The notes beneath the pieces were generated by a model. It saw only the letters and a list, made by a program, of their open reading frames with translations, was not told the DNA's origin and did not search any database. The position numbers and the translations under genes were made by a program. From Gammaproteobacteria bacterium (GTDB taxonomy: Bacteria > Pseudomonadota > Gammaproteobacteria > UBA4575), in the NCBI GenBank assembly GCA_965243395.1, contig CBDEUS010000001.1:864001-928000 (forward strand): 64,000 nucleotides of DNA, in the 5' to 3' direction. Positions 1 to 64,000 of the stretch are shown in pieces; the first letter of the stretch is position 1; every line of letters begins with the position of its first letter.

Positions 1-1565
1 TATAAAATCTTTAAAAATTCCACCAGATCATCAATTTCAGTATCAGTAAGGTTTAATGGGGGTAATTCATGTGGAGTAATATTGGGATCTGGTGGGTCAT
101 TATAATACTGAACAATCTCTTTTAAGGTCTCAAATCTTCCATCATGCATGTATGGCGCAGTTACAAAAACATTACGTAGAGAGGGGACCTTAAATGCGCC
201 AGCCGCTGTTGATGACATATTGGTTTTTTTAGCAAACATAAAATGCTCACATTTATCCGGCGCATCACTGAACTGACTGCGACAATTAAAAACATCATAT
301 GCAACGGCTTGAATTCCAAATAGTCGCCCATAATCAAAATTATTATTTATATCTGGACCAGTACCGATATTATGAAAGCCATGATTTGTTAGCAATGGTC
401 CATTATGGCAGCGCATACAATGTGTTTTATTAGTATCCAGGAATAATTTCAAACCATTAAGTTGATTCTGAGTTAATTTCAGAGCTTTATTCTCTTCCAT
501 TCTTTCAATCATTTTATCAAGTTCAGATGGCTCATGCTGAATTGTGGATATATATGCTGCAAGAGATTTACCAATTATTGAAAATAATAAATTGATAGTA
601 TTTTTTTTCTCTGCATTTAATTTTTCCCAATTTTGTTTTTCAGTTTCATTACCATATGGTGAAGCATCTTTAAAAATATTATATTTTTGTCCGCTCAAAT
701 TACTATCCACTGTAAAAAGTAATTTCTTATATTTTTCATTCGATAAAACATAGTTGATTACAGAAGCTCTGTTATTATTCATTTCACCTTTTGTTTCAAT
801 TGGTGTTATTGCTTGTGCCCAGAGCGAATCTCTCCTCCCATCCCAGTAAAACCATTTTGAATGTGAAACACCAAGCAGAGTGGGTGAATGTCGTTTTGTT
901 TCAGCAGTGCCAAATGATTTTTTACGCCCATCACTGAAACTTAAATTAGGATGATGACAAGTTGAACAACTTATTGTATTAGACTTGCTTAAGTTTGGGT
1001 CAAAAAACAGTTTTTCCCCGAATTCAATTGCATGCTTATTGTTTAGGTATTTATTTGTTGGATCATTTACACTTCCGATTTGACTGATATGCATAGACGA
1101 AAGAAGTGTATGATTAAGCTCATAATTTTTTTCTTGCTTAATATCTGCATTAACAATTGAGAATTCTAATGTAGCTGTATCGAGGCCGCTTGGGCCTGTT
1201 AATGTTACTTGGAGTTGCCATTCCCCAGTCATATTGAACAAAACACCTTCTAACAGGAGTGATTTGTCTTTTAATACTCTTGTGAAATTTGGCTCACTTG
1301 GCAAACCATGACCATGCGAGGGCATGCCGCCGCTTATTGATAAATTACCTGGAATAAATTCTTTTCCGTCTTTGGTTTTAAATGTCACATACCATGAATG
1401 CATGTTCCGCAAAGGTATTGCATGTTCTTTTGTAGAAAAGGTAACTGAATATACACCGCGATTTGAGATAACAGTTTCCTGATAAGCAAAACTTGGATTT
1501 AACAAATTGAAAAATATAAATATGGAAAAAATAAATATATTTTTTTTAAGACTTTTTAGCCGCAT
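1..1565 (-). CDS. Secreted di-heme cytochrome c peroxidase/MauG-family protein fused to an N-terminal YtkA/FixH-like domain; stop codon at the window edge
   Basis: Absent from the ORF track. Manual translation from ATG 1565 gives a signal peptide, GGMPSHGHG...GVLFNMTGEW, FGEKLFFDPNLS, heme motifs CSTCH and CMRCH, FKVPSLRNV, APYMHDG, and ends DLVEFLKIL-TA. Confidence 0.85.
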   Translation of the reverse strand, partial: MRLKSLKKNIFIFSIFIFFNLLNPSFAYQETVISNRGVYSVTFSTKEHAIPLRNMHSWYVTFKTKDGKEFIPGNLSISGGMPSHGHGLPSEPNFTRVLKDKSLLLEGVLFNMTGEWQLQVTLTGPSGLDTATLEFSIVNADIKQEKNYELNHTLLSSMHISQIGSVNDPTNKYLNNKHAIEFGEKLFFDPNLSKSNTISCSTCHHPNLSFSDGRKKSFGTAETKRHSPTLLGVSHSKWFYWDGRRDSLWAQAITPIETKGEMNNNRASVINYVLSNEKYKKLLFTVDSNLSGQKYNIFKDASPYGNETEKQNWEKLNAEKKNTINLLFSIIGKSLAAYISTIQHEPSELDKMIERMEENKALKLTQNQLNGLKLFLDTNKTHCMRCHNGPLLTNHGFHNIGTGPDINNNFDYGRLFGIQAVAYDVFNCRSQFSDAPDKCEHFMFAKKTNMSSTAAGAFKVPSLRNVFVTAPYMHDGRFETLKEIVQYYNDPPDPNITPHELPPLNLTDTEIDDLVEFLKIL

Positions 1566-1837
1566 AAAGAATGATGTGATCTAGTTAACGTCCATACTAT
1601 TTATATGTGGTTCTATATTTAAACATTTGTTAAGTAAACTTGTGTTGGCGGAATGGGTGGTGATAATGGTGGCTAGTCAATTATTTGTGGGCCGATAAAT
1701 ACCAATCAGTTTGCATTAAGCGTAGATGAGGACCAAATAGGGGACACTGAACGATCTCATATATCAGAGCAAGTCAGTTACTTTGTAATAGATGGAGAGG
1801 TTTCTATTCAATTACAACCTAATAATTAATTTAGGAT

Positions 1838-2812
1838 TTATTCCATTACCATTGTTACCGTAGGCCTTCCTTCAAGTGTCCATTGATGCATCGAGCCATC
1901 ATATAGCTGAGTATTTTTAAAGCCTAGAATTTCGCTGAAAAAGAACCAACCACCTGATGCCATGTTTCCAGTATTGCAATAAGTAATTTTATTGTCGGAT
2001 GCTTCAATACCTAATGCATTTATCAATTGCTCAGCTACTTCATTTGAAGCCAGTGTTGTAGGGAATCCGCTTTTGAATATTAATTCAGTTGGGAAATTTT
2101 TAGCTCCGGAAATATGTCCGTAGTTACTTGCTGAGGAGCTTTTAGATGTTCCCAAGTATTGACTAATGGGTCGAATATCAACTAACTGGAGTGATTCTTT
2201 TGATGCAGCAGCAACTTCATCACTTGTTGCTAAAATTTCATCTCGCTCTGCAGTCGCAACCCAGTCACCAGAACTGATTTTGCTGGGCTTAGTATTTACA
2301 TCTCGGTTTTCCAGCAACCATTGCGCCATACCACCATTTAAAATAGAAAGATTATCATGGCCATAATATTTTATTTGCCAGTACAAACGTGTTGATAAAA
2401 GAATATCTCCAGCACCAGCACCTTTACTGACAATTACAATTGCATCATCTTTATTCACGCCAGCATTTTGCAATAATTTTTCAAATGCAGGTTTCTCGGG
2501 CAGTAAACTTTTAACAATTTTATCGCCAATTTTTCGATCTGCTCTGACATCTTTAAAATTTATTAATCTGGCATTAGGAATATGTCCGCCAATTCTGACT
2601 AATTGTTGCTTACCAGTTTTTTTGTCTTTAACGAATTTAGGTTCAGAGGTAAAACTTTGTATATTGCCGCGGACATCAAGGATAGTGACCTTGGATAAAT
2701 TTTCGGATAACCAATTTGTTTCTACGAGTGGGCCAGGTAACTGTGTTGCCTGGACCATTCCGCCGATTAAAAACAAAACAAAAAAGGTCAATATGTTATG
2801 AGTAATTTTCAT
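1838..2812 (-). CDS. Exported tandem-domain sulfurtransferase (rhodanese, SseA/TST-like)
   Basis: Signal peptide, LVETNWL, GHIPNA, LNGG, GHISGA, active-site loop YCNTG, LYDGSMHQW. Confidence 0.88.
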   Translation of the reverse strand: MKITHNILTFFVLFLIGGMVQATQLPGPLVETNWLSENLSKVTILDVRGNIQSFTSEPKFVKDKKTGKQQLVRIGGHIPNARLINFKDVRADRKIGDKIVKSLLPEKPAFEKLLQNAGVNKDDAIVIVSKGAGAGDILLSTRLYWQIKYYGHDNLSILNGGMAQWLLENRDVNTKPSKISSGDWVATAERDEILATSDEVAAASKESLQLVDIRPISQYLGTSKSSSASNYGHISGAKNFPTELIFKSGFPTTLASNEVAEQLINALGIEASDNKITYCNTGNMASGGWFFFSEILGFKNTQLYDGSMHQWTLEGRPTVTMVME

Positions 2813-2872
2813 TTTATCTCCTTAAAGATAATTTTTTTGTTTTAAGATTACCTAAAAATAAACATGTTCTTC

Positions 2873-2886
2873 TTGATATGCATCAA
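2873..2886. promoter_or_regulatory. FNR/CRP-family box upstream of the rhodanese gene
   Basis: TTGATATGCATCAA is a perfect TTGAT-N4-ATCAA, 61 bp upstream of the start codon. Confidence 0.6.
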
Positions 2887-2892
2887 AACAAG

Positions 2893-3501
2893 TTATTTTA
2901 ATTCTTCCAATAAATTGATAGACCGAGTCGATAGCTCGTAATATTTACGGTCTTCTGAAATATCTGTTCCTGTCTCATTTGTTAACTTGTTAACTCGAGT
3001 ATCTCTATTTTCCAACAACTCTTTGATATTCGCTCGATAAAATCCCAACATGGCAATAAGCCATTGTTCAGTTAATGATGCATCTCTAACAATAGGCAAA
3101 TTTTCTAACAAAATGTTCAACTCGTTTGCGCATTTCCATGTTTTTCCGGTTACCCAATGATTCACCGTAAACCAGCTCAATGGTTGCCCCATGTTGTCAA
3201 TAGCAAGTGCAACTACATGAGACCAAGCATCTGAATTATGAATCTCATCCATAGGCCTTGCAAAAATATGGAAATGGCCATGTTCATTCAACTGCTTATT
3301 TGGTGCAGCATGGCAATGGTAATAGGCGCGCCATGTTTCGCCACCAAAACACAAATAGCCAGCAGGGTATTTTTGATTTTCAATTATATTTGGGTTTTCA
3401 CCCAGAAAATTTAAGACAGGGTTGGTATGCACATCACCCATGTTTTGAATTACCTGAAAGAGCTGTAACCCCGCATCGTTATCAGTCAGGTTAATTGACA
3501 T
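2893..3501 (-). CDS. His-rich conserved hypothetical protein (DUF6969-like)
   Basis: Motifs YYHCH, EHGHFHIF, SHVVALAID and WFTVNHWVTG. Confidence 0.6.
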   Translation of the reverse strand: MSINLTDNDAGLQLFQVIQNMGDVHTNPVLNFLGENPNIIENQKYPAGYLCFGGETWRAYYHCHAAPNKQLNEHGHFHIFARPMDEIHNSDAWSHVVALAIDNMGQPLSWFTVNHWVTGKTWKCANELNILLENLPIVRDASLTEQWLIAMLGFYRANIKELLENRDTRVNKLTNETGTDISEDRKYYELSTRSINLLEELK

Positions 3502-3528
3502 ACATAAATGAAGAGTTTCTAGTGCAGA

Positions 3529-3768
3529 TTATTCAAACCCACAGGGGTTGCCAGTATCAAACCCGCATGGATTGCCAACATCTAAACCACATGGATTGTT
3601 AGCGCCCAAACCACAGGGAGCCATGTCCTCATCCACATATTGGTCATGAATTTCTTGATCAGCTTGTATGGGATCGGGTAATTTGTGACGTGTATGATCA
3701 AGTGCCACAGCAACTGTGGCCAGACCTATCGCGCCTCCCATAATCCAGCGATTTTGATTTTGTTTCAT
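3529..3768 (-). CDS. Small membrane-anchored protein with four C-terminal (N/A)PCG repeats
   Basis: N-terminal hydrophobic segment, then APCGLGAN-NPCGLDVG-NPCGFDTG-NPCGFE; operonic spacing with both neighbours. Confidence 0.7.
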   Translation of the reverse strand: MKQNQNRWIMGGAIGLATVAVALDHTRHKLPDPIQADQEIHDQYVDEDMAPCGLGANNPCGLDVGNPCGFDTGNPCGFE

Positions 3769-3777
3769 GCTCTATAT

Positions 3778-4968
3778 CTAGTTTGGTTGGTCAAGTTTTA
3801 GTAATGAACGAAAATGTACACCCACTATATTGCCGATGAATCCAGTGACTAACCATAACCATCCATGCAAACTACCAGATGATATACCGGCAAATAATGC
3901 GCCTATGTTACAACCAAATGCCAACCGTGCTCCATAACCTAATAGTAATCCACCAATAACAGCAGAGACTAAACCATTCCATTTTATTTTACTGGCGGGT
4001 GCAAATTTTCCAGCTAACGCGGCAGCCAAAACCGCACCTAAAATAATTCCAAAATTCATTAACGATGTTGTATCAGCTAATACACTCTGCTCAAGAGCTA
4101 GGGAAGGGTAGCCGCTACTCCAGTAAGGCACCGCTGCTACATTACCGCCAAGAGCGGCCCAAATTTTTGCACCCCATAACCCAAAAGCAAAAGTTATTGA
4201 CCAAGTATGTCCAGCCACCAGTAATGTGATAAAACTCAGGATAGCGATGCTTATTGCTCCCCACCACAAAGGCCAAGGCCCAAATAGCAACTTAGCAGAT
4301 ACATTGTCATCACGTTCACTAGTGCGTAACGCTGCTACCTCTTTATTGCGATTAGCTTCCATTTTAATCACAACGATATAAAGCGCTGCCAACACGCCTA
4401 GTTGAATTAGAAGGGCAGGTATCCAACCTAATAGTTGAATAAATGAAATCGTACCCATGCTTGGAAGACTTAACCACCAATGTAAATGCATTGAACCAAT
4501 AAATGCACCCACAATAAAAAAACTTAGAGTAATTAACATGCGAATGTGACCGCCACCTACCGTAAACAAGGTGCCAGAACCGCAACCGCCACCTAGTTGC
4601 ATGCCAATTCCAAACAAGAAGGAGCCAACCATTATGGAAACCCCAACTGGAGCATTAGCGCCTTGAACATTAAGTTGAGGGAAAATTTCTCCTAGAATCG
4701 GGAAAAACAATACTGTGCATATTGCAAACAGTAAAAGTTGTGCACGAATACCCGCGCTTCGTCTCTCTCGAATAAAGTTACGCCAACCACCTGTGAAGCC
4801 AAACGAAGCATGATACAAGCTAATACCAAGTCCAGCTCCAATAATAAAAAGAAAGACTTGTTTTGATGCAAATGCATTTTGTAAAAAAAATGCAACTAGA
4901 ATAATTGCTATTGCGGTTAACAATGTTACAGCTGTGTCAGACTTTATGCTTGGTGCGATAGAAGACAT
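3778..4968 (-). CDS. YeeE/YedE family thiosulfate/sulfur transporter
   Basis: Multi-pass membrane protein with FGIGMQLGGGCGSGTL and GYGARLAFGCNIGA motifs. Confidence 0.9.
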   Translation of the reverse strand: MSSIAPSIKSDTAVTLLTAIAIILVAFFLQNAFASKQVFLFIIGAGLGISLYHASFGFTGGWRNFIRERRSAGIRAQLLLFAICTVLFFPILGEIFPQLNVQGANAPVGVSIMVGSFLFGIGMQLGGGCGSGTLFTVGGGHIRMLITLSFFIVGAFIGSMHLHWWLSLPSMGTISFIQLLGWIPALLIQLGVLAALYIVVIKMEANRNKEVAALRTSERDDNVSAKLLFGPWPLWWGAISIAILSFITLLVAGHTWSITFAFGLWGAKIWAALGGNVAAVPYWSSGYPSLALEQSVLADTTSLMNFGIILGAVLAAALAGKFAPASKIKWNGLVSAVIGGLLLGYGARLAFGCNIGALFAGISSGSLHGWLWLVTGFIGNIVGVHFRSLLKLDQPN

Positions 4969-5274
4969 ATGCGGAATTAATTATGTAATATTGTATTAAT
5001 ATGACTAATGTAATAAGTACGCATGGCGTACAATATAAAAAAGTTGAGCGCAAATTATAGCACTAAGGATGAATAGTTTTCGCAGGTCGCCTCATTACTG
5101 GTCTGATTGAAAAAGTAAGCTTTTCAAGTATTTAAATCAGGCTTTTTTCTCTTTAATACCTCTAAAACATTCACATCAACAGGAAATACCTAGATACTCC
5201 ATTTTGGTACTTATCAGTCTAAAAACAGACAGGTAAAGTCAAGCTGTGCTTACAAATCTCAAAAGGATCTAATC

Positions 5275-5961
5275 TTGAATGGATGCGACTTTCTGAAATC
5301 GGAAAAGGAAAAATTATTAAATCATCCTCTATTCGATGACCCGTTCCTTTCCACGATATCGTCCCTGGGTACCTTTGCACACGATAAAGCTAAGCGATTC
5401 GCTCATCTTTACTATCCACACATATTAAGAACGAGGTTATATCAGGCAAATACATTGGGTATTACGCCCGATGAAAATATTCAGTTTGTGTTATCTGAAA
5501 TTCTTTACGATGAGTATGGCTCAGGCACGCTGGAACATTCTCATATGGAACAATATCGCAAGTTTATGTATGCCCTGGGCTTTAAGCAGGATGAACTTAA
5601 AGAAGAAGAAATCATTCCAGAGCTGGAAATGTATATCAGTACAATGATGCGGTTGACTCAAGGTGATGATTGGATAGCCGCACTTGCTGCGGTGGGGGTC
5701 GCAAGTGAACATGCAATTCCAAAATACTATTCATTGTTGTTGCATGGTTTAATAAGGATTCCAGGCATAAAAGATAGTGATTTGGAATTATTCGTTGGCC
5801 ATATCAGTTTAGATGAAGAACATTCACAGCTAGTAGAGCAATCTATACTTCCTTATCTAGATTCCCAGGAAAACCAGAAAAGCTTTTCACGCGGTTTAAA
5901 TATAAATATGGAGGCAAGAAGAGAGTTTCATGCGGGTTTGCACAGAGAAATATTTAGCTAA
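5275..5961 (+). CDS. Heme-oxygenase-like iron-containing redox enzyme (TenA/PqqC/CADD superfamily)
   Basis: Metal-ligand pattern DEYG...HSH, then E, then HISLDEEH. Confidence 0.7.
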   Translation: MNGCDFLKSEKEKLLNHPLFDDPFLSTISSLGTFAHDKAKRFAHLYYPHILRTRLYQANTLGITPDENIQFVLSEILYDEYGSGTLEHSHMEQYRKFMYALGFKQDELKEEEIIPELEMYISTMMRLTQGDDWIAALAAVGVASEHAIPKYYSLLLHGLIRIPGIKDSDLELFVGHISLDEEHSQLVEQSILPYLDSQENQKSFSRGLNINMEARREFHAGLHREIFS

Positions 5962-5979
5962 CCAATATAAATTCATAAC

Positions 5980-6804
5980 ATGTTACTAAAAAAAAGAATA
6001 TCCGAGTTTGTTGAGCACCCAAAGTTTACCCATTTCATAACTATTTTAATTCTAATCAATGCGGTAACGCTTGGATTAGAGACGGATAACAATATTATGA
6101 ATAAGTATGGGTTTTGGCTTGTGCTTATCGACAGGATCATTCTAGTTGTTTTTACAGTTGAGTTATCACTTAAATTCTATGCATACAGATTTTCATTCTT
6201 TAAATCCGGATGGAATATATTTGATTTAATAATTGTAACTATTGCATGGGTTCCCACTACCGGGGCGTTATCCGTTCTGCGCGCGTTAAGAATTTTGCGT
6301 GTCTTAAGACTAGTATCTGTAGTTCCGCAAATGCGAAGAGTCATAACAGCGCTAGGTCATTCAATTCCAGGTATGGCATCTGTTATTGGCGTGCTTTGTA
6401 TAATTTTTTATGTTTCTGCAGTGTTAACTACAAAACTATTTGGAGATCATCCAGATCCAAACATGCAAGAATGGTTTGGCTCTGTAGGCGCATCGGCTTA
6501 TACGCTATTTCAGATAATGACACTTGAAAGTTGGTCAATGGGCATCGTCAGACCTGTAATGGAGCATTACCCACTTTCATGGATTTTCTTTGTTCCATTT
6601 ATCATCATTACAAGTTTTGCGGTTCTCAACTTATTCATTGGAATTATTGTAGATGCCATGCAAATGGCACAGAAAGAAACCAGGCACGATGACAAGTCTG
6701 AAATTAAAGACTTTACTCGTGATGAATTAGTATCAATTCATAAACGTTTTGATGATTTACAAACTGAACTAGTAAGAATCAAAAAACGTTTCGATAATGA
6801 GTGA
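5980..6804 (+). CDS. Bacterial voltage-gated sodium channel (NaChBac/BacNav type)
   Basis: S4 segment LRALRILRVLRL, WNIFD, selectivity filter TLESWS, C-terminal coiled coil. Confidence 0.9.
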   Translation: MLLKKRISEFVEHPKFTHFITILILINAVTLGLETDNNIMNKYGFWLVLIDRIILVVFTVELSLKFYAYRFSFFKSGWNIFDLIIVTIAWVPTTGALSVLRALRILRVLRLVSVVPQMRRVITALGHSIPGMASVIGVLCIIFYVSAVLTTKLFGDHPDPNMQEWFGSVGASAYTLFQIMTLESWSMGIVRPVMEHYPLSWIFFVPFIIITSFAVLNLFIGIIVDAMQMAQKETRHDDKSEIKDFTRDELVSIHKRFDDLQTELVRIKKRFDNE

Positions 6805-6926
6805 ATTATCTTTGGTTCCTCCACAAGTTCATTTGCGCATAATAACCATGCTATAAAAAACTCATTATTTGATTACATTTTAATCAAACTCTTGCATGAC
6901 ATGAAATTAGGTCCAAAATTGGACTC

Positions 6927-7571
6927 ATGTGTGGCAGGCATTTCCTTGATAGCTATTTTGACGACTTGGAAGCGTATTTCGACCTCGTCAATCATGTTGA
7001 TTTTAAACCTCGTTACAACATCGCACCCCAAGCCAATGTCCTAACCGTCTTCAAAGGCGATGAAGGTTATGACTTAGCAGAGATGCATTGGGGCATTGTT
7101 CCTCCATGGGCAAAAGAAGATACCTTCAAACGACCACTCTTCAATGCAAGAAGCGAAACCATATGGGAGAAACCTTCGTTTCGACATCTCGTAAAAAGTA
7201 AACGCTGTCTTATTCCTATTTCAGGATTCTTTGAATGGAAGCGAGAAGGCTCTACCAAACAACCTTATGTGATCCATGTAAACAATGAGCCCCATATGTT
7301 ACTTGGTGGGATTTATCAGATTAGTAAAGACGGTGAGTTTCAACATTGCATTGTTACCACTGAATCCAATAAGGCTATGAGTGAAATACATAATCGCCAA
7401 CCTGTGATTTTAGATTTAGAAGAATCAAAAGTATGGATGGAAAGTGAAGATCAAACAGAGATCGATAATTTAATGCAAGCGTGTCCGAATGATTGGATAG
7501 AGATGTATCCCGTGAGTGACTACGTCAACAATGCTAGAAACCAAGGGCCTGAATGTATAAAAAGAATATGA
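6927..7571 (+). CDS. SOS response-associated peptidase (SRAP/YedK/HMCES family)
   Basis: N-terminal MCGR, RYNIAP, WG, NARSET, GFFEW, IHNRQPVIL. Confidence 0.92.
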   Translation: MCGRHFLDSYFDDLEAYFDLVNHVDFKPRYNIAPQANVLTVFKGDEGYDLAEMHWGIVPPWAKEDTFKRPLFNARSETIWEKPSFRHLVKSKRCLIPISGFFEWKREGSTKQPYVIHVNNEPHMLLGGIYQISKDGEFQHCIVTTESNKAMSEIHNRQPVILDLEESKVWMESEDQTEIDNLMQACPNDWIEMYPVSDYVNNARNQGPECIKRI

Positions 7572-7574
7572 GGA

Positions 7575-7814
7575 GTGAATATGATATATGACCCTAAAAG
7601 AACCAAAGCAGAACAAGAAGCTGAAGTATGGAAACATCAAGCGGAAACTTTTTCAGGTTTATACACAGGTGAGTTTAGAGAAAACAAAAAAAACCAAAGA
7701 TTACTCAAAATATTGAGATATAAATATAAAAAGCTACTGCGTGCTTACAACAAGCTTTTAAGAGGTGTAGATGGAACATTGCCTTTAAAAGGCAGGATTT
7801 ATATTTATGATTAA
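7575..7814 (+). CDS. Small basic hypothetical protein
   Basis: ORF directly after the SRAP gene with GAGGAG upstream. Confidence 0.5.
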   Translation: MNMIYDPKRTKAEQEAEVWKHQAETFSGLYTGEFRENKKNQRLLKILRYKYKKLLRAYNKLLRGVDGTLPLKGRIYIYD

Positions 7815-7867
7815 TAATCTGCTAGCTTTCAATTTATGGATATATGCTTACATATAAATTGTGACTA

Positions 7868-8248
7868 TTGATGATGACTAAGATTTTGTTAGGAATCGTA
7901 GTTGTTTTGATTCTATTTGGACTCGTCAAATTGTATTCGAGAGATTCTGCTACAGTGGAGCAGGCATTACTTGTTGAAAAGTACATTAAAGATTATTGCC
8001 AGACACACAATCGATATCCTGAAATTGAGAAGCTGGAGAGTCAATTTTCCCATCTGTATCCAAATCAAGAATGGTTTTACTGGCCCAACGAAACATGGAC
8101 TGCTGCAAGTTTTCAGTATCCCATGACCTTGCCACTGCCTTCTGCGATTGGTAGTTCTAAAGTGTCTGAATTTTTTCCTATCATTTACTCTTACGTTGTC
8201 AGACATCCCTGTAAGGATTTAATCAAGGAAGCATCTTCAGAGCAATAA
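7868..8248 (+). CDS. Hypothetical protein with N-terminal TM/signal segment
   Basis: 126-aa ORF followed immediately by a 28-bp site. Confidence 0.6.
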   Translation: MMMTKILLGIVVVLILFGLVKLYSRDSATVEQALLVEKYIKDYCQTHNRYPEIEKLESQFSHLYPNQEWFYWPNETWTAASFQYPMTLPLPSAIGSSKVSEFFPIIYSYVVRHPCKDLIKEASSEQ

Positions 8249-8251
8249 GAT

Positions 8252-8279
8252 ATGATTGTTTACGATTCAAAGCGGATAT
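8252..8279 (+). repeat. 28-bp palindromic cassette site
   Basis: ATGATTGTTTA CGATTC AAAGCGGATAT. Confidence 0.7.
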
Positions 8280-8329
8280 CTAAGTGAAGCATGAGTTGCA
8301 ACAAAAGTATTCGGACTATAGGCAGATCA

Positions 8330-8779
8330 TCATGATGATGATTTTTCAGCGAAGTCTTTAAACTGATTCATAAATGCTTGAATTTTCTTTTCTAGCAATT
8401 CAGGCATGAAAATTGTAATAAGTTTGAGCAAAGCGTTAGAACTTGTGATTTCTAAGTTCAGCATCCATATAGTTTTGTCTTCATTACGTTCGTAAAATTT
8501 ATTTTCGACTGAATAGGAAATTGCATCTGTTACATAGGTTGCGCAAAACTTGTTGGGATGATTGTGTATCGTTATAGTTTTTATGATCTCTATATTGCGC
8601 CAGAAAACTTTATGAGTAAGCTTCGATTTAGCCCCGAAGGCAAATCTATCTCCACTACTCATTTGCTTGAAACCAACAAGACTGGGTTGCCACTTAGAGA
8701 GATTCTCAGGATTGAGAAATAACTCAACTACGTGTTCACGTGGTTGATTTATTTTGATTTCATATTGGTTACGCATCAC
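8330..8779 (-). CDS. SRPBCC (START/polyketide cyclase) family protein
   Basis: IKINQPREHVVELF...PENLSKWQP pattern and a C-terminal helix ending FKDFAE. Confidence 0.7.
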   Translation of the reverse strand: MMRNQYEIKINQPREHVVELFLNPENLSKWQPSLVGFKQMSSGDRFAFGAKSKLTHKVFWRNIEIIKTITIHNHPNKFCATYVTDAISYSVENKFYERNEDKTIWMLNLEITSSNALLKLITIFMPELLEKKIQAFMNQFKDFAEKSSS

Positions 8780-8895
8780 GTAGCAAACTAAAGAAAGTAC
8801 TAGACAATAATATACTAGTGCAAATGAGTGTTATAACTTATAAAAGCAGGCACTTTTAAACAGACAATAAGGTTGATGTGTCCTCGAACGAACAA

Positions 8896-9130
8896 AATCC
8901 ATAGGCGTTTGTTGAAAATTGATGCTGAAAAATACTGTGTAAAAGACATCCCCAAAATACCTTCAAAATTGTTTGTTTAAATGATTAGTGGAGGCGGCGT
9001 CAACCGGGTAAATGTTCTATCTATCTGAATTAGTTGAAAATAACTATAAGCTATCTTGATTTATACTCCCCAAATATACCCCCATTATTATTGGATTTAA
9101 ATAGACTTTATAGGACGTTATAGGTTTATT
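8896..9130. mobile_element. Island junction: duplicated tmRNA 3' end (att core 8988-8999) with arm-like flanks
   Basis: GTGGAGGCGGCG matches the tmRNA 3' end. The left flank is homologous to 41340-41432. The right flank (TACTCCCCAAATATACCCCCA) is homologous to 23400-23530. Confidence 0.8.
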
Positions 9131-9158
9131 CTGTTTGCTTACGTCCCAAAACCGATAT
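9131..9158 (+). repeat. 28-bp cassette site (degenerate)
   Basis: CTGTTTGCTTA CGTCCC AAAACCGATAT. Confidence 0.55.
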
Positions 9159-9204
9159 TATTCTTTAGTATAAGAAAATCGCCTGGAAAAGGTGGTATAG
9201 CATT

Positions 9205-9549
9205 ATGAGATTTGAAATAAATAACAAATCTATTGAAACGAATGAACAAGGATTTTTAATTAATCTCGACGACTGGAATGAAGAGGTGGCTTCTCATCTA
9301 GCAGAACAAGATGGGATAAAGCTTTATGTAGATCATTGGGAACTAATTTTATATTTTCGTGAATATTATAAAGATAATTTAGTAAATCCTACAATGCATC
9401 AAATGGTGCTTACACTTGGAAAGCAAAAAGACAAACATTTTCATGACTTAAAAGAGTATGAAAAACACATCTACCAACTTTTTCCAACTGACCCCATCCA
9501 TGAAATATGTAAACTTGCTGGTCTTCCCATGCCACAACCAGATACTTAG
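9205..9549 (+). CDS. TusE/DsrC-family protein lacking the terminal cysteine (RspA-like)
   Basis: NEQGFLINLDDWNEEVA, HWELILYFREYY, ICKLAGLP; ends PQPDT. Confidence 0.8.
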   Translation: MRFEINNKSIETNEQGFLINLDDWNEEVASHLAEQDGIKLYVDHWELILYFREYYKDNLVNPTMHQMVLTLGKQKDKHFHDLKEYEKHIYQLFPTDPIHEICKLAGLPMPQPDT

Positions 9550-9555
9550 AAACAA

Positions 9556-9583
9556 TAGCCCTGAATCAACCTAAAGCAGACAT
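9556..9583 (+). repeat. 28-bp cassette site (degenerate left arm)
   Basis: TAGCCCTGAAT CAACCT AAAGCAGACAT. Confidence 0.55.
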
Positions 9584-9600
9584 GCATTAATATCTCAGTA

Positions 9601-10542
9601 ATGCCAAAGTATCGTAAAAATTTACCTCAGCTTTCAGGTGATCTGTATTTAACAGATGGTGGTATCGAAACTACTATGATCTTTCATGAGGGTTTCGAAT
9701 TACCTTATTTTGCAGCTTTTCCACTACTTGATAACACCAAGGGTCAAGAAGCCTTGCAAAGGTATTTTCATAATCACTGTAGTATTGCTGCAAATTATAA
9801 AGTTGGTTTTATTCTAGAGGCGATTACTTGGCGTGCGAGTTTAGATTGGGCAAAAAAACTAGGTTATTCCAAAGAAGGTTTAGATGAGATGCTGCACAAA
9901 GCAGTCGAGTTTTTAGCTCCTTTTAGATCGGAATATGAAACCGAAGATACCAAAATGGTTTTGAGTAGCTGTATTGGCCCACGTGGTGATGGCTATGTTC
10001 CAGAAGATCAAATGTCTATTAACGAAGCAGAAGATTATCATTCCTTACAAATTGAAACATTAAGCAAAACTGATGCTGATATGGTAACTGTACTAACGCT
10101 TAATTATGTTGAAGAAGCCATCGGAATTGCACGTGCAGCAATAGCACATCAAATTCCATCTGTAATATCATTTACTGTTGAAACTGATGGTAATCTTCCT
10201 ACAGGCCAAACATTGAAAGAGGCAATTGAAACCGTAGATACAGAAACTGACCAAGCGCCTCTTTATTATAAAATAAACTGTGCTCACCCCACGCATTTTG
10301 AGAAAGTAGTTTCAACTGGTGAGTCGTGGCTTCAAAAGATTCGCAGTGTTCGTGCAAATGCATCAAAGTGTAGTCATGCTGAACTTGATGAAGCAGATGA
10401 ATTAGATGAAGGTAATGCAAAAGAACTAGGCGCTCAATATCGTGAACTTAGAAATAAACTGCCAAATTTAAATGTGTTAGGGGGATGCTGTGGAACTGAC
10501 AGTCGACATATTGATGCAATTTGTAAAGCCTGTGTTTCGTAG
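9601..10542 (+). CDS. Homocysteine S-methyltransferase family protein
   Basis: LTDGGIET, IGPRGDGY, INCAHP and the GGCCGT Zn motif. Confidence 0.88.
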   Translation: MPKYRKNLPQLSGDLYLTDGGIETTMIFHEGFELPYFAAFPLLDNTKGQEALQRYFHNHCSIAANYKVGFILEAITWRASLDWAKKLGYSKEGLDEMLHKAVEFLAPFRSEYETEDTKMVLSSCIGPRGDGYVPEDQMSINEAEDYHSLQIETLSKTDADMVTVLTLNYVEEAIGIARAAIAHQIPSVISFTVETDGNLPTGQTLKEAIETVDTETDQAPLYYKINCAHPTHFEKVVSTGESWLQKIRSVRANASKCSHAELDEADELDEGNAKELGAQYRELRNKLPNLNVLGGCCGTDSRHIDAICKACVS

Positions 10543-10555
10543 AAAAAATAATTAA

Positions 10556-10583
10556 ATGACCGCTACAGAACAAAAGCGATCAT
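10556..10583 (+). repeat. 28-bp cassette site
   Basis: ATGACCGCTAC AGAACA AAAGCGATCAT. Confidence 0.75.
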
Positions 10584-10638
10584 ATTTATGAAATTAATAA
10601 TTCTTAATATTGGAATAGTTAATAAAGGATAGCAAGAT

Positions 10639-11073
10639 ATGCAAAAGTTTCCTCATCATTACCATGCACAAGCACTTGGAGGACCTACTGGTTCACTTGA
10701 TACACAATCAAATGGATTAACGAAGCTCGATATTGCTGCGCCAAAGGAATTTGATGGGCCAGGAGATAAATGGTCGCCAGAGGACCTTTTGGTAGCAAGC
10801 GTAGCTAGTTGCTTGATACTTACTTTCCGCGCCATAGCAACTGCCTCAAAATTAGAGTGGTCTGAGTTATCTTGTGAGGTTGAAGGAGTATTAGAGATGG
10901 TAGATCGCAAAACTCAGTTCACTGAAATCTACATTAACGCCTCATTGGTTATTAAATCACAAGAAGATGAAGAGAAGGCCGCGCAAATTATTGAGAAGGC
11001 AGAAAAAAATTGTCTAATCACAAACTCACTTACATCAGCTAAACATTTAAATGCTAATGTAATTATTGCTTAA
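10639..11073 (+). CDS. OsmC/Ohr family peroxiredoxin-like protein
   Basis: APKEFDGPG, WSPEDLL..SVASC, AEKNCLITNSL. Confidence 0.88.
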   Translation: MQKFPHHYHAQALGGPTGSLDTQSNGLTKLDIAAPKEFDGPGDKWSPEDLLVASVASCLILTFRAIATASKLEWSELSCEVEGVLEMVDRKTQFTEIYINASLVIKSQEDEEKAAQIIEKAEKNCLITNSLTSAKHLNANVIIA

Positions 11074-11101
11074 TTGTCAGCTATATACCCAAAGCGGGCA
11101 T
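11074..11101 (+). repeat. 28-bp cassette site
   Basis: TTGTCAGCTAT ATACCC AAAGCGGGCAT. Confidence 0.75.
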
Positions 11102-11115
11102 TCAAAGGTTATTAA

Positions 11116-11493
11116 ATGAAAGAAATAATAGACTTCAAACCATTTGTACCTTCAAACGACTACGAAGTATCAAAATCTTTTTATGAACATATAGGATTTA
11201 AGATCAACTGGGACGATGGGGAAGTATGTGAAGTCGACACAGAATTTGGATACCGTTTTTTGTTGCTACCTAAAAATCACAATAACTATGCCCATAGTTT
11301 AATGCTCCATTTTATGGTTAATTCTGCACAAGAATGGTACGAGCACTTTTGCTCAATACAGTTAACTGAAAACTTTAAAGGCACTAAAGTCTCAGTGCCT
11401 AAATTAATGCCTTGGGGCTTAATCGTTACTCATGTCTGGGATCCAGCAGGTGTATTGCTCCATTTTGCTGAACGACCAGAACCTAAAGAGTAG
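11116..11493 (+). CDS. VOC/glyoxalase family protein
   Basis: PFVPSNDYEVSKSFYEHIGF, PWG, DPAGVLLHF. Confidence 0.8.
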   Translation: MKEIIDFKPFVPSNDYEVSKSFYEHIGFKINWDDGEVCEVDTEFGYRFLLLPKNHNNYAHSLMLHFMVNSAQEWYEHFCSIQLTENFKGTKVSVPKLMPWGLIVTHVWDPAGVLLHFAERPEPKE

Positions 11494-11517
11494 CCGCTAA
11501 CGACTCAAAGCAGACTA
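11490..11517 (+). repeat. 28-bp cassette site overlapping the upstream stop codon
   Basis: GTAGCCGCTAA CGACTC AAAGCAGACTA. Confidence 0.75.
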
Positions 11518-11615
11518 TTGGGTCGATAATCTATCGAAAGTTATCCTCTGATATTTCAAAATATTTAAGCTGAAACAAAATTCAAGGCTTAATTCCAAAT
11601 CGGTATTCTATATCT

Positions 11616-12212
11616 ATGAATAAACTATTTAGAATCCTCCATGCACTTACTGCATTAACTGCTGTAATTGCTTGTGTTGTACTAATATTTGCTAAAGGAG
11701 GACATCCGCCAGGAATAGTGTTTGTCCCATTTGTATTAGTTTATTGGGTTATTACGCATGTTATTTTACTAGTACTAAAATGGTTTTTGGCATACATGGC
11801 TAAATCAGAAGAAGATTCAAATTCTCAAGGATGGCCGCCACTGCTTACGCTCATTGCAATTATTAGTGGATTATTTTTAGCTTTTGCAATGTATGGAGTG
11901 TTTCATGATTATGTACTGCGTTCATACAAAATAGAAATTCAAGATATAGTATGGGCAGCTATGTTTTTTATTGCACCGGCATTATTGTTAGGTGGATTAG
12001 TGTTTGGTGCAGCTACAGGTTCAAAATATGCTAGATGGATCGCAGCTGGAGGGCCAGTTGCATATCTAGTTTACAGTATTATGCATATTATAAATGGAAC
12101 TGCGAAACCTTCTTTTTTTAATATTATTATTGTGTTTGGACTTTGTATTGCGCTAAGTTCATATTTAATTTTTTCCTCTAGAGTAAAGAATTTTATTTCA
12201 TCACGGAAGTAG
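11616..12212 (+). CDS. Hypothetical multi-pass membrane protein
   Basis: 198 aa with about six hydrophobic segments. Confidence 0.65.
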   Translation: MNKLFRILHALTALTAVIACVVLIFAKGGHPPGIVFVPFVLVYWVITHVILLVLKWFLAYMAKSEEDSNSQGWPPLLTLIAIISGLFLAFAMYGVFHDYVLRSYKIEIQDIVWAAMFFIAPALLLGGLVFGAATGSKYARWIAAGGPVAYLVYSIMHIINGTAKPSFFNIIIVFGLCIALSSYLIFSSRVKNFISSRK

Positions 12213-12262
12213 GTTTTTTCTGCATGTTGGCTGTTATCTATAAGCTATCAAAAAATTTTGTC

Positions 12263-12290
12263 ACGACTGCTAATGTTCCAAAACGGACAT
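12263..12290 (+). repeat. 28-bp cassette site
   Basis: ACGACTGCTAA TGTTCC AAAACGGACAT. Confidence 0.75.
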
Positions 12291-12307
12291 TTTGATACTT
12301 TTCTAAG

Positions 12308-12694
12308 ATGTTCAAGAATATATTTTCAGCGTTTCTAAACTCATTTTCAGAGTCACAAAAGCTTGAAAAACGTTACCAACAATTAGTAACGCGTATTGGT
12401 TGGATTACAGTAGCAATAAGTTGTCTAGCTTTAATTGGGGTGATGTATATATCAAGGTTGATGTTTGGGCTGCCTGTTGAAGGTGGAAGTCTAGAGGGCT
12501 TACGTTTAAATCTTATATCATGGGTTATTTTTTTAATTATAGTTATCCCCATAATATTTTACGTTGGAATGGTTTTGGTATACGGAGCATTTGGAATTGT
12601 TATGTTTTTGCTAGGTAAAATTTCGTGGTCACAAGTCATTGATTGTGCTTGTTACGGTAAATATCCCAATAAATGGTATAAGACATATACCTAA
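12308..12694 (+). CDS. Hypothetical membrane protein
   Basis: 128 aa with 2-3 TM segments. Confidence 0.65.
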   Translation: MFKNIFSAFLNSFSESQKLEKRYQQLVTRIGWITVAISCLALIGVMYISRLMFGLPVEGGSLEGLRLNLISWVIFLIIVIPIIFYVGMVLVYGAFGIVMFLLGKISWSQVIDCACYGKYPNKWYKTYT

Positions 12695-12703
12695 CAAATT
12701 AAT

Positions 12704-12731
12704 ATGACCTCTAACGACACAAAGCGGAAAT
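12704..12731 (+). repeat. 28-bp cassette site
   Basis: ATGACCTCTAA CGACAC AAAGCGGAAAT. Confidence 0.8.
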
Positions 12732-12748
12732 AAGAGGCGGAGATGTAA

Positions 12749-13012
12749 ATGGATAAATACGAGAAGCTTTCACCAGATGTATTAAATGCCATTCATTCCA
12801 ATAGGAAAATCGAAGCAATAAAGCTATTAAGGGAAAGTAACAATCTTGGCCTTAAAGAGGCTAAACAAGTTGTTGATAAGTACATGCGTGAAAACCCAGA
12901 TTTAATTGTAGAAAGTGGAAATGCAAAAGGTCTTGGTATTAATGGCCTAATTCTAATTATTGCTGCAATTGTTTTATTATATTTTCTTAATTCTAGGTAC
13001 AATTTTTTTTGA
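12749..13012 (+). CDS. Ribosomal L7/L12 C-terminal-like domain protein with a C-terminal TM anchor
   Basis: KIEAIKLLRE..NLGLKEAKQVVD motif followed by a hydrophobic tail. Confidence 0.75.
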   Translation: MDKYEKLSPDVLNAIHSNRKIEAIKLLRESNNLGLKEAKQVVDKYMRENPDLIVESGNAKGLGINGLILIIAAIVLLYFLNSRYNFF

Positions 13013-13038
13013 TGGTCAATATACTCAAGAGTAATTAA

Positions 13039-13066
13039 TTGACTTCTAACGAATCAAAGCCGGCAA
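13039..13066 (+). repeat. 28-bp cassette site
   Basis: TTGACTTCTAA CGAATC AAAGCCGGCAA. Confidence 0.7.
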
Positions 13067-13082
13067 TTGAAAATCAGCAAAA

Positions 13083-13343
13083 ATGAAAGTTAAAGCTTCC
13101 GTTACACAAAAATTGAAATTTACAAAATCAATAGAAATTTCTTCATGCCCCGATGAGGAATTTAAAGATACAAAATGCCTCAAAATAGGAGATGAGTACT
13201 TTTTACCGAGCATCGAATGGACAAAGTTTATACCTGCAAGTCTATCTGATGATGGTTATGCCTATTTTGAGGAAGTGACAGGAGAAGAATGGGAAGCAAT
13301 CCACCATGCAATTAAAGAAGAAAAGACTAAAGTTACAAAATAG
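13083..13343 (+). CDS. Hypothetical protein
   Basis: 86-aa ORF between two 28-bp sites. Confidence 0.6.
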   Translation: MKVKASVTQKLKFTKSIEISSCPDEEFKDTKCLKIGDEYFLPSIEWTKFIPASLSDDGYAYFEEVTGEEWEAIHHAIKEEKTKVTK

Positions 13344-13366
13344 GTGTGATGCATAAAATATTTTTT

Positions 13367-13394
13367 ATGTCTGTTTACAATCCAATGCGGGCAT
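13367..13394 (+). repeat. 28-bp cassette site
   Basis: ATGTCTGTTTA CAATCC AATGCGGGCAT. Confidence 0.7.
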
Positions 13395-13398
13395 AGCT

Positions 13399-13701
13399 AT
13401 GAGTTTGAGCAAGCGAGTTAAATTTATATATGGTCTTCTAATACCTATAGCTATATTGATCATCGGCATGCTGATAATTGCAAATGTAGATTCTGGCGCA
13501 AGCGCTGCTGAGTTTGCAGGACTAGCAGTATTCTTCATGTTGCTTATTTCATTACCGATAACAATAGTGCTCAATACAGTTCTGATGTTTAAAAATTTTC
13601 ATACTCCTATAGCCTGTTTGGGTAGAGGAATGATAATCCCAGTGCTAATTTTAATCTCAGCAATTGTTTATCAATCTGGACTATGGGATAAATTAACTTG
13701 A
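13399..13701 (+). CDS. Hypothetical membrane protein (about 3 TM)
   Basis: 100-aa hydrophobic ORF between two sites. Confidence 0.65.
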   Translation: MSLSKRVKFIYGLLIPIAILIIGMLIIANVDSGASAAEFAGLAVFFMLLISLPITIVLNTVLMFKNFHTPIACLGRGMIIPVLILISAIVYQSGLWDKLT

Positions 13702-13723
13702 GATGCGGAATGAATTTAGCAAT

Positions 13724-13751
13724 ATGACTGCTAACGACCCAAAGCGGACGT
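13724..13751 (+). repeat. 28-bp cassette site
   Basis: ATGACTGCTAA CGACCC AAAGCGGACGT. Confidence 0.85.
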
Positions 13752-13814
13752 ACAGGTGTGCTTCAAAGTTGTATAATTAGTCGAATAAATATCAACAAAC
13801 TGGGAGGGTTTAAT

Positions 13815-14300
13815 ATGCTGGCATACTATAGATTCTGCGTTGTAATATTTATATTTCTATTATTTTCTAATATTTCTTTAGCCGAAAAAAAAGCAAACTT
13901 TAAAGATGACACAATAGCCAAAGAGATACTTTTTGATAAAAGCTGGAACTGTTCATTTGGTGATAATTCTGGATGGAGTGGTTATGGAATCTGGAAATTT
14001 GAAACTATTAGTAAGAAAAAAGTAACTGGAAGCTTAGATATTGAAGCTTGCTACGGCGATAGTTTAGTTGAAGGTAAATATTCGGGGGGCACAGCGAGTG
14101 GAACATTTAATGGGAAACTGAAGAAAGACACAATGAAATTTACTGCAAACCCACCGCCAGGTGGTGTTTGTAGAACTTTCAATGGCAAGCTTAAATTTTT
14201 TCTAATTGATGGAAGTGATGAATATACTGCGGAAGGGAAATTCAGTAGAACACATAACGGTGTTCCGTATCGTGGAACTCTATACTGTTCTGTCCAGTAA
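13815..14300 (+). CDS. Hypothetical secreted beta-rich protein
   Basis: GGAGG RBS before ATG 13815 (the ORF track starts at 13758); signal peptide; four Cys in the mature part. Confidence 0.65.
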   Translation: MLAYYRFCVVIFIFLLFSNISLAEKKANFKDDTIAKEILFDKSWNCSFGDNSGWSGYGIWKFETISKKKVTGSLDIEACYGDSLVEGKYSGGTASGTFNGKLKKDTMKFTANPPPGGVCRTFNGKLKFFLIDGSDEYTAEGKFSRTHNGVPYRGTLYCSVQ

Positions 14301-14329
14301 AAATCATTTAATAAATTTTAACCAACCAA

Positions 14330-14357
14330 ATAACCGCTATTGGCCGAAAACAGACAT
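14330..14357 (+). repeat. 28-bp cassette site (TGGCCG spacer)
   Basis: ATAACCGCTAT TGGCCG AAAACAGACAT. Confidence 0.8.
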
Positions 14358-14370
14358 TTCCTAAAGTAGT

Positions 14371-14407
14371 AGAATAGGGTGACTCACCCCATTACAAAAC
14401 CCGCGTC
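14371..14407 (+). repeat. ~55-bp repeat B, truncated copy
   Basis: AGAATAGGGTGACTCACCCCATTACAAAACCCGCGTC. Confidence 0.75.
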
Positions 14408-14596
14408 TTTTTCTAGAGATGCATCTTTAACTAATTTTAAACTCGCAACGTCTGTTATTAGCAAATGGCGTAAATATTAAACCTAAATTATTAATAAAAC
14501 TGATTAATATAATTAAGCGGTTATATTTATTATTACAATTGATGTTCTTCATATAATATTAGATTCAATGTAAGCACTTATTTGAGGATGTATGCC

Positions 14597-15292
14597 ATGT
14601 CCACTACAGTTCCTGATTTACCAGAGCAATGGAAAGATTTAGATTTTGTCAAAATTTTAGCTCAACCAGCTGCGTTTATATCTATAAGCCAGTGCAATAG
14701 CCTTTATAAACCCGAAGGAGCACAGGGAAATGAGAAACAATGGGAACGTGGCACTTTAGAAAACACCATTAAAGTAGCCAACGCCTGTCGTGAAGCAAAC
14801 ATGAAATTCTTTTGGATTGGCTACGATGTGTTTCGTGAAGACTATCCCATGACTGAACTTGATCGAGCACAGTATGGTACTTGGAGCGAAGTGTTCGATA
14901 CAAAGAACAGAACAGAAGAATATAAGAAATGGGATGGTGAATTAGCAGATGAGCTCAAAGCGATTTCACAACCTGAAGATGAAGAGTTTTTTGAATATGC
15001 TCACCAGAGTTCTTTTGTAGGCACACCATTAAAATTAATGCTTGAACGAGCAGGCATTAAAACATTGGTGTTTTGTGGAATTCACTTAGATTGGTGTATT
15101 GAAGGAAATTCACGTGCAGCAAGAGATGAAGGGTACATGCCCATCGTGATTGGTGATGCATGTTCGTGCCAAGATCCTGCGGATGATGTCCCAACTATGA
15201 ATCGGCTTAACAGAATAGTTTGCCCTGTGCTTTCAGCAGATCAAGCGGTAAGTTACATCTTGCAAGGACAAGCAAAAATAAAAGCCGCCTAA
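14597..15292 (+). CDS. Isochorismatase-like cysteine hydrolase family protein
   Basis: SSFVGTPL..ML...GIKTLVFCGIHLDWCIEG..RAARDEGY..IVIGDAC; GAGGA RBS before ATG 14597. Confidence 0.8.
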   Translation: MSTTVPDLPEQWKDLDFVKILAQPAAFISISQCNSLYKPEGAQGNEKQWERGTLENTIKVANACREANMKFFWIGYDVFREDYPMTELDRAQYGTWSEVFDTKNRTEEYKKWDGELADELKAISQPEDEEFFEYAHQSSFVGTPLKLMLERAGIKTLVFCGIHLDWCIEGNSRAARDEGYMPIVIGDACSCQDPADDVPTMNRLNRIVCPVLSADQAVSYILQGQAKIKAA

Positions 15293-15402
15293 AATCTATA
15301 AATTACTACGTAGTAAAACTTTTGCTTTTAGTTGAAAGCAGAAGTATTGGTAGTGCCAACCTTAACTCTGTAACCAGGCGCATGCTACCAAACTATATTA
15401 AA

Positions 15403-15430
15403 ATGTCTGCTTACGATCAATATAGAATAT
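15403..15430 (+). repeat. 28-bp cassette site (degenerate right arm)
   Basis: ATGTCTGCTTA CGATCA ATATAGAATAT. Confidence 0.5.
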
Positions 15431-15475
15431 AAATTTATATAGACTGAGTAAAAATTAATAAAAGAGAGTATTGCA

Positions 15476-15871
15476 ATGAACCTTGATTGGAAGTGGGTTG
15501 GAATTGGCGTCTTGATTATGTTAGGTCTCACTTTAATAGCCGGCATTATTGCTGCATTAATTCTTGGATCTCAACTTGAAGGGGTTACCCGTCCTGAGGA
15601 CATCTCTCTAAGCAACAGTCAAATGCTATTAATTTCAGCTTTAAATTTTCTTGCATTTGTTATTGGAGGATACATTGTCGGCATCAAGTCTTCTGGAAAA
15701 ACTATCATAGAACCTGCTGCAGCCGCTGCAATATCAGTAACAATTAGTTTGGTACTCTCTGGCAATTTAAATATTGCATATTTGCTTACGGCTGGATTTA
15801 TTCCATTTTTAGCAGGTTTATTAGGTGGTTGGTTGGGTGAGAAGAAGCAAGAAGCAAATGCCAAATCGTAA
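15476..15871 (+). CDS. Hypothetical membrane protein (about 4 TM)
   Basis: 131-aa hydrophobic, Gly-rich ORF. Confidence 0.7.
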   Translation: MNLDWKWVGIGVLIMLGLTLIAGIIAALILGSQLEGVTRPEDISLSNSQMLLISALNFLAFVIGGYIVGIKSSGKTIIEPAAAAAISVTISLVLSGNLNIAYLLTAGFIPFLAGLLGGWLGEKKQEANAKS

Positions 15872-15990
15872 CAAAAATTATTTTTTATTCCTAAGTAAAA
15901 TTTAGTTCAAATCTGTATTTATAATATTAACGTTACTTATTTTGGGTAGTTCAGCTTATCATGTTCATTATAATTGATAGGCTTCTAGAA

Positions 15991-16018
15991 TTATCTCCTA
16001 ATGATCCAAAATAGACAT
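15991..16018 (+). repeat. 28-bp cassette site
   Basis: TTATCTCCTAA TGATCC AAAATAGACAT. Confidence 0.6.
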
Positions 16019-16139
16019 TTTAAAATAGCAAATAATAAAAGATTTAATTATTCTGAAAGACTCATTTAAAATTTTTGTTGCAACTTTAATTGTAGTTTAT
16101 GAACGTTCTATTTCTATAATTAAAGCGGTAATTTTTCCG

Positions 16140-16766
16140 ATGTTGATATTAATTACATTATCAATAATCGAAGAGTCGGCACGTAAATCCGGTATAGAAC
16201 CAAGATCATTTGGAATTATACTAGCTATCATATACATGGGGGTATATACAGCGCTCTACTCATTCATCGCTATATCTATCCATAGAATAGTATTGCTCGG
16301 TTCTAATTCAGTACCGACATGGGGAATAAAAAGATGGACTAATAGAGAACATTCCTTTTTTACTTATGCGATTGGTTTTGCTGTTATAACTCTGTTTTTT
16401 ATAGCTTTCAGCTCTATCACTGGGCATTGGGTCGGGCTTTTAGTAGCTTTAATTATAGTTTGTATATTTACAGCACGCCTATCTTTAGTATTTCCGGCTT
16501 GTGCGACAGACCAGAAAATCTCTTTGAAAGAATCTTGGAGACTTACCAAAGGTAAAACGATATTTATGGTATTGGTTATGTATTTTTGGCCCTTATTAGC
16601 TCTTTTGCCAGTGTATCTCGTAATGTTGTTAACTGAATCAATTGGAGGAGGTGGTCTTGCAGCTTCTCAGGTAATATATGATATCTTTGGTTCAGTATTA
16701 TTTGTAATCGGTATTGCTTGTCTGTCACTAGCTTACTTACGGATCATGGGAAATGACGAAATTTAA
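16140..16766 (+). CDS. Hypothetical multi-pass membrane protein; the true start may be upstream
   Basis: IHRIVLLG, RLSLVFPA.A.D, SLKESWRLTKG; the frame stays open back to about 16029 without an ATG. Confidence 0.65.
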   Translation: MLILITLSIIEESARKSGIEPRSFGIILAIIYMGVYTALYSFIAISIHRIVLLGSNSVPTWGIKRWTNREHSFFTYAIGFAVITLFFIAFSSITGHWVGLLVALIIVCIFTARLSLVFPACATDQKISLKESWRLTKGKTIFMVLVMYFWPLLALLPVYLVMLLTESIGGGGLAASQVIYDIFGSVLFVIGIACLSLAYLRIMGNDEI

Positions 16767-16826
16767 TTCCCCTACAATGCTATCAATTGGTCTAATGATG
16801 ACAAAAATCTAAAAAGGTGAATTTAA

Positions 16827-16991
16827 TTGTTTGCGGTATTTAATTTAGGGCTATTATGTGTAGAAATCATATTAATAGTTGCTTGGTTATTAGATCCGCA
16901 AATAAATAATGAATCTGCGATAGTAATTCTAGGCGTACTATTGGTAGTTATGGAGTCATATAGAAGATTCTTGGAAAAGGGGAAAAAATAA
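16827..16991 (+). CDS. Small two-TM protein (54 aa), not in the ORF track
   Basis: AAGGTG then a TTG start; MFAVFNLGLLCVEIILIVAWLLDPQINNESAIVILGVLLVVMESYRRFLEKGKK. Confidence 0.45.
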   Translation: MFAVFNLGLLCVEIILIVAWLLDPQINNESAIVILGVLLVVMESYRRFLEKGKK

Positions 16992-16992
16992 A

Positions 16993-17020
16993 ATTCCAGT
17001 TATCGAGCGAAATAGGATTT
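16993..17020 (+). repeat. 28-bp cassette site (degenerate)
   Basis: ATTCCAGTTAT CGAGCG AAATAGGATTT. Confidence 0.4.
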
Positions 17021-17046
17021 TGTTGATATGTTTACTTATACTTTGA

Positions 17047-17415
17047 GTGTTAAAAATGACTCGCCTAGCTGCTTTATTATTTGCATACTTTTTTTTAGTA
17101 CTTGGTGTAATTGGAGTGTTTTTACCAGGATTGCCGACTGTACCATTTTTACTATTAGCGGCCTGGTTTTCTGCAAAAGGTTCAAAACGTTTACATCGAT
17201 GGCTCTACACACACCCGCATCTTGGGAAACTCTTAATTGACTGGGAACAAGAGGGTGCAATTTCTCGCTCAAGTAAAGTTATAGCATTCATACTCCTTAC
17301 ATTTAGTTGGATATTTATGTACCAACGTATCGAAAATATTTGGATTATGATTGGAATGGCTGTGCTATTTATTTCAATTATGATATTTCTTATCAGCCGA
17401 CCTGAACCACATTGA
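17047..17415 (+). CDS. YbaN/DUF454 family membrane protein
   Basis: [35 protein letters not shown]. Confidence 0.88.
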
Positions 17416-17464
17416 AATATGCAATTTGAGTCAATTCTTATGTAAATTAAACTAAAAATAAGGC

Positions 17465-17492
17465 ATGTCTGTTGATAATCCAACGTGGACTT
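17465..17492 (+). repeat. 28-bp cassette site
   Basis: ATGTCTGTTGA TAATCC AACGTGGACTT. Confidence 0.6.
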
Positions 17493-17524
17493 TTAGAAAT
17501 TATAGTTGATAGATTTTAATTTTC

Positions 17525-18622
17525 TTAAATTATGACTTGATCTACTGGTCTGCGTAGTGTTCGAGGAGTTGGATCGCCATAGCCAAAACGAATAATTAAA
17601 TCGGGAAGTTTGTTTCCTAACTCTAAATAACTAGCTAACTGGGGTCTTAACTTAGGCACTTCAATTGGTTGATTAATAAATGAGTGTCGTATCCCATGGG
17701 CTGTGGATTGCAGAGCAAAGCGTTGATACGCACGACCGACACTTACCCAAGCTGCTTTTGTTTGGTTTGTACAGCTAAACACAACAATACCAGCCGAACT
17801 TGCAATTTGCTCACGATATTTATCATTCTCGGGTTTTTTCCGATACATTAATTTAAACAAAAGATCTCCCATCCAATTTGGAACTGAAGGGCTTCCAGTT
17901 GATCGATATGTTAAACCGTCACGAAGTTGTAGCGCATCAGCTTCACTGAATCGTATCCAATCTTGAAGTTCATCTACAAATGCTTCGTCATCCATTTGAA
18001 CACTGTTACCCTCAACCACATATTCTGTCATTACATTTTTTGACTCATCTGTGGTTAAAAGGTGTATGTCAATATCGGTGGAATTGGCATACGTTACAAC
18101 ATTATTCAATGTGGATGATATTACTTTTGACCCATTAAAAACTGCTCGTGTACATTGTCTTTGAGGTATCGCTTCAAAAGCGGCGGCTGTTTTTGCTTTT
18201 GATTTATCAAATGAAATGATTACTGATTCTCTTGATTCATCAAATTGTAAATTGCCATAAAGCCCAAATGTCTGTGCTGCAATTAAAATATTTTCAGCAG
18301 CACAACCTAAACTTGCAAAAAGATGATGATCATCAGGATCAACTGCGGGGCATCTGCGACTGAAGTCGGGGACAATATGTATTTCATGATTAGTTAATTT
18401 AAATTTCCAAGGTTGAGTATTGTGGCTATTTGCTGCCATGGTTCCATATCGTACTAACTCACGCAAAATTTCTGAGTTATTTACTATTGGTTGCTGAGAG
18501 TGTTTATATGTTTGTAATACCAATTCATCATATGTGAGACCGTTTGTGTTACTAGCAAATGTTAATGCAGGAACTAAAGCAAATGACGAAACTCCTGCTA
18601 TAAATTCTCTTCTGTTGATCAT
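17525..18622 (-). CDS. Tat-exported Acg-type FMN-binding nitroreductase family protein
   Basis: NRREF Tat motif, AANSHNTQPWKF, SLGCAAEN, GRAYQRFAL, RFGYG. Confidence 0.85.
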   Translation of the reverse strand: MINRREFIAGVSSFALVPALTFASNTNGLTYDELVLQTYKHSQQPIVNNSEILRELVRYGTMAANSHNTQPWKFKLTNHEIHIVPDFSRRCPAVDPDDHHLFASLGCAAENILIAAQTFGLYGNLQFDESRESVIISFDKSKAKTAAAFEAIPQRQCTRAVFNGSKVISSTLNNVVTYANSTDIDIHLLTTDESKNVMTEYVVEGNSVQMDDEAFVDELQDWIRFSEADALQLRDGLTYRSTGSPSVPNWMGDLLFKLMYRKKPENDKYREQIASSAGIVVFSCTNQTKAAWVSVGRAYQRFALQSTAHGIRHSFINQPIEVPKLRPQLASYLELGNKLPDLIIRFGYGDPTPRTLRRPVDQVII

Positions 18623-18701
18623 TTAACTTAGGTTTTTCTTAAAATTTACTCAAAAATTTCCTCAATGCTAAACAGACTAATTCAAGGCTTGGAAAAGGCT
18701 A

Positions 18702-18715
18702 TTGATCTAAATCAG
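18702..18715. promoter_or_regulatory. FNR-like box between divergent genes
   Basis: TTGATCTAAATCAG, one mismatch from consensus. Confidence 0.4.
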
Positions 18716-18861
18716 TATATTCAGATTTAATGCCTAGAGTTGTGATTAATAAAGGAATAAAATGTTCGCTCAACGTCGAACAAACTTTTTAGATTTTACT
18801 TCTAAAGCATGTTTGAACTGAAATCATGCAGACTAAAAATAGTTAGTCCATCAAGATCCAT

Positions 18862-19653
18862 ATGGAAATCAGACACTTTCTTTACAATTCATTCCTCATA
18901 GAAAGTGGAAATAATAAAATTGCCATTGACCCGGGACAATATTTCTCGATTTTCAACTTTACTAGTCTAATTCCAAAAACAGAATGGAAAAGTATCACTC
19001 ATGTTTTAATAACTCATGGCGACCCCGATCATCATTGGCAATCTGATCGAGTATCGGCTGCTAGTAATGCACCAGTTATATGTGGAAAAGATTTAGCTAA
19101 AGTCGAAGATGGCAAAACACTACTCGTAGATCCCCGTGGTAAAGAACTGACGTCATGGATGCCATTTAAAAACGTACATCCGTTAGATGTTGGAGAGTCC
19201 GTCATTTTAGGAGATGTAGTAATTGAAGCAGTCAAAACTGTACATGGCCCTATCAGTGTCCCATTCCTGTGGTTCAAAATAAAAAAACAACCCGGACCAG
19301 GAGAACGGGTAGGCATTGGTTCTGTTGGTTTCAAAATCACACTAGATGATAAGACTATTGTGAATCTGGGGGATACGATTTTACAAAAGGAATGGACAAG
19401 AATAGAACCAGATGTGCTTATGCTTCCCATTGGTGGTTTGGGTAATAATACTTGGACAATGGATGTAGCCGATGCATTAGAAGCAGTTAAGCTCATCGCA
19501 CCAAAAAAAGTTATTCCGTGCCATTACAACGTTCCATTTTTGTGGATAAAGAATATCGCACCAGCAGATGATCAATTATTTGTTGCTGAAGTCGAAAAAA
19601 TGGGGATAGAGTGTCATATCATGCGCTATGGTGAATCAATTACAGTAAATTAA
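18862..19653 (+). CDS. MBL-fold metallo-hydrolase
   Basis: ITHGDPDH, TVHG, GDT, LPIGG, IPCHY. Confidence 0.85.
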   Translation: MEIRHFLYNSFLIESGNNKIAIDPGQYFSIFNFTSLIPKTEWKSITHVLITHGDPDHHWQSDRVSAASNAPVICGKDLAKVEDGKTLLVDPRGKELTSWMPFKNVHPLDVGESVILGDVVIEAVKTVHGPISVPFLWFKIKKQPGPGERVGIGSVGFKITLDDKTIVNLGDTILQKEWTRIEPDVLMLPIGGLGNNTWTMDVADALEAVKLIAPKKVIPCHYNVPFLWIKNIAPADDQLFVAEVEKMGIECHIMRYGESITVN

Positions 19654-19681
19654 TATGTCGGTATCGATCCAAAGCGGACAT
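19654..19681 (+). repeat. 28-bp cassette site
   Basis: TATGTCGGTAT CGATCC AAAGCGGACAT. Confidence 0.8.
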
Positions 19682-19694
19682 TCAAGAAAATTAG

Positions 19695-20948
19695 ATGATT
19701 GATAGAATATTTAATGCTTTATTTTCGATCGTTCAAGACTGTAACCTAATTCTGAAAGTCTTTACTAAGTATTCACTTTCACTGGTTACAATTTTTGCTG
19801 TTGGGTGTGCTACATCACTCAGACATGATCCAGTTCCTCAAGAATTAATATCTCAGGCAGCTATCTTAGAAACTTCAAATATCCGATTTTGGGGGGATGA
19901 GGAACCAAGAGGGTATAGAAGGAGTGATGACATTATCCAATGGCTAAAGCAACGCGCACAGAATAAAAATAGTAATAATGTGTCTTTGCCCGTATTAAAT
20001 GTCCTTGCTTTGTCAGGAGGTGGAGAAGATGGCCCTTTTGCTGCAGGTGTTATCACTGGTTGGACACGTAATGGAGATCGACCACAATTTGATGTAGTAA
20101 CCGGAGTAAGCGCAGGTGCATTAATATCACCATTCGTATTTCTAGGCCCTGAGTATGACGATGTCTTATTCGATATTTTTGCAAACTTAGAGGCTGATCA
20201 TATTTATAGACCGCAAATATTTAGCGGTTTGTTTGGAGGGTCAGCATTATATAGCTCTCATCCTTTAAAAGAGTTAATACATAAACATGTAACTGTAAAA
20301 ATTTTAAATCAAATTGCAATAGAGCATCGAAAAGGCCGTCGTTTATGGGTTGGCACAACAAACCTTGATGCTGGTCGACCTGTTATTTGGGACATCGGTG
20401 CATTAGCAGTTATCCAAATTCCAAATAAACTTGAAATTTTTCATAAAATCTTACTTGCTTCATCAAGTGTACCTGGACTATTCCCACCAGTGTTAATGGA
20501 AGTAACCGTTGGTGATAAAAGCTATACAGAACTTCATGTAGATGGCGGGGTTACGAGACAGGTTTTCTTTTACCCACCTCAGTTTGCAAAAGGTAGAACT
20601 GTAAAAGTGCTCAGTGACAAGTTTAATGCAAAACTCTACATTATTCGAAGCGGACGTAGTCAGGCGAGATATGAACCGATTGAAACTTCAACGTACTCTA
20701 TCGCACTTCGATCTATAATGATGACAATGCAAAATAAAGCAATTGGCGACTTATATAGGATATATGAAACCGCAAAACGAGATGGTTTTGACTATAATTT
20801 AGCAATAATCCCAGAAACGTTTGACCAGGAACCTAAAAGTGATTTTGATACAGACTACACTAATTCACTTTTTTATCTTGGTTATGAGCTTTCAAAAAAT
20901 GGTTATCCGTGGATTAAAGCTCCACCCGATTTTACCCCAAACGAATGA
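19695..20948 (+). CDS. Patatin-like phospholipase (probable lipoprotein)
   Basis: LSGGG, GVSAG nucleophile motif, DGG motif, AVGC lipobox-like segment. Confidence 0.88.
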   Translation: MIDRIFNALFSIVQDCNLILKVFTKYSLSLVTIFAVGCATSLRHDPVPQELISQAAILETSNIRFWGDEEPRGYRRSDDIIQWLKQRAQNKNSNNVSLPVLNVLALSGGGEDGPFAAGVITGWTRNGDRPQFDVVTGVSAGALISPFVFLGPEYDDVLFDIFANLEADHIYRPQIFSGLFGGSALYSSHPLKELIHKHVTVKILNQIAIEHRKGRRLWVGTTNLDAGRPVIWDIGALAVIQIPNKLEIFHKILLASSSVPGLFPPVLMEVTVGDKSYTELHVDGGVTRQVFFYPPQFAKGRTVKVLSDKFNAKLYIIRSGRSQARYEPIETSTYSIALRSIMMTMQNKAIGDLYRIYETAKRDGFDYNLAIIPETFDQEPKSDFDTDYTNSLFYLGYELSKNGYPWIKAPPDFTPNE

Positions 20949-21511
20949 CTGCTCCTTATATACTCAGCTTTTTTCTAGCAGCATTATTAACCCTGCTCAC
21001 AATCATTTTCCAAAACTATGAATTTCTACTATATGCGGTAACAGTAATTATATTGATAGTTATTCTCTACAAAACAGACCAATATTTTAAATATAAAAAA
21101 CTAGGCATATGGTTATTTAATATTTGGTTAATTCTGCATATTTTAGGGGGCTTGGCTTTTTATCAAGGTGTCCGATTTTACGATTTGATGCTAATAGATC
21201 TGGTGGGTGAACCATATAACATCCTCAAATACGACCAGTTTGTGCACTTCTATTGCTACATAGTTATGTCAATTCTAATGTGGAGTGTGGTTCATAACAT
21301 AATGAAACAAAACGCAAGTAGTATCGTAGTGTGCGTAGTTACGATATTGGCAGCATCCAGTATTGGGGCTCTAAACGAAATAATCGAGTTTTTTGCTGTT
21401 GTTGCATTTGGCACAGATGGCGTAGGTGGGTATATCAATACTGTAATTGACTTAATTGCAAATCTTCTTGGTGCGATTACGGGCACGATTTATATGTATG
21501 CTAGGCAATAA
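20945..21511 (+). CDS. DUF2238-like membrane protein
   Basis: LHILGG, YDQFVHF, GALNEIIEF, DLIANLLGA. Confidence 0.7.
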   Translation: MTAPYILSFFLAALLTLLTIIFQNYEFLLYAVTVIILIVILYKTDQYFKYKKLGIWLFNIWLILHILGGLAFYQGVRFYDLMLIDLVGEPYNILKYDQFVHFYCYIVMSILMWSVVHNIMKQNASSIVVCVVTILAASSIGALNEIIEFFAVVAFGTDGVGGYINTVIDLIANLLGAITGTIYMYARQ

Positions 21512-21721
21512 AAGTATATGACTACGTTTAACTGTAAAAAGACAACCGTTAATATACTGTCGGAGTTGCATCATTTTTTTCTATCGAATAAATTCCAATA
21601 TGTGAGACTTAGCACAAATTGGGAATATTCTACCGCCTAATAAAGTAGATATTTCCATATTAAAATTTATATTGAGGCGGTCTTGTAATCTACTAAATCG
21701 CCCATATATACGTCTTATACT

Positions 21722-22429
21722 ATGGATAATGAAACTATAACCTCTCCTTGTTCAAAATTAGATGCAACTAGAATTAATTTTCTATGTTGGAATATTAAGA
21801 AGGGCAAAAAGCCTAATTGGCAGGAGGACTTGTCGTGTTTAGTGGATGGCAAAGACCTAGTAATACTTCAAGAAGCAGCACTTGGGTTAGATTTTCCTGA
21901 AGTTTTCGGCGAAACAGTACATTATTCTTTTGGCAAAGGTTATAAAACAAAATCGCTGACTACTGGCGTTATGACGATTTCTAAACATGAGCCACTGAGG
22001 CATTACAACCTCACATGTTGGGAACCATGGTTGGCTACGCCTAAGGCAACTAATATAACGGAATATGGATTATCAGGCACAAAAGAAACACTCATCGTAG
22101 TAAATATTCACGCTATTAATTTCACCTTCGGGGTTAAACAATTCCGTCGACAAATTGAAAAAGTACGACGAGTTTTAGCAGAACATAGTGGCCCTTTAAT
22201 ATTGTCTGGTGATTTTAATACTTGGCGTAAAAAACGTATGAAAATCATCGAAACCTTAGCTGTTGAACATGAGTTAGATGCTTTGTCGTTTCAGAAGGAT
22301 CATCGTAAAAGAATATTTGGTCAGCGTCTGGATCACATCTTCGTGCGGTCATTAACTGCTGAGAGCACGGGAACACATCATGTGGAATCTTCCGATCACA
22401 ACCCACTTTCGGCAAAGTTAAAACTTTAA
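21722..22429 (+). CDS. Endonuclease/exonuclease/phosphatase family protein (YafD/UPF0294-like)
   Basis: WNIKKG, LQEA, VNIHAINF, GDFNTW, LDHIF, SDHNP. Confidence 0.88.
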   Translation: MDNETITSPCSKLDATRINFLCWNIKKGKKPNWQEDLSCLVDGKDLVILQEAALGLDFPEVFGETVHYSFGKGYKTKSLTTGVMTISKHEPLRHYNLTCWEPWLATPKATNITEYGLSGTKETLIVVNIHAINFTFGVKQFRRQIEKVRRVLAEHSGPLILSGDFNTWRKKRMKIIETLAVEHELDALSFQKDHRKRIFGQRLDHIFVRSLTAESTGTHHVESSDHNPLSAKLKL

Positions 22430-22433
22430 AAGA

Positions 22434-22461
22434 ACGAACACTATTTGCCTAAGGCAGTCAT
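22434..22461 (+). repeat. 28-bp cassette site
   Basis: ACGAACACTAT TTGCCT AAGGCAGTCAT. Confidence 0.55.
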
Positions 22462-22591
22462 AACGATTTTAGCTAATTTGATTTGAGTCAATAAATTAGT
22501 GTCTATCCTTAGATAAATTCTAATCAAACCTTTTAATTTCTGTCTACTGCCCATATCTATGGTCTGTATGTAAAGATATTGAGATAAGAGA

Positions 22592-23161
22592 ATGGCTGAA
22601 CAAATTAAAAACATTATCCCGATTTGGATTAAATGGACTCATTTAGGACTGGCGCTATTCGGCATTACTGCCTATCTAACTGCTGAATTGGCAGAATACT
22701 CAGATGGGTTTGGTTACTATTTGCATGCTTATCTTGGACTTACACTATTGTTGTTTATTATTAGTCGCACTATTTATGGTGTAATTGGCAAACCTCAATA
22801 CAGGTTTTCTAATTGGTTCCTTTACAACCGAGCTTATATAAAGACAATTAAAGAAGATATTAAAGACTTAATTGCACTAAAGATTCCAGAAAGGACAGAC
22901 CATAAGGGACTGTCAGGCTTAGTTCAAGCATTCGGTTTACTTGTATTTTCATGGATGGCTATTACTGGCACGATTATGTTTTATGCGGGAAGTTCTGAAG
23001 ACTCAATGGCAACTGAATTACACGAAGTTGGCGAAACGCTGGTTCCATTGTTTTTAATTCTTCATGTCGGCGCAGTTATTCTTCACATACTTTTTGGTAA
23101 GAATAATTTAATAAAGATGTTGCCATTTCTCTCAAACAAAAAGAATTTAGCGCATGATTGA
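22592..23161 (+). CDS. Cytochrome b/b6-like (b561/hydrogenase cytochrome b) membrane protein
   Basis: Four TM segments with His ligands WTH, LHAY, LHE, LHV; FNR-like box TTGATTTGAGTCAA at 22478-22491. Confidence 0.78.
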   Translation: MAEQIKNIIPIWIKWTHLGLALFGITAYLTAELAEYSDGFGYYLHAYLGLTLLLFIISRTIYGVIGKPQYRFSNWFLYNRAYIKTIKEDIKDLIALKIPERTDHKGLSGLVQAFGLLVFSWMAITGTIMFYAGSSEDSMATELHEVGETLVPLFLILHVGAVILHILFGKNNLIKMLPFLSNKKNLAHD

Positions 23162-23212
23162 CGACTTCTATAGGCATCCCCAAAATGCCTTCTAAAATGT
23201 TTGATTAAATAA

Positions 23213-23311
23213 TTGATGGAGGCGGCGGGATTGTCCTTAACACATCCCTGTGTTTCGCTCTTTGAGCACATTCGGCGGACCAAAATGTTCCAGACATTTT
23301 GTCAAACCCGC
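23213..23311 (-). ncRNA. RtT-like structured element ending in a tmRNA-type 3' end
   Basis: The minus strand reads GCGGGTTTGAC-[CAAAATGTCTGGAACATTTTG hairpin]...GCTCAAAGAGC-GA-[AACACAGGGATGTGTT hairpin]...AATCCCGCCGCCTCCATCA, i.e. a T-arm interrupted by hairpins. Confidence 0.55.
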
Positions 23312-23351
23312 TACGCAGTGCTTCTATTCCATCAACTCATTCAGCTAATAC

Positions 23352-23380
23352 AAAAAAACGCCCTTGTAGGGTGTTTTTTT
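23352..23380. terminator. Bidirectional intrinsic terminator next to the att copy
   Basis: AAAAAAACGCCCT-TGT-AGGGTGTTTTTTT. Confidence 0.75.
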
Positions 23381-23529
23381 ATTAGTGGTGGAGGCGGCGT
23401 CTATCAAATAGTTATTCTATCTACCTGATTATATTCAATATTTTAATTCTATTCTAAATTTATACCCCCAAACTTACCCCCAATTATCATCGGATTTGGA
23501 TAGACTTTATTGGATGCAATGGGATTATT

Positions 23530-23557
23530 ATGTCTTTTAATGAACCAAAGCAGAGAT
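23530..23557 (+). repeat. 28-bp cassette site
   Basis: ATGTCTTTTAA TGAACC AAAGCAGAGAT. Confidence 0.7.
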
Positions 23558-23594
23558 AAAATATTTAAGTAAATTTTATAAAAAGGATAGCTTC

Positions 23595-24473
23595 ATGCCT
23601 AAAACATTTATCGCAATGCGTAGTGTCCTTTATGTTCCCGGCTCTAATCTTCGTGCACTGCAAAAGGCAAAATCTCTAGCTGCTGATGCTTTTATCTTTG
23701 ACCTTGAAGATGCTGTTTCACCCGAAATGAAAGAAAACGCAAGAGTGAATATCTTGGAAACTCTGGATCAAAATAACTTTGCAGCAAAACAAACTGTAAT
23801 AAGAGTAAATCCTCTGGGGAGCTACTGGGGATTTAACGATCTTGTAGCTGCTGCGAAAAGTAAGGCGACAGCGATTTTGCTTCCTAAAGTTGAAAGTGCG
23901 GATATGGTGAGACAAGCTGAATCCATATTAATCGAATCAAACCCCTCTAACAGTTTAGATATTTGGTGCATGATGGAAACACCAAGGAGCATGCTTCATG
24001 CAGAAGAAATAGCAAGCGCTAGTCCTAGTATTCGCGCAATTGTAATTGGAACATCGGATCTCGCAAAAGATTTAGGCGCTCTTCATACTAGAGAAAGATT
24101 ACCATTTCTTACTAGCCTTTGTATTTGCATAATGGCCGCTCGTGCGGCGGATGTTGCAATCATAGATGGTGTTCATCTTAATCTTGATGATGAAGAAGGA
24201 TTTGATTATGCCTGCAAGCAGGGACGTGAACTTGGGTTTGATGGAAAATCTTTAATACATCCAAAAACTATATCTAAAGCGAATGAGACGTTTTCCCCGT
24301 CTAAAGAGGAAATTAACTGGTCAAAAAGAATAATTAAGGCTTATAAGGAAGCGACTAATCGAGGTGAAGGAGTTGTGGTAGTAGATGGAAGATTAATTGA
24401 GCAACTTCATATCGAAGGAGCAAAAAGAACGTTACTTTTATCAAATGCTATTGAAAAACTTGGTAATGATTAA
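23595..24473 (+). CDS. CitE/malyl-CoA thioesterase-like CoA ester lyase (HpcH/HpaI family)
   Basis: RSVLYVPGSN, DLEDAV, IRVN, LPKVES, MMETP, GFDGKSLIHP. Confidence 0.9.
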   Translation: MPKTFIAMRSVLYVPGSNLRALQKAKSLAADAFIFDLEDAVSPEMKENARVNILETLDQNNFAAKQTVIRVNPLGSYWGFNDLVAAAKSKATAILLPKVESADMVRQAESILIESNPSNSLDIWCMMETPRSMLHAEEIASASPSIRAIVIGTSDLAKDLGALHTRERLPFLTSLCICIMAARAADVAIIDGVHLNLDDEEGFDYACKQGRELGFDGKSLIHPKTISKANETFSPSKEEINWSKRIIKAYKEATNRGEGVVVVDGRLIEQLHIEGAKRTLLLSNAIEKLGND

Positions 24474-24523
24474 TATCAAACTATCTGATTGAATATTTTC
24501 AAATGAGATCCACTAGAATTTAA

Positions 24524-24552
24524 ATGACCGCTATTCGCCGAATAGCAGTCAT
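24524..24552 (+). repeat. Cassette site with a 1-nt insertion (29 bp)
   Basis: ATGACCGCTAT TCGCCG AATAGCAGTCAT. Confidence 0.78.
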
Positions 24553-24586
24553 TTCCAATAGGGTATTTTTAGCACTAATATAGCTA

Positions 24587-25087
24587 ATGTATATAATTTT
24601 TAGCCCACTTATTATTGCACTTGCAAGCATAATATTATTTCTTATTTTTTTATGGATAGTCCATCGAATCCAAGGTAAAAAATTTTCACGAACTACTAAA
24701 ATAAGTGCATCCATTGTCGTTGGCTTTTTCGTAATCGCTTTAGTTGTTGCACATATATACACGGAAAAGAAGCTTGCTAATAACGAGGATTTCGCTAATA
24801 AATTGATTGAATCCATCTTAAACAATACAGATTTTTATCTGAGTGAAATATCAGAAGATGAAGATATTAAAGAAATAGAAGAAAAACGTGAGTTGTTACA
24901 TGGATCACTTCATTTAGAACATAGTGACTTTAGTTATGGGTCTCACGAATACCATTATTGTCTAGATAATAAAACAGCTATAAGTATTTTTTTTTCTGAT
25001 AGAAATAATTCTCCCAAATTTGCGCAAATTAATATCTATGAACCAGGCTCTTTTCGAGCTGAAATGTGTAAAAAGTATGTAAATTAG
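24587..25087 (+). CDS. Hypothetical protein with two N-terminal TM segments
   Basis: 166-aa ORF between two sites. Confidence 0.65.
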   Translation: MYIIFSPLIIALASIILFLIFLWIVHRIQGKKFSRTTKISASIVVGFFVIALVVAHIYTEKKLANNEDFANKLIESILNNTDFYLSEISEDEDIKEIEEKRELLHGSLHLEHSDFSYGSHEYHYCLDNKTAISIFFSDRNNSPKFAQINIYEPGSFRAEMCKKYVN

Positions 25088-25089
25088 AT

Positions 25090-25117
25090 ATGCCTACTTC
25101 TAGTCGAAAGCAGACAA
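25090..25117 (+). repeat. 28-bp cassette site
   Basis: ATGCCTACTTC TAGTCG AAAGCAGACAA. Confidence 0.7.
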
Positions 25118-25162
25118 AATAAGGTGCACAATGTATTGGAATCAATAAACTACAAATCTAAA

Positions 25163-25190
25163 ATGTCCGGTATCGACCCAAAGCGGACAT
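25163..25190 (+). repeat. 28-bp cassette site
   Basis: ATGTCCGGTAT CGACCC AAAGCGGACAT. Confidence 0.88.
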
Positions 25191-25349
25191 TCGTAGACTA
25201 GTCTAGATTGACTCAGGTCAAGACACCTCAACTAGAGAAATGCAATTATTCAAGAAACATTGCTAGTTCTCTTGATCTCTTGTTTATATAAAAATTTATC
25301 AAGATAACTGCACGGTAGTGGTGAAATCATGCATCCATGAGGAAAGACC

Positions 25350-25892
25350 ATGCCTATTTATCTTGAACCACGAGACGTAACTTCTGATCTTAAAGGCTTT
25401 AATTCAGTCTTGATTGTTTCTTGTCCCGTCTGCCCACCAATGAGTATGGCGATGCAAACAAAGAAGCCTTTCATCGACTTTTTCAAACATGGTATTAAGA
25501 CAGAGGTTTTTGAGGACTACATCAATTCAATTCGTGAGCCGCTCGAACAACAAAGTGTGCATACTGATGTTTACACCACCCGTGCACCTTCACCCTTGAT
25601 GTGCCTTTGGACAGAAGGACAATGTAGCAGATTATTAAAACGAACTAAGGGCCATGATGCAGTACTCGTAGTGGGATGTAATTCCGCAATACATGTTGTA
25701 AAAGACATCCTCAAAGATACGGATTGCAAAATTTTTCCAGCCATGAAAATGAAGGCAATTGCAAATGCAACCACGAAATTCCAGTTCCCCATTAAAGTGA
25801 AGTTTGACATGAATCCGATAAAAAAGAAAAGCAGAGTTAACAATCAAAAGGAATCCACTAGTGTCGAGAGGGAAAATGAAAAGGATGTGTAA
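25350..25892 (+). CDS. Cys-containing hypothetical protein resembling the N-terminal part of MetV/MTHFR-C-associated proteins
   Basis: VLIVSCPVCP...LMCL...DAVLVVGC; family assignment is tentative. Confidence 0.5.
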   Translation: MPIYLEPRDVTSDLKGFNSVLIVSCPVCPPMSMAMQTKKPFIDFFKHGIKTEVFEDYINSIREPLEQQSVHTDVYTTRAPSPLMCLWTEGQCSRLLKRTKGHDAVLVVGCNSAIHVVKDILKDTDCKIFPAMKMKAIANATTKFQFPIKVKFDMNPIKKKSRVNNQKESTSVERENEKDV

Positions 25893-25930
25893 TAAAGCAC
25901 GTAATTAACCCTGTTGCATTAGAGTAGTTA

Positions 25931-25944
25931 TTGATCTAAATCAA
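25931..25944. promoter_or_regulatory. FNR/CRP-family box
   Basis: TTGATCTAAATCAA is a perfect consensus; a related TTGACTCAGGTCAA lies at 25208-25221. Confidence 0.6.
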
Positions 25945-26010
25945 CATATAGAGGTAAACCATCATTCAAAGTGACCTTTATTAATATCGACTCCAGAGAG
26001 GTACATAGCG

Positions 26011-26268
26011 ATGATGCAAGACATGATGAAGAAATGCTGTGGTGAGGATGGAACACCTAACTTCGAAAAGATGAAGCAATTCATGGAACAATGCGGAAAA
26101 GAAGAATTTAGCGAAGATCAGATCAAAATGATGAAACAATTTTGTTCTGAAAAAGTCATGCCCATGATGCAAGAGATGATGGAAATGATGGAGAAGTGTG
26201 GTTGTATGATTCCTGAATCAACTTCTAATGAATCTAGCACAGATTCTAAATCTGAATGCTGTCACTAA
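26011..26268 (+). CDS. Small Met/Cys-rich protein
   Basis: MMQDMMKKCC...MMQEMMEMMEKCGC...ECCH; GAGAGG RBS. Confidence 0.65.
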   Translation: MMQDMMKKCCGEDGTPNFEKMKQFMEQCGKEEFSEDQIKMMKQFCSEKVMPMMQEMMEMMEKCGCMIPESTSNESSTDSKSECCH

Positions 26269-26280
26269 TGAAAACAGTTC

Positions 26281-26514
26281 ATGTGTTTTTTCTTTAGTTT
26301 AATGCCAGCCACTTTTGGGTTAGTGGTGGGGTATTTTGTTTTGTTTTCTTCTACCAAAGCAGAAGGTGGTGTTAAAATCTTTGGAATAGTGTTGGCCACT
26401 TGGATTTTTATCATTACTGCGTTTATTCCCATAGCTGGAGCTTATCTAGCTTTTTCTGAACTATGCCACATGGAAGGAATGATGCAAAACATGCAATTTG
26501 ATAAGGATTCGTAA
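26281..26514 (+). CDS. Small two-TM protein with a Met/His tail
   Basis: 77-aa ORF co-oriented with the Met-rich gene. Confidence 0.6.
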   Translation: MCFFFSLMPATFGLVVGYFVLFSSTKAEGGVKIFGIVLATWIFIITAFIPIAGAYLAFSELCHMEGMMQNMQFDKDS

Positions 26515-26646
26515 CTTACCTATTTTCAATCTTTTTTAGTAAACAATTTTCCATATTCGTGAAGTAACCTGCTAACAATCAAAGAAGAGTATCAGTTGTG
26601 GTATTTTTATCGTTATTAATGTAAGTGGAGTAATCAAAGACTAAAT

Positions 26647-27204
26647 ATGAACAAATTGACATTCATGAAAGTTCATGTACTTCTTGCAGCGTTTATTCTT
26701 CCAGTTGCTGCAATGTTTGCGATAACCGGTTCATTTTATACTTGGGGGATAAAAGGCAGCTACTCTAATGATGTCCATGAAATTGCACTTAACGAACCTT
26801 TAAGCGCTGATGCTTCTACTTTAACGAAGCTGGCTGAAACCGAATTACAAAATCTAAATATAGCTGCGCCTGAAGGCAAGCCAAAACTAAAGAAATATGG
26901 TAGCCATTATCTACTCGAGTGGACGGGCTCTTCAAAAGACTTGATTCTTGAACCAACAGAAAACGAACTTATAGCCAAACTTACAATTAAAAATACCAGC
27001 TGGTACAGAAACCTGGTTCAACTTCACAAAGCAAAAGGCGGGACAGCTTTTAAAATCTACGCGGTTATATTTGCAGTCGCATTAGGATTGTTACTTATTT
27101 CAGGCTTCATTATGGCGTGGCTAACACCTAACCTTAGGACTGCTACTATGGCAGCAGCCTTAATTGGGCTAATTTCTTTTATCGTTTTGATATCGTTAAG
27201 CTAA
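26647..27204 (+). CDS. PepSY-associated TM domain protein
   Basis: KVHVLLAAFILP...ITG and LVQLHKAKGG motifs. Confidence 0.65.
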   Translation: MNKLTFMKVHVLLAAFILPVAAMFAITGSFYTWGIKGSYSNDVHEIALNEPLSADASTLTKLAETELQNLNIAAPEGKPKLKKYGSHYLLEWTGSSKDLILEPTENELIAKLTIKNTSWYRNLVQLHKAKGGTAFKIYAVIFAVALGLLLISGFIMAWLTPNLRTATMAAALIGLISFIVLISLS

Positions 27205-27222
27205 TGAATCATAAACTATCAA

Positions 27223-27615
27223 ATGAATAAATCTAATCTAATAAAGTTTGTAGATGTAACAGCATTCATTGGTTTTATATTTGTTGTATCAACCGGCGTT
27301 TTGCTTCGATATGTGTTACCAACCCAAAGTGGTCGTGCAGTCGAATTATTGGGTATGAACAGACATGATTGGGGTGATATACACTTTTATATTACGCTTA
27401 TATTTTTAATCATATTGTCTATCCACCTATTGTTACATTGGAAATTCTTCCTTCATTTATTTCAAAATGGATTTAAAAGCACTAATACATTCCGATTGAT
27501 GTTAGGAATTGTGGCTTTAATAGCCGTCGTGGCATTAGCGATAGCTCCATTTATTGCACCATTGGAATACTCTGAAACTACTAAAGGACACCAAATTGGT
27601 AAACATAGGGATTAA
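27223..27615 (+). CDS. DUF4405-like cytochrome b-type membrane protein
   Basis: STGVLLRYVLP, WGDIHFY, IHLLLHW. Confidence 0.75.
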   Translation: MNKSNLIKFVDVTAFIGFIFVVSTGVLLRYVLPTQSGRAVELLGMNRHDWGDIHFYITLIFLIILSIHLLLHWKFFLHLFQNGFKSTNTFRLMLGIVALIAVVALAIAPFIAPLEYSETTKGHQIGKHRD

Positions 27616-27632
27616 GATAAACTTAATTTCGA

Positions 27633-27660
27633 ATGACCGCAATTGGCCGAAAGTGGACAT
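27633..27660 (+). repeat. 28-bp cassette site (TGGCCG spacer)
   Basis: ATGACCGCAAT TGGCCG AAAGTGGACAT. Confidence 0.85.
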
Positions 27661-27825
27661 AAGCATTTCTATCTAGTGCGACAAATGTTAGATCAGTAGC
27701 TAATCATTTAAATAAGCCTCCCTTTACTCGCACGCTGGGAGGAATATAGGATGGTTTGGCAAAGCAATTTAAAATTGATAACAATTTATAACTTAAAAGT
27801 CACTTCTAAATGAATATGATGTCGA

Positions 27826-28698
27826 ATGGATCAACGTGATACTAAAATTCTACGCATTATTCTCATCGAAGGAATTGCAAACTTAACTGTTTTAATAATC
27901 AAACTGGTAGTTGGAATAGGCACCGGTTCATTAGCAGTGTTAAGTGATGCAGTTCACTCACTTACTGACATCTTCAATAATATTATTGCGTGGTTCGTAA
28001 CACGTCATTCTGTCAAACCAGCAGATACCAGACACCCTTATGGCCATCGAAAGTTTGAAACCGTTGCAGTATTTTCTCTTGCTTCATTGCTAGTAATTCT
28101 AGCTTTTGAGCTGGCTGTCCACGCCATCACACGAGAAACAACTGAAATAACAACCAGTAACATAGAGCTTGGGTTGATGCTTGGGGTACTTGCTATAAAC
28201 TTTATTATTTCAGTATGGCAACGTAATTGGGCTAGGCGATTGAAGTCTGACATCCTTACTGCAGATGCGAACCATACTTTTTCAGATGTGCTTGTCACTA
28301 CAAGTGTTATTGTTGGCTGGCAAGTATCTGCTATGGGTTGGTTTTGGGTAGATAAACTATGTGCCCTGGTGGTAGCAGGATTAATATTTTACCTTGCATT
28401 TGTCCTTTTCAGGAGAACTATACCGGTACTGTTGGATGAACGTGCGATAGATCCAGAGAAACTGAAAGCAGCAATGTTGGAGGTTGACGGCGTACTTGCG
28501 ATACGGAGGATTCGCTCAAGATGGATCGGTTCGATACGGGCAGTGGATTTAGTAATTGAGGTTGGTGCAAAGTTGTCTACAGAAGAAGCGCATGAAATCA
28601 CTGAACGACTCGAAGGCATATTGGCAAATCGTTTTGACGTGCAAGATATTTCTATTCATGTTGAGCCGCACAACTTAGATCCAAAGCAGATATTTTGA
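27826..28698 (+). CDS. Cation diffusion facilitator (CDF) metal transporter
   Basis: SDAVHSLTD, HPYGHRKFE, ADANHTFSD, IHVEP. Confidence 0.92.
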   Translation: MDQRDTKILRIILIEGIANLTVLIIKLVVGIGTGSLAVLSDAVHSLTDIFNNIIAWFVTRHSVKPADTRHPYGHRKFETVAVFSLASLLVILAFELAVHAITRETTEITTSNIELGLMLGVLAINFIISVWQRNWARRLKSDILTADANHTFSDVLVTTSVIVGWQVSAMGWFWVDKLCALVVAGLIFYLAFVLFRRTIPVLLDERAIDPEKLKAAMLEVDGVLAIRRIRSRWIGSIRAVDLVIEVGAKLSTEEAHEITERLEGILANRFDVQDISIHVEPHNLDPKQIF

Positions 28699-28756
28699 TT
28701 AAGTAAGAAAACGCGTTAATTTATATTGTGTAATTAAAGTATCAAAGAGGTAGATA

Positions 28757-29440
28757 GTGTCTAAAATTTTGATATCCATCTCTTTCATAGCAGGTATTGG
28801 GTTTTACGCTGTTATTCTTTTCTGGCCTGCAGGGAAAATTGACTGGTTAGATGGTTGGCTCTATTTGGGAATTGTCACTGCATATCAATTCATCACTGTT
28901 GTCTATCTCACGCAAGTAAATCCTGAGCTTGTAGAGTATCGATTAAAGTTTGTTGGTATTAGCAAAGGAACGAAGCGATGGGACAAGATCTGGCTAGTTT
29001 TATTTATCCCTTTATTTATATCGATCTATGTAATCGCAGGACTAGATGCAGTACGTTTTGAATGGTCTAGTATGTCGTCTTGGTTTTGGTTTCCCGGGTT
29101 AGTTCTATTTATACCGACTGCGGTTCTCTTTTCCTGGTCTATGGGAGTCAATCCGTTTTTTGAAAAAACAGTACGGATTCAAACAGATCGTAAACACCGC
29201 GTGATCGATACAGGCCCATATCGATTTGTTCGTCATCCCGGTTATGTAGGGTTATTTGGTTGGTGCCTATCCGCACCATTGTTTCTAGGCTCATGGTGGG
29301 CTTTCATACCAGCTGTTTTATCAGTTATTGCGCTTGTGATTCGAACAGCTTTAGAAGATGGAACGCTTCATAATGAGCTTGCTGGATACGAAGAATATTC
29401 AAACCGAGTCTACTATAGACTCATCCCAGGTGTTTGGTAA
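28757..29440 (+). CDS. Isoprenylcysteine carboxyl methyltransferase (ICMT/PEMT) family protein
   Basis: HRVIDTGPYRFVRHPGY, RTALED, YRLIPGVW. Confidence 0.88.
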   Translation: MSKILISISFIAGIGFYAVILFWPAGKIDWLDGWLYLGIVTAYQFITVVYLTQVNPELVEYRLKFVGISKGTKRWDKIWLVLFIPLFISIYVIAGLDAVRFEWSSMSSWFWFPGLVLFIPTAVLFSWSMGVNPFFEKTVRIQTDRKHRVIDTGPYRFVRHPGYVGLFGWCLSAPLFLGSWWAFIPAVLSVIALVIRTALEDGTLHNELAGYEEYSNRVYYRLIPGVW

Positions 29441-29499
29441 TAGTTAATAAGCGACATGATAATCACTACAAGGTTTGAGAAGGTCATGCGTTATACGAA

Positions 29500-29527
29500 A
29501 TGACCGCTATTGGCCGAAAGCGGACAT
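29500..29527 (+). repeat. 28-bp cassette site (TGGCCG spacer)
   Basis: ATGACCGCTAT TGGCCG AAAGCGGACAT. Confidence 0.9.
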
Positions 29528-29540
29528 TTCCTAAAGTAGT

Positions 29541-29595
29541 AGAATAGGGTGGTTCACCCCTCTACAAAACCCGCGTCCTAAACCTTAATTCGAGT
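29541..29595 (+). repeat. ~55-bp repeat B
   Basis: AGAATAGGGTGGTTCACCCCTCTACAAAACCCGCGTCCTAAACCTTAATTCGAGT. Confidence 0.8.
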
Positions 29596-29657
29596 CCATG
29601 TCCCTCAATTAGTAATCGGTTTCATTTGTATTTATATATTTTGCTTTACATTATTAA

Positions 29658-30779
29658 TCAAAATTCAACAGAGGCTTGGAACGAAAAGAGATCTCTATCA
29701 TCAAGTTCTTGATCGTCGTCATCAAAAACAAAGTCATTTTCATACTCTCCATGCAGATAATCAGCTGTAATGTTTATTCTTTCAATTGGCCTCCAAGATA
29801 ACGAAACACCATATTGAGTTTCGGGAGCATCTGAAAATTCATCACTTCCCTCAAATCTGACAGCAATTTGAAATGTATCAGTAAAATAGAATGCACCCTC
29901 CACATTGTAGGCTGAGGGTTTATCTTCTGTGCGATCAAATTCTTTAAACCTATTGTTTGCTTGAACATACTCTGCTGTTAACTCAACATTATTAAATCCA
30001 AATAAGAAATAAGCGTTGAAAGCAGAAATACGATCTGCATAAAAATTGTCTTCATCGATTAAAAACTCTTCATCACTTTCTGCTAAATCAGAAAGATAAC
30101 CCAAGCCAAACTTCAAATTTTCTAAATCATTTGTAATCTCTAGACTTGCTCCCCAATCAAACTCTGTATTTTTATTTCTTTTTTCAACATCACTATCAAT
30201 CATGAATCCCGTAATTTCCATGTTTTCAAAGATCTCGTAATCAATAATAAGGCCATTACGGACTGTTTCGCCAAATTCTAGAATAGGGTCTGTAACAAAG
30301 TTACTATAATATTCTCCAAAAGGCGCTGATACTCTCCCTATCTCAAATCCTAAATTGAGCTCATCTAACTCGATAAAGTAAAATATTTCATCCCATTTTC
30401 CATTAATGGTTTGGCCATCATGGTCTGTTTCATACACCAATTCAGCACCTGACCAATTTGAAAATGATAATTCTATTGCCCACTGCACATTAAATGCAGT
30501 GTCTACAGTTTCTCTATTTTTTCTGTTATCGATAGTATTATTTTCAAAATATTCTTTCTCTATCTCTAACAATCCAGAAAATTTCGTCCAATCATTAAGC
30601 TGAGTACCAAGACCCGCCTCCCTTCTTTCCTCAGGGCTTTTATATTTTCGTGCTGAATCATGTTGATTATTAGACAACTCATCAGAATATGCCCATGGAT
30701 TCAAAAATATCATGCATATAAGTAGAAAAATTTTTGAGCAATTAGAAAGCGGATACATGCTGAAAATATGTCTTAACAA
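29658..30779 (-). CDS. Outer-membrane porin (LbtU-like)
   Basis: Signal peptide, SGLLEIE, PFGEYYSNFVTDP.LEFGET, C-terminal SVEF. Confidence 0.7.
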   Translation of the reverse strand: MLRHIFSMYPLSNCSKIFLLICMIFLNPWAYSDELSNNQHDSARKYKSPEERREAGLGTQLNDWTKFSGLLEIEKEYFENNTIDNRKNRETVDTAFNVQWAIELSFSNWSGAELVYETDHDGQTINGKWDEIFYFIELDELNLGFEIGRVSAPFGEYYSNFVTDPILEFGETVRNGLIIDYEIFENMEITGFMIDSDVEKRNKNTEFDWGASLEITNDLENLKFGLGYLSDLAESDEEFLIDEDNFYADRISAFNAYFLFGFNNVELTAEYVQANNRFKEFDRTEDKPSAYNVEGAFYFTDTFQIAVRFEGSDEFSDAPETQYGVSLSWRPIERINITADYLHGEYENDFVFDDDDQELDDRDLFSFQASVEF

Positions 30780-30844
30780 TATAATATTATCAATAGATTC
30801 ATAATTTTATTAAGCCATATCCGCGTATTAAATCTATGGGTTGC

Positions 30845-30868
30845 AAACATCACCAAATGGTAATGTTT
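30845..30868. promoter_or_regulatory. Palindromic CusR/CopR-like box
   Basis: AAACATCACCA-AA-TGGTAATGTTT; a second related copy ATTACCAAATGGTGAA lies at 33044-33059. Confidence 0.5.
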
Positions 30869-30970
30869 TAATAAAAGTAACTGCTTTGTAACCAACAGTT
30901 TTTTGGATATAAAGAGGTTACACTAACCATATTATCAGTAGTAGATTATTACAGATCCATAAGCTTTATT

Positions 30971-31648
30971 ATGAAATTGTTATTGATAGAAGACGATGAG
31001 ATTCTCAGCAAGTTTATCGTTAAGGGCCTGCATGAAGCTGGTTATATAGTAGATCATGTGACTGATGGATTAACTGGTCTAGAAGCACTTTTGCAAAATA
31101 CATATGATTTGGCCATAGTTGATTTAATGCTTCCAAAACTCGATGGATTATCTGTAATTGAACAAATTAGAGGTAAAAAAATTAAGTTGCCAATTATCAT
31201 CCTAAGCGCAAAACGATCGATAGATGATAGAGTGAGTGGGCTTCAAAGAGGTAGCGACGACTACCTGACTAAACCATTTTCATTTAGCGAACTTCTTGCT
31301 CGCATAGAAGCTTTACTTAGGCGCTCAAATGACATCAATGATTTGAGTGAACTGATATTTGAAGACTTGTCATTAGATTTAGTATCTAGAACTGTTGTAC
31401 GAGAAGATAAGAAAATTGATTTGCAACCTAAAGAATTTGCGTTATTAGAATATTTAATTAGAAATGCAGGGAGAATTGTTTCTAAAACAATGATTATTGA
31501 ACGAGTATGGAGTTACGATTTTGATCCTGGCACAAATGTTGTCGAGGCAAGAATAAGTAAACTAAGAGAAAAGATTGACAAAGGGTTTAAAAAGACTCTG
31601 ATCCACACAGTTCGTGGTCTCGGTTATACGATTAAAAAAGATGCTTAA
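30971..31648 (+). CDS. OmpR-family response regulator (CusR/CopR-like)
   Basis: LLIEDD, DLMLP, DDYLTKPF, winged helix ending IHTVRGLGY. Confidence 0.92.
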   Translation: MKLLLIEDDEILSKFIVKGLHEAGYIVDHVTDGLTGLEALLQNTYDLAIVDLMLPKLDGLSVIEQIRGKKIKLPIIILSAKRSIDDRVSGLQRGSDDYLTKPFSFSELLARIEALLRRSNDINDLSELIFEDLSLDLVSRTVVREDKKIDLQPKEFALLEYLIRNAGRIVSKTMIIERVWSYDFDPGTNVVEARISKLREKIDKGFKKTLIHTVRGLGYTIKKDA

Positions 31649-33029
31649 TTCTCCAACTACATTTTCAACAAAACTAACGCTTTGGTATGGCATTACTTTC
31701 TTTTTGTTTCTTCTAATATCGTTTTGCATTCTTTATTTCTCTGTTGACGCAGTATTAGAGTCAGAAATTAAAGAGGATTTAATCGAAGACATTGCTGAAT
31801 TTAGAAGCCTATATAACGAAGACGGTTTAGATGAAATAAAGCGTGAAATTAGAAATGAAAGTGCTACAGAGGATAGCAATGATGAGTTTATAAGATTGCT
31901 TAGCCTGGATGGTGAAGAACTAATTTCAACGAATTTAGAGAACTGGAAAGGGCTTTATGCATTTGATACAAAATTGAAACGAGCAGCAGAAATACATCCA
32001 GAGCCTATAGTTGAAACTATAAAACTCGCGAATCATGACTATCATTCAAAAGTAGCCTATGCGCTTATTGCAGATAAATATATTTTGCAAATAGGTGAAT
32101 CTACAGAAAATAAGAGCGATTTAATGGAAATAATTGCTCTCTCATTAGCGCCTTTGCTGTTTATAGCAATCCCATTTGCCTCATTGATATGTTGGAAAAT
32201 AGCAAAACATACTACTAAAGATATTGAGCAAGTCAGTAAAACTGCTTCTCTTTTAGAATCTGGTGATTTTTCCCAAAGGGTCAAAATAGGTACAAACGTT
32301 CGTGAAGTAGCATCACTTGGTATTAGTTTCAATAACATGGCTGAACGTGTCCAAACATTAATAACTGAAATGCGAGAGATGATTGATAATATCGCGCATG
32401 ATCTACGAAGCCCTATAGGTCGAATACGAGCAATTTCAGAAGATTCTATTTCTAATAATAATAATCTAGAGGAATATAAAGTCGCGTCTGCTCAAACATT
32501 AGAAGAATGTGATCGTTTAATAACGATGATTAATACTACATTAGATGTAGCAGAAGCTGAGTCTGGTGTCAGTAATGAGCACCATGAAAAAGTAAATATC
32601 TCAAATATAGTTGAAGAAGTTTGCGATTTGTTTGAACCGTTAGCCGAAAGTAAAAACATTAGACTAATTGCAACTGTTCAGCCTAATAAAATCATTTCTG
32701 GAAATAAACAAAACTTACAAAGAATGATTTCAAATATGATTGATAATGCAATTAAATATACTGGAAAAAATGGAGAAATTATTGTTGATGTTATTAATAA
32801 TGAAAAAGAAATCAAAATTTTTATAAAAGACACTGGTATAGGTATTCCAGGTGATGAAGTAGATCGAATATTTGATAGGTTTTATAGATGTGATTCTAGC
32901 AGATCAAATGAGGGATGTGGGTTAGGATTGAGTTTTGCGCGTGCTGTTGCACGCTCTCATAATGGCGATATACAAATAGAAAGTGAAGTAAATAAAGGAA
33001 GTATCTTCACAATCATGCTTCCATACTAA
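31641..33029 (+). CDS. HAMP-domain sensor histidine kinase
   Basis: Two TM segments, AHDLRSP H-box, NAIKY, DTGIG, GCGLGL; ATG 31641 overlaps the regulator's 3' end. Confidence 0.92.
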   Translation: MLNSPTTFSTKLTLWYGITFFLFLLISFCILYFSVDAVLESEIKEDLIEDIAEFRSLYNEDGLDEIKREIRNESATEDSNDEFIRLLSLDGEELISTNLENWKGLYAFDTKLKRAAEIHPEPIVETIKLANHDYHSKVAYALIADKYILQIGESTENKSDLMEIIALSLAPLLFIAIPFASLICWKIAKHTTKDIEQVSKTASLLESGDFSQRVKIGTNVREVASLGISFNNMAERVQTLITEMREMIDNIAHDLRSPIGRIRAISEDSISNNNNLEEYKVASAQTLEECDRLITMINTTLDVAEAESGVSNEHHEKVNISNIVEEVCDLFEPLAESKNIRLIATVQPNKIISGNKQNLQRMISNMIDNAIKYTGKNGEIIVDVINNEKEIKIFIKDTGIGIPGDEVDRIFDRFYRCDSSRSNEGCGLGLSFARAVARSHNGDIQIESEVNKGSIFTIMLPY

Positions 33030-33126
33030 TTATTCTGTGAATTATTACCAAATGGTGAAATTATCGTAACAAACAAATGGGGATTGATAATACATAATAC
33101 ATGCACATTCATATTTATAGTATTGC

Positions 33127-33528
33127 ATGTATGCCAAAAGTTTAAACACAATTGAAAAACATGTATTGCATCATTTCATCAATCAAAATCAAAATAAGTT
33201 TAAAAACTTAACTGAACAGATTGTACATGCTTCAATTGTAAATAGAAAAAAGTCGAATACTGGGTTTAAAACAGAGTTTTTGATACCAAAATATATACCA
33301 AAAATAAACACTCTGAGCATAAATACAGTTTTATACTTATATGGTGCACATCAAGAACTTGATTCTTTTGTAAACTTTATGCTCTGGTTTACATTTGGTC
33401 GGCTTAATTATTTAGAGGGTATTTCCAGTATAGGCACATGGCCTAGTAATGAACTAGATATCATCATTTTTCCATCATACGAAGTTAGTTCGCTACATTC
33501 ACAGGCAACTGATTATCTCATCAAATGA
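33127..33528 (+). CDS. Hypothetical protein
   Basis: 133-aa ORF. Confidence 0.5.
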   Translation: MYAKSLNTIEKHVLHHFINQNQNKFKNLTEQIVHASIVNRKKSNTGFKTEFLIPKYIPKINTLSINTVLYLYGAHQELDSFVNFMLWFTFGRLNYLEGISSIGTWPSNELDIIIFPSYEVSSLHSQATDYLIK

Positions 33529-33606
33529 TCATTTTTCAGTAAGCTTGTCATTAGATTAGCTAAGTAGATTTACACATGTATTAAATATTAATCACGGGAG
33601 TTAATC

Positions 33607-34620
33607 ATGAGTTTATCTAAAGTCAAATTTTTTATAACTATTATTTGTTTAACATTTCTTATTACACCCATAACGAGCATAGCAAGTAATAATCAAGATA
33701 GAGCGTGTACAAAATCTGCAAAATTTCTTAAATCTGCATGTGGTTTTGAGGTCAGAGATGATTATCTAAGCACGGTAGCAATCTGTCTTAATGAATCGGA
33801 CAAAGACAGTCGAAAAGAATGTATGCGTGATGCAAGATCCAATCAAAGAGAAGCTAACATGGAATGCAGAGAAGTATTTAGAGCTAGAAAGAGAGTGTGT
33901 AATGATATCGGTGAAGAGCCCTATGATCCCCCATTTAGTGAAGAATTTTCGCAAGAATTTGTTGATCCACGGGAAATTGGAAAATCTGTAAGTCCGAATC
34001 CTTATTTACCTTTAATTGCTGGAAATCAATGGGTATATCAATCCACTACAATTAATGAAGAAGGAGAAGAAGAAATTGAAAACAATGTTGTCACCGTAAC
34101 AGATAAAACTAAATTAATTGATGGCATCAGGTGTCTTACAGTTACAGATGTGGAGATGGATGGTGAGGACATTATTGAAAGCACGGATGATTGGTACGCA
34201 CAAGATATTTATGGAAATGTTTGGTATTGCGGAGAAATTTCGGAGAACTTTGAGTTATTTGAAGGAGACGACCCAGAAATTCCAGAACTTGTCGATATCG
34301 ATGGATCATGGAAATCAGGTAGAGAAGGAGCGAAAGCAGGTATTCTTTTACCTAGCGTTCCACAAATTGGCGAAACTATACGTCAAGAAGTTGCCTGGGG
34401 TGACGCCGAAGACATTATTGAAATTTTAGCGACTGATGCATCTGAATCAGCACCTGGTGGTTCTTGCACCAATAGTTGCTTACAAACATTCGACTATACA
34501 CCGCTTGATCCCGAGGCACTTGAGCATAAATTTTATGTGCCGGGGTTGGGACTTATAGTAGAAGTTGATTTAACTAATGGTGATCGCAATGAACTAATCG
34601 AATTTAGAAGCTCGCTTTAA
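33607..34620 (+). CDS. Secreted acidic Cys-rich hypothetical protein
   Basis: Signal peptide, Cys-rich helical N-domain, NPYLPL..G..W.Y and DWYAQD..GNVWYCGE motifs. Confidence 0.7.
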   Translation: MSLSKVKFFITIICLTFLITPITSIASNNQDRACTKSAKFLKSACGFEVRDDYLSTVAICLNESDKDSRKECMRDARSNQREANMECREVFRARKRVCNDIGEEPYDPPFSEEFSQEFVDPREIGKSVSPNPYLPLIAGNQWVYQSTTINEEGEEEIENNVVTVTDKTKLIDGIRCLTVTDVEMDGEDIIESTDDWYAQDIYGNVWYCGEISENFELFEGDDPEIPELVDIDGSWKSGREGAKAGILLPSVPQIGETIRQEVAWGDAEDIIEILATDASESAPGGSCTNSCLQTFDYTPLDPEALEHKFYVPGLGLIVEVDLTNGDRNELIEFRSSL

Positions 34621-34637
34621 TATAAAACTTTTAGTGA

Positions 34638-34669
34638 AAAGGCAGCAAATTTTACAATTTGCTGCCTTT
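34638..34669 (+). terminator. Intrinsic terminator
   Basis: AAAGGCAGCAAATT-TTAC-AATTTGCTGCCTTT. Confidence 0.75.
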
Positions 34670-34691
34670 AATATGTATATTTGCAATCAGC

Positions 34692-34746
34692 AGAATAGAG
34701 TAGTTCACACCACTACAAAACCCGCGATCTAAGACTTAATTCGAGT
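34692..34746 (+). repeat. ~55-bp repeat B (diverged)
   Basis: AGAATAGAGTAGTTCACACCACTACAAAACCCGCGATCTAAGACTTAATTCGAGT. Confidence 0.75.
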
Positions 34747-34856
34747 GATAGCCCCTCAAACAAATTGAAAAGCTAAGCATCTGTAATTGAAAGAGAATAA
34801 ATTCAAGTCTCTTCTAGATACCCCCAGAAGTACCCCAATTTGGCTTTTGATTAGTA

Positions 34857-34885
34857 ATGTCTGCTTTCGACTAAAAAGAAGTTAT
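34857..34885 (-). repeat. Cassette site, apparently inverted
   Basis: The minus strand reads ATAACTTCTTTT TAGTCG AAAGCAGACAT. Confidence 0.6.
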
Positions 34886-34898
34886 AAAAGTTATTTGT

Positions 34899-35576
34899 TT
34901 AATTGCTGAATCGTATAATTTCTTTATTTGAAAACAACCAAACACGTCCTATCCAGTAAACTACCATGGCAAGAATTAAGAAAACTGGAATACCAATAAT
35001 ATAGATAAGTTGTTCTCCAGGCATATCTTTAATATTAGCGCCTTGCATTTTTATAATTTTGTCAATGAGCGCCAGTACAGCCCATACCAAAGAAAAACCC
35101 ATTCGCCACACATGCCTAATGATGCGATGTGGACCTGATAATCCTGATTTATAAATATTATGCATGTCGCCTATCGCACATAAAATTGCGAAGACAGCCC
35201 AATAATAATAGTTGTTCTCAACGCCTACATCAGTTGTACTATTTGTTATAAATATTGAACCAACTGCTAAAACTATTATCCATACCAATGCCATATACTC
35301 TAGAACGTTAATTTCATTTTTTTTATGGTGAGCTGTAAGCCATGCAGTAAATATTGTGTAAATAACTAACAAGCTTAGCAACATATCATCAATTGATTCT
35401 TTTAATGTTGCTGCTATAAAACCAGACACCAACATAATTAGCATTGAAGCTGTAAAACAACTACCAGCTTTTTTATGTAGATCCCCGCCTTTATTCGCTA
35501 ACAAGGTAACAACAGCAGCAACTAATCCAATCGATCCTGCCGGTGTATGTACCGCCCACACAATTATCTCTTTCAC
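34899..35576 (-). CDS. DUF2306-like membrane protein
   Basis: VHTPAGSIGL, KGGDLHKKAG, RIIRHVWRM. Confidence 0.65.
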   Translation of the reverse strand: MKEIIVWAVHTPAGSIGLVAAVVTLLANKGGDLHKKAGSCFTASMLIMLVSGFIAATLKESIDDMLLSLLVIYTIFTAWLTAHHKKNEINVLEYMALVWIIVLAVGSIFITNSTTDVGVENNYYYWAVFAILCAIGDMHNIYKSGLSGPHRIIRHVWRMGFSLVWAVLALIDKIIKMQGANIKDMPGEQLIYIIGIPVFLILAMVVYWIGRVWLFSNKEIIRFSN

Positions 35577-35600
35577 GACGTAAGTCTCAAATAATTAAAG

Positions 35601-35927
35601 CTATAAATTGTTATTTAGTTTCTTACTTGCAAGATAACCATATTGAGAATCTTGATGCTGTCCCACTAAATATTCGTAAAGCGTATTTGCAATATCATGA
35701 TTTCCTAAACCTTCATGGGCTTGTGCTTTTAAGTAAGTTACCTCTGCTTTCATTTCTGGCGTTGAATCATTTATGTTTTCAGCTCGTGTAATTAGCTCTA
35801 ATGTACTTTCATAATCTTGTGCCTCAAATTTTTTGTACGCTTCTGTGATAGAGGCACTTTGAATCATGCTGCTACATCCTGCTACGACCAGCATTAAGAC
35901 CAAAAATAATAATTTCTTAATCATCAT
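35601..35927 (-). CDS. TPR-like lipoprotein
   Basis: Lipobox VAGC and a TPR-like YLKAQAHEGLG segment. Confidence 0.7.
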   Translation of the reverse strand: MMIKKLLFLVLMLVVAGCSSMIQSASITEAYKKFEAQDYESTLELITRAENINDSTPEMKAEVTYLKAQAHEGLGNHDIANTLYEYLVGQHQDSQYGYLASKKLNNNL

Positions 35928-36030
35928 TTAAACCTTAGATTTAATTTGAAGTAATCAACGGCGCGAGATACTATCAATACATAAATCGATATAATAGAGA
36001 GAAATATCTATATCAGGTATACATATTTGC

Positions 36031-36921
36031 ATGGATTGGAAATCAATAAAATTCGACTGGAATCGGGCTAGAGCATTTCTTGTCACAGCAGAAGAAGGCT
36101 CACTCGCTGCTGCCGCACGTGCTCTTAATATGACTCAACCTACATTAGGCCGTCAGGTAGCTGCATTAGAAGATGAGCTTGGTGTTGAACTTTTCAATCG
36201 CAGTGGTAGAGGCTTGGAACTTACACCTAATGGAATGATGTTAGTTGATCATGTGCGCGCAATGGGCGAAGCTGCTAACCTTGTTTCTTTAACTGCTTCC
36301 GGCAGATCTCAAGCAGTTGAAGGACTAGTATGTATTTCCGCAAGTGATGCTTTTTCAACTTACCATCTACCAGGAATGATCAGTCGATTGAAAGAAAAAG
36401 CGCCTGGTATTCAAATTGAAATTGTTGCATCAAACGAGTTGAGCGACTTACGTCGTCGCGAAGCAGACATTGCTATTAGACACGTGCGACCAGAACAACC
36501 TGACCTTATAACCAAACTAGTCCGAGAACCCCTAGCAAACTTATATGCAGCAAGTTCATACTTTGAGAATCATGACCGCCCAATGTCTATTGATGATTTA
36601 TCGAATGCTGATTTTATTGGATTTGAGAATGTTGACCGATCTGTTGCAATCTATAATGAAATCGGTCTACCCATAACTAAAAATAACATAAAGTACAATT
36701 CAGGCTCTGTGGTAGTGGGTTGGGAATTAGTTAAACATGGACTTGGTATCATAATAATGAGTGAAGAAATAGCTTTAAACACACCCAATATTGAACAAGT
36801 ATTAGAAAACTTTGAGTCAATACAATTTCCTGTTTGGTTGACAACGCACCGTGAATTACACACTAATCGTTGTATTCGAATTGTATATGACCATCTCGCT
36901 ACAGAGCTTAGTAGCCAATAA
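36031..36921 (+). CDS. LysR-family transcriptional regulator
   Basis: HTH region AEEGSLAAAARALNMTQPTLGRQVAALE; DLRRREADIAIR. Confidence 0.93.
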   Translation: MDWKSIKFDWNRARAFLVTAEEGSLAAAARALNMTQPTLGRQVAALEDELGVELFNRSGRGLELTPNGMMLVDHVRAMGEAANLVSLTASGRSQAVEGLVCISASDAFSTYHLPGMISRLKEKAPGIQIEIVASNELSDLRRREADIAIRHVRPEQPDLITKLVREPLANLYAASSYFENHDRPMSIDDLSNADFIGFENVDRSVAIYNEIGLPITKNNIKYNSGSVVVGWELVKHGLGIIIMSEEIALNTPNIEQVLENFESIQFPVWLTTHRELHTNRCIRIVYDHLATELSSQ

Positions 36922-36967
36922 ATATTTAGTGAGAAATTTGTTGGAATCACTTATACGTAACTCTAGA

Positions 36968-36995
36968 ATGACCGCTAACGACCCAAAGCAGTCAT
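36968..36995 (+). repeat. 28-bp cassette site
   Basis: ATGACCGCTAA CGACCC AAAGCAGTCAT. Confidence 0.88.
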
Positions 36996-37020
36996 ATTTA
37001 AAATAATCTAGGGGATTGTA

Positions 37021-37992
37021 ATGTATCAATTAAGAAGTGGTTTAACATTTCTTGAAATGTGTCAAAAGGCATTGTTATTTTTTGCGCTAGGTTTGTTTGT
37101 TGGAGCAATGGCTCAGCTTATAATGCCAAAAATATTAAGCCCCACTCTTGTAAGAGATATATTAGATATTCCTGTCTACCCAAGACCTAACTCATTTATT
37201 TTCTTATTAGAGCTTACACCAATGTTTTTGGCGGGCTCAGTATTTGGCTGGATACTATCCATAGCATCAAAACCTCACTACATAATCAATACAGCATTTG
37301 CGACTCTCGGATCATTACTGTTTGTATTTTTCATGTCATTTAATATGAGCCGGTTATTTGGATTTAATGAATTTTATTTTGAGCATCCATGGATATGGTC
37401 ATATCTAGCAGGTTTTACTTTTACATTGTTATTATTTAGTGCTGTATCAAACGCTGAAACCATCAAAACAAAAGGTGTTGCAACTTTATGCGTATTACTT
37501 GCATGCATATCCATTTACTTAATTGCAAGCTATGTTTACTTGTCAAGAGACTATAAGAGACCTATAGATGCCTATGCATCTGTGGAGGGAATCAGATTAC
37601 TACCAAGGTTCATACCAAAAGCTTATTTGATGTTAACAAATTATAAAAACCGCTATATAGAAGGCAACAAAGAGTCACTGCATAGATTTCTTTTCACACT
37701 TTATGCTTCTAAGAGATATAGCAAGTCAAGACTGATAGAACTTTCGGCTGGATACTTGAAAAATGGCGCTGATATTAATGAGGTTAACCATCATGGAACT
37801 ATATTGCATGGGGCTGTCAGTTCAAGAGATGTAAAACTTATAGAACATGCACTAAGTTTTGGCGCAGATAAAGAAATCAAAACACATATATATAAAAATT
37901 ATAGGTGCACTGATATGACAAGTCTGGAATTAGCCAAATGCTTGCATGCTCTCGGTCGGCATGATTACACAAATATTATTTCGCTGCTTTAA
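37021..37992 (+). CDS. Membrane protein with a C-terminal ankyrin-like repeat
   Basis: About five TM segments, then LKNGADINEVNHHGTILHGAV...FGAD. Confidence 0.65.
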   Translation: MYQLRSGLTFLEMCQKALLFFALGLFVGAMAQLIMPKILSPTLVRDILDIPVYPRPNSFIFLLELTPMFLAGSVFGWILSIASKPHYIINTAFATLGSLLFVFFMSFNMSRLFGFNEFYFEHPWIWSYLAGFTFTLLLFSAVSNAETIKTKGVATLCVLLACISIYLIASYVYLSRDYKRPIDAYASVEGIRLLPRFIPKAYLMLTNYKNRYIEGNKESLHRFLFTLYASKRYSKSRLIELSAGYLKNGADINEVNHHGTILHGAVSSRDVKLIEHALSFGADKEIKTHIYKNYRCTDMTSLELAKCLHALGRHDYTNIISLL

Positions 37993-37998
37993 ACCAAA

Positions 37999-38026
37999 AT
38001 GACCGCTAATGGCCGAAAGCGGACAT
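37999..38026 (+). repeat. 28-bp cassette site (TGGCCG spacer)
   Basis: ATGACCGCTAA TGGCCG AAAGCGGACAT. Confidence 0.9.
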
Positions 38027-38039
38027 TATCGGTAGTTGA

Positions 38040-38093
38040 AGAGTAGGGTGCTCACCCCTCTACAAAACCCGCGTTCCTAATCTTAATTCGAGT
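38040..38093 (+). repeat. ~55-bp repeat B
   Basis: AGAGTAGGGTGCTCACCCCTCTACAAAACCCGCGTTCCTAATCTTAATTCGAGT. Confidence 0.8.
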
Positions 38094-38409
38094 GAGCAAC
38101 TCATCTACTTAAATAAATAATCAAATTATTGATTAAATTAAAAAAAGTCCTTTTTGCCATAGTATCGGCAATAAATTTCCGCTATGGAATGTTACTTCAT
38201 CCTACCCGCCAACGCTTATATACGATAACTAGCATATAAAAGTTATTTTAAGACTGGCGAAGTGCCTAAACAACAAAAAATACTTACTGATATTTTCTGT
38301 TGAATAATGGCATACATCTTGCTCTACATATAAATATGTCAAATTATAAACATTATAACTAATGCATATCATTATATATGTCTACAACATCCAAAAGTGA
38401 AATTTTATT

Positions 38410-41271
38410 TTGAGTGTCAGTAGAGCAACTAATTTTATCATTCCTAAAGCTCTTTGGATCTTATATTTTTGCTATGCGACTATTGTGGCACTTATTTTCC
38501 AGAAGTTTCTTTTGCCTTTGTTGCCATCCCTTCATGCGGGGAATGGATTACTGACCAATGATGCAATTTATTTTCATACAGTTGCGAAGGATTTGGCTGA
38601 TCAAATTCGATTAAATGGTTGGTCTAATTGGTCGCTTTACCCTGGGTTAGGGGCTGGTGCTAACGTTTCAGTCTTATCAATTTTATATGTATTTTTTGGC
38701 ACAGATCCATCATTGGCAATTCCTATAAATGCTGTACTACATGCTAGCAGTGGTGTTCTAATTTATTTAATTGCGAAGACAATCTATCCGGGAAATGTTG
38801 GGCATTACGCGGGACTAATTGCATCTGCATTTTTTATAGTTTTTCCATCAAGTCTGAATTGGTATGCACAAATTCACAAAGATGGATATGCAATTTTAGG
38901 CTATCTACTAGTGTTGTATTCATGGGTCTCATGGGTATCAATAGAAAATTGGAAAAATAAGCTTTTACTATTTTTATCAGGAAATATATTTGGCGGAATA
39001 TTGATAATGTCCGTACGCATATACGCGGTAGATGTATTATTGTTGGCAGTGTTTTTATTATTATTTTTTGTAGCGTTAAGCAATATAACTCAAAAAAGGG
39101 GATTGCCGATTATTTTTGGGGCTGCCGCCGCAGTGATATTCCTTGGAGCCTTAGTTATCACTACGCATGTTTTAGGTTTTGATAATTTAGCTAATGTTTA
39201 CACTTCTGCATATGATGAGAACTGTCCCATTGTTGAGTCTTGGGAATGGCAACGCATTTCTTTTGTTCCAGCAAAAATAGATTCTTTAGCTGAAAACATA
39301 TCTGCATTACGTCTTTCTTTAATTTGTAGTGGGTATGAATCTAATTCCGTACATGATGGTTTTATCGTTCCAGATAACTTCATAAGTTTAATTGCATATT
39401 TGCCAAGAGTGTCGCAAATAGCTTTATTTGCACCTTTTCCTGATACTTGGCTGAATGAACTTTCTATAACCAGAATTGTAGGTTCCGTTGAAATATTCAT
39501 CTGGTACCTCTTAGTGCCTGGCATATTTCTATTATTATGGCAACGCAACACTCTATCAGTTTGGTTAATACTTGGTTTTGGATTTGTGTTCTTGTTTACA
39601 TATGGATATGTCACCGCAAATTTAGGAACATTACATCGCATCCGTTATCCATTCTTAATGATCTTTATGTTACTGGGACTGCTTGGTTGGCTAGGGACTA
39701 TATTTAAACATTTGAATTTAGAAATGTTTAAAAGAAACATGACTTCACCCAAAACAGATTACCGAAATGCATTTAAGAAGGAGCGAGTGAAAGTGGTCAG
39801 TGCAGGTGCATCGGTTATATGTTTCACAGCTTTATCATTTGTGTTGTTTTTTTACCGCGATGTTTTGATGGGGCAAAAATTTGGAGTAGGAAGTGAGTTA
39901 GATGCATTTTTTTTGGCAATGTTGTTACCAATGTTTTTTGTAAATGTTTTTAGCATTCCTTTAGGTTCTTCATTTATTCCTGTATATCACAGGTTACGAA
40001 ATAATTCAGCTACCAATGCTGATTCAATGTTTTCAACAGTATTGTTTTTTTCACTTGGAAGCTTAACGATGGTGGGAGGTATACTTCTTTTATTATCTAA
40101 TGTTATATATCCTATTATTGTAAGCAAGCTGGATGTAAACACAATTTTGCGCACACTTGATTTACTTCCATATTGTGTATTGATCTTGGTGCAAAGTGTA
40201 GTAGTGGTATTAGCGAATGCAATCCTCAATGCACGGCAAATATATAGTTGGCCTGCGATTTATCAAGCAGCTGTACCAATTTTTTCAATCATTTCACTAT
40301 TTATATATGGAAAAGAATCAGGTATTGCAAGTGTTGCGGTAGGAATGCTATTTGGTCAGACAATTAATCTAATTTTAGTTCTGTATTTATTATATCGAGA
40401 CGGGGTTACATTAAAAATCAACTTCTCTAGTAGAATTCATAATGAAAGCTATAGAGAACTATACAAACTATATGTAGCACTCGTAGTTGCCGCGTTATTT
40501 GCGAGCGCAACGACGGTAATTGATAACGTAATGGCATCCAGTCTGAATGCAGGTAGTATTGGAATATATTCATTAGGTAGTAAAGTAAGTATTTTTGCTA
40601 CCGGAGTAATTGGCGCAGGAATTGCCTCGGTGGTATTACCTCGATTTACTACTCTGTTTTTAAATGGGGATTCTGAAGCGTGTAAGCGCGACCTCGCATT
40701 TTTTATCTACTTAGGAACTGTTTTAACTATACCAATAGCATTAGTATTATTTAGTATTTCTGATGATGTGGTACAAATTGTTTTCAGCGGTGAATTGATG
40801 ACAATGCATGGTGCAGAAGAGGTTGGCCGCGTAGCAATATTTGGAATAGCCCAACTTCCATTTTTTGTTTCTTATGCCTTACTAATCCGGTTTGCCAATG
40901 CTTATAAAAAGGGTAAGTTTATAGTGATAGCGGCATCACTCGGGCTTATTTTAAATGTTGTGTTGAATATAATTTTAATGCAAATAATGGGAGTCTCGGG
41001 CCTAGCTCTAGCCACTACATTGTCAGTTTTAGTGACCAGCTTAATTCTTATGATTATGGCAATCAGATATGGTTATATTAGAGTGTTTGATGTTTTGCTA
41101 ATTACATTTTCTTGGTGTATTTATTTAACCTCTGTTTTGTGTATACACTTCCAAAGTTATGCTGGTTTTGCAGTTTCGATAATTGCAATGTTAGTTTTAA
41201 TGTGGGAAATTTGGATGGCTCAGAGAGAGCCATCATTAAAATCTAAATTGGATATTCCAGCATATAGCTGA
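38410..41271 (+). CDS. Fusion of an N-terminal polytopic (Wzy/GT-C-like) domain and a MurJ/MviN-type flippase
   Basis: C-terminal half has RDVLMGQKFGVGSELDAF, SFIPVY, IDNVMASSL..GS and GLALATTL; N-terminal half has DAIYFH and NLGTLHRIRYP. Confidence 0.75.
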   Translation: MSVSRATNFIIPKALWILYFCYATIVALIFQKFLLPLLPSLHAGNGLLTNDAIYFHTVAKDLADQIRLNGWSNWSLYPGLGAGANVSVLSILYVFFGTDPSLAIPINAVLHASSGVLIYLIAKTIYPGNVGHYAGLIASAFFIVFPSSLNWYAQIHKDGYAILGYLLVLYSWVSWVSIENWKNKLLLFLSGNIFGGILIMSVRIYAVDVLLLAVFLLLFFVALSNITQKRGLPIIFGAAAAVIFLGALVITTHVLGFDNLANVYTSAYDENCPIVESWEWQRISFVPAKIDSLAENISALRLSLICSGYESNSVHDGFIVPDNFISLIAYLPRVSQIALFAPFPDTWLNELSITRIVGSVEIFIWYLLVPGIFLLLWQRNTLSVWLILGFGFVFLFTYGYVTANLGTLHRIRYPFLMIFMLLGLLGWLGTIFKHLNLEMFKRNMTSPKTDYRNAFKKERVKVVSAGASVICFTALSFVLFFYRDVLMGQKFGVGSELDAFFLAMLLPMFFVNVFSIPLGSSFIPVYHRLRNNSATNADSMFSTVLFFSLGSLTMVGGILLLLSNVIYPIIVSKLDVNTILRTLDLLPYCVLILVQSVVVVLANAILNARQIYSWPAIYQAAVPIFSIISLFIYGKESGIASVAVGMLFGQTINLILVLYLLYRDGVTLKINFSSRIHNESYRELYKLYVALVVAALFASATTVIDNVMASSLNAGSIGIYSLGSKVSIFATGVIGAGIASVVLPRFTTLFLNGDSEACKRDLAFFIYLGTVLTIPIALVLFSISDDVVQIVFSGELMTMHGAEEVGRVAIFGIAQLPFFVSYALLIRFANAYKKGKFIVIAASLGLILNVVLNIILMQIMGVSGLALATTLSVLVTSLILMIMAIRYGYIRVFDVLLITFSWCIYLTSVLCIHFQSYAGFAVSIIAMLVLMWEIWMAQREPSLKSKLDIPAYS

Positions 41272-41280
41272 AAGTTATAC

Positions 41281-41326
41281 GAGTGATCACCCCTCTACGA
41301 AACCCGCGTCCTAAATCGTAATGCGA
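41281..41326 (+). repeat. ~55-bp repeat B (diverged), tmRNA-proximal copy
   Basis: GAGTGATCACCCCTCTACGAAACCCGCGTCCTAAATCGTAATGCGA. Confidence 0.7.
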
Positions 41327-41431
41327 CGTAAACATGAAGTATCCATTGGCTTTTTTTGAAAACTAAATAATGAAAAACAATAAGTAAAAGGCATCCCCAA
41401 AATGCCTTCTAAAAATGTTTGATTAATTGAT

Positions 41432-41787
41432 TGGTGGAGGCGGCGGGAATCGAACCCGCGTCCGCGAACCCTCTGCCGTTGGTACTACATGCTTAGTCGC
41501 TCTTTAACTTAACCGTTATACTCCCGAACGACAGGGCATATAACGGGGAGCCTGGATTAGTTTTAATGGATCCGCTCCAGACAGACTTCACCACGAGCTT
41601 ACTAAGGTTACGCCCGAGTCAGAACCGTAAGCTGAACTGGTCGGACGGCAATAGACTGGTTTTTAAGCAGCTAGAGCGTAGTTGTCATCGTTTGCAACTA
41701 TATTTTGCAGCGTTATTTACGAGGCCAGCTAACATCCTCGGCATGCACCTCAAGTTTCGTAATCCACGTCGAAACCGAGTCGCCCCC
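41432..41787 (-). ncRNA. ssrA: tmRNA
   Basis: 5' GGGGGCGACTCGGTTTCGAC; tag frame GCAAACGATGACAACTACGCTCTAGCTGCTTAA (ANDDNYALAA); 3' GCGGGTTCGATTCCCGCCGCCTCCACCA. Confidence 0.97.
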
Positions 41788-41947
41788 CATTCATTTCACA
41801 AGAGCGATACGATGAATATATAACTATACTATATATAAGTATCAAACTTTGTTGATAAAACGCACGGTATATATATTGGACCGTCCTTTTTCGATATGAT
41901 TCCGGCCTCTCGAATACTCATTTTTACCTTAAAGGCGATCATTTTAA

Positions 41948-44900
41948 ATGTTGATCATTCAAGGAGATCAAGCGTTATCTTCATTTAGAATTCAGAATCT
42001 TCAACGCCTGCTGAAAGCATTCACCTCTAAGGTCTCCGGTATTACGGCTACGTATGTTCATTTCGTGCAAACTAATGATGAACTTACACAAAATGAACAT
42101 TCAAAACTTGAAGCACTGCTTTCTAGAGCGCAATCGTCAAAAAACGAAACAGAAAGCAATTTTGAACTTCTCGTAATACCGCGATTTGGAACGATTTCTC
42201 CATGGTCTTCTAAAGCAACCGATATTGCACACAACTGTGGTTTGGAAAAAGTAAACCGTGTTGAGCGAGGTGTTTGGTATCAATTTACTCTAGATAGTGC
42301 GCTAACAACACAAGAAAAAGAAAAATTAGTTTCAACTTTGCATGACCGAATGACCGAATCTGTTTCTTTTTCACTTGATGATGGTCAAAAATTATTTATT
42401 GAAGAAAGCAAGCGCGAATTAATGCAAATTCCTCTAGGTAAGAATGCCAAAGATGCATTATCCAAAGCAAACCAGGAAATGGGGCTGGCTTTAGCTGAAG
42501 ATGAAATTGATTATTTAATTGAAAATTATAAAGCGCTTGATAGAGCCCCAACAGATGTCGAGTTAATGATGTTTGCGCAAGCAAACTCTGAGCATTGTCG
42601 ACACAAAATATTTAACGCCAGTTGGAATATAGATGGTCAGCTTAAACAACAAAGTTTGTTTGGCATGATTAAAAATACCTATAAACATTCTTCCGAAAAT
42701 ATTTTATCTGCCTACAGTGATAATGCTGCAGTCATTGTCGGTCATGAGGCCTCACGTTTCCATGTGAATCCTGCTAATCATCAGTACCAGTTTGATCAGG
42801 AAAATGTTCATATCTTGATGAAAGTGGAAACCCATAATCATCCCACTGCAATTTCTCCTTTTCCCGGGGCGGCAACAGGTTCGGGAGGAGAAATTAGAGA
42901 TGAAGGTGCAGTAGGTCGTGGTGGAAAACCGAAAGCAGGTTTATGCGGGTTTTCCGTTTCAAATTTACATTTACCTGAAAGTTTACAACCGTGGGAGTTT
43001 GATTACGGAAAACCCAGCCGAATAGTCAGCGCATTAGATATTATGATTGAAGGGCCAATAGGCGCGGCTTCTTTTAATAATGAATTTGGGCGACCAAATA
43101 TACTTGGTTATTTCAGAACGTTTGAATTAGATATTTCGGCACAAAAAGATAATAGTGATGTGCGGGGATATCACAAACCCATCATGATTGCAGGTGGTTT
43201 GGGAAATGTTCGAGATGAACATGTATTAAAAGAAAAATTTCCCAGCGATACACCGATTATTGTTTTAGGGGGCCCTGCAATGTTAATTGGTCTGGGCGGT
43301 GGTGCGGCTTCTTCTATGGCAAGCGGAACAAGTACAGAAGATTTGGATTTTGCATCTGTACAACGTGGTAATGCTGAAATGCAAAGACGCTGCCAAGAGG
43401 TGATTGAGCAGTGCATTGTTCAAGGCAAAGAAAGTCCAATACTTTCTATCCATGATGTTGGGGCAGGTGGACTATCCAACGCTATTCCGGAACTTATTCA
43501 TGATGCAGCGTTGGGTGGAAAATTTGAACTTAGAAATATCCCTAATGCTGAGCCCAGTATGTCACCTAAAGAAATTTGGTGCAACGAAGCGCAAGAACGT
43601 TATGTGCTTGCAGTAGACAAGAACAAATTAGATGAATTTGAGGAATTGTGCATACGTGAGCGATGTCCTTATGCCGTTCTAGGTACTAGCACAAAAGAGC
43701 CGCAGCTTGTTCTTGGTGACAAAGAATTTAATAACCATCCAATAGAACTACCGATGGACGTTTTGCTTGGCAAAACACCCAAAATGGAACGCAATGTTCG
43801 GTCTAAATCAAGCTTGTCTCAAACATTTTATATGAAGGATATTGATTTAGTCGAAGCGGTTGATCGAGTGCTTCGATTGCCTACCGTAGCATCAAAAAGC
43901 TTTTTAATTACCATCGGTGATCGCACCGTTACAGGTATGGTTACACGAGATCAGTTTGTGGGTCCTTGGCAAGTACCTGTTGCGGATGTTGCCGTAACTT
44001 GTAGTGACTACCAAGGTTATACGGGTGAAGCAATGGCGATGGGTGAACGTACTCCTGTTGCATTACTTTCTGGACCAGCATCGGGTCGGATGGCTATCGG
44101 TGAAGCGATTACCAATATCCTTGCTGCAGATGTTAAGCAACTTTCCGATATTCGCTTGTCTGCTAACTGGATGGCGCCTGCAGGTCATGAAGGCGAGGAC
44201 GCAAATTTATTTGCCACTGTGCAAGCCGTCGGTGAAGAATTGTGTCCTGAATTAAAAATTGCTATTCCCGTGGGTAAAGATTCGTTATCTATGAAAAGTG
44301 TTTGGAATGCGGAGGGCACATCTAAGTCAGTCACTGCGCCGCTATCTCTAATTATTTCCGCGTTTTCTCCTGTGCAGGATGTGCGGAAATCATTAACACC
44401 TGAATTAAATAAGAATTTAGAAAACTCCTTAATCCTGCTAATTGATCTTGGTGCTAAGAATAATCGATTAGGTGGTTCTTCGTTAGCACAAGTTTATTCG
44501 CAATTGGGTGATATGCCTGCCGATCTGGATGACCCAGCACTGCTTAAAAACTTTTTTGCAGCTATTACCGAATTAAAATCTGCAGGTTTAATTCATGCAT
44601 ATCATGATCGATCAGATGGTGGTTTATTGGCATGTATCTGTGAAATGAGTTTTGCAAGTCATGCAGGGCTGGATATTCATATTGATGACTTAGGTGATGA
44701 TTTCATTGCAAGTTTATTCGCAGAAGAATTAGGAGCCGTCATCCAGATTGCAGAGGAAGATTATGATGCCGTCGTGAATTCACTGGCTAAACACAAATTA
44801 GATTCTTTCACATATGTTCTAGGCAAGCCTAATAATGAAAATACACTTTCTATTTCGCATTCAAATAAAGTTATATACAAAAATAAATGGTCAGAGCTAA

Positions 44901-45841
44901 TTAAAGCTTGGTCAAGCACAAGTTATGCAATTCAATCCTTGCGGGATAATCCTTTATGTGCAGATCAAGAATTAGAAGTTACTACTGATGAAAAAAATCC
45001 TGGGTTAAGTGCAAAATTAAACTTTGACATCAATGAAGACATCACACTGCCTTATATAAATAAAGGTGTGAATCCAAAAATTGCCGTATTAAGAGAGCAG
45101 GGTGTGAATGGCCATATCGAAATGGCTGCTGCTTTTGATCGTGCTGGATTTGATGCAGTGGATGTACATATGACAGATTTAATTAGTAAAAGACAGAAGC
45201 TTGAAAACTTTAATGGCTTAGTTGCCTGTGGCGGATTTTCATATGGAGATGTATTAGGGGCAGGAGGCGGCTGGGCTAAATCAATATTATTCAATAATTA
45301 TCTAAAAGATGAGTTTGAAACCTTTTTTAATAATAAAAATGTTTTTGCACTGGGAGTTTGCAATGGTTGCCAGATGATGTCGCAACTAAAAAACATTATC
45401 CCTGGAGCACAAGACTGGCCTGAATTTATACAAAATGAGTCTGAACAATTTGAAGCAAGACTCGTCATGGTAGAAATTCTTGAATCTCCATCTATTTTCT
45501 TTCAAGGCATGCAAGGTTCTGCATTGCCTATCGTGGTCGCACATGGTGAAGGAAATGCGGTTCACACAGGAAATGGTCTTGATCAGTTGCAAAAAGATAA
45601 CTTAATAGCGATACAATACATTAATAATTACTTACAAGTATCTGAAAAATATCCATTTAATCCTAATGGATCTCCGCTAGGCGCGACAGGATTTTGCAAT
45701 GATGATGGACGGTTCACCATTATGATGCCGCATCCTGAAAGACTGTTTCGTACAGTGCAATATTCATGGCACCCAGAAGGCTGGAATGAGGATGGACCAT
45801 GGATGAGAATTTTCAGAAATGCTAGGAATTTCATAGAGTAA
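41948..45841 (+). CDS. purL: Phosphoribosylformylglycinamidine synthase (large type)
   Basis: 1297 aa; [36 protein letters not shown]. Confidence 0.98.
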
Positions 45842-46070
45842 CATCAAATTATTAATCTTAATTAAACTTATTACCCTTATAGGCCAAAATAATTAGAAAC
45901 AAACCTTTTGAATTCATTGTCATATTTAGTGTTCGTTTATTGAAAAATTGTGTCAATAAAACGTTATTTAAAATAAAAAATTGTGAATAAAAGATATCTC
46001 TTTTATGTGGGATTCCTCTATAATCACTTTAAGAGAAAGCCTTAATTGGGGAAGGGTATCTGGATAAATA

Positions 46071-46685
46071 ATGAACAAAAAATTTAAAATTTTATTTTTT
46101 CATATCATGCTTGTAACACTGATGCCTTTTAGTGTGTCTGCTGAGTGGTATGTAGGTGCTGATACTTATCAAAATGAAATTTTGCCTTATCCAGATAGTA
46201 TCTCTGACAACAGTTTATTTTCAGAGAATATTACAAGTTACAAATCTGATCCTTACGACACAAGCGTTTCTTTATTTGGCGGCTATCGCACTACGGATAA
46301 TTTCTCGCTTCAACTTGAATATCAGGATGAACTTTCATTTGGTATAGATGAAATGTTTGCGGGCTCATCGCTTTGGTTCCCTGAAGCTAGCTCAGAAAGT
46401 TTTGATTCAAATGCTTTGTTCTTCACTGGAATAAGTAGTTATCCGATCAATGATAGTGGCGTGTTCTATATGAAAGGCGGTTTGTTTAATTGGGAAATTG
46501 ATTCCAATTATTATGAAACAAGTGAAAAGTATTTAGGCCGAACCAGCGGCACAGACTTTTTCTATGGCTTAGGCGCAAACTATGATTTAAATACTCGATT
46601 TGGTATCAGTGCTGAATGGGAACGTTACCAAATGGAAGAATCTGATATTGACTATCTCTCTACCAAGCTTAAATTTAAGTTCTAA
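46071..46685 (+). CDS. OmpA-like outer-membrane beta-barrel protein
   Basis: Signal peptide, FGGYR, YGLGANY, C-terminal FKF. Confidence 0.8.
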   Translation: MNKKFKILFFHIMLVTLMPFSVSAEWYVGADTYQNEILPYPDSISDNSLFSENITSYKSDPYDTSVSLFGGYRTTDNFSLQLEYQDELSFGIDEMFAGSSLWFPEASSESFDSNALFFTGISSYPINDSGVFYMKGGLFNWEIDSNYYETSEKYLGRTSGTDFFYGLGANYDLNTRFGISAEWERYQMEESDIDYLSTKLKFKF

Positions 46686-46883
46686 AGCCATACTCTAAGG
46701 CTTGAATATACAATCTATTTACTATCTCTATCGGCAGATAAAGATCTGAATCTATGCCTTTATTAGGGGCTAAATGCCTGAAATTAAGCATAATTTCCTA
46801 ATAATAATAGATATTTGAGCTATAATTTAAGGTTCAGCATATTAACTATAGTTACTTATAAAAATCCATCAGGAGATCTCGCG

Positions 46884-48164
46884 ATGTTTACAGCAGACAT
46901 GACTATTGCAAATTTCGACAAGGAACTTACCGATGCAATTAAATCGGAAATTCGTCGACAAGAAGAACATGTAGAACTTATTGCATCTGAAAATTACACA
47001 AGCCCACGTGTAATGGAAGCACAAGGATCTGTCTTAACCAACAAATATGCAGAAGGTTACCCGGCAAAGCGATATTACGGTGGATGCGAATATGTAGATA
47101 TTGCTGAGCAACTCGCTATAGATCGTTTAAAAAAATTATATTCTGCAGATTACGCTAATGTGCAACCTCACTCTGGTTCACAAGCGAATGCTGCAGTTTA
47201 TCTAGCGTTATTGGAACCGCATGACACGATTATGGGCCTTGCTTTGTCACATGGCGGACATTTAACACATGGCTGCCCGGTTAATTTCTCCGGAAAAATA
47301 TTCAACGCAGTGCAATATGGTTTAAACCCAGATACTGGTGAAGTGGATTACGATGAAGTCGAACGTCTTGCAAAAGAACATAAACCTAAAATGATTGTTG
47401 CAGGTTTTTCTGCATATTCACGTGTTTGGGACTGGCAACGTTTTAGAGATATTTGCGATGAAGTAGGCGCTTTATTTTTTGTAGATATGGCGCACGTGTC
47501 TGGATTAATTGCAGCAGGTTTATATCCAAACCCTGTGCCCGTTGCAGATGTTGTCACTTCAACAACACACAAAACGTTACGAGGACCACGTGGTGGAATC
47601 ATTCTTGCGAGAGAAAATGAAGAAATTACCAAAAAGTTAAACTCTATGGTATTCCCAGGGACACAAGGCGGGCCTTTAATGCACGTCATTGCCGGTAAAG
47701 CTGTAGCATTTTTAGAGGCATTACAACCGGAATTTAAAGAATATCAGCAACAGGTTTTAAATAACGCCAAGGCAATGGCGCAACAATTTATGGACCGCGG
47801 CTATAAAATTGTTTCAGGTGGTACTGATGATCACTTATTTTTAGTTGATTTAATTGATAAAGGTATTACCGGTAAAGATGCGGATGCGGCGCTTGGAAAG
47901 GCGAATATCACTGTAAACAAAAATACTGTTCCTAATGATCCACAATCACCTTTTGTAACAAGTGGATTACGTATAGGTACACCTGCAGCAACAACACGCG
48001 GCTTTAAAGAGCAGGAATGTAAAGAACTCGTTAACTGGATCTGCGACATTTTAGATAATCTAGAAGATACAAGTACAATTGAGCGTGTTAAAAATCAAGT
48101 GCTCGATCTTTGCAAACGTTTTCCTGTTTATCGCTCAAGTTCAGAGCAGCAAGCAGTAGCTTAA
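46884..48164 (+). CDS. glyA: Serine hydroxymethyltransferase
   Basis: [27 protein letters not shown]; AGGAG RBS before ATG 46884. Confidence 0.98.
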
Positions 48165-48207
48165 AGTTTTATACAACTAACATTATAAAATTATTGAGCG
48201 TTAAAAA

Positions 48208-48726
48208 ATGCATTGCCCATTTTGCCGCTCGGAAGAGACTAAGGTAATTGATTCGCGCCTTGCCAATGATGGCTATCAAGTCCGCAGGCGGCGTGAATGT
48301 TTGGACTGTAACCAGCGTTTTACAACTTTTGAAACAGTAGAAAGAAATTTACCAAGAGTGGTGAAACACGATGGGCGTAGAGAGCCCTTTAGTGAAGATA
48401 AACTTCGAAAAGGCATTACGCTTGCTTGTGAAAAAAGACCTGTTGCCACTGAAGATATAGATACAGCTATTAATTTAATTTCACGTAAAGCTTTAGGAGT
48501 AGGAGAGCGAGAAATTTCTGCAAAGGTAATTGGTGAATGGGTAATGCAAGAGCTTCGCTCGCTCGATCAGGTTGCATATGTACGCTTTGCATCTGTTTAT
48601 ATGAGCTTTGAAGATGTGCAAGCATTTAAAGATATTATTGATCGCGTTGAAAATGAGTTAACTCCAGAAATGCTTAAAAGCCAGCTGTCACTCATCGTTG
48701 AAGATAGCGATAATAAAACTCATTAG
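48208..48726 (+). CDS. nrdR: Transcriptional repressor NrdR
   Basis: CPFC, RRRREC..C, RFTTFE, AYVRFASVY. Confidence 0.97.
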   Translation: MHCPFCRSEETKVIDSRLANDGYQVRRRRECLDCNQRFTTFETVERNLPRVVKHDGRREPFSEDKLRKGITLACEKRPVATEDIDTAINLISRKALGVGEREISAKVIGEWVMQELRSLDQVAYVRFASVYMSFEDVQAFKDIIDRVENELTPEMLKSQLSLIVEDSDNKTH

Positions 48727-48758
48727 TCATCTCAATTTTTAGCTGGCAGATCGTCAGT

Positions 48759-49874
48759 ATGAATAAATTAGTCAATGATCATGCCTATATGGCTCAAGCT
48801 CTGCGATTAGCCGAGAAGGGCCTCTATACTACGCGAACAAACCCAAGAGTTGGTTGCATTATCGTGAAACATGACCAAGTTATTGGTCATGGTTTTCATG
48901 TTTCTCCAGGAAAACCACATGCTGAAATTAATGCAATAGAAAATTGCAAAGGGGACACACAGGACGCTATTGCTTATGTAACTCTTGAGCCTTGCTCACA
49001 TTATGGAAAAACGCCACCCTGTATCGAATCTTTGGTTGCGGCAAAACTCCGTCGTGTTGTTGCTGCCATGCAAGACCCAAATCCACAAGTTGATGGCAAA
49101 GGGCTAGAGTATTTGCGAGAACACAACATTGAAACGACCTGCAATATCCTCAAAAATGAAGCCACAGAATTAAATAAAGGATTTGTACAGCGTATGACGA
49201 AGGCTCGCCCTTATGTAACAGTAAAATCCGCAATGAGTATTGATGGCAGAACGGCTCTACAGTCAGGCGAAAGTAAATGGATTAGTAGTGAACAATCCCG
49301 CAAGGATGTGCAAAAACTGCGTGCTCGAAGCTGTGCCATTATGACGGGCATTGATACAGTTATACAAGATGACCCTCAACTAAATGTAAGACTTAAAAAA
49401 GAAGAGTTAGGTTCCAATAATGATATTGAGCAGCCAATACGGGTGGTACTTGATACAAAACTAAGAATCTCACCTAAAGCTAAGATAATAAATATACCTG
49501 GTCAAACGATTATTTTTACATGCTGTAAAGATAGTAGAAAACAACAAACTCTTGTTGACAAAAATGTAGAAATTGTTGTTGTGTCTATTCAAGATGGCCA
49601 TGTTGATTTTAAAGATGTAATGTCTAATTTGTCTGAAAGAGGTGTAAATGAGGTTTTAGTTGAAGCAGGGCCAACCTTGATTGGCAATTTAATAGAAAAC
49701 GAATTAGTTGATGAAATGATTATTTATATGGCCCCGCATATCATGGGAGATTCAAGTAAAGGTTTAGTAAAGCTTGAGCCCATACTTGATATGCAAGAAC
49801 GAATTAATATGCAAATTATTCAAACTAGAAAAATAGGAAATGACATTAAACTTCAACTGAAAGTTCAGTATTAA
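48759..49874 (+). CDS. ribD: Bifunctional riboflavin deaminase/reductase
   Basis: NPRVGC, HAE, TLEPCSH, TPPC, SKWIS, VEAG. Confidence 0.97.
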   Translation: MNKLVNDHAYMAQALRLAEKGLYTTRTNPRVGCIIVKHDQVIGHGFHVSPGKPHAEINAIENCKGDTQDAIAYVTLEPCSHYGKTPPCIESLVAAKLRRVVAAMQDPNPQVDGKGLEYLREHNIETTCNILKNEATELNKGFVQRMTKARPYVTVKSAMSIDGRTALQSGESKWISSEQSRKDVQKLRARSCAIMTGIDTVIQDDPQLNVRLKKEELGSNNDIEQPIRVVLDTKLRISPKAKIINIPGQTIIFTCCKDSRKQQTLVDKNVEIVVVSIQDGHVDFKDVMSNLSERGVNEVLVEAGPTLIGNLIENELVDEMIIYMAPHIMGDSSKGLVKLEPILDMQERINMQIIQTRKIGNDIKLQLKVQY

Positions 49875-49895
49875 TTAAAAATTAAGAATAAAACT

Positions 49896-50465
49896 ATGTC
49901 CACAATTGTTGCTGTAAAGAAAAATGGAAAAGCGTGTATCGCTGCAGATACGCTGACAACATTTGGTGATATAAAACAATCAAGTGAGTTTGACGATACG
50001 CATGATAAAATTTACATGCATTTAGACAACTATTTTGGGATTGTTGGCAGTGCGGCTCACCATATTGTAATTCAAAGCCTATTGAAAAAGCATGGAGCCG
50101 ATTTGAGTTTTAATTCTCAACTTGAAATATTTGAATCATTTCGTAAATTACACCCCATTCTCAAAGACGAATATTATCTAAACCCGAAGGATGAAGAAGA
50201 AGATCCGTATGAGTCTTCACGCATTGATACACTATTAATTAATCCTCATGGAATTTTTGCAGTTTATGCTTTACGCGAAGTATTTGAATATTCGAGATTT
50301 TGGGCAGTAGGCTCTGGAAGTGATATTGCTTTAGGAGCCATGTATGCCGTCTATGACCGCTTAAGCGATGCGGAAGAGATTGCAAAAATGGGTATAGAAG
50401 CAGGAGCGACGTTTAATAACGCTACTGCGTTACCAATGACTTTATATACAATCGATTTAAAATAA
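49896..50465 (+). CDS. Proteasome-beta/HslV-like Ntn hydrolase (BPH-like)
   Basis: MSTIVAVKK...IAADTLTTFG and WAVGSGSD.ALGAM. Confidence 0.7.
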   Translation: MSTIVAVKKNGKACIAADTLTTFGDIKQSSEFDDTHDKIYMHLDNYFGIVGSAAHHIVIQSLLKKHGADLSFNSQLEIFESFRKLHPILKDEYYLNPKDEEEDPYESSRIDTLLINPHGIFAVYALREVFEYSRFWAVGSGSDIALGAMYAVYDRLSDAEEIAKMGIEAGATFNNATALPMTLYTIDLK

Positions 50466-50472
50466 CTAAATT

Positions 50473-51063
50473 ATGTTTACAGGTATTGTAGAAGAAGTGG
50501 GTATTATCCAGAATGTTGCTAAAAAGCAGGATATCCACCAGTATGAAATACAAGCATCATCTAAGTTTATTCAAGATGTTCAGCAAGGTGATAGTATTGC
50601 TGTCAATGGAGTATGTTTAACGGCATATGAAGTTAAATCAGATTCGTTTTACGTTGACGTTTCTGAAGAAACTCAAAAATGCACTAACTTTGGGCAAACT
50701 GTTAATAATAAAGTTAATTTAGAACGGGCTGTTACACCTACAACAAGACTAGGTGGGCATTTTGTTAGCGGACATGTAGATGGGTTGGGAGTTATAACTC
50801 AACGTGAAGACAAAGAAAATGAAACTATTTTATGGCTACAAGTACCTTTAGAGCTTGTGAAATTTATCGCTGTAAAAGGATCTATTTGTATTAATGGAGT
50901 AAGCTTAACAGTAAATCAAACTAATGATGAGCAATGTTGCGTAACAATCATTCCTCACACTTTGGCTAATACGACATTGGCATCTGTTCAAGTTCAAGAG
51001 TATGTAAATATCGAGGTGGATTTGATTGCCAGGTACTTAGAAAAAATCGCTCAAACTTTATAA
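50473..51063 (+). CDS. ribE: Riboflavin synthase
   Basis: MFTGIVE, SIAVNGVCLT, GGHFVSGHVDG. Confidence 0.96.
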   Translation: MFTGIVEEVGIIQNVAKKQDIHQYEIQASSKFIQDVQQGDSIAVNGVCLTAYEVKSDSFYVDVSEETQKCTNFGQTVNNKVNLERAVTPTTRLGGHFVSGHVDGLGVITQREDKENETILWLQVPLELVKFIAVKGSICINGVSLTVNQTNDEQCCVTIIPHTLANTTLASVQVQEYVNIEVDLIARYLEKIAQTL

Positions 51064-51076
51064 TAGAGTATTAATT

Positions 51077-51553
51077 ATGAAGCATAGTGAAACTACTGGC
51101 GCGAATTATTCGGGCAACAATAAGAAAATTGCAGTTGTTGCTGCACGCTTCAATGGTGAAATTGTAGAAGCGATGCGTAAAGCTGCGCATCAAACATTAC
51201 TAGATCATGGAGTTAATGAAGCCGACATTTTTCATTTGCATGTACCCGGTGCATTTGAGCTTCCACTTGCTTGTAAATCGTTAGCAAATAAAGATTATGA
51301 TGCTGTAATTGCACTCGGCTGTGTTATACGAGGTGAAACACCTCACTTTGATTATGTGTGTAATGGGGCAGCCTTAGGCATTCAAATGGCTAATTTGGAG
51401 ACAAATAAACCTATAGCATTTGGTGTATTAACAACCAATACCAGTGAACAAGCTCAACAAAGATCTTCTGAAAAAAATATTGAGCAAAATAAAGGTCGAG
51501 ATGCGGCTTTATGCGTATTAGAAATGCTTAATGCTCTTGATTCAATTCAGTAA
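51077..51553 (+). CDS. ribH: 6,7-dimethyl-8-ribityllumazine synthase
   Basis: ARFN, VPGAFELP, IRGETPHFDYV. Confidence 0.97.
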   Translation: MKHSETTGANYSGNNKKIAVVAARFNGEIVEAMRKAAHQTLLDHGVNEADIFHLHVPGAFELPLACKSLANKDYDAVIALGCVIRGETPHFDYVCNGAALGIQMANLETNKPIAFGVLTTNTSEQAQQRSSEKNIEQNKGRDAALCVLEMLNALDSIQ

Positions 51554-51561
51554 TAGTATTT

Positions 51562-51978
51562 GTGCAGCCTGAAAAACGTCATTGGTCAAGAAGATTCGCG
51601 TTGCAGGCCATATACCAATGGCAGTTAGGCGGACATAGCGTTGACGAGTTATTAGCTCAGTATGTTGAGGATGAAAACTGGCATAAAGTAGATAAGGATT
51701 ATTTTGTAGACTTAATCAGTGGGTCGATTAATGAAAAAAATGAACTCACTAACGTATTTTTACCTTTTATAGAAATTCAGGCAGAGCAAATTGATCCAAT
51801 TGAGAATGCGATTTTACTTTTTGCTACATATGAAATAACGCATAAACCAGAAACGCCCATTAAAGTTGTATTGTCTGAGGCTATAAATTTATGTAAGAAA
51901 TTTGGCTCAACTGATGGTTATAAATTTGTTAATGCTGTATTAGATAAAGTGGCTGCAGCACGTACCTCAAACAATTAA
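51562..51978 (+). CDS. nusB: Transcription antitermination factor NusB
   Basis: SRRFALQAIYQWQ and FVNAVLDK. Confidence 0.95.
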   Translation: MQPEKRHWSRRFALQAIYQWQLGGHSVDELLAQYVEDENWHKVDKDYFVDLISGSINEKNELTNVFLPFIEIQAEQIDPIENAILLFATYEITHKPETPIKVVLSEAINLCKKFGSTDGYKFVNAVLDKVAAARTSNN

Positions 51979-51984
51979 TTTAGC

Positions 51985-52953
51985 TTGCCTAATTTGTCTG
52001 AACAAGAATTAATCGAAAAATATTTCTCTCGACACCAATCTGCTTGTGAGTCTGTGCAAATTAGTGTGGGTGATGATGCCGCTATAGTTAATCCACCTAA
52101 CGGTAATAAGCTTGTAGTGACTACAGATACACTAAATGCAGGAATACATTTTTATTCAGATTGTAATGCAAAATTCTTAGGTCATAAATCTCTAGCAGTT
52201 AGTTTAAGTGATATTGCTGCAATGGGAGCAATGCCTCTATGGGCAACGTTGAATTTATCATTACCAGAAATTAATCATGAATGGTTAGATAACTTTTCTA
52301 ACGGACTTTATGAACTTGCAGATGCATATCATGTAAAGTTAATTGGCGGTGATCTTGTCACTGGACCTCTTTCAATTACTGTTTCAGTTATCGGATATTT
52401 AAGATCAAAACAACTATTGAGAAGTAATTGTGAAGTTAATGATCTAATATATGTCACAGGTTATTTGGGTGATGCTTCATTTGGATTAAAGGTACTTGAG
52501 GATAATATAGATATCGATAATGAAGATCGCGAATACTTTTTAACTCATTTCCAACAACCAACGCCTAGGTTAGATGCATCAGAATATATTGCTGATATTG
52601 CAAATTCAGCAATTGATATTTCAGATGGGTTTCTGCTAGATATGCTGCGAATGTTAAAGATGAGCAAAAAAGGTGCAGTAATTGATGTAAATAAGATTCC
52701 AGTCTCGAAACCTTTAAAAAAATATCTAGACCAATTTATACACTTAGATGATGTATTAACCGGCGGTGAAGACTATCAACTTATTTTTACCGTTAAGCCA
52801 GAGGATAAAATTAGATTAGAGAAAACTTTATCTAGCCGTAATATTATGATCACTCAAGTAGGCGAAATTGTGGCTGGTTCAAGTATAAGTTTGCTACGCG
52901 ACAACCAGCCATTTGTTTTACCAAAGCATTTAGGGTTCGATCATTTTTCTTAG
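51985..52953 (+). CDS. thiL: Thiamine-phosphate kinase
   Basis: GDDAA, LSDIAAMGA, AIDISDG, GGEDYQL. Confidence 0.95.
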   Translation: MPNLSEQELIEKYFSRHQSACESVQISVGDDAAIVNPPNGNKLVVTTDTLNAGIHFYSDCNAKFLGHKSLAVSLSDIAAMGAMPLWATLNLSLPEINHEWLDNFSNGLYELADAYHVKLIGGDLVTGPLSITVSVIGYLRSKQLLRSNCEVNDLIYVTGYLGDASFGLKVLEDNIDIDNEDREYFLTHFQQPTPRLDASEYIADIANSAIDISDGFLLDMLRMLKMSKKGAVIDVNKIPVSKPLKKYLDQFIHLDDVLTGGEDYQLIFTVKPEDKIRLEKTLSSRNIMITQVGEIVAGSSISLLRDNQPFVLPKHLGFDHFS

Positions 52954-52958
52954 TTAAC

Positions 52959-53444
52959 ATGCAAGAGTCCATTCGAAAAATTGTTTTACGAAACCCTGTC
53001 CATATTTTCTCATTTGGTCTTGGTGCGGGCTTGTCTCCAATCGCACCAGGAACATTTGGCACTTTAATTGCTGTGCCTCTATTTTTATTGGTGAGTAATT
53101 TTTCACCTATAATATATTTACTTTTTGTTACGTTGTTATTTTTTGTTGGATGTTGGTCTGCCGGGTATACAGCTAAGGCGTTGAAAGTGCATGATCATCC
53201 CGGAATAGTGATCGACGAAATAGTTGGTTTTTTAATCACAATGCTACTTGTTCCCGTTACCTGGTACTGGGTTATCTTAGGATTTGTCCTGTTTCGCTTA
53301 TTCGACATCTGGAAGCCTTGGCCCATCTCAGTCGTAGACCAACATATCAAGGGTGGCACGGGTATTATGTTGGATGACCTGCTAGCCGCTTTGTATAGCC
53401 TGCTATCCCTACATATCGCAATTTGGTCGGTCAAAATCCTGTAA
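52959..53444 (+). CDS. pgpA: Phosphatidylglycerophosphatase A
   Basis: APGTFGT, IVIDEIVG, FRLFDIWKP, MLDDLLA. Confidence 0.95.
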   Translation: MQESIRKIVLRNPVHIFSFGLGAGLSPIAPGTFGTLIAVPLFLLVSNFSPIIYLLFVTLLFFVGCWSAGYTAKALKVHDHPGIVIDEIVGFLITMLLVPVTWYWVILGFVLFRLFDIWKPWPISVVDQHIKGGTGIMLDDLLAALYSLLSLHIAIWSVKIL

Positions 53445-53639
53445 TTCATGACCTAGGTCTCTGAGCAGGGTAAACTCTGTAAGTTGAGGAATATACTACT
53501 ATATTTCAGTTAGATAAGGCCGATTCTCAAAGCCATATTTAGACTTCAACAAGAGTGAACATAGGCAGTGAAACTGTCTATTAATAATACAGTAATAAAT
53601 TAAGCAGAAATATATAACCAACAATAGTTACTTGGAAAT

Positions 53640-56030
53640 ATGGGTGTATTAGGCGCAATACGCGTAGATGGAACGATAGATCAGATCATCTCGCAAGGAT
53701 CTGCAGGGGGCGACTACCAGAAGAACCTCGTCAAATTACAAAAGTTATCCTCAAAAGCTATTCCTAAACTAGCAGATCGTATTGATGGTGCAAATGAAGA
53801 GCAATCCAAACATATCATCAATATTTTGTCAGATTTAGCTACCCTTAAAAATGCAGAACATTTTAAACCTTTATTTTCTCACCAAAGTAATCATGTTCGT
53901 GATGGTGTAGTTGAAGCTTTATCTAAGTCTCCAGATATTGACCCAAATCGATTCGTTGATTTATTTGAAAAACAGAATGCTTCAAAACCTATGTTAATAA
54001 GTTTGCTTACTGCTCAAAAACAAAAAGTAAACGGTTCTAAGTTATTACGTTATGCCTATAAATTAGAACATAACGACCAAGCAGCATTATTTAAATTACT
54101 TGAATCAATCGCTAGTGAGACAATCGTTCCAGAATTGGTTAATCGTGTAGACACAAAAGATCCTATTATCAGAACATACATTACGAAAGTAATGGCAAAA
54201 TTTGATTTACCTAATGTCATTGACTCATTAAGTAAACTTTTATCTGATGAAAATAAAGCAGTGCGTCTTGCCGCGCTTGATGGCTTGTCTCGAGCAAATA
54301 AAATTAATGATATTGAAAAGCTTTGCAAATTAATTGGAGATCCCGATTACAAAGTTCAAAATAAGGCAATTGAAGCAATTGTCAAAGTTAATCATCCAAA
54401 AACAGTATTATATCTAATACCACATCTAAAAGATGAATCGGAGTATGTTCGCAGGGCAGCAGTTGAAGTTTTAAACGAAATCGCAAGTAAAGAATCTGTA
54501 AAAGATTTATTGAATGCCATTAAAGATGAAGATTGGTGGGTGCGTAGTCGTGCTGCTGATGCACTTGGGAAAATTGGTGGCAAACGTGTCGTACAAGCAG
54601 TTATTCAACTTATTAAAGATGATGATGAATTCATACGTCGTTCTGCAATTGAAATTATTAATGCTACTAAAGATGAGAGTACTTTTGACGCTTTAGTGCA
54701 ATCATTGGACGATTCTGACTGGTGGGTCAGAGAAAGAGCAATTGATGGTCTTGCAGAATTGGGGAATAAAAAATGCATCCCTATTTTAGTGAACATGCTC
54801 ACTAAAAATCCAGATAATGAAGCAATGGTAGTTGTTTTATTAAAAGCTTTTGCAACATTAAAAGCCGATGAGGCAGTTACGATTACAGTTAAACAATTAA
54901 AATCCAAATCAGAGAACATTATTAAAGAAGCAATTAAAACTCTGATGGTTATTACTCCAGAAGATAAAGTCGAGCTTATAGTAAAAGCAATAGATAAAGT
55001 TATTGCCGATCATTCAGAAGAAGTTCAAGAGTTAGGGCAGGAAGCCATTAATAGAATTGTTGAACAAGAACCTCCTGAATCATCAATTCAAGTGTTTAAA
55101 GACGAAGTCGATAGTATAGACGTAAGCAAAGACACAGTCACCATGAAGGGTAAAATTACTCGTGGTGATACTTCAATAGAAAGCAAAACAGTTAATCCAG
55201 ATGATTTACAGCCCGATGATATGCTGGCTGACCGTTATCGTTATATTAAGAAAATTGGTAAAGGCGCATTTGGCTCAGTATTTCTAGTTGAAGATACAAT
55301 GATTAGTGAAGAAATCATTCTCAAATTTTTAAATACTCAGTTTGTAACAGATGAAAGCATAATTAAGCGATTTATCTATGAATTACGTTTTGCACGTAAG
55401 ATTACTCATCCCAATGTGATTCGCATCTATGACATGGTGTCATTTGGTAAAGCACATGCAATTTCAATGGAATATTTCAGAAGTCATACTCTAAGTGCTG
55501 AAGTAAAAGATAAGAAGCCAATGAATATCGAAAGAGCGAAAAAATTCACATATGACGTTTGCAGCGGCATGGAGAGCGCACATGCAGTGAATGTCGTACA
55601 CCGGGATCTGAAGCCAAACAATATACTTATCAATGAAGACAATATTTTGAAAATTGTAGACTTCGGTGTTGCAGCTGCAACACAATCAACAGATACCAAG
55701 CTTACTAAAACTGGGCTGCTAGTCGGCACACCAACTTATATGGCACCCGAACAGGTACTTGGAAAAGAAGTTGATGAACGTACAGATATTTATAGTTTGG
55801 GTGCAATCATGTATGAGATGCTAACAGGAAGGCCGCCTTACTCAGGTAAAGATAGCATGTCTATTATGTATCAGCATGTACAAGGTAAAGCCGAAAAAGT
55901 TAGTGAGAAAAACGAAGAAGTATCACAAGAATTAAGCGATGTAGTCTCCAAAGCAATGAGCGTTAAGGCTGAACATCGGTTTCAAAATATGACTGAATTT
56001 AAAAACGCAGTTGAGCAGGCAAAAGTATAA
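53640..56030 (+). CDS. HEAT-repeat Ser/Thr (Hanks-type) protein kinase
   Basis: Many HEAT repeats (DEDWWVRSRAADALG), then IGKGAFG, HRDLKPNN, DFG, YMAPE. Confidence 0.9.
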   Translation: MGVLGAIRVDGTIDQIISQGSAGGDYQKNLVKLQKLSSKAIPKLADRIDGANEEQSKHIINILSDLATLKNAEHFKPLFSHQSNHVRDGVVEALSKSPDIDPNRFVDLFEKQNASKPMLISLLTAQKQKVNGSKLLRYAYKLEHNDQAALFKLLESIASETIVPELVNRVDTKDPIIRTYITKVMAKFDLPNVIDSLSKLLSDENKAVRLAALDGLSRANKINDIEKLCKLIGDPDYKVQNKAIEAIVKVNHPKTVLYLIPHLKDESEYVRRAAVEVLNEIASKESVKDLLNAIKDEDWWVRSRAADALGKIGGKRVVQAVIQLIKDDDEFIRRSAIEIINATKDESTFDALVQSLDDSDWWVRERAIDGLAELGNKKCIPILVNMLTKNPDNEAMVVVLLKAFATLKADEAVTITVKQLKSKSENIIKEAIKTLMVITPEDKVELIVKAIDKVIADHSEEVQELGQEAINRIVEQEPPESSIQVFKDEVDSIDVSKDTVTMKGKITRGDTSIESKTVNPDDLQPDDMLADRYRYIKKIGKGAFGSVFLVEDTMISEEIILKFLNTQFVTDESIIKRFIYELRFARKITHPNVIRIYDMVSFGKAHAISMEYFRSHTLSAEVKDKKPMNIERAKKFTYDVCSGMESAHAVNVVHRDLKPNNILINEDNILKIVDFGVAAATQSTDTKLTKTGLLVGTPTYMAPEQVLGKEVDERTDIYSLGAIMYEMLTGRPPYSGKDSMSIMYQHVQGKAEKVSEKNEEVSQELSDVVSKAMSVKAEHRFQNMTEFKNAVEQAKV

Positions 56031-57113
56031 ATGGCAAGAATAGATGCATTTTTAAAACTTGGACGTGAGCAAAGTTGCTCAGATATTCATTTGGCTGTGG
56101 GAGTTCCCCCCATGTTTCGTATGCATGGTGATTTGGTGCCTATTAAGTTCCGCGACTTAGGGGATAGTGAACTTGAAGGATATATGAGCGAAATTTTAAC
56201 AAAATCACAAAAAGAAAAATTTCGTCAAGGCGATGATTTAGACTTTTCATATATGTCAGATGGTGTTGGGCGTTTTCGTGTTAACTTATTTAGGAAAACT
56301 TCCGGAATTGGTGCAACGTTTAGACATATACCAACTGAGATTCCTGCATTTGAAACCCTAAAGCTACCTCCTGTAATTAAAACCTTTGCTGATTTTAAAC
56401 AAGGCATGGTGCTAGTAACCGGTTCAACTGGTACAGGCAAATCAACCACTTTAGCGTCGCTTATCCACCATATTAATAAAACACGTAAAGAAAATATCAT
56501 CACACTTGAAGATCCCATTGAATTTATTCATCCAAGTATGAAATCACAAGTGATCCAGCGCGAAGTGGGTACGCATTTAAATAGTTTTGGTGATGGTCTT
56601 CGCGCTTCTTTACGCCAAGACCCTGACATCATACTCGTAGGTGAGATGCGTGATTCGGAAACAATCAGCATGGCAATGCTCGCGGCTGAAACGGGTCATT
56701 TAGTATTTGGCACCCTACATACAACGTCTGCAACAAAATCAATTGATCGAATAATTGATGCGCTACCAGCGGAACAACAAGGCCAAGGAAAAATTTTCTT
56801 ATCGCAAAACTTACATGCTGTTGTCACACAAGAGTTAGTTAAAACATCTGATGGTAGAGGTCGCAGAGCAATTGTAGAAATTATGATAATGAATAATGCA
56901 ATTTCTAATTTAGTGATGACGGATAAGACTTTTCAGATTCCCAATCAAATACAAACGGGTAGTTCGATTGGCATGCAATTAAAAGATCAAGCTTTACTTG
57001 CCGCAGTACAATCAAAAGAAGTTGATCCGGATGATGCCTACTTACACGCTAACGATAAAAAAATGTTTCAGCAATTTGTTTCTGATCCAGATTTACTTCC
57101 AAAGGCTAGCTAA
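56031..57113 (+). CDS. pilT: PilT/PilU-family type IV pilus retraction ATPase
   Basis: SDIHL, RFRVN, GSTGTGKST, TLEDPIE, LRQDPD.ILVGEMRD, GTLHT. Confidence 0.85.
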   Translation: MARIDAFLKLGREQSCSDIHLAVGVPPMFRMHGDLVPIKFRDLGDSELEGYMSEILTKSQKEKFRQGDDLDFSYMSDGVGRFRVNLFRKTSGIGATFRHIPTEIPAFETLKLPPVIKTFADFKQGMVLVTGSTGTGKSTTLASLIHHINKTRKENIITLEDPIEFIHPSMKSQVIQREVGTHLNSFGDGLRASLRQDPDIILVGEMRDSETISMAMLAAETGHLVFGTLHTTSATKSIDRIIDALPAEQQGQGKIFLSQNLHAVVTQELVKTSDGRGRRAIVEIMIMNNAISNLVMTDKTFQIPNQIQTGSSIGMQLKDQALLAAVQSKEVDPDDAYLHANDKKMFQQFVSDPDLLPKAS

Positions 57114-57119
57114 ATAATT

Positions 57120-58202
57120 ATGGTTGATATCGATACACTTTTAGAAATGTTAGTGGCACGCGGTGGTTCTGATTTACATCTTGTATCTAATGATCCACCT
57201 AGAATGAGAGTTTTTGGTGATTTAGAAGCTATTTCTGAGGATATTTTGAGCGCTAAAGAATTGCTTGAGCAAATGATGAATATTATGCCTATGCGTTCGA
57301 AAGCAGTGTTTGAAAAAGAAGATAATGCTGATTTTGCATACAGCATAGAAGGAACAGGTCGTTTTCGTGTGAATTCATTTAGGCATCTTAATGGGGTAGG
57401 TTGTATCTTCCGATCCATTCCTGCAGAAACAGCTTCATTAGAAGATTTAAACATGCCGGAAATTTTGGCAAGTGTTACTCGACAAAAAGCTGGCATGATT
57501 CTGGTTACAGGTAAAACAGGTTCGGGTAAGTCAACCACTCTAGCCGCAATGGTAAATGAAATTAACAACTCTTTAAAAGGGCATGTATTGACCATTGAAG
57601 ATCCGGTTGAATTCGTGCACGAGCAGAAAAACTGTTTAATGAGTCAACGAGAAGTGGGGCAACATGCAAAGTCATTTGCGAGTGCATTGCACTCTGCATT
57701 GCGTGAAGATCCAGATGTCATCTTAGTGGGTGAGATGCGAGATCTTGAGACAATGAGTTTAGCAGTAACTGCAGCAGAAACAGGGATTATGGTATTAGGC
57801 ACTTTACATACAAACAGTGCCGCATCTACGGTGGATCGAATCATTAATGCTTTCCCTACGAATAAACAAGATCATATACGTACGATGCTTTCAACCTCCT
57901 TACGTGCAGTAATTTCACAGCAACTCATTAAGACTAAAGATGGAAACGGTAGAGCTGCAGCAGTTGAAATTATGATCAATACACCTGCGATGGCTAACAT
58001 CATTCGTGAAGGTAAAACAGATCAAATAGATAACTCGATACAAGGCGGACGAAGCTTTGGCATGCAAAGCATGGATACTGCCATCAAAAAACTTCTTAAC
58101 GAAGAAAAAATAACGCCTGAAGCTGCTTTTGAAGCCGCAAATGATAAAAGTCAATTCACTAAATACTTCAAAAATACTAACACTGCGAGTCCAGCCGTAT
58201 AG
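57120..58202 (+). CDS. pilT: Second PilT-family ATPase
   Basis: GKTGSGKST, LREDPDVILVGEMRD, ANIIREGK. Confidence 0.85.
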   Translation: MVDIDTLLEMLVARGGSDLHLVSNDPPRMRVFGDLEAISEDILSAKELLEQMMNIMPMRSKAVFEKEDNADFAYSIEGTGRFRVNSFRHLNGVGCIFRSIPAETASLEDLNMPEILASVTRQKAGMILVTGKTGSGKSTTLAAMVNEINNSLKGHVLTIEDPVEFVHEQKNCLMSQREVGQHAKSFASALHSALREDPDVILVGEMRDLETMSLAVTAAETGIMVLGTLHTNSAASTVDRIINAFPTNKQDHIRTMLSTSLRAVISQQLIKTKDGNGRAAAVEIMINTPAMANIIREGKTDQIDNSIQGGRSFGMQSMDTAIKKLLNEEKITPEAAFEAANDKSQFTKYFKNTNTASPAV

Positions 58203-58211
58203 GTTCATGCT

Positions 58212-58868
58212 GTGTTTATTCGAAAAATAATTCTAGCTAGTTTACTTTTCTTTACGACTTCTTTACTTGCGTCTGAAAGTTCTATTTCTCAAATTGAAGT
58301 CATGGCGTTATTTAAAGATAAAGCTATGGTAAGCATTGATAACGAACAACACTTGCTAAAAGTAGGCGAATCTGCCGTTGCAGGGGTACAACTGATTAAA
58401 GCTACTAGCAAATATGCGTTATTGGAAATAAACGGAAAACAAGCTAAGTATGCATTGGGTAACCGTGTGCAGGCTAGTTACTCGGTTACTGAAAAGAAAA
58501 GAGTAAATATTTATCGTAATAGTAGTGGAATGTTTAAAACTGTTGGTTCTATTAATGGTTATACGGTTGATTTTCTTGTGGATACAGGTGCTAGTGTTGT
58601 AGCATTGAATTCAACTTTAGCAAAACGCCTTGGTATACAATACAAGCTTGATGGAGAAGAGACCGTTGTTGCTACTGCATCCGGGAAAGAACTTGCATAT
58701 GCTATCGACTTAGACCAAGTAAAAGTCGGAGAAATTATGCTGAGAAATATTGATGCCGTTGTAATTGAGGGGAATGATCCTGCGACACCATTATTAGGAA
58801 TGTCTTATTTAGGACGTCTTAACATCAATAATGAAGGCCAGTTAATGAGCCTTGAAGAAAAATTTTAA
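58212..58868 (+). CDS. Clan AA (retropepsin-like) aspartic protease, exported
   Basis: Signal peptide, FLVDTGAS, LLGMSYL. Confidence 0.88.
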   Translation: MFIRKIILASLLFFTTSLLASESSISQIEVMALFKDKAMVSIDNEQHLLKVGESAVAGVQLIKATSKYALLEINGKQAKYALGNRVQASYSVTEKKRVNIYRNSSGMFKTVGSINGYTVDFLVDTGASVVALNSTLAKRLGIQYKLDGEETVVATASGKELAYAIDLDQVKVGEIMLRNIDAVVIEGNDPATPLLGMSYLGRLNINNEGQLMSLEEKF

Positions 58869-59761
58869 TGGCTAAAGACAGCAGAGACGTAACCATAATG
58901 TTCGTAGATATAGCGGGCAGTACCCGTTTGTATCAGGAATATGGTGATACGCTGGCACAAGATAGTATTGCGCGCTGTTTAATTCGAATGTCAGAAATAA
59001 TTAAGCGTCATAAAGGTACTGTCGTTAAATTCATCGGTGATGAAATACTCTGTTATCTATCAGATCCCGAACTTGCCTTTCAGGCTGCATTTAAACTACA
59101 AGAAACTGCAAAAGAAACCGTTGACCCTAATGGCGTAAGTCTAGAATTACGAATTGGCATGCATTATGGCTCTGCTATTGTTGAGCCGACGGATATGTAT
59201 GGCGATTCAGTGAATGTAACCGCTGCAATGCGTGATATAGCAAAGGGAGGGCAAATTATTGCTACTGATGCAATGGTGGAACATATTCCACCTGAAATTG
59301 CTCATTTTACACGTCGTTATGATACTTCACGCATCAAAGGACGACAGGAACAAACTGTGATTTACGAAGTAATGTGGGAAGGAGAGGCTTCTACACAAAT
59401 TCTTTCTGGAACCACAACTTTGGAAAACATGAAGTCGACTAAGTTGCAGTTATCCTTTGAAGATACGGAAATTGCACTACTCGCTAATATGCCTGCTTTA
59501 ACAATTGGCCGCGATTTAAATAGCGGAATTGTCGTCGAAGGAACATTAGTTTCAAGGCAACATGCGATTATTGAATATCGTCGTGGAAAATTCTTGATTC
59601 GTGATCAAAGCACTAATGGTACATACGTTCTCACTGAAGACGGGCGTAGTATTTATTTACGTCGTGAAGAATTTCCATTATGGGGTGAAGGTAAGATTAG
59701 TCTTGGGAAAACCATTCTCAATGATAGTGATGAAGACCTCATCCATTTTAATACTCTTTAA
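58868..59761 (+). CDS. Class III adenylate/guanylate cyclase domain plus FHA domain
   Basis: FVDIAGST, KFIGD, GDSVN; FHA motifs IGR, VSRQHA, STNGT. Confidence 0.88.
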   Translation: MAKDSRDVTIMFVDIAGSTRLYQEYGDTLAQDSIARCLIRMSEIIKRHKGTVVKFIGDEILCYLSDPELAFQAAFKLQETAKETVDPNGVSLELRIGMHYGSAIVEPTDMYGDSVNVTAAMRDIAKGGQIIATDAMVEHIPPEIAHFTRRYDTSRIKGRQEQTVIYEVMWEGEASTQILSGTTTLENMKSTKLQLSFEDTEIALLANMPALTIGRDLNSGIVVEGTLVSRQHAIIEYRRGKFLIRDQSTNGTYVLTEDGRSIYLRREEFPLWGEGKISLGKTILNDSDEDLIHFNTL

Positions 59762-59849
59762 TTAATTTCAACCTCCAATTCAATATAGAGCCTATTTCAA
59801 CTGAAATGGGTACAATCAGCTGATTGAGTTCATCTGATATTATAATTTA

Positions 59850-61256
59850 ATGAAAATACGTACCCGTTTTGCTCCTAGTCCCACAGGATATTTGCATATT
59901 GGAGGTGCACGAACAGCGCTCTTCAATTGGCTATATGCAAAAAAACACCAAGGCGAATACGTATTGCGTATTGAAGATACTGATAAACAACGTTCTAAAG
60001 ATGAATTCACTAAGGATATTTTAGAAAGTTTAGCGTGGCTTGGAATCCATTCAGACATTGAACCTGTATATCAATCTAAGCGTTCAGAAAAATACTCAGC
60101 AATAATTCAACAATTGCTTGATGAAGATAAAGCATACTACTGTTATTGCTCAAAGGAACGATTAGACTCGTTACGAGAGGAACAATTAAAAAACAAACAG
60201 AAACCTCGCTACGATGGGACTTGCCGAAATTTAAAGTCTCCACCTGATTCATCAATTAAACCAGTTGTACGTTTAAAGAACCCTGAACAAGGAAGTATAA
60301 CTATCCATGATGAAATACGCGGTAAAGTAATTGTCCAAAATTCTGAACTAGATGATTTAATTCTTGCACGATCGGATGGTTCAGCAACCTACCATTTAAC
60401 TGTAGTCGTAGATGATATTGATCTAAATATCACTCATATAATTCGAGGCGATGATCATTTAAACAACACATTTAGACAACATAATCTATTTTTAGCCTTA
60501 AACAAGCAGGCTCCTGTATATGCTCATATACCCCTAATTCATGGAATCGATGGTAAACGACTTTCAAAGAGGCATGGGGCTGTTTCAGTGAATCAATATC
60601 GCAAACAAGGATTTTTACCAGGCGGCTTATTAAATTATTTAGTAAGGCTAGGGTGGTCGCATGGAGATCAAGAAATTTTTACAACTGATGAGATGACTGA
60701 ATATTTCAATTTACATGCAATCCAACAGTCACCTGCAACTTTTGACATAGAAAAACTACTTTGGGTAAATCAACAACATATTAAAAATATTTCTGGCAAC
60801 GAAATAAGTGCTACTTTAGCAGAGTATTTTGATGAATCAGGAATAAAAACAGATGGACAACCCAACTTGGCGAAATTGTATGATGCACTAAAAGATCGTA
60901 GCAAGACCTTACTGGAAATTTGTGAAACAAGTGAATTTATATATAAAGATGTGTCTGAATATGATCCTAAATCTGTTAAAAAATTTTTCACGCCAAAAAG
61001 TACTGAAATATTAAATATATTAAGAAAGAAATTTACTGCAATTAATGAGTGGATAGCCAAAAATATCCATACTGAAATTAAGTTAACTGCTGATGAGCTG
61101 AATTTAAAGATGGGAAAAGTAGCTCCACCGTTGAGGTTAGCCGTTACTGGTGGGGCTAATTCGCCATCAATAGACGTAACACTTGAGCTATTAGGAAAGA
61201 AAAAAACCCTGTCACGAATTGATCAAGCAATTGAATATATTGCTACTTCAGGTTAG
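59850..61256 (+). CDS. gltX: Glutamate--tRNA ligase
   Basis: RFAPSPTG.LHIG, LRIEDTD, RLSKRHG. Confidence 0.97.
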   Translation: MKIRTRFAPSPTGYLHIGGARTALFNWLYAKKHQGEYVLRIEDTDKQRSKDEFTKDILESLAWLGIHSDIEPVYQSKRSEKYSAIIQQLLDEDKAYYCYCSKERLDSLREEQLKNKQKPRYDGTCRNLKSPPDSSIKPVVRLKNPEQGSITIHDEIRGKVIVQNSELDDLILARSDGSATYHLTVVVDDIDLNITHIIRGDDHLNNTFRQHNLFLALNKQAPVYAHIPLIHGIDGKRLSKRHGAVSVNQYRKQGFLPGGLLNYLVRLGWSHGDQEIFTTDEMTEYFNLHAIQQSPATFDIEKLLWVNQQHIKNISGNEISATLAEYFDESGIKTDGQPNLAKLYDALKDRSKTLLEICETSEFIYKDVSEYDPKSVKKFFTPKSTEILNILRKKFTAINEWIAKNIHTEIKLTADELNLKMGKVAPPLRLAVTGGANSPSIDVTLELLGKKKTLSRIDQAIEYIATSG

Positions 61257-61287
61257 ATTGAGAAAATTAGACTCGTGAGAATAGATA

Positions 61288-61363
<76 letters not shown>

Positions 61364-61393
61364 AACTAATTGTGTATTGGACACTAATAACTA

Positions 61394-61621
61394 ATGCCTG
61401 CGAAACCCATCATAAATGATCGCCGCAATAAAGTAGAAAGACGCAGTATAGGTACAGCTGCACAATTTCCTATTATTACTACACAAGGTATGTGTATTCG
61501 AAAAGATCGTCGTATTACTCCAGAACGAAGAATTTCAAATATAGTCGTAAAAGAATGGAGTATTAAAAACTCAATTTTTGAAGTTTTATTTGGAGAGAAA
61601 GAAAAAGACAAAGCCAAGTAA
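61394..61621 (+). CDS. Small protein with repeated DRRxxxERR motifs
   Basis: DRRNKVERR and DRRITPERR. Confidence 0.55.
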   Translation: MPAKPIINDRRNKVERRSIGTAAQFPIITTQGMCIRKDRRITPERRISNIVVKEWSIKNSIFEVLFGEKEKDKAK

Positions 61622-61649
61622 ATTAGTTACTTGCTTAATTGAATAAATG

Positions 61650-62390
61650 CTAAATACTTAATTGTCCTTGATGCGCAACTTTTATCGTGTCTTCACCAAT
61701 TTTTTGACCAATTAATTCAACTGTCTGCAATACATTATCAGGTGTGCGAGAGTTTCTTGAGAAGGTTAAATCTGCATTATAAAAACCACTATTAGCAATA
61801 GTTATTACACCATTCAAATCTAGTTCGCCATTTTGGTTAATTAACGATATTTGAATTCCATCTCCTTGTTGAGTAAAAACGCTATTCACATCTCCTAAAT
61901 TTAGAGGAATGAAACCCAATATGCTCGTATTAAAAGTATTTAATATGCCATTGGCATTATTTGGGAAACCATTTTTAATATGTAAATTTTCAAATTTTGC
62001 ATCAAACTGTCCGCTGATAGTTAATCCAAGTTTTTCAAAGTACGGACTTAATAGAGATAACTCACCATTGAGGTCAATATCTTCAGTAATTACTTCAGAG
62101 CTTGCAACTGTAGTTTCAAAATTACCTTTTAAATTACTTGAATTGATAGAAACATCCGCATTTACTTTGCCAACCAACAAACTAAGTGGGTTAGCTGTCC
62201 ATTTAGTATTTTGTAGACCGATTTTATCTATAACTATATTTTGTACATTTCCTTTCAACAAAGTACCACTCATACCAGCGGTTGAGATGTTGTTTGGTAA
62301 GTATTTTTCAATTATTGAAGCAGGAGCAAAGTAGGCGATTGCGCCGATAAAAATAACCAAGCCTAATAAAAATTTAATTGCAACTTTCAT
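61650..62390 (-). CDS. gspN: Type II secretion system protein N
   Basis: N-terminal TM, APAS, SGTLLKG; follows gspL-gspM. Confidence 0.8.
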   Translation of the reverse strand: MKVAIKFLLGLVIFIGAIAYFAPASIIEKYLPNNISTAGMSGTLLKGNVQNIVIDKIGLQNTKWTANPLSLLVGKVNADVSINSSNLKGNFETTVASSEVITEDIDLNGELSLLSPYFEKLGLTISGQFDAKFENLHIKNGFPNNANGILNTFNTSILGFIPLNLGDVNSVFTQQGDGIQISLINQNGELDLNGVITIANSGFYNADLTFSRNSRTPDNVLQTVELIGQKIGEDTIKVAHQGQLSI

Positions 62391-62412
62391 AACTACCTAA
62401 TGAAAAAATAAT

Positions 62413-62898
62413 TTACTTTGTTAATGTAACTTTACCGCTAACTTTACCTATCTGCTCGGAGCGTTCAAAAGATGCGTCTGCTACATTGATGTTATTTCGA
62501 CGATCGAGCTCACCAAGTAGCACAATCAAATAATCAAATGCAATATCTTCCACCCAAAGCTGCACACTATCATCACCTTTTGGCTCAATTCTTGTTATTG
62601 CTGGACGAATTCCCATTTGTTTTGCGCCTGTATCGACTACTGCTAATAAAGAACGGCTATCATTGCTTCGATTAAACAAATTAGGATTAATACGCTTTAG
62701 GTGTTCGACTTCTTGCTTTTTTTGCAACATCCAAACTACTGTGTCGCGCTTTGCTTCAACTCTATTTTGTTTATTATCTCTACTTGATGAAACAGGAGAC
62801 CAAATTGCGAAATATAAAATAGCAATTCCAACCAATGCGGACGCGGCAAGCACCATATAGCGTTCGCGTGTTTGTAATGTTTCCCACCAATCTTTCAT
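62413..62898 (-). CDS. gspM: Type II secretion system protein M
   Basis: WWETLQTRER, a TM segment, VQLWVEDIAFD. Confidence 0.88.
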   Translation of the reverse strand: MKDWWETLQTRERYMVLAASALVGIAILYFAIWSPVSSSRDNKQNRVEAKRDTVVWMLQKKQEVEHLKRINPNLFNRSNDSRSLLAVVDTGAKQMGIRPAITRIEPKGDDSVQLWVEDIAFDYLIVLLGELDRRNNINVADASFERSEQIGKVSGKVTLTK

Positions 62899-64000
62899 TT
62901 GAGTTCTCCTTTAACGACTACTAGCTTGGCTTCTACAGAACTCCCTTGTGTATTAGCTGATTGAATATCAGCAGTGTAGTTTTTGCTTTTTAATGACTGC
63001 TTAACAGCGTCTAATACTTGCACATCGGAAGATCTAACATTCAAGTTTAATTTCCCTTCTCGAAAATTGAGCGCATTGATATCAAATTCTCCGGCTTGTT
63101 TCATCGACTCACCACTCATAGCCAATAACTCCATAAAACCAGCTTGAGACTGTGAATTTGCAGTATCCAAAAAGTTTCTCAGTCTGGCTTCCATTTTTGT
63201 ACGTGCACTATCAGCAGTTATATTTTGCATATCTGGAAAAGTTTGTCTGGTAATCTGCACAATTTGTGCATCTAATTTTTTCTCTTGTTTGCTGAGTCGA
63301 GCATGGTCAAGGAAAACATAAATAAACGACAATGCTAACCATGCGCCAAACAGCATTGCAGCAACTTTCCAAGCTCCAAATTGGCGATGTTTTTTGTCCT
63401 TTTTCTTATAGCTTGTTTGTAAAAGATTGATGCAAGCATCTTCATCTAAACCGTCTGCAAATAATCCAGGCGGGCAATCATCTAATTCATTTGTATTAAC
63501 GGGTAAATTAAGCTTTTTAACACCAACTTGTTGATCATCGCAGCAATAAACATTGAGTTCAGCTGGCGTGACTTCCGCTTGCCTTAGCGAAGACGTAAGC
63601 ATTTGTTGTAAATTGTGCAAATCTATTGTGAAACCTTGATAATTGTCTGTACGCACTAATGCACGCTCATTTTCAATTAGTAGGGTCCAAGTACCTTCTC
63701 TGAAAGGCAGTCCAAAAACGTCAGCAGTTATTAAGTATGGATATATTCCAACATTATCAAGCTCGTCAATAATTCTATCTAAAATATGTTTTTCTATAAC
63801 TGCTACTGGAAAATCATCTTCTCCATAACGGGCGCCAAGCGCAAAGTGAAGATTCTCTACATCGTCTGCCAGTTCTTCTTCAAGAGCAAAAGGTACCGCT
63901 TTTTGTAAATGCTTTTGTTTTCTTGCTCTTGTATTTACGCTTGTAAGCAACATTTGCTCAAGTGGCAATAAGATAACTACATTAGTATTTTGTGTGACCG
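62895..64000 (-). CDS. gspL: Type II secretion system protein L (5' end beyond the window)
   Basis: AVPFALEEELADDVENLHFA, INLLQ..Y, a TM segment; upstream of gspM. Confidence 0.88.
   Translation of the reverse strand, partial: VTQNTNVVILLPLEQMLLTSVNTRARKQKHLQKAVPFALEEELADDVENLHFALGARYGEDDFPVAVIEKHILDRIIDELDNVGIYPYLITADVFGLPFREGTWTLLIENERALVRTDNYQGFTIDLHNLQQMLTSSLRQAEVTPAELNVYCCDDQQVGVKKLNLPVNTNELDDCPPGLFADGLDEDACINLLQTSYKKKDKKHRQFGAWKVAAMLFGAWLALSFIYVFLDHARLSKQEKKLDAQIVQITRQTFPDMQNITADSARTKMEARLRNFLDTANSQSQAGFMELLAMSGESMKQAGEFDINALNFREGKLNLNVRSSDVQVLDAVKQSLKSKNYTADIQSANTQGSSVEAKLVVVKGELK

Follow-up and report, generated by a model that had tools for sequence, protein, structure and literature searches.

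The window, which is the whole 64,000-nucleotide stretch of DNA analysed, contains a variable island that runs from position 8252 to 38026, effectively reaching as far as the tmRNA gene at 41432, and in which nearly every gene is followed by a conserved 28-bp palindrome marking the places at which blocks of genes are swapped between genomes. The arms of this site, ATGWCYGCT and AGCRGACAT, are 9 bp each and inverted around an asymmetric 10-bp centre. An earlier note on this DNA had described 11-bp arms around a 6-bp core; the inverted arms and the asymmetric centre are confirmed, whereas the symmetry is better given as 9-10-9. Two classes of centre occur, ..AACGACCCAA.. and ..ATTGGCCGAA.., with A type and B type used as site labels. 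A weight matrix was refined on 105 genome-wide sites, the window sites included, so that the scores of the window sites (listed below; 21 of at least 12 bits in 8252-38026, against 0.1 per shuffled window) are partly circular.

8252-8279 (+): 28-bp site, A-type centre, first of array; 23.7 bits, 3 mismatches to the arms pattern
8280-9130: unit of ORF 8330-8779 (- strand, 149 aa, no Pfam match) and partial tmRNA 3'-end copy 8897-8999
9131-9158 (+): weak 28-bp site, 12.7 bits
9159-9555 (+): cassette, DsrC-like protein (9205-9549), Pfam PF04358
9556-9583 (+): degenerate site, right arm alone kept, 9.8 bits
9584-10555 (+): cassette, homocysteine S-methyltransferase (9601-10542), Pfam PF02574
10556-10583 (+): 28-bp site, 23.0 bits, also matched by the consensus and the arms pattern
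10584-11073 (+): cassette, OsmC-like protein (10639-11073), Pfam PF02566
11074-11101 (+): 28-bp site, 27.8 bits
11102-11489 (+): cassette, glyoxalase-like protein (11116-11493), weak Pfam matches below the curated cut-off
11490-11517 (+): 28-bp site, 22.8 bits
11518-12262 (+): cassette, membrane protein (11616-12212)
12263-12290 (+): 28-bp site, 27.8 bits
12291-12703 (+): cassette, small membrane protein (12308-12694)
12704-12731 (+): 28-bp site, 32.3 bits
12732-13038 (+): cassette, 87-aa protein with L7/L12_C-like stretch (12749-13012)
13039-13066 (+): 28-bp site, 18.3 bits
13067-13366 (+): cassette, 86-aa ORF (13083-13343)
13367-13394 (+): 28-bp site, 24.4 bits
13395-13723 (+): cassette, 100-aa membrane ORF (13399-13701)
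13724-13751 (+): 28-bp site, A type, 40.3 bits
13752-14329 (+): cassette, 180-aa secreted protein (13758-14300)
14330-14357 (+): 28-bp site, B type, 37.4 bits, then ∼60-nt repeat (14358-14420)
14358-15402 (+): cassette, isochorismatase-family protein (14582-15292), Pfam PF00857
15403-15430: weak site, orientation ambiguous, 17.5 bits on -, 12.5 on +
15431-15990 (+): cassette, 131-aa membrane ORF (15476-15871)
15991-16018 (+): 28-bp site, 19.1 bits
16019-17464 (+): two-gene unit, membrane protein (16140-16766) and DUF454 (17047-17415), no supported site between
17465-17492 (+): weak site, 10.2 bits
17493-19653: unit of nitroreductase-like protein (17525-18622, -) and MBL-fold protein (18862-19653, +)
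19654-19681 (+): 28-bp site, 1-nt deletion in left arm, 16.4 bits
19682-22433 (+): three-gene unit, patatin (19695-20948), DUF2238 (20945-21511), EEP nuclease/phosphatase (21722-22429)
22434-22461 (+): weak site, B-like, 11.8 bits
22462-23529 (+): unit of cytochrome b561 (22592-23161) and second tmRNA 3'-end copy (23172-23230)
23530-23557 (+): 28-bp site, first after the internal att copy, 24.5 bits
23558-24523 (+): cassette, HpcH/HpaI aldolase (23595-24473)
24524-24552 (+): 29-bp site variant, B type, 1-nt insertion, read from sequence; ungapped score 0.6 bits
24553-25089 (+): cassette, 166-aa membrane ORF (24587-25087)
25090-25190 (+): doublet of degenerate B-type site 25090-25117 (18.7/20.1 bits), 45-nt conserved linker and A-type site 25163-25190 (43.5 bits)
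25191-27632 (+): five-gene unit, 25350-25892, 26011-26268, 26281-26514, PepSY_TM (26647-27204), DUF4405 (27223-27615)
27633-27660 (+): 28-bp site, B type, 36.7 bits
27661-29499 (+): unit of cation diffusion facilitator (27826-28698) and ICMT-family methyltransferase (28757-29440)
29500-29527 (+): 28-bp site, B type, exact consensus match, 47.1 bits, then ∼60-nt repeat
29528-36967: 7.4-kb block without supported site, porin-like ORF (-), OmpR-type regulator, histidine kinase, three ORFs, LysR regulator (36031-36921)
36968-36995 (+): 28-bp site, A type, 42.4 bits
36996-37998 (+): cassette, 323-aa membrane ORF (37021-37992)
37999-38026 (+): 28-bp site, B type, exact match, last of array, 46.9 bits, then ∼60-nt repeat
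38027-41431 (+): last variable unit, 953-aa MurJ-fusion protein (38410-41271), Pfam PF03023
41432-41787 (-): tmRNA gene, 3' end facing the array, right border of the variable region

Pfam annotation and the anatomy of the array bear out a co-oriented series of genes unrelated in function, each followed by a site, and the arrays look promoter-poor. All supported window sites lie on the + strand except those at 15403 and 25090, which are near-symmetric and score slightly better on the - strand, in agreement with the near-uniform orientation claimed before. The segment 8970-9134 resembles 23372-23533. For the MurJ-fusion protein no full-length close homologue was found in congeners, the best match having 20-23% identity.

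The repeat occurs where the earlier note had placed it, far above chance. With up to 3 mismatches, the full consensus given in that note has 14 matches at 12 distinct places in the window (0.01 expected), and the arms-only pattern ATGWCYGCT-N10-AGCRGACAT has 30 matches at 16 distinct places (0.23 expected), 15 of them within 8252-38026; the lone match at 50353 is probably due to chance. Among the 22 copies that had been called clear, 16 score at least 20 bits, three 12-20 bits (13039, 15991, 19654) and two 10-12 bits (17465, 22434), and the fit of the copy at 24524 requires a 1-nt insertion. The seven copies called degenerate divide: those at 9131 and 15403 score at least 12 bits and that at 9556 scores 9.8 bits, and those at 16993 (3.2 bits), 18762 (-15), 21518 (6.5) and 26565 (-9) lack support by the matrix. 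As had been reported for the core region past 41.8 kb, the window contains no site of at least 12 bits beyond 38026.

The arms of the site vary independently of each other: among 99 distinct sites, positions 6 and 23 pair as CG in 29, TG in 28, CA in 26 and TA in 9, pair statistics being confounded by the conserved linker of doublets, in which two sites lie 73 or 83 bp apart. The strong site at 13724 barely folds (-2.7 kcal/mol, z -0.7). Independent arm variation and this weak folding together make a protein that binds two half-sites more likely than a selected hairpin. Half-sites alone are not over-represented, no Rfam family is matched by the site, and the earlier exclusion of CRISPR stands.

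The 28-mer is not confined to this island. G000, as the genome that carries the window is called (other G numbers denote other genomes), has 107 strong sites in 18 groups, and the island is one of ∼12 cassette arrays. Genome-wide, 104 of the 107 strong sites are intergenic, and a co-oriented gene precedes 92 of these 104. The placement noted in the window, just after a stop codon and before the next start, holds throughout the genome, with median gaps of ∼9 nt from stop to site and ∼35 nt from site to start; in 14 cases the stop codon is the TGA within ATGAC of the site. At C1:41292-45565 each of nine successive gene gaps contains a site. The suggested clustering in tRNA/tmRNA islands is not borne out: only three of the 18 groups immediately adjoin a tRNA-Met or the tmRNA gene, and a further two have a tRNA within 15 kb.

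Conservation extends across genomes and phyla. Among congeners, 13 of 14 carry the motif; beyond the genus, the survey found it in 5 of 10 further genera of the same family and in 1 of 16 further families, and the reversed control pattern gave no match. Nor is the site restricted to one lineage: this 28-mer is also present in Alpha- and Betaproteobacteria, in Acidobacteriota, on enterobacterial plasmids and in the E. coli Qin prophage, and it forms arrays in high-GC Alpha- and Betaproteobacteria and on Acidobacteriota contigs. A point against the cassette reading is that it is single-copy in many genomes, the Qin prophage being one such case, with no evident cassette role there. The 101-bp doublet unit of 25090-25190 recurs in G000, G001 and G004.

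Gene content differs between relatives with breakpoints in or at the sites, as the earlier note had anticipated; locus comparisons, OsmC contexts and recent duplications all attest to this. The syntenic tmRNA locus measures 14.6 kb in G012 against 36.3 kb in G000, and the only genes common to both are those of the OsmC and methyltransferase cassettes, which are neighbours in G012 too but in swapped order; two short non-coding matches come in addition. The OsmC cassette is flanked by sites in four different contexts (G000, G012, G008, G002), its homology beginning with the right arm of the site upstream and stopping after the left arm and centre of the downstream site, alike in the G000/G012 and G008/G002 comparisons; the site at 11074 has an unusual left arm and centre in common with the post-OsmC site of G012. 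Methyltransferase homologues in 12 relatives lack a site within ∼500 bp in 11, and that of G002 has one ∼250 bp away. Homologues of the DsrC-like cassette are flanked by sites in G001 and also in G019, where the orientation is inverted. The site at 19654 is orthologous to a G012 site (L010:11742), and the unit 19682-22433 has 88% identity over its whole length to G012:C3:387949-390792; its DUF2238 gene stands alone between two sites in G005 and has a site on one or both sides in G019 and G022.

Two duplications are recent events. G019 has two copies of an 884-bp cassette with 100% identity, in arrays separated by 358 kb, and the cassette ends on both sides inside 28-mers. In G002 at least 1.05 kb is ∼99% identical in two arrays, and the left breakpoint falls inside a 28-mer that retains its arms but has the 10-bp centre in inverted orientation. 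Contigs of related environmental strains, which are short, of low depth and matched at a likeness of at least 90%, part from the window sequence at 9548 (metagenomes X2 and X3), 13724 (different DNA to the left in X1 and X3), 13758 (X2), 14334 and 15403 (X1), the ends at 13724, 13758 and 15403 being loose; one X2 contig joins 14405 to 15403, leaving out the isochorismatase-family unit.

It counts against the cassette reading that the breakpoints fall at more than one position and that some lie away from any site. After one orthologous gene, moreover, an A-type site is found in G000 and a B-type site in G012. A 397-bp, 100% identical duplicate in G019 contains no site of at least 10 bits, the nearest being more than 700 bp away, and no site is present at the right junction of the G000/G012 difference next to xerD. 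The core-gene gap at that place measures 41-96 bp in G001, G019, G022 and G015 and is filled elsewhere (5 sites in G011, 8 in G002, partly shared arrays in G000 and G012). Since the empty gaps of the four relatives contain no site, the first insertion is not explained by exchange from site to site.

No tyrosine recombinase is encoded in the window, as previously stated. G000 (two contigs, 100% complete by marker genes) encodes XerC, XerD and three P4-type integrases as its only tyrosine recombinases. The two paralogous P4-type integrases, those covered by the co-occurrence search, have a close relative in just 1 of 55 other family genomes. G000 has no IntI match above cut-off and no match to Resolvase, Y1_Tnp (RAYT), IS110, rve, DDE_Tnp_1, Transposase_31, TopoIB or HTH_7, and integron integrase, resolvase, RAYT, IS110-type and DDE transposases encoded in G000 are excluded as candidates by their absence. 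No protein recurs beside the sites in 172 loci from distant taxa or beside the G000 arrays. The recombinase acting in trans that the earlier note proposed is still putative, the known families tested being absent or not co-occurring with the motif, which is a further point against the cassette reading.

Integron-like cassettes with a new site and a putative recombinase are the best reading, held with slightly better than even confidence, and the earlier proposal of cassette capture with its own site is to that extent partly supported. Cassettes of one or a few genes each would be separated by the 28-bp site; a sequence-specific protein would bind both arms on double-stranded DNA, with strand exchange at the edges of the centre, at about positions 9|10 and 19|20, and cassettes would be cut out, inserted, reordered and at times inverted when directly repeated sites recombine. 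The breakpoints within sites may originate in site-specific recombination. The main rival, that the sites are REP-like palindromes, is considered unlikely though far from negligible. Of the pattern that the earlier note had named as refuting its proposal, a motif spread genome-wide among core genes like a REP or operator, half is seen: the motif is genome-wide, but it is clustered in variable DNA and not among core genes.

Under the preferred reading of integron-like cassettes, the likeness to integrons lies in the cassette logic and the difference in the absence of IntI from G000, so that this is not an integron in the strict sense; in relatives possessing intI, no 28-mer lies within 1.5 kb of the gene. 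The comparison with dif-like core sites, drawn in the earlier note, holds for geometry alone, here 9-bp arms around a 10-bp centre, and not for sequence: the genome's own dif at C1:959290 agrees with one site arm in 5 of 11 letters and with the other in 4 of 11. The proposed recombination between direct repeats would follow a logic like that of Acinetobacter dif modules.

The consensus proposed in the earlier note is found, with up to three mismatches allowed, at 12 places in the window against 0.01 expected, and a pattern restricted to the arms is found at 16 places against 0.23 expected, of which 15 lie inside 8252-38026 and one, at 50353, is probably a chance match. A weight matrix was refined on 105 sites across the source genome (2.58 Mb, 38% GC, two contigs, C1 and C2, the window being C1:864001-928000), and shuffled windows yield 0.1 matches to it of 12 bits or more. 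Scanning with this matrix finds no site in the window past 38026, in agreement with the earlier note that its core part is free of them. Among the 22 copies previously described as clear, 16 score at least 20 bits, three score 12-20 and two 10-12, and the copy at 24524 requires a 1-nt insertion; among the seven described as degenerate, two reach 12 bits and one reaches 9.8, whereas those at 16993, 18762, 21518 and 26565 are unsupported. The conserved unit consists of ATGWCYGCT, ten letters, and AGCRGACAT, and the centres fall into two classes of about half each, resembling AACGACCCAA (class A) and ATTGGCCGAA (class B). Position 4 is A or T in the left arm and its mirror position in the right arm is invariant, so the site has a polarity beyond that of its centre.

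No covariation is seen between arm positions 6 and 23 (CG 29, TG 28, CA 26 and TA 9 among 99 distinct sites), the corresponding figures for high-GC sites are similar, and at stem positions of the transcribed strand C.A mismatches occur as often as T.G pairs, which speaks against a selected hairpin. Folded as single-stranded DNA, the site at 13724, which scores 40 bits, reaches just -2.7 kcal/mol (z -0.7), and the best-folding sites reach -9.6 kcal/mol. An uptake sequence is ruled out because half-sites away from full sites occur at chance frequency only, and the 28-mers are not called as intrinsic terminators by a terminator scan. Searches of Rfam 15 give no covariance-model match to the site: tmRNA and tRNA alone pass the gathering score, and at E values up to 1 nothing relevant appears in the window array or in five high-GC loci. 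Some sites form doublets in which a B site, a conserved linker and an A site follow one another, with the two sites 73 bp (n = 11) or 83 bp (n = 3) apart.

Features of the window (window coordinates)
6927-7571: SRAP (YedK-type) gene at the left border of the array, ~0.7 kb ahead of its first site
8897-8999, 23172-23230 and 41341-41448: three copies of the tmRNA 3'-end region, with its downstream DNA
8970-9134 and 23372-23533: ~130 bp of similar DNA after the first two tmRNA 3'-end copies, each stretch ending at a 28-mer
14358-14420, 29528-29595 and 38027-38093: a second repeat of ~60 nt (..TAGGGTGGTTCACCCCTCTACAAAACCCGCGTCC..), each copy following a B-type site
25090-25190: the window's B-linker-A doublet
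34690-34760 and 41270-41330: the same ~60-nt repeat (..TAGGGTGGTTCACCCCTCTACAAAACCCGCGTCC..) with no site, the latter copy just before the tmRNA 3' end
38410-41271: 953-aa membrane-domain/MurJ fusion protein, with a paralogue at C2:1232624-1235560 (61-64% identity) and no full-length close homologue in congeners
41432-41787, minus strand: tmRNA gene
50353-50380: isolated three-mismatch match to the arms, inside the core region

Across the source genome, 107 strong sites form 18 groups, 14 of which contain at least two sites, and orientation is uniform within each array. All but three of these sites are intergenic (104 of 107), and a co-oriented gene precedes 92 of the 104; sites begin a median of ~9 nt after the stop codon, the site's own TGA serving as the stop in 14 cases, and the next start codon follows the site at a median of ~35 nt. 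Nine consecutive gene gaps in C1:41292-45565 each contain a site. Intervals between sites of the window array measure 300-7400 bp and bear genes of unrelated function, encoding DsrC-like, S-methyltransferase, OsmC, isochorismatase, DUF454, nitroreductase, MBL-fold, patatin and DUF2238 products as well as an EEP nuclease/phosphatase, cytochrome b561, an aldolase and a cation diffusion facilitator; the array also includes an ICMT-family methyltransferase, a two-component pair, a LysR regulator and many small membrane ORFs. Pairs of promoter-like hexamers number 46, fewer than the 77.9 +/- 8.3 of shuffles.

The site groups sit in variable DNA. The association with tRNA or tmRNA islands anticipated earlier does not hold in general, as only three of the 18 groups directly adjoin a tRNA-Met or tmRNA gene. 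The only RNA genes in the window are the tmRNA gene and one tRNA-Ala gene, and the three copies of the tmRNA 3' end look like the borders of two tandem islands integrated at ssrA. No integrase is encoded between these copies, in either island, and no recombinase is encoded in the window, as the earlier note stated.

Comparison with related genomes indicates that the units between sites move. Between equivalent flanking genes (82% and 90% identical), the array locus measures 36.3 kb in the source genome and 14.6 kb in its relative G012; only the OsmC and methyltransferase cassettes are common to both, in swapped order, together with two short non-coding matches, and a first synteny comparison with contig C3 of G012 gave one common gene only. 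When 20 kb of the array is compared with 56 family genomes, scattered gene-sized matches are obtained whose ends lie near site coordinates. The core gap beside xerD is empty in four relatives (G001, G019, G022 and G015), where it measures 41-96 bp and has no site inside, is 1.8 kb long and free of sites in G014, which lacks the motif, and holds arrays of five sites in G011 and eight in G002; the arrays that the source genome and G012 carry there are partly shared. The OsmC cassette lies between sites in the source genome, G012, G008 and G002, in four different surroundings. Homology sets in with the right arm of the site preceding the cassette and stops past the left arm and centre of the one following it; unusual arm variants move along with the cassette.

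Duplications within single genomes are also informative. In G019 two arrays separated by 358 kb share an 884-bp cassette at 100% identity. The identical stretch begins at position 8 of an A site and ends at position 27 of the B site that follows; a third copy, 84% identical, likewise lies between an A and a B site. In G002 at least 1.05 kb comprising at least two cassettes is ~99% identical across two arrays, and the left end of this duplicate falls inside a 28-mer whose arms are equal in the two copies and whose ten central letters are mutually reverse complementary. Metagenome contigs from three sequencing runs (at least 90% likeness, short and of low depth) leave the window sequence at 13724, 13758, 14334, 15403 and 9548, with different neighbours at 13724 in two runs, and some of these contigs join units that are not adjacent in the window. 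A further run, X14, bears the same species label but gave no contig aligned with the window, which does not show absence. The OsmC, G019 and G002 cases thus support the earlier expectation that breakpoints fall within sites, but one junction between the source genome and G012 has no site, and a 397-bp perfect duplicate in G019 has no internal site of 10 bits or more, the nearest being more than 700 bp away. Following one orthologous gene, the site is of a different class in the source genome and in G012. Among methyltransferase homologues in 12 relatives, 11 have no site within ~500 bp, and that of G002 has one ~250 bp away. No recent cassette duplicates are present within the source genome itself. 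Per-position breakpoint statistics over 153 site pairs are swamped by the doublet linker and are not used as evidence.

With up to two mismatches, the motif is found in 13 of 14 congeners, five of 10 other genera of the family and one of 16 other families, and a reversed control pattern has no match in any of these three sets. The exact motif occurs in at least 119 stretches in a scan of one genome per species. Among the 80 matches listed are Pseudolabrys and other alphaproteobacterial MAGs, Betaproteobacteria and Acidobacteriota, and bins labelled Binatia, Flavobacteriales, Thiotrichales and Spongiibacteraceae, some of which labels may be wrong. Arrays of the identical 28-mer also occur in high-GC contigs, where doublets or triplets repeat in tandem every 45-46 bp; in 97 high-GC loci a spacing of 45 bp is seen 52 times and one of 91 bp 39 times. 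Of 400 Pseudomonadota species sampled evenly, 19 have at least one exact copy, mostly one to four, and the control pattern is found in one genome. Plasmids of Klebsiella, E. coli, Pantoea and Cronobacter carry single copies. The E. coli Qin prophage (annotated ydfV) has one B-type 28-mer ~90 nt upstream of the relB operator region, and the same copy is present in E. coli plasmid NZ_CP069974.1 (locus L156, 4007-4034); a 141-bp query containing the Qin copy matches 1433 of 5426 complete E. coli genomes, and the site is covered in most matches listed. The motif is also present in 53 IMG/VR contigs, and two viral contigs have no match in a phage collection. In high-GC loci (for example L029, L039 and L133) tandem 28-mers are read through into recurring spurious ORFs (MSA.G.KRT, ..KADM), which form the largest apparent protein family among the locus ORFs and are probably annotated as hypothetical proteins by gene callers.

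The tyrosine recombinases of the source genome are XerD, XerC and three P4-type integrases, and among the other family genomes just one contains a close relative of the P4 type to which two paralogues belong. The integron integrase IntI (TIGR02249) is above cut-off in five of 56 family genomes, the source genome not being among them, and in none of 14 control genomes; G014, the sole congener without the motif, has IntI, and none of the intI genes in the five has a 28-mer within 1.5 kb. The source genome has no match to Resolvase (PF00239), HTH_7 (PF02796), Y1_Tnp (PF01797, for which a control search gives matches in six of 14 genomes), IS110, rve, DDE_Tnp_1, Transposase_31 or TopoIB. The integron integrase, P4-type integrases, resolvase, HTH_7 and RAYT, together with IS110, rve, DDE_Tnp_1, an Rpn-type nuclease and TopoIB, are accordingly rejected as the enzyme, each being absent from the source genome or not co-occurring with the motif. 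A phmmer search of the five recombinases against ORFs of 119 genome and 53 viral loci returned sporadic matches only, all-against-all clustering of locus ORFs returned mostly spurious ORFs through the repeats, and comparison of the source proteome with locus ORFs returned nothing recurrent. The only families recurring beside arrays of the source genome are XerC and XerD, which are also the sole candidates found wherever the motif occurs. Small site clusters lie within ~3 kb of xerD and xerC (C1:422917-427334 and C2:247855-251971), and in relatives, some of other genera, sites likewise lie near xer genes (loci L071 and L094), with xerD-side arrays in G011 and G002 and, on contig C1 of G019, sites at 297156-299041 beside xerC at 301733-302542. 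This closeness could reflect chance or a common hotspot, or hint at the enzyme.

Taken together, the observations best support a cassette system that works like an integron without being one. The arrays resemble integron arrays and CALINs in that short, co-oriented, mostly promoterless and functionally unrelated genes are each followed by a recombination-type repeat, within which some ORFs end; several arrays occur per genome, and cassettes recur in other arrays and genomes with borders inside the repeat. They differ in that no IntI is encoded beside the array or anywhere in the source genome, and no attI or Pc platform was found. The 28-mer also differs from attC in lacking attC-type core boxes and in being a self-contained palindrome that is conserved across phyla in sequence rather than in fold, as seen in the absence of covariation at its pairing positions. 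Together with arms unlike dif and gene-sized intervals in place of the regular short spacers of CRISPR arrays, this upholds the earlier statement that the sites are not attC, dif or CRISPR. Two or three dimer-type palindromes within ~100-120 bp recall the res sites of serine resolvases, whose half-site the 28-mer half-site presumably resembles, but most 28-mers are single and the Resolvase and HTH_7 domains of a cognate serine recombinase are missing from the source genome; a literature search for the resolvase consensus gave nothing relevant. The window array, placed in two tandem islands with three tmRNA 3'-end copies, resembles tRNA/tmRNA islands with P4-type integrases, but neither island has an integrase and most arrays lie away from tRNA genes; the tmRNA islands account for the location of this array, not for the 28-mers.

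In the proposed mechanism, the sequence-conserved 28-bp site would delimit cassettes and exchange would take place at the edges of its 10-bp centre. Four sequence comparisons, rather than a measured cleavage site, underlie this placement, and their breakpoints are compatible with positions 9|10 and 19|20. The intermixing of A- and B-centre cassettes suggests that homology of the centre would not be needed, as in reactions that exchange a single strand, and the flipped centre in G002 could have arisen if the near-symmetric B centre permits antiparallel pairing. We tentatively propose, as a reading that falls somewhat short of probable, that cassettes are captured and shuffled independently of an integron integrase across several phyla, through a 9-10-9 site and an enzyme that would be either of a protein family new to recombination or XerC/XerD in a new mode, building arrays in marine Gammaproteobacteria and soil Alphaproteobacteria and leaving single footprint sites in plasmids and prophages, including Qin of E. 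coli.

The main rival reading, which we regard as rather unlikely, is that the 28-mers are REP-like palindromes, selfish or used by the host. On this view they would lie past stop codons with an effect on translation, DNA topology or the 3' ends of mRNAs and would be abundant in acquired DNA, and the rearrangements would arise as a side effect of short repeats and palindromes, not from a dedicated cassette system. The position of sites immediately past stop codons in the orientation of the upstream gene, the tandem doublets and triplets with conserved linkers in the source genome and in high-GC genomes, the single copies in many genomes and the lack of a cognate recombinase in searches of the source genome all agree with it. 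Palindromic repeats without a dedicated transposase are, moreover, already on record: in the part of the account available here, Di Nocera et al. 2013 (PMC3733652) describe them in five phyla, mostly downstream of genes, and the CGTC-tagged repeats, found in many phyla and chiefly in Alphaproteobacteria, have an 8-9 bp stem, a 4-5 nt loop, an unpaired tag and tail, and head-to-head dimers. As far as that description and those of REP/BIME elements go, the 28-mers are alike in being short extragenic palindromes just past genes, with clustered forms joined by linkers, and the CGTC repeats share with them the spread over many phyla and the lack of a dedicated transposase. The 28-mers differ in their 9-bp arms, 10-nt centre, palindromic outer letters and head-to-tail arrangement, with neither a GTAG nor an unpaired CGTC tag, a distinction from the CGTC repeats that is drawn on the text description and not on consensus letters. 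There is no REP-associated Y1 transposase (RAYT, PF01797) in the source genome, and the 28-mers are not dispersed through core operons but confined to variable arrays. The Bradyrhizobium repeats Br-REP1 and Br-REP2 differ from the 28-mer in sequence, a separation that rests on parts of the paper (PMC5082802) other than its flanking-palindrome alignment. Also against a REP-like origin are the strong clustering of sites in variable DNA, with none in the core part of the window, stem positions that tolerate C.A mismatches as readily as T.G pairs and do not covary, the failure of some strong sites to fold, and the conservation of identical 28 letters across phyla, which no structural role demands; nor does it predict that recent duplications end within sites, in one case with a flipped centre. 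If it were nevertheless right, the result would keep its use, the 28-mers then being a very widespread, transposase-less REP-like family marking variable DNA.

As a special case of the cassette reading, the host XerC and XerD might act on the 28-mers as they do on dif-like sites of Acinetobacter plasmids. This is improbable, although XerC and XerD, alone among the recombinases found in the source genome, occur in every family genome, G001 with its 50 sites has solely Xer-type hits among the matches listed, both genes lie near site clusters in the source genome and its relatives, and the mixing of cassettes with differing centres would fit a single-strand exchange that does not require homology of the centre. 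The genome's own dif (C1:959290) is canonical and unlike the site, whose arms share only 5/11 and 4/11 letters with it; the presence of XerC and XerD does not discriminate, since the motif-less genomes G014, G017 and G023 also have both, and the xerD-side hotspot is empty in four genomes that carry the motif elsewhere. In the available parts of their published description, the Acinetobacter modules are likewise 28-bp inverted-arm sites bounding small accessory modules that are shuffled from replicon to replicon without a recombinase encoded on the element, but the present arms are unlike the host dif, and the arrays are chromosomal, much longer and distributed across phyla. Site orientation alternates in dif modules, whereas the 28-mers are direct repeats. 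Very improbable is the remaining reading, in which the 28-mers are operators of a dimeric regulator or silencer of acquired genes with no role in recombination. Palindromic arms that vary independently, a start codon ~35 nt downstream and the E. coli copy near the relB operator region would suit an operator, but the sites are more closely tied to the preceding stop codon, which they sometimes overlap, than to the next start, promoter-like hexamers are not enriched, no candidate regulator recurs near sites, and the breakpoints within sites and the flipped centre are left unexplained.

Cassette arrays produced by site-specific recombination are a known kind of system, of which the system proposed here is rated a variant; if the enzyme belongs to a new family, the finding would be categorically new. 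For the stockpiling and reshuffling of single genes the textbook example is the integron, and a second, narrower one is the dif module. If true, a third system of this sort would make cassette-based genome plasticity more general than thought, point to a new DNA-binding or recombination enzyme, and provide a 28-bp marker for locating flexible gene pools in genomes and metagenomes. Its distinctive feature is a site conserved from marine Thiotrichales-labelled bacteria to soil Alphaproteobacteria, Acidobacteriota and enterobacterial plasmids without a known recombinase. Within the partial coverage of the literature search, no account of this site or of such arrays was found; searches on integrase-less integron-like arrays and on dif modules outside Acinetobacter returned nothing like them, and a search by the motif letters returned primers only.

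Other repeated elements accompany the arrays in some relatives. Inverted repeats of ~87 bp, GC-rich for the genome, enclose the whole xerD-side array of G011 (locus L147, 10410-10510 and 13161-13261), with one end present in G002 (L153, 7685-7783), a copy in the motif-less G014 (L151) and further copies in L037 and L011, and they may represent a carrier element or a MITE. G019, whose 162 sites are among the highest counts in the family sample, carries ~14 copies of an IS6-family element with a 240-aa transposase (for example L017, 8094-8887), which is not found in the source genome. In the source genome itself, the dif-like site lies ~31 kb to the right of the window and cumulative GC skew has its maximum near C1:925000, so the window adjoins the replication terminus. 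Long tandem repeats with periods of ~387 and ~318 bp occupy the start and end of both contigs (C1:1-9348 and C1:1272337-1279210; C2:1-10404 and C2:1292134-1299313), and the contig ends match one another as reverse complements, so that C1 and C2 probably make up a single circular chromosome with breaks at two repetitive genes.
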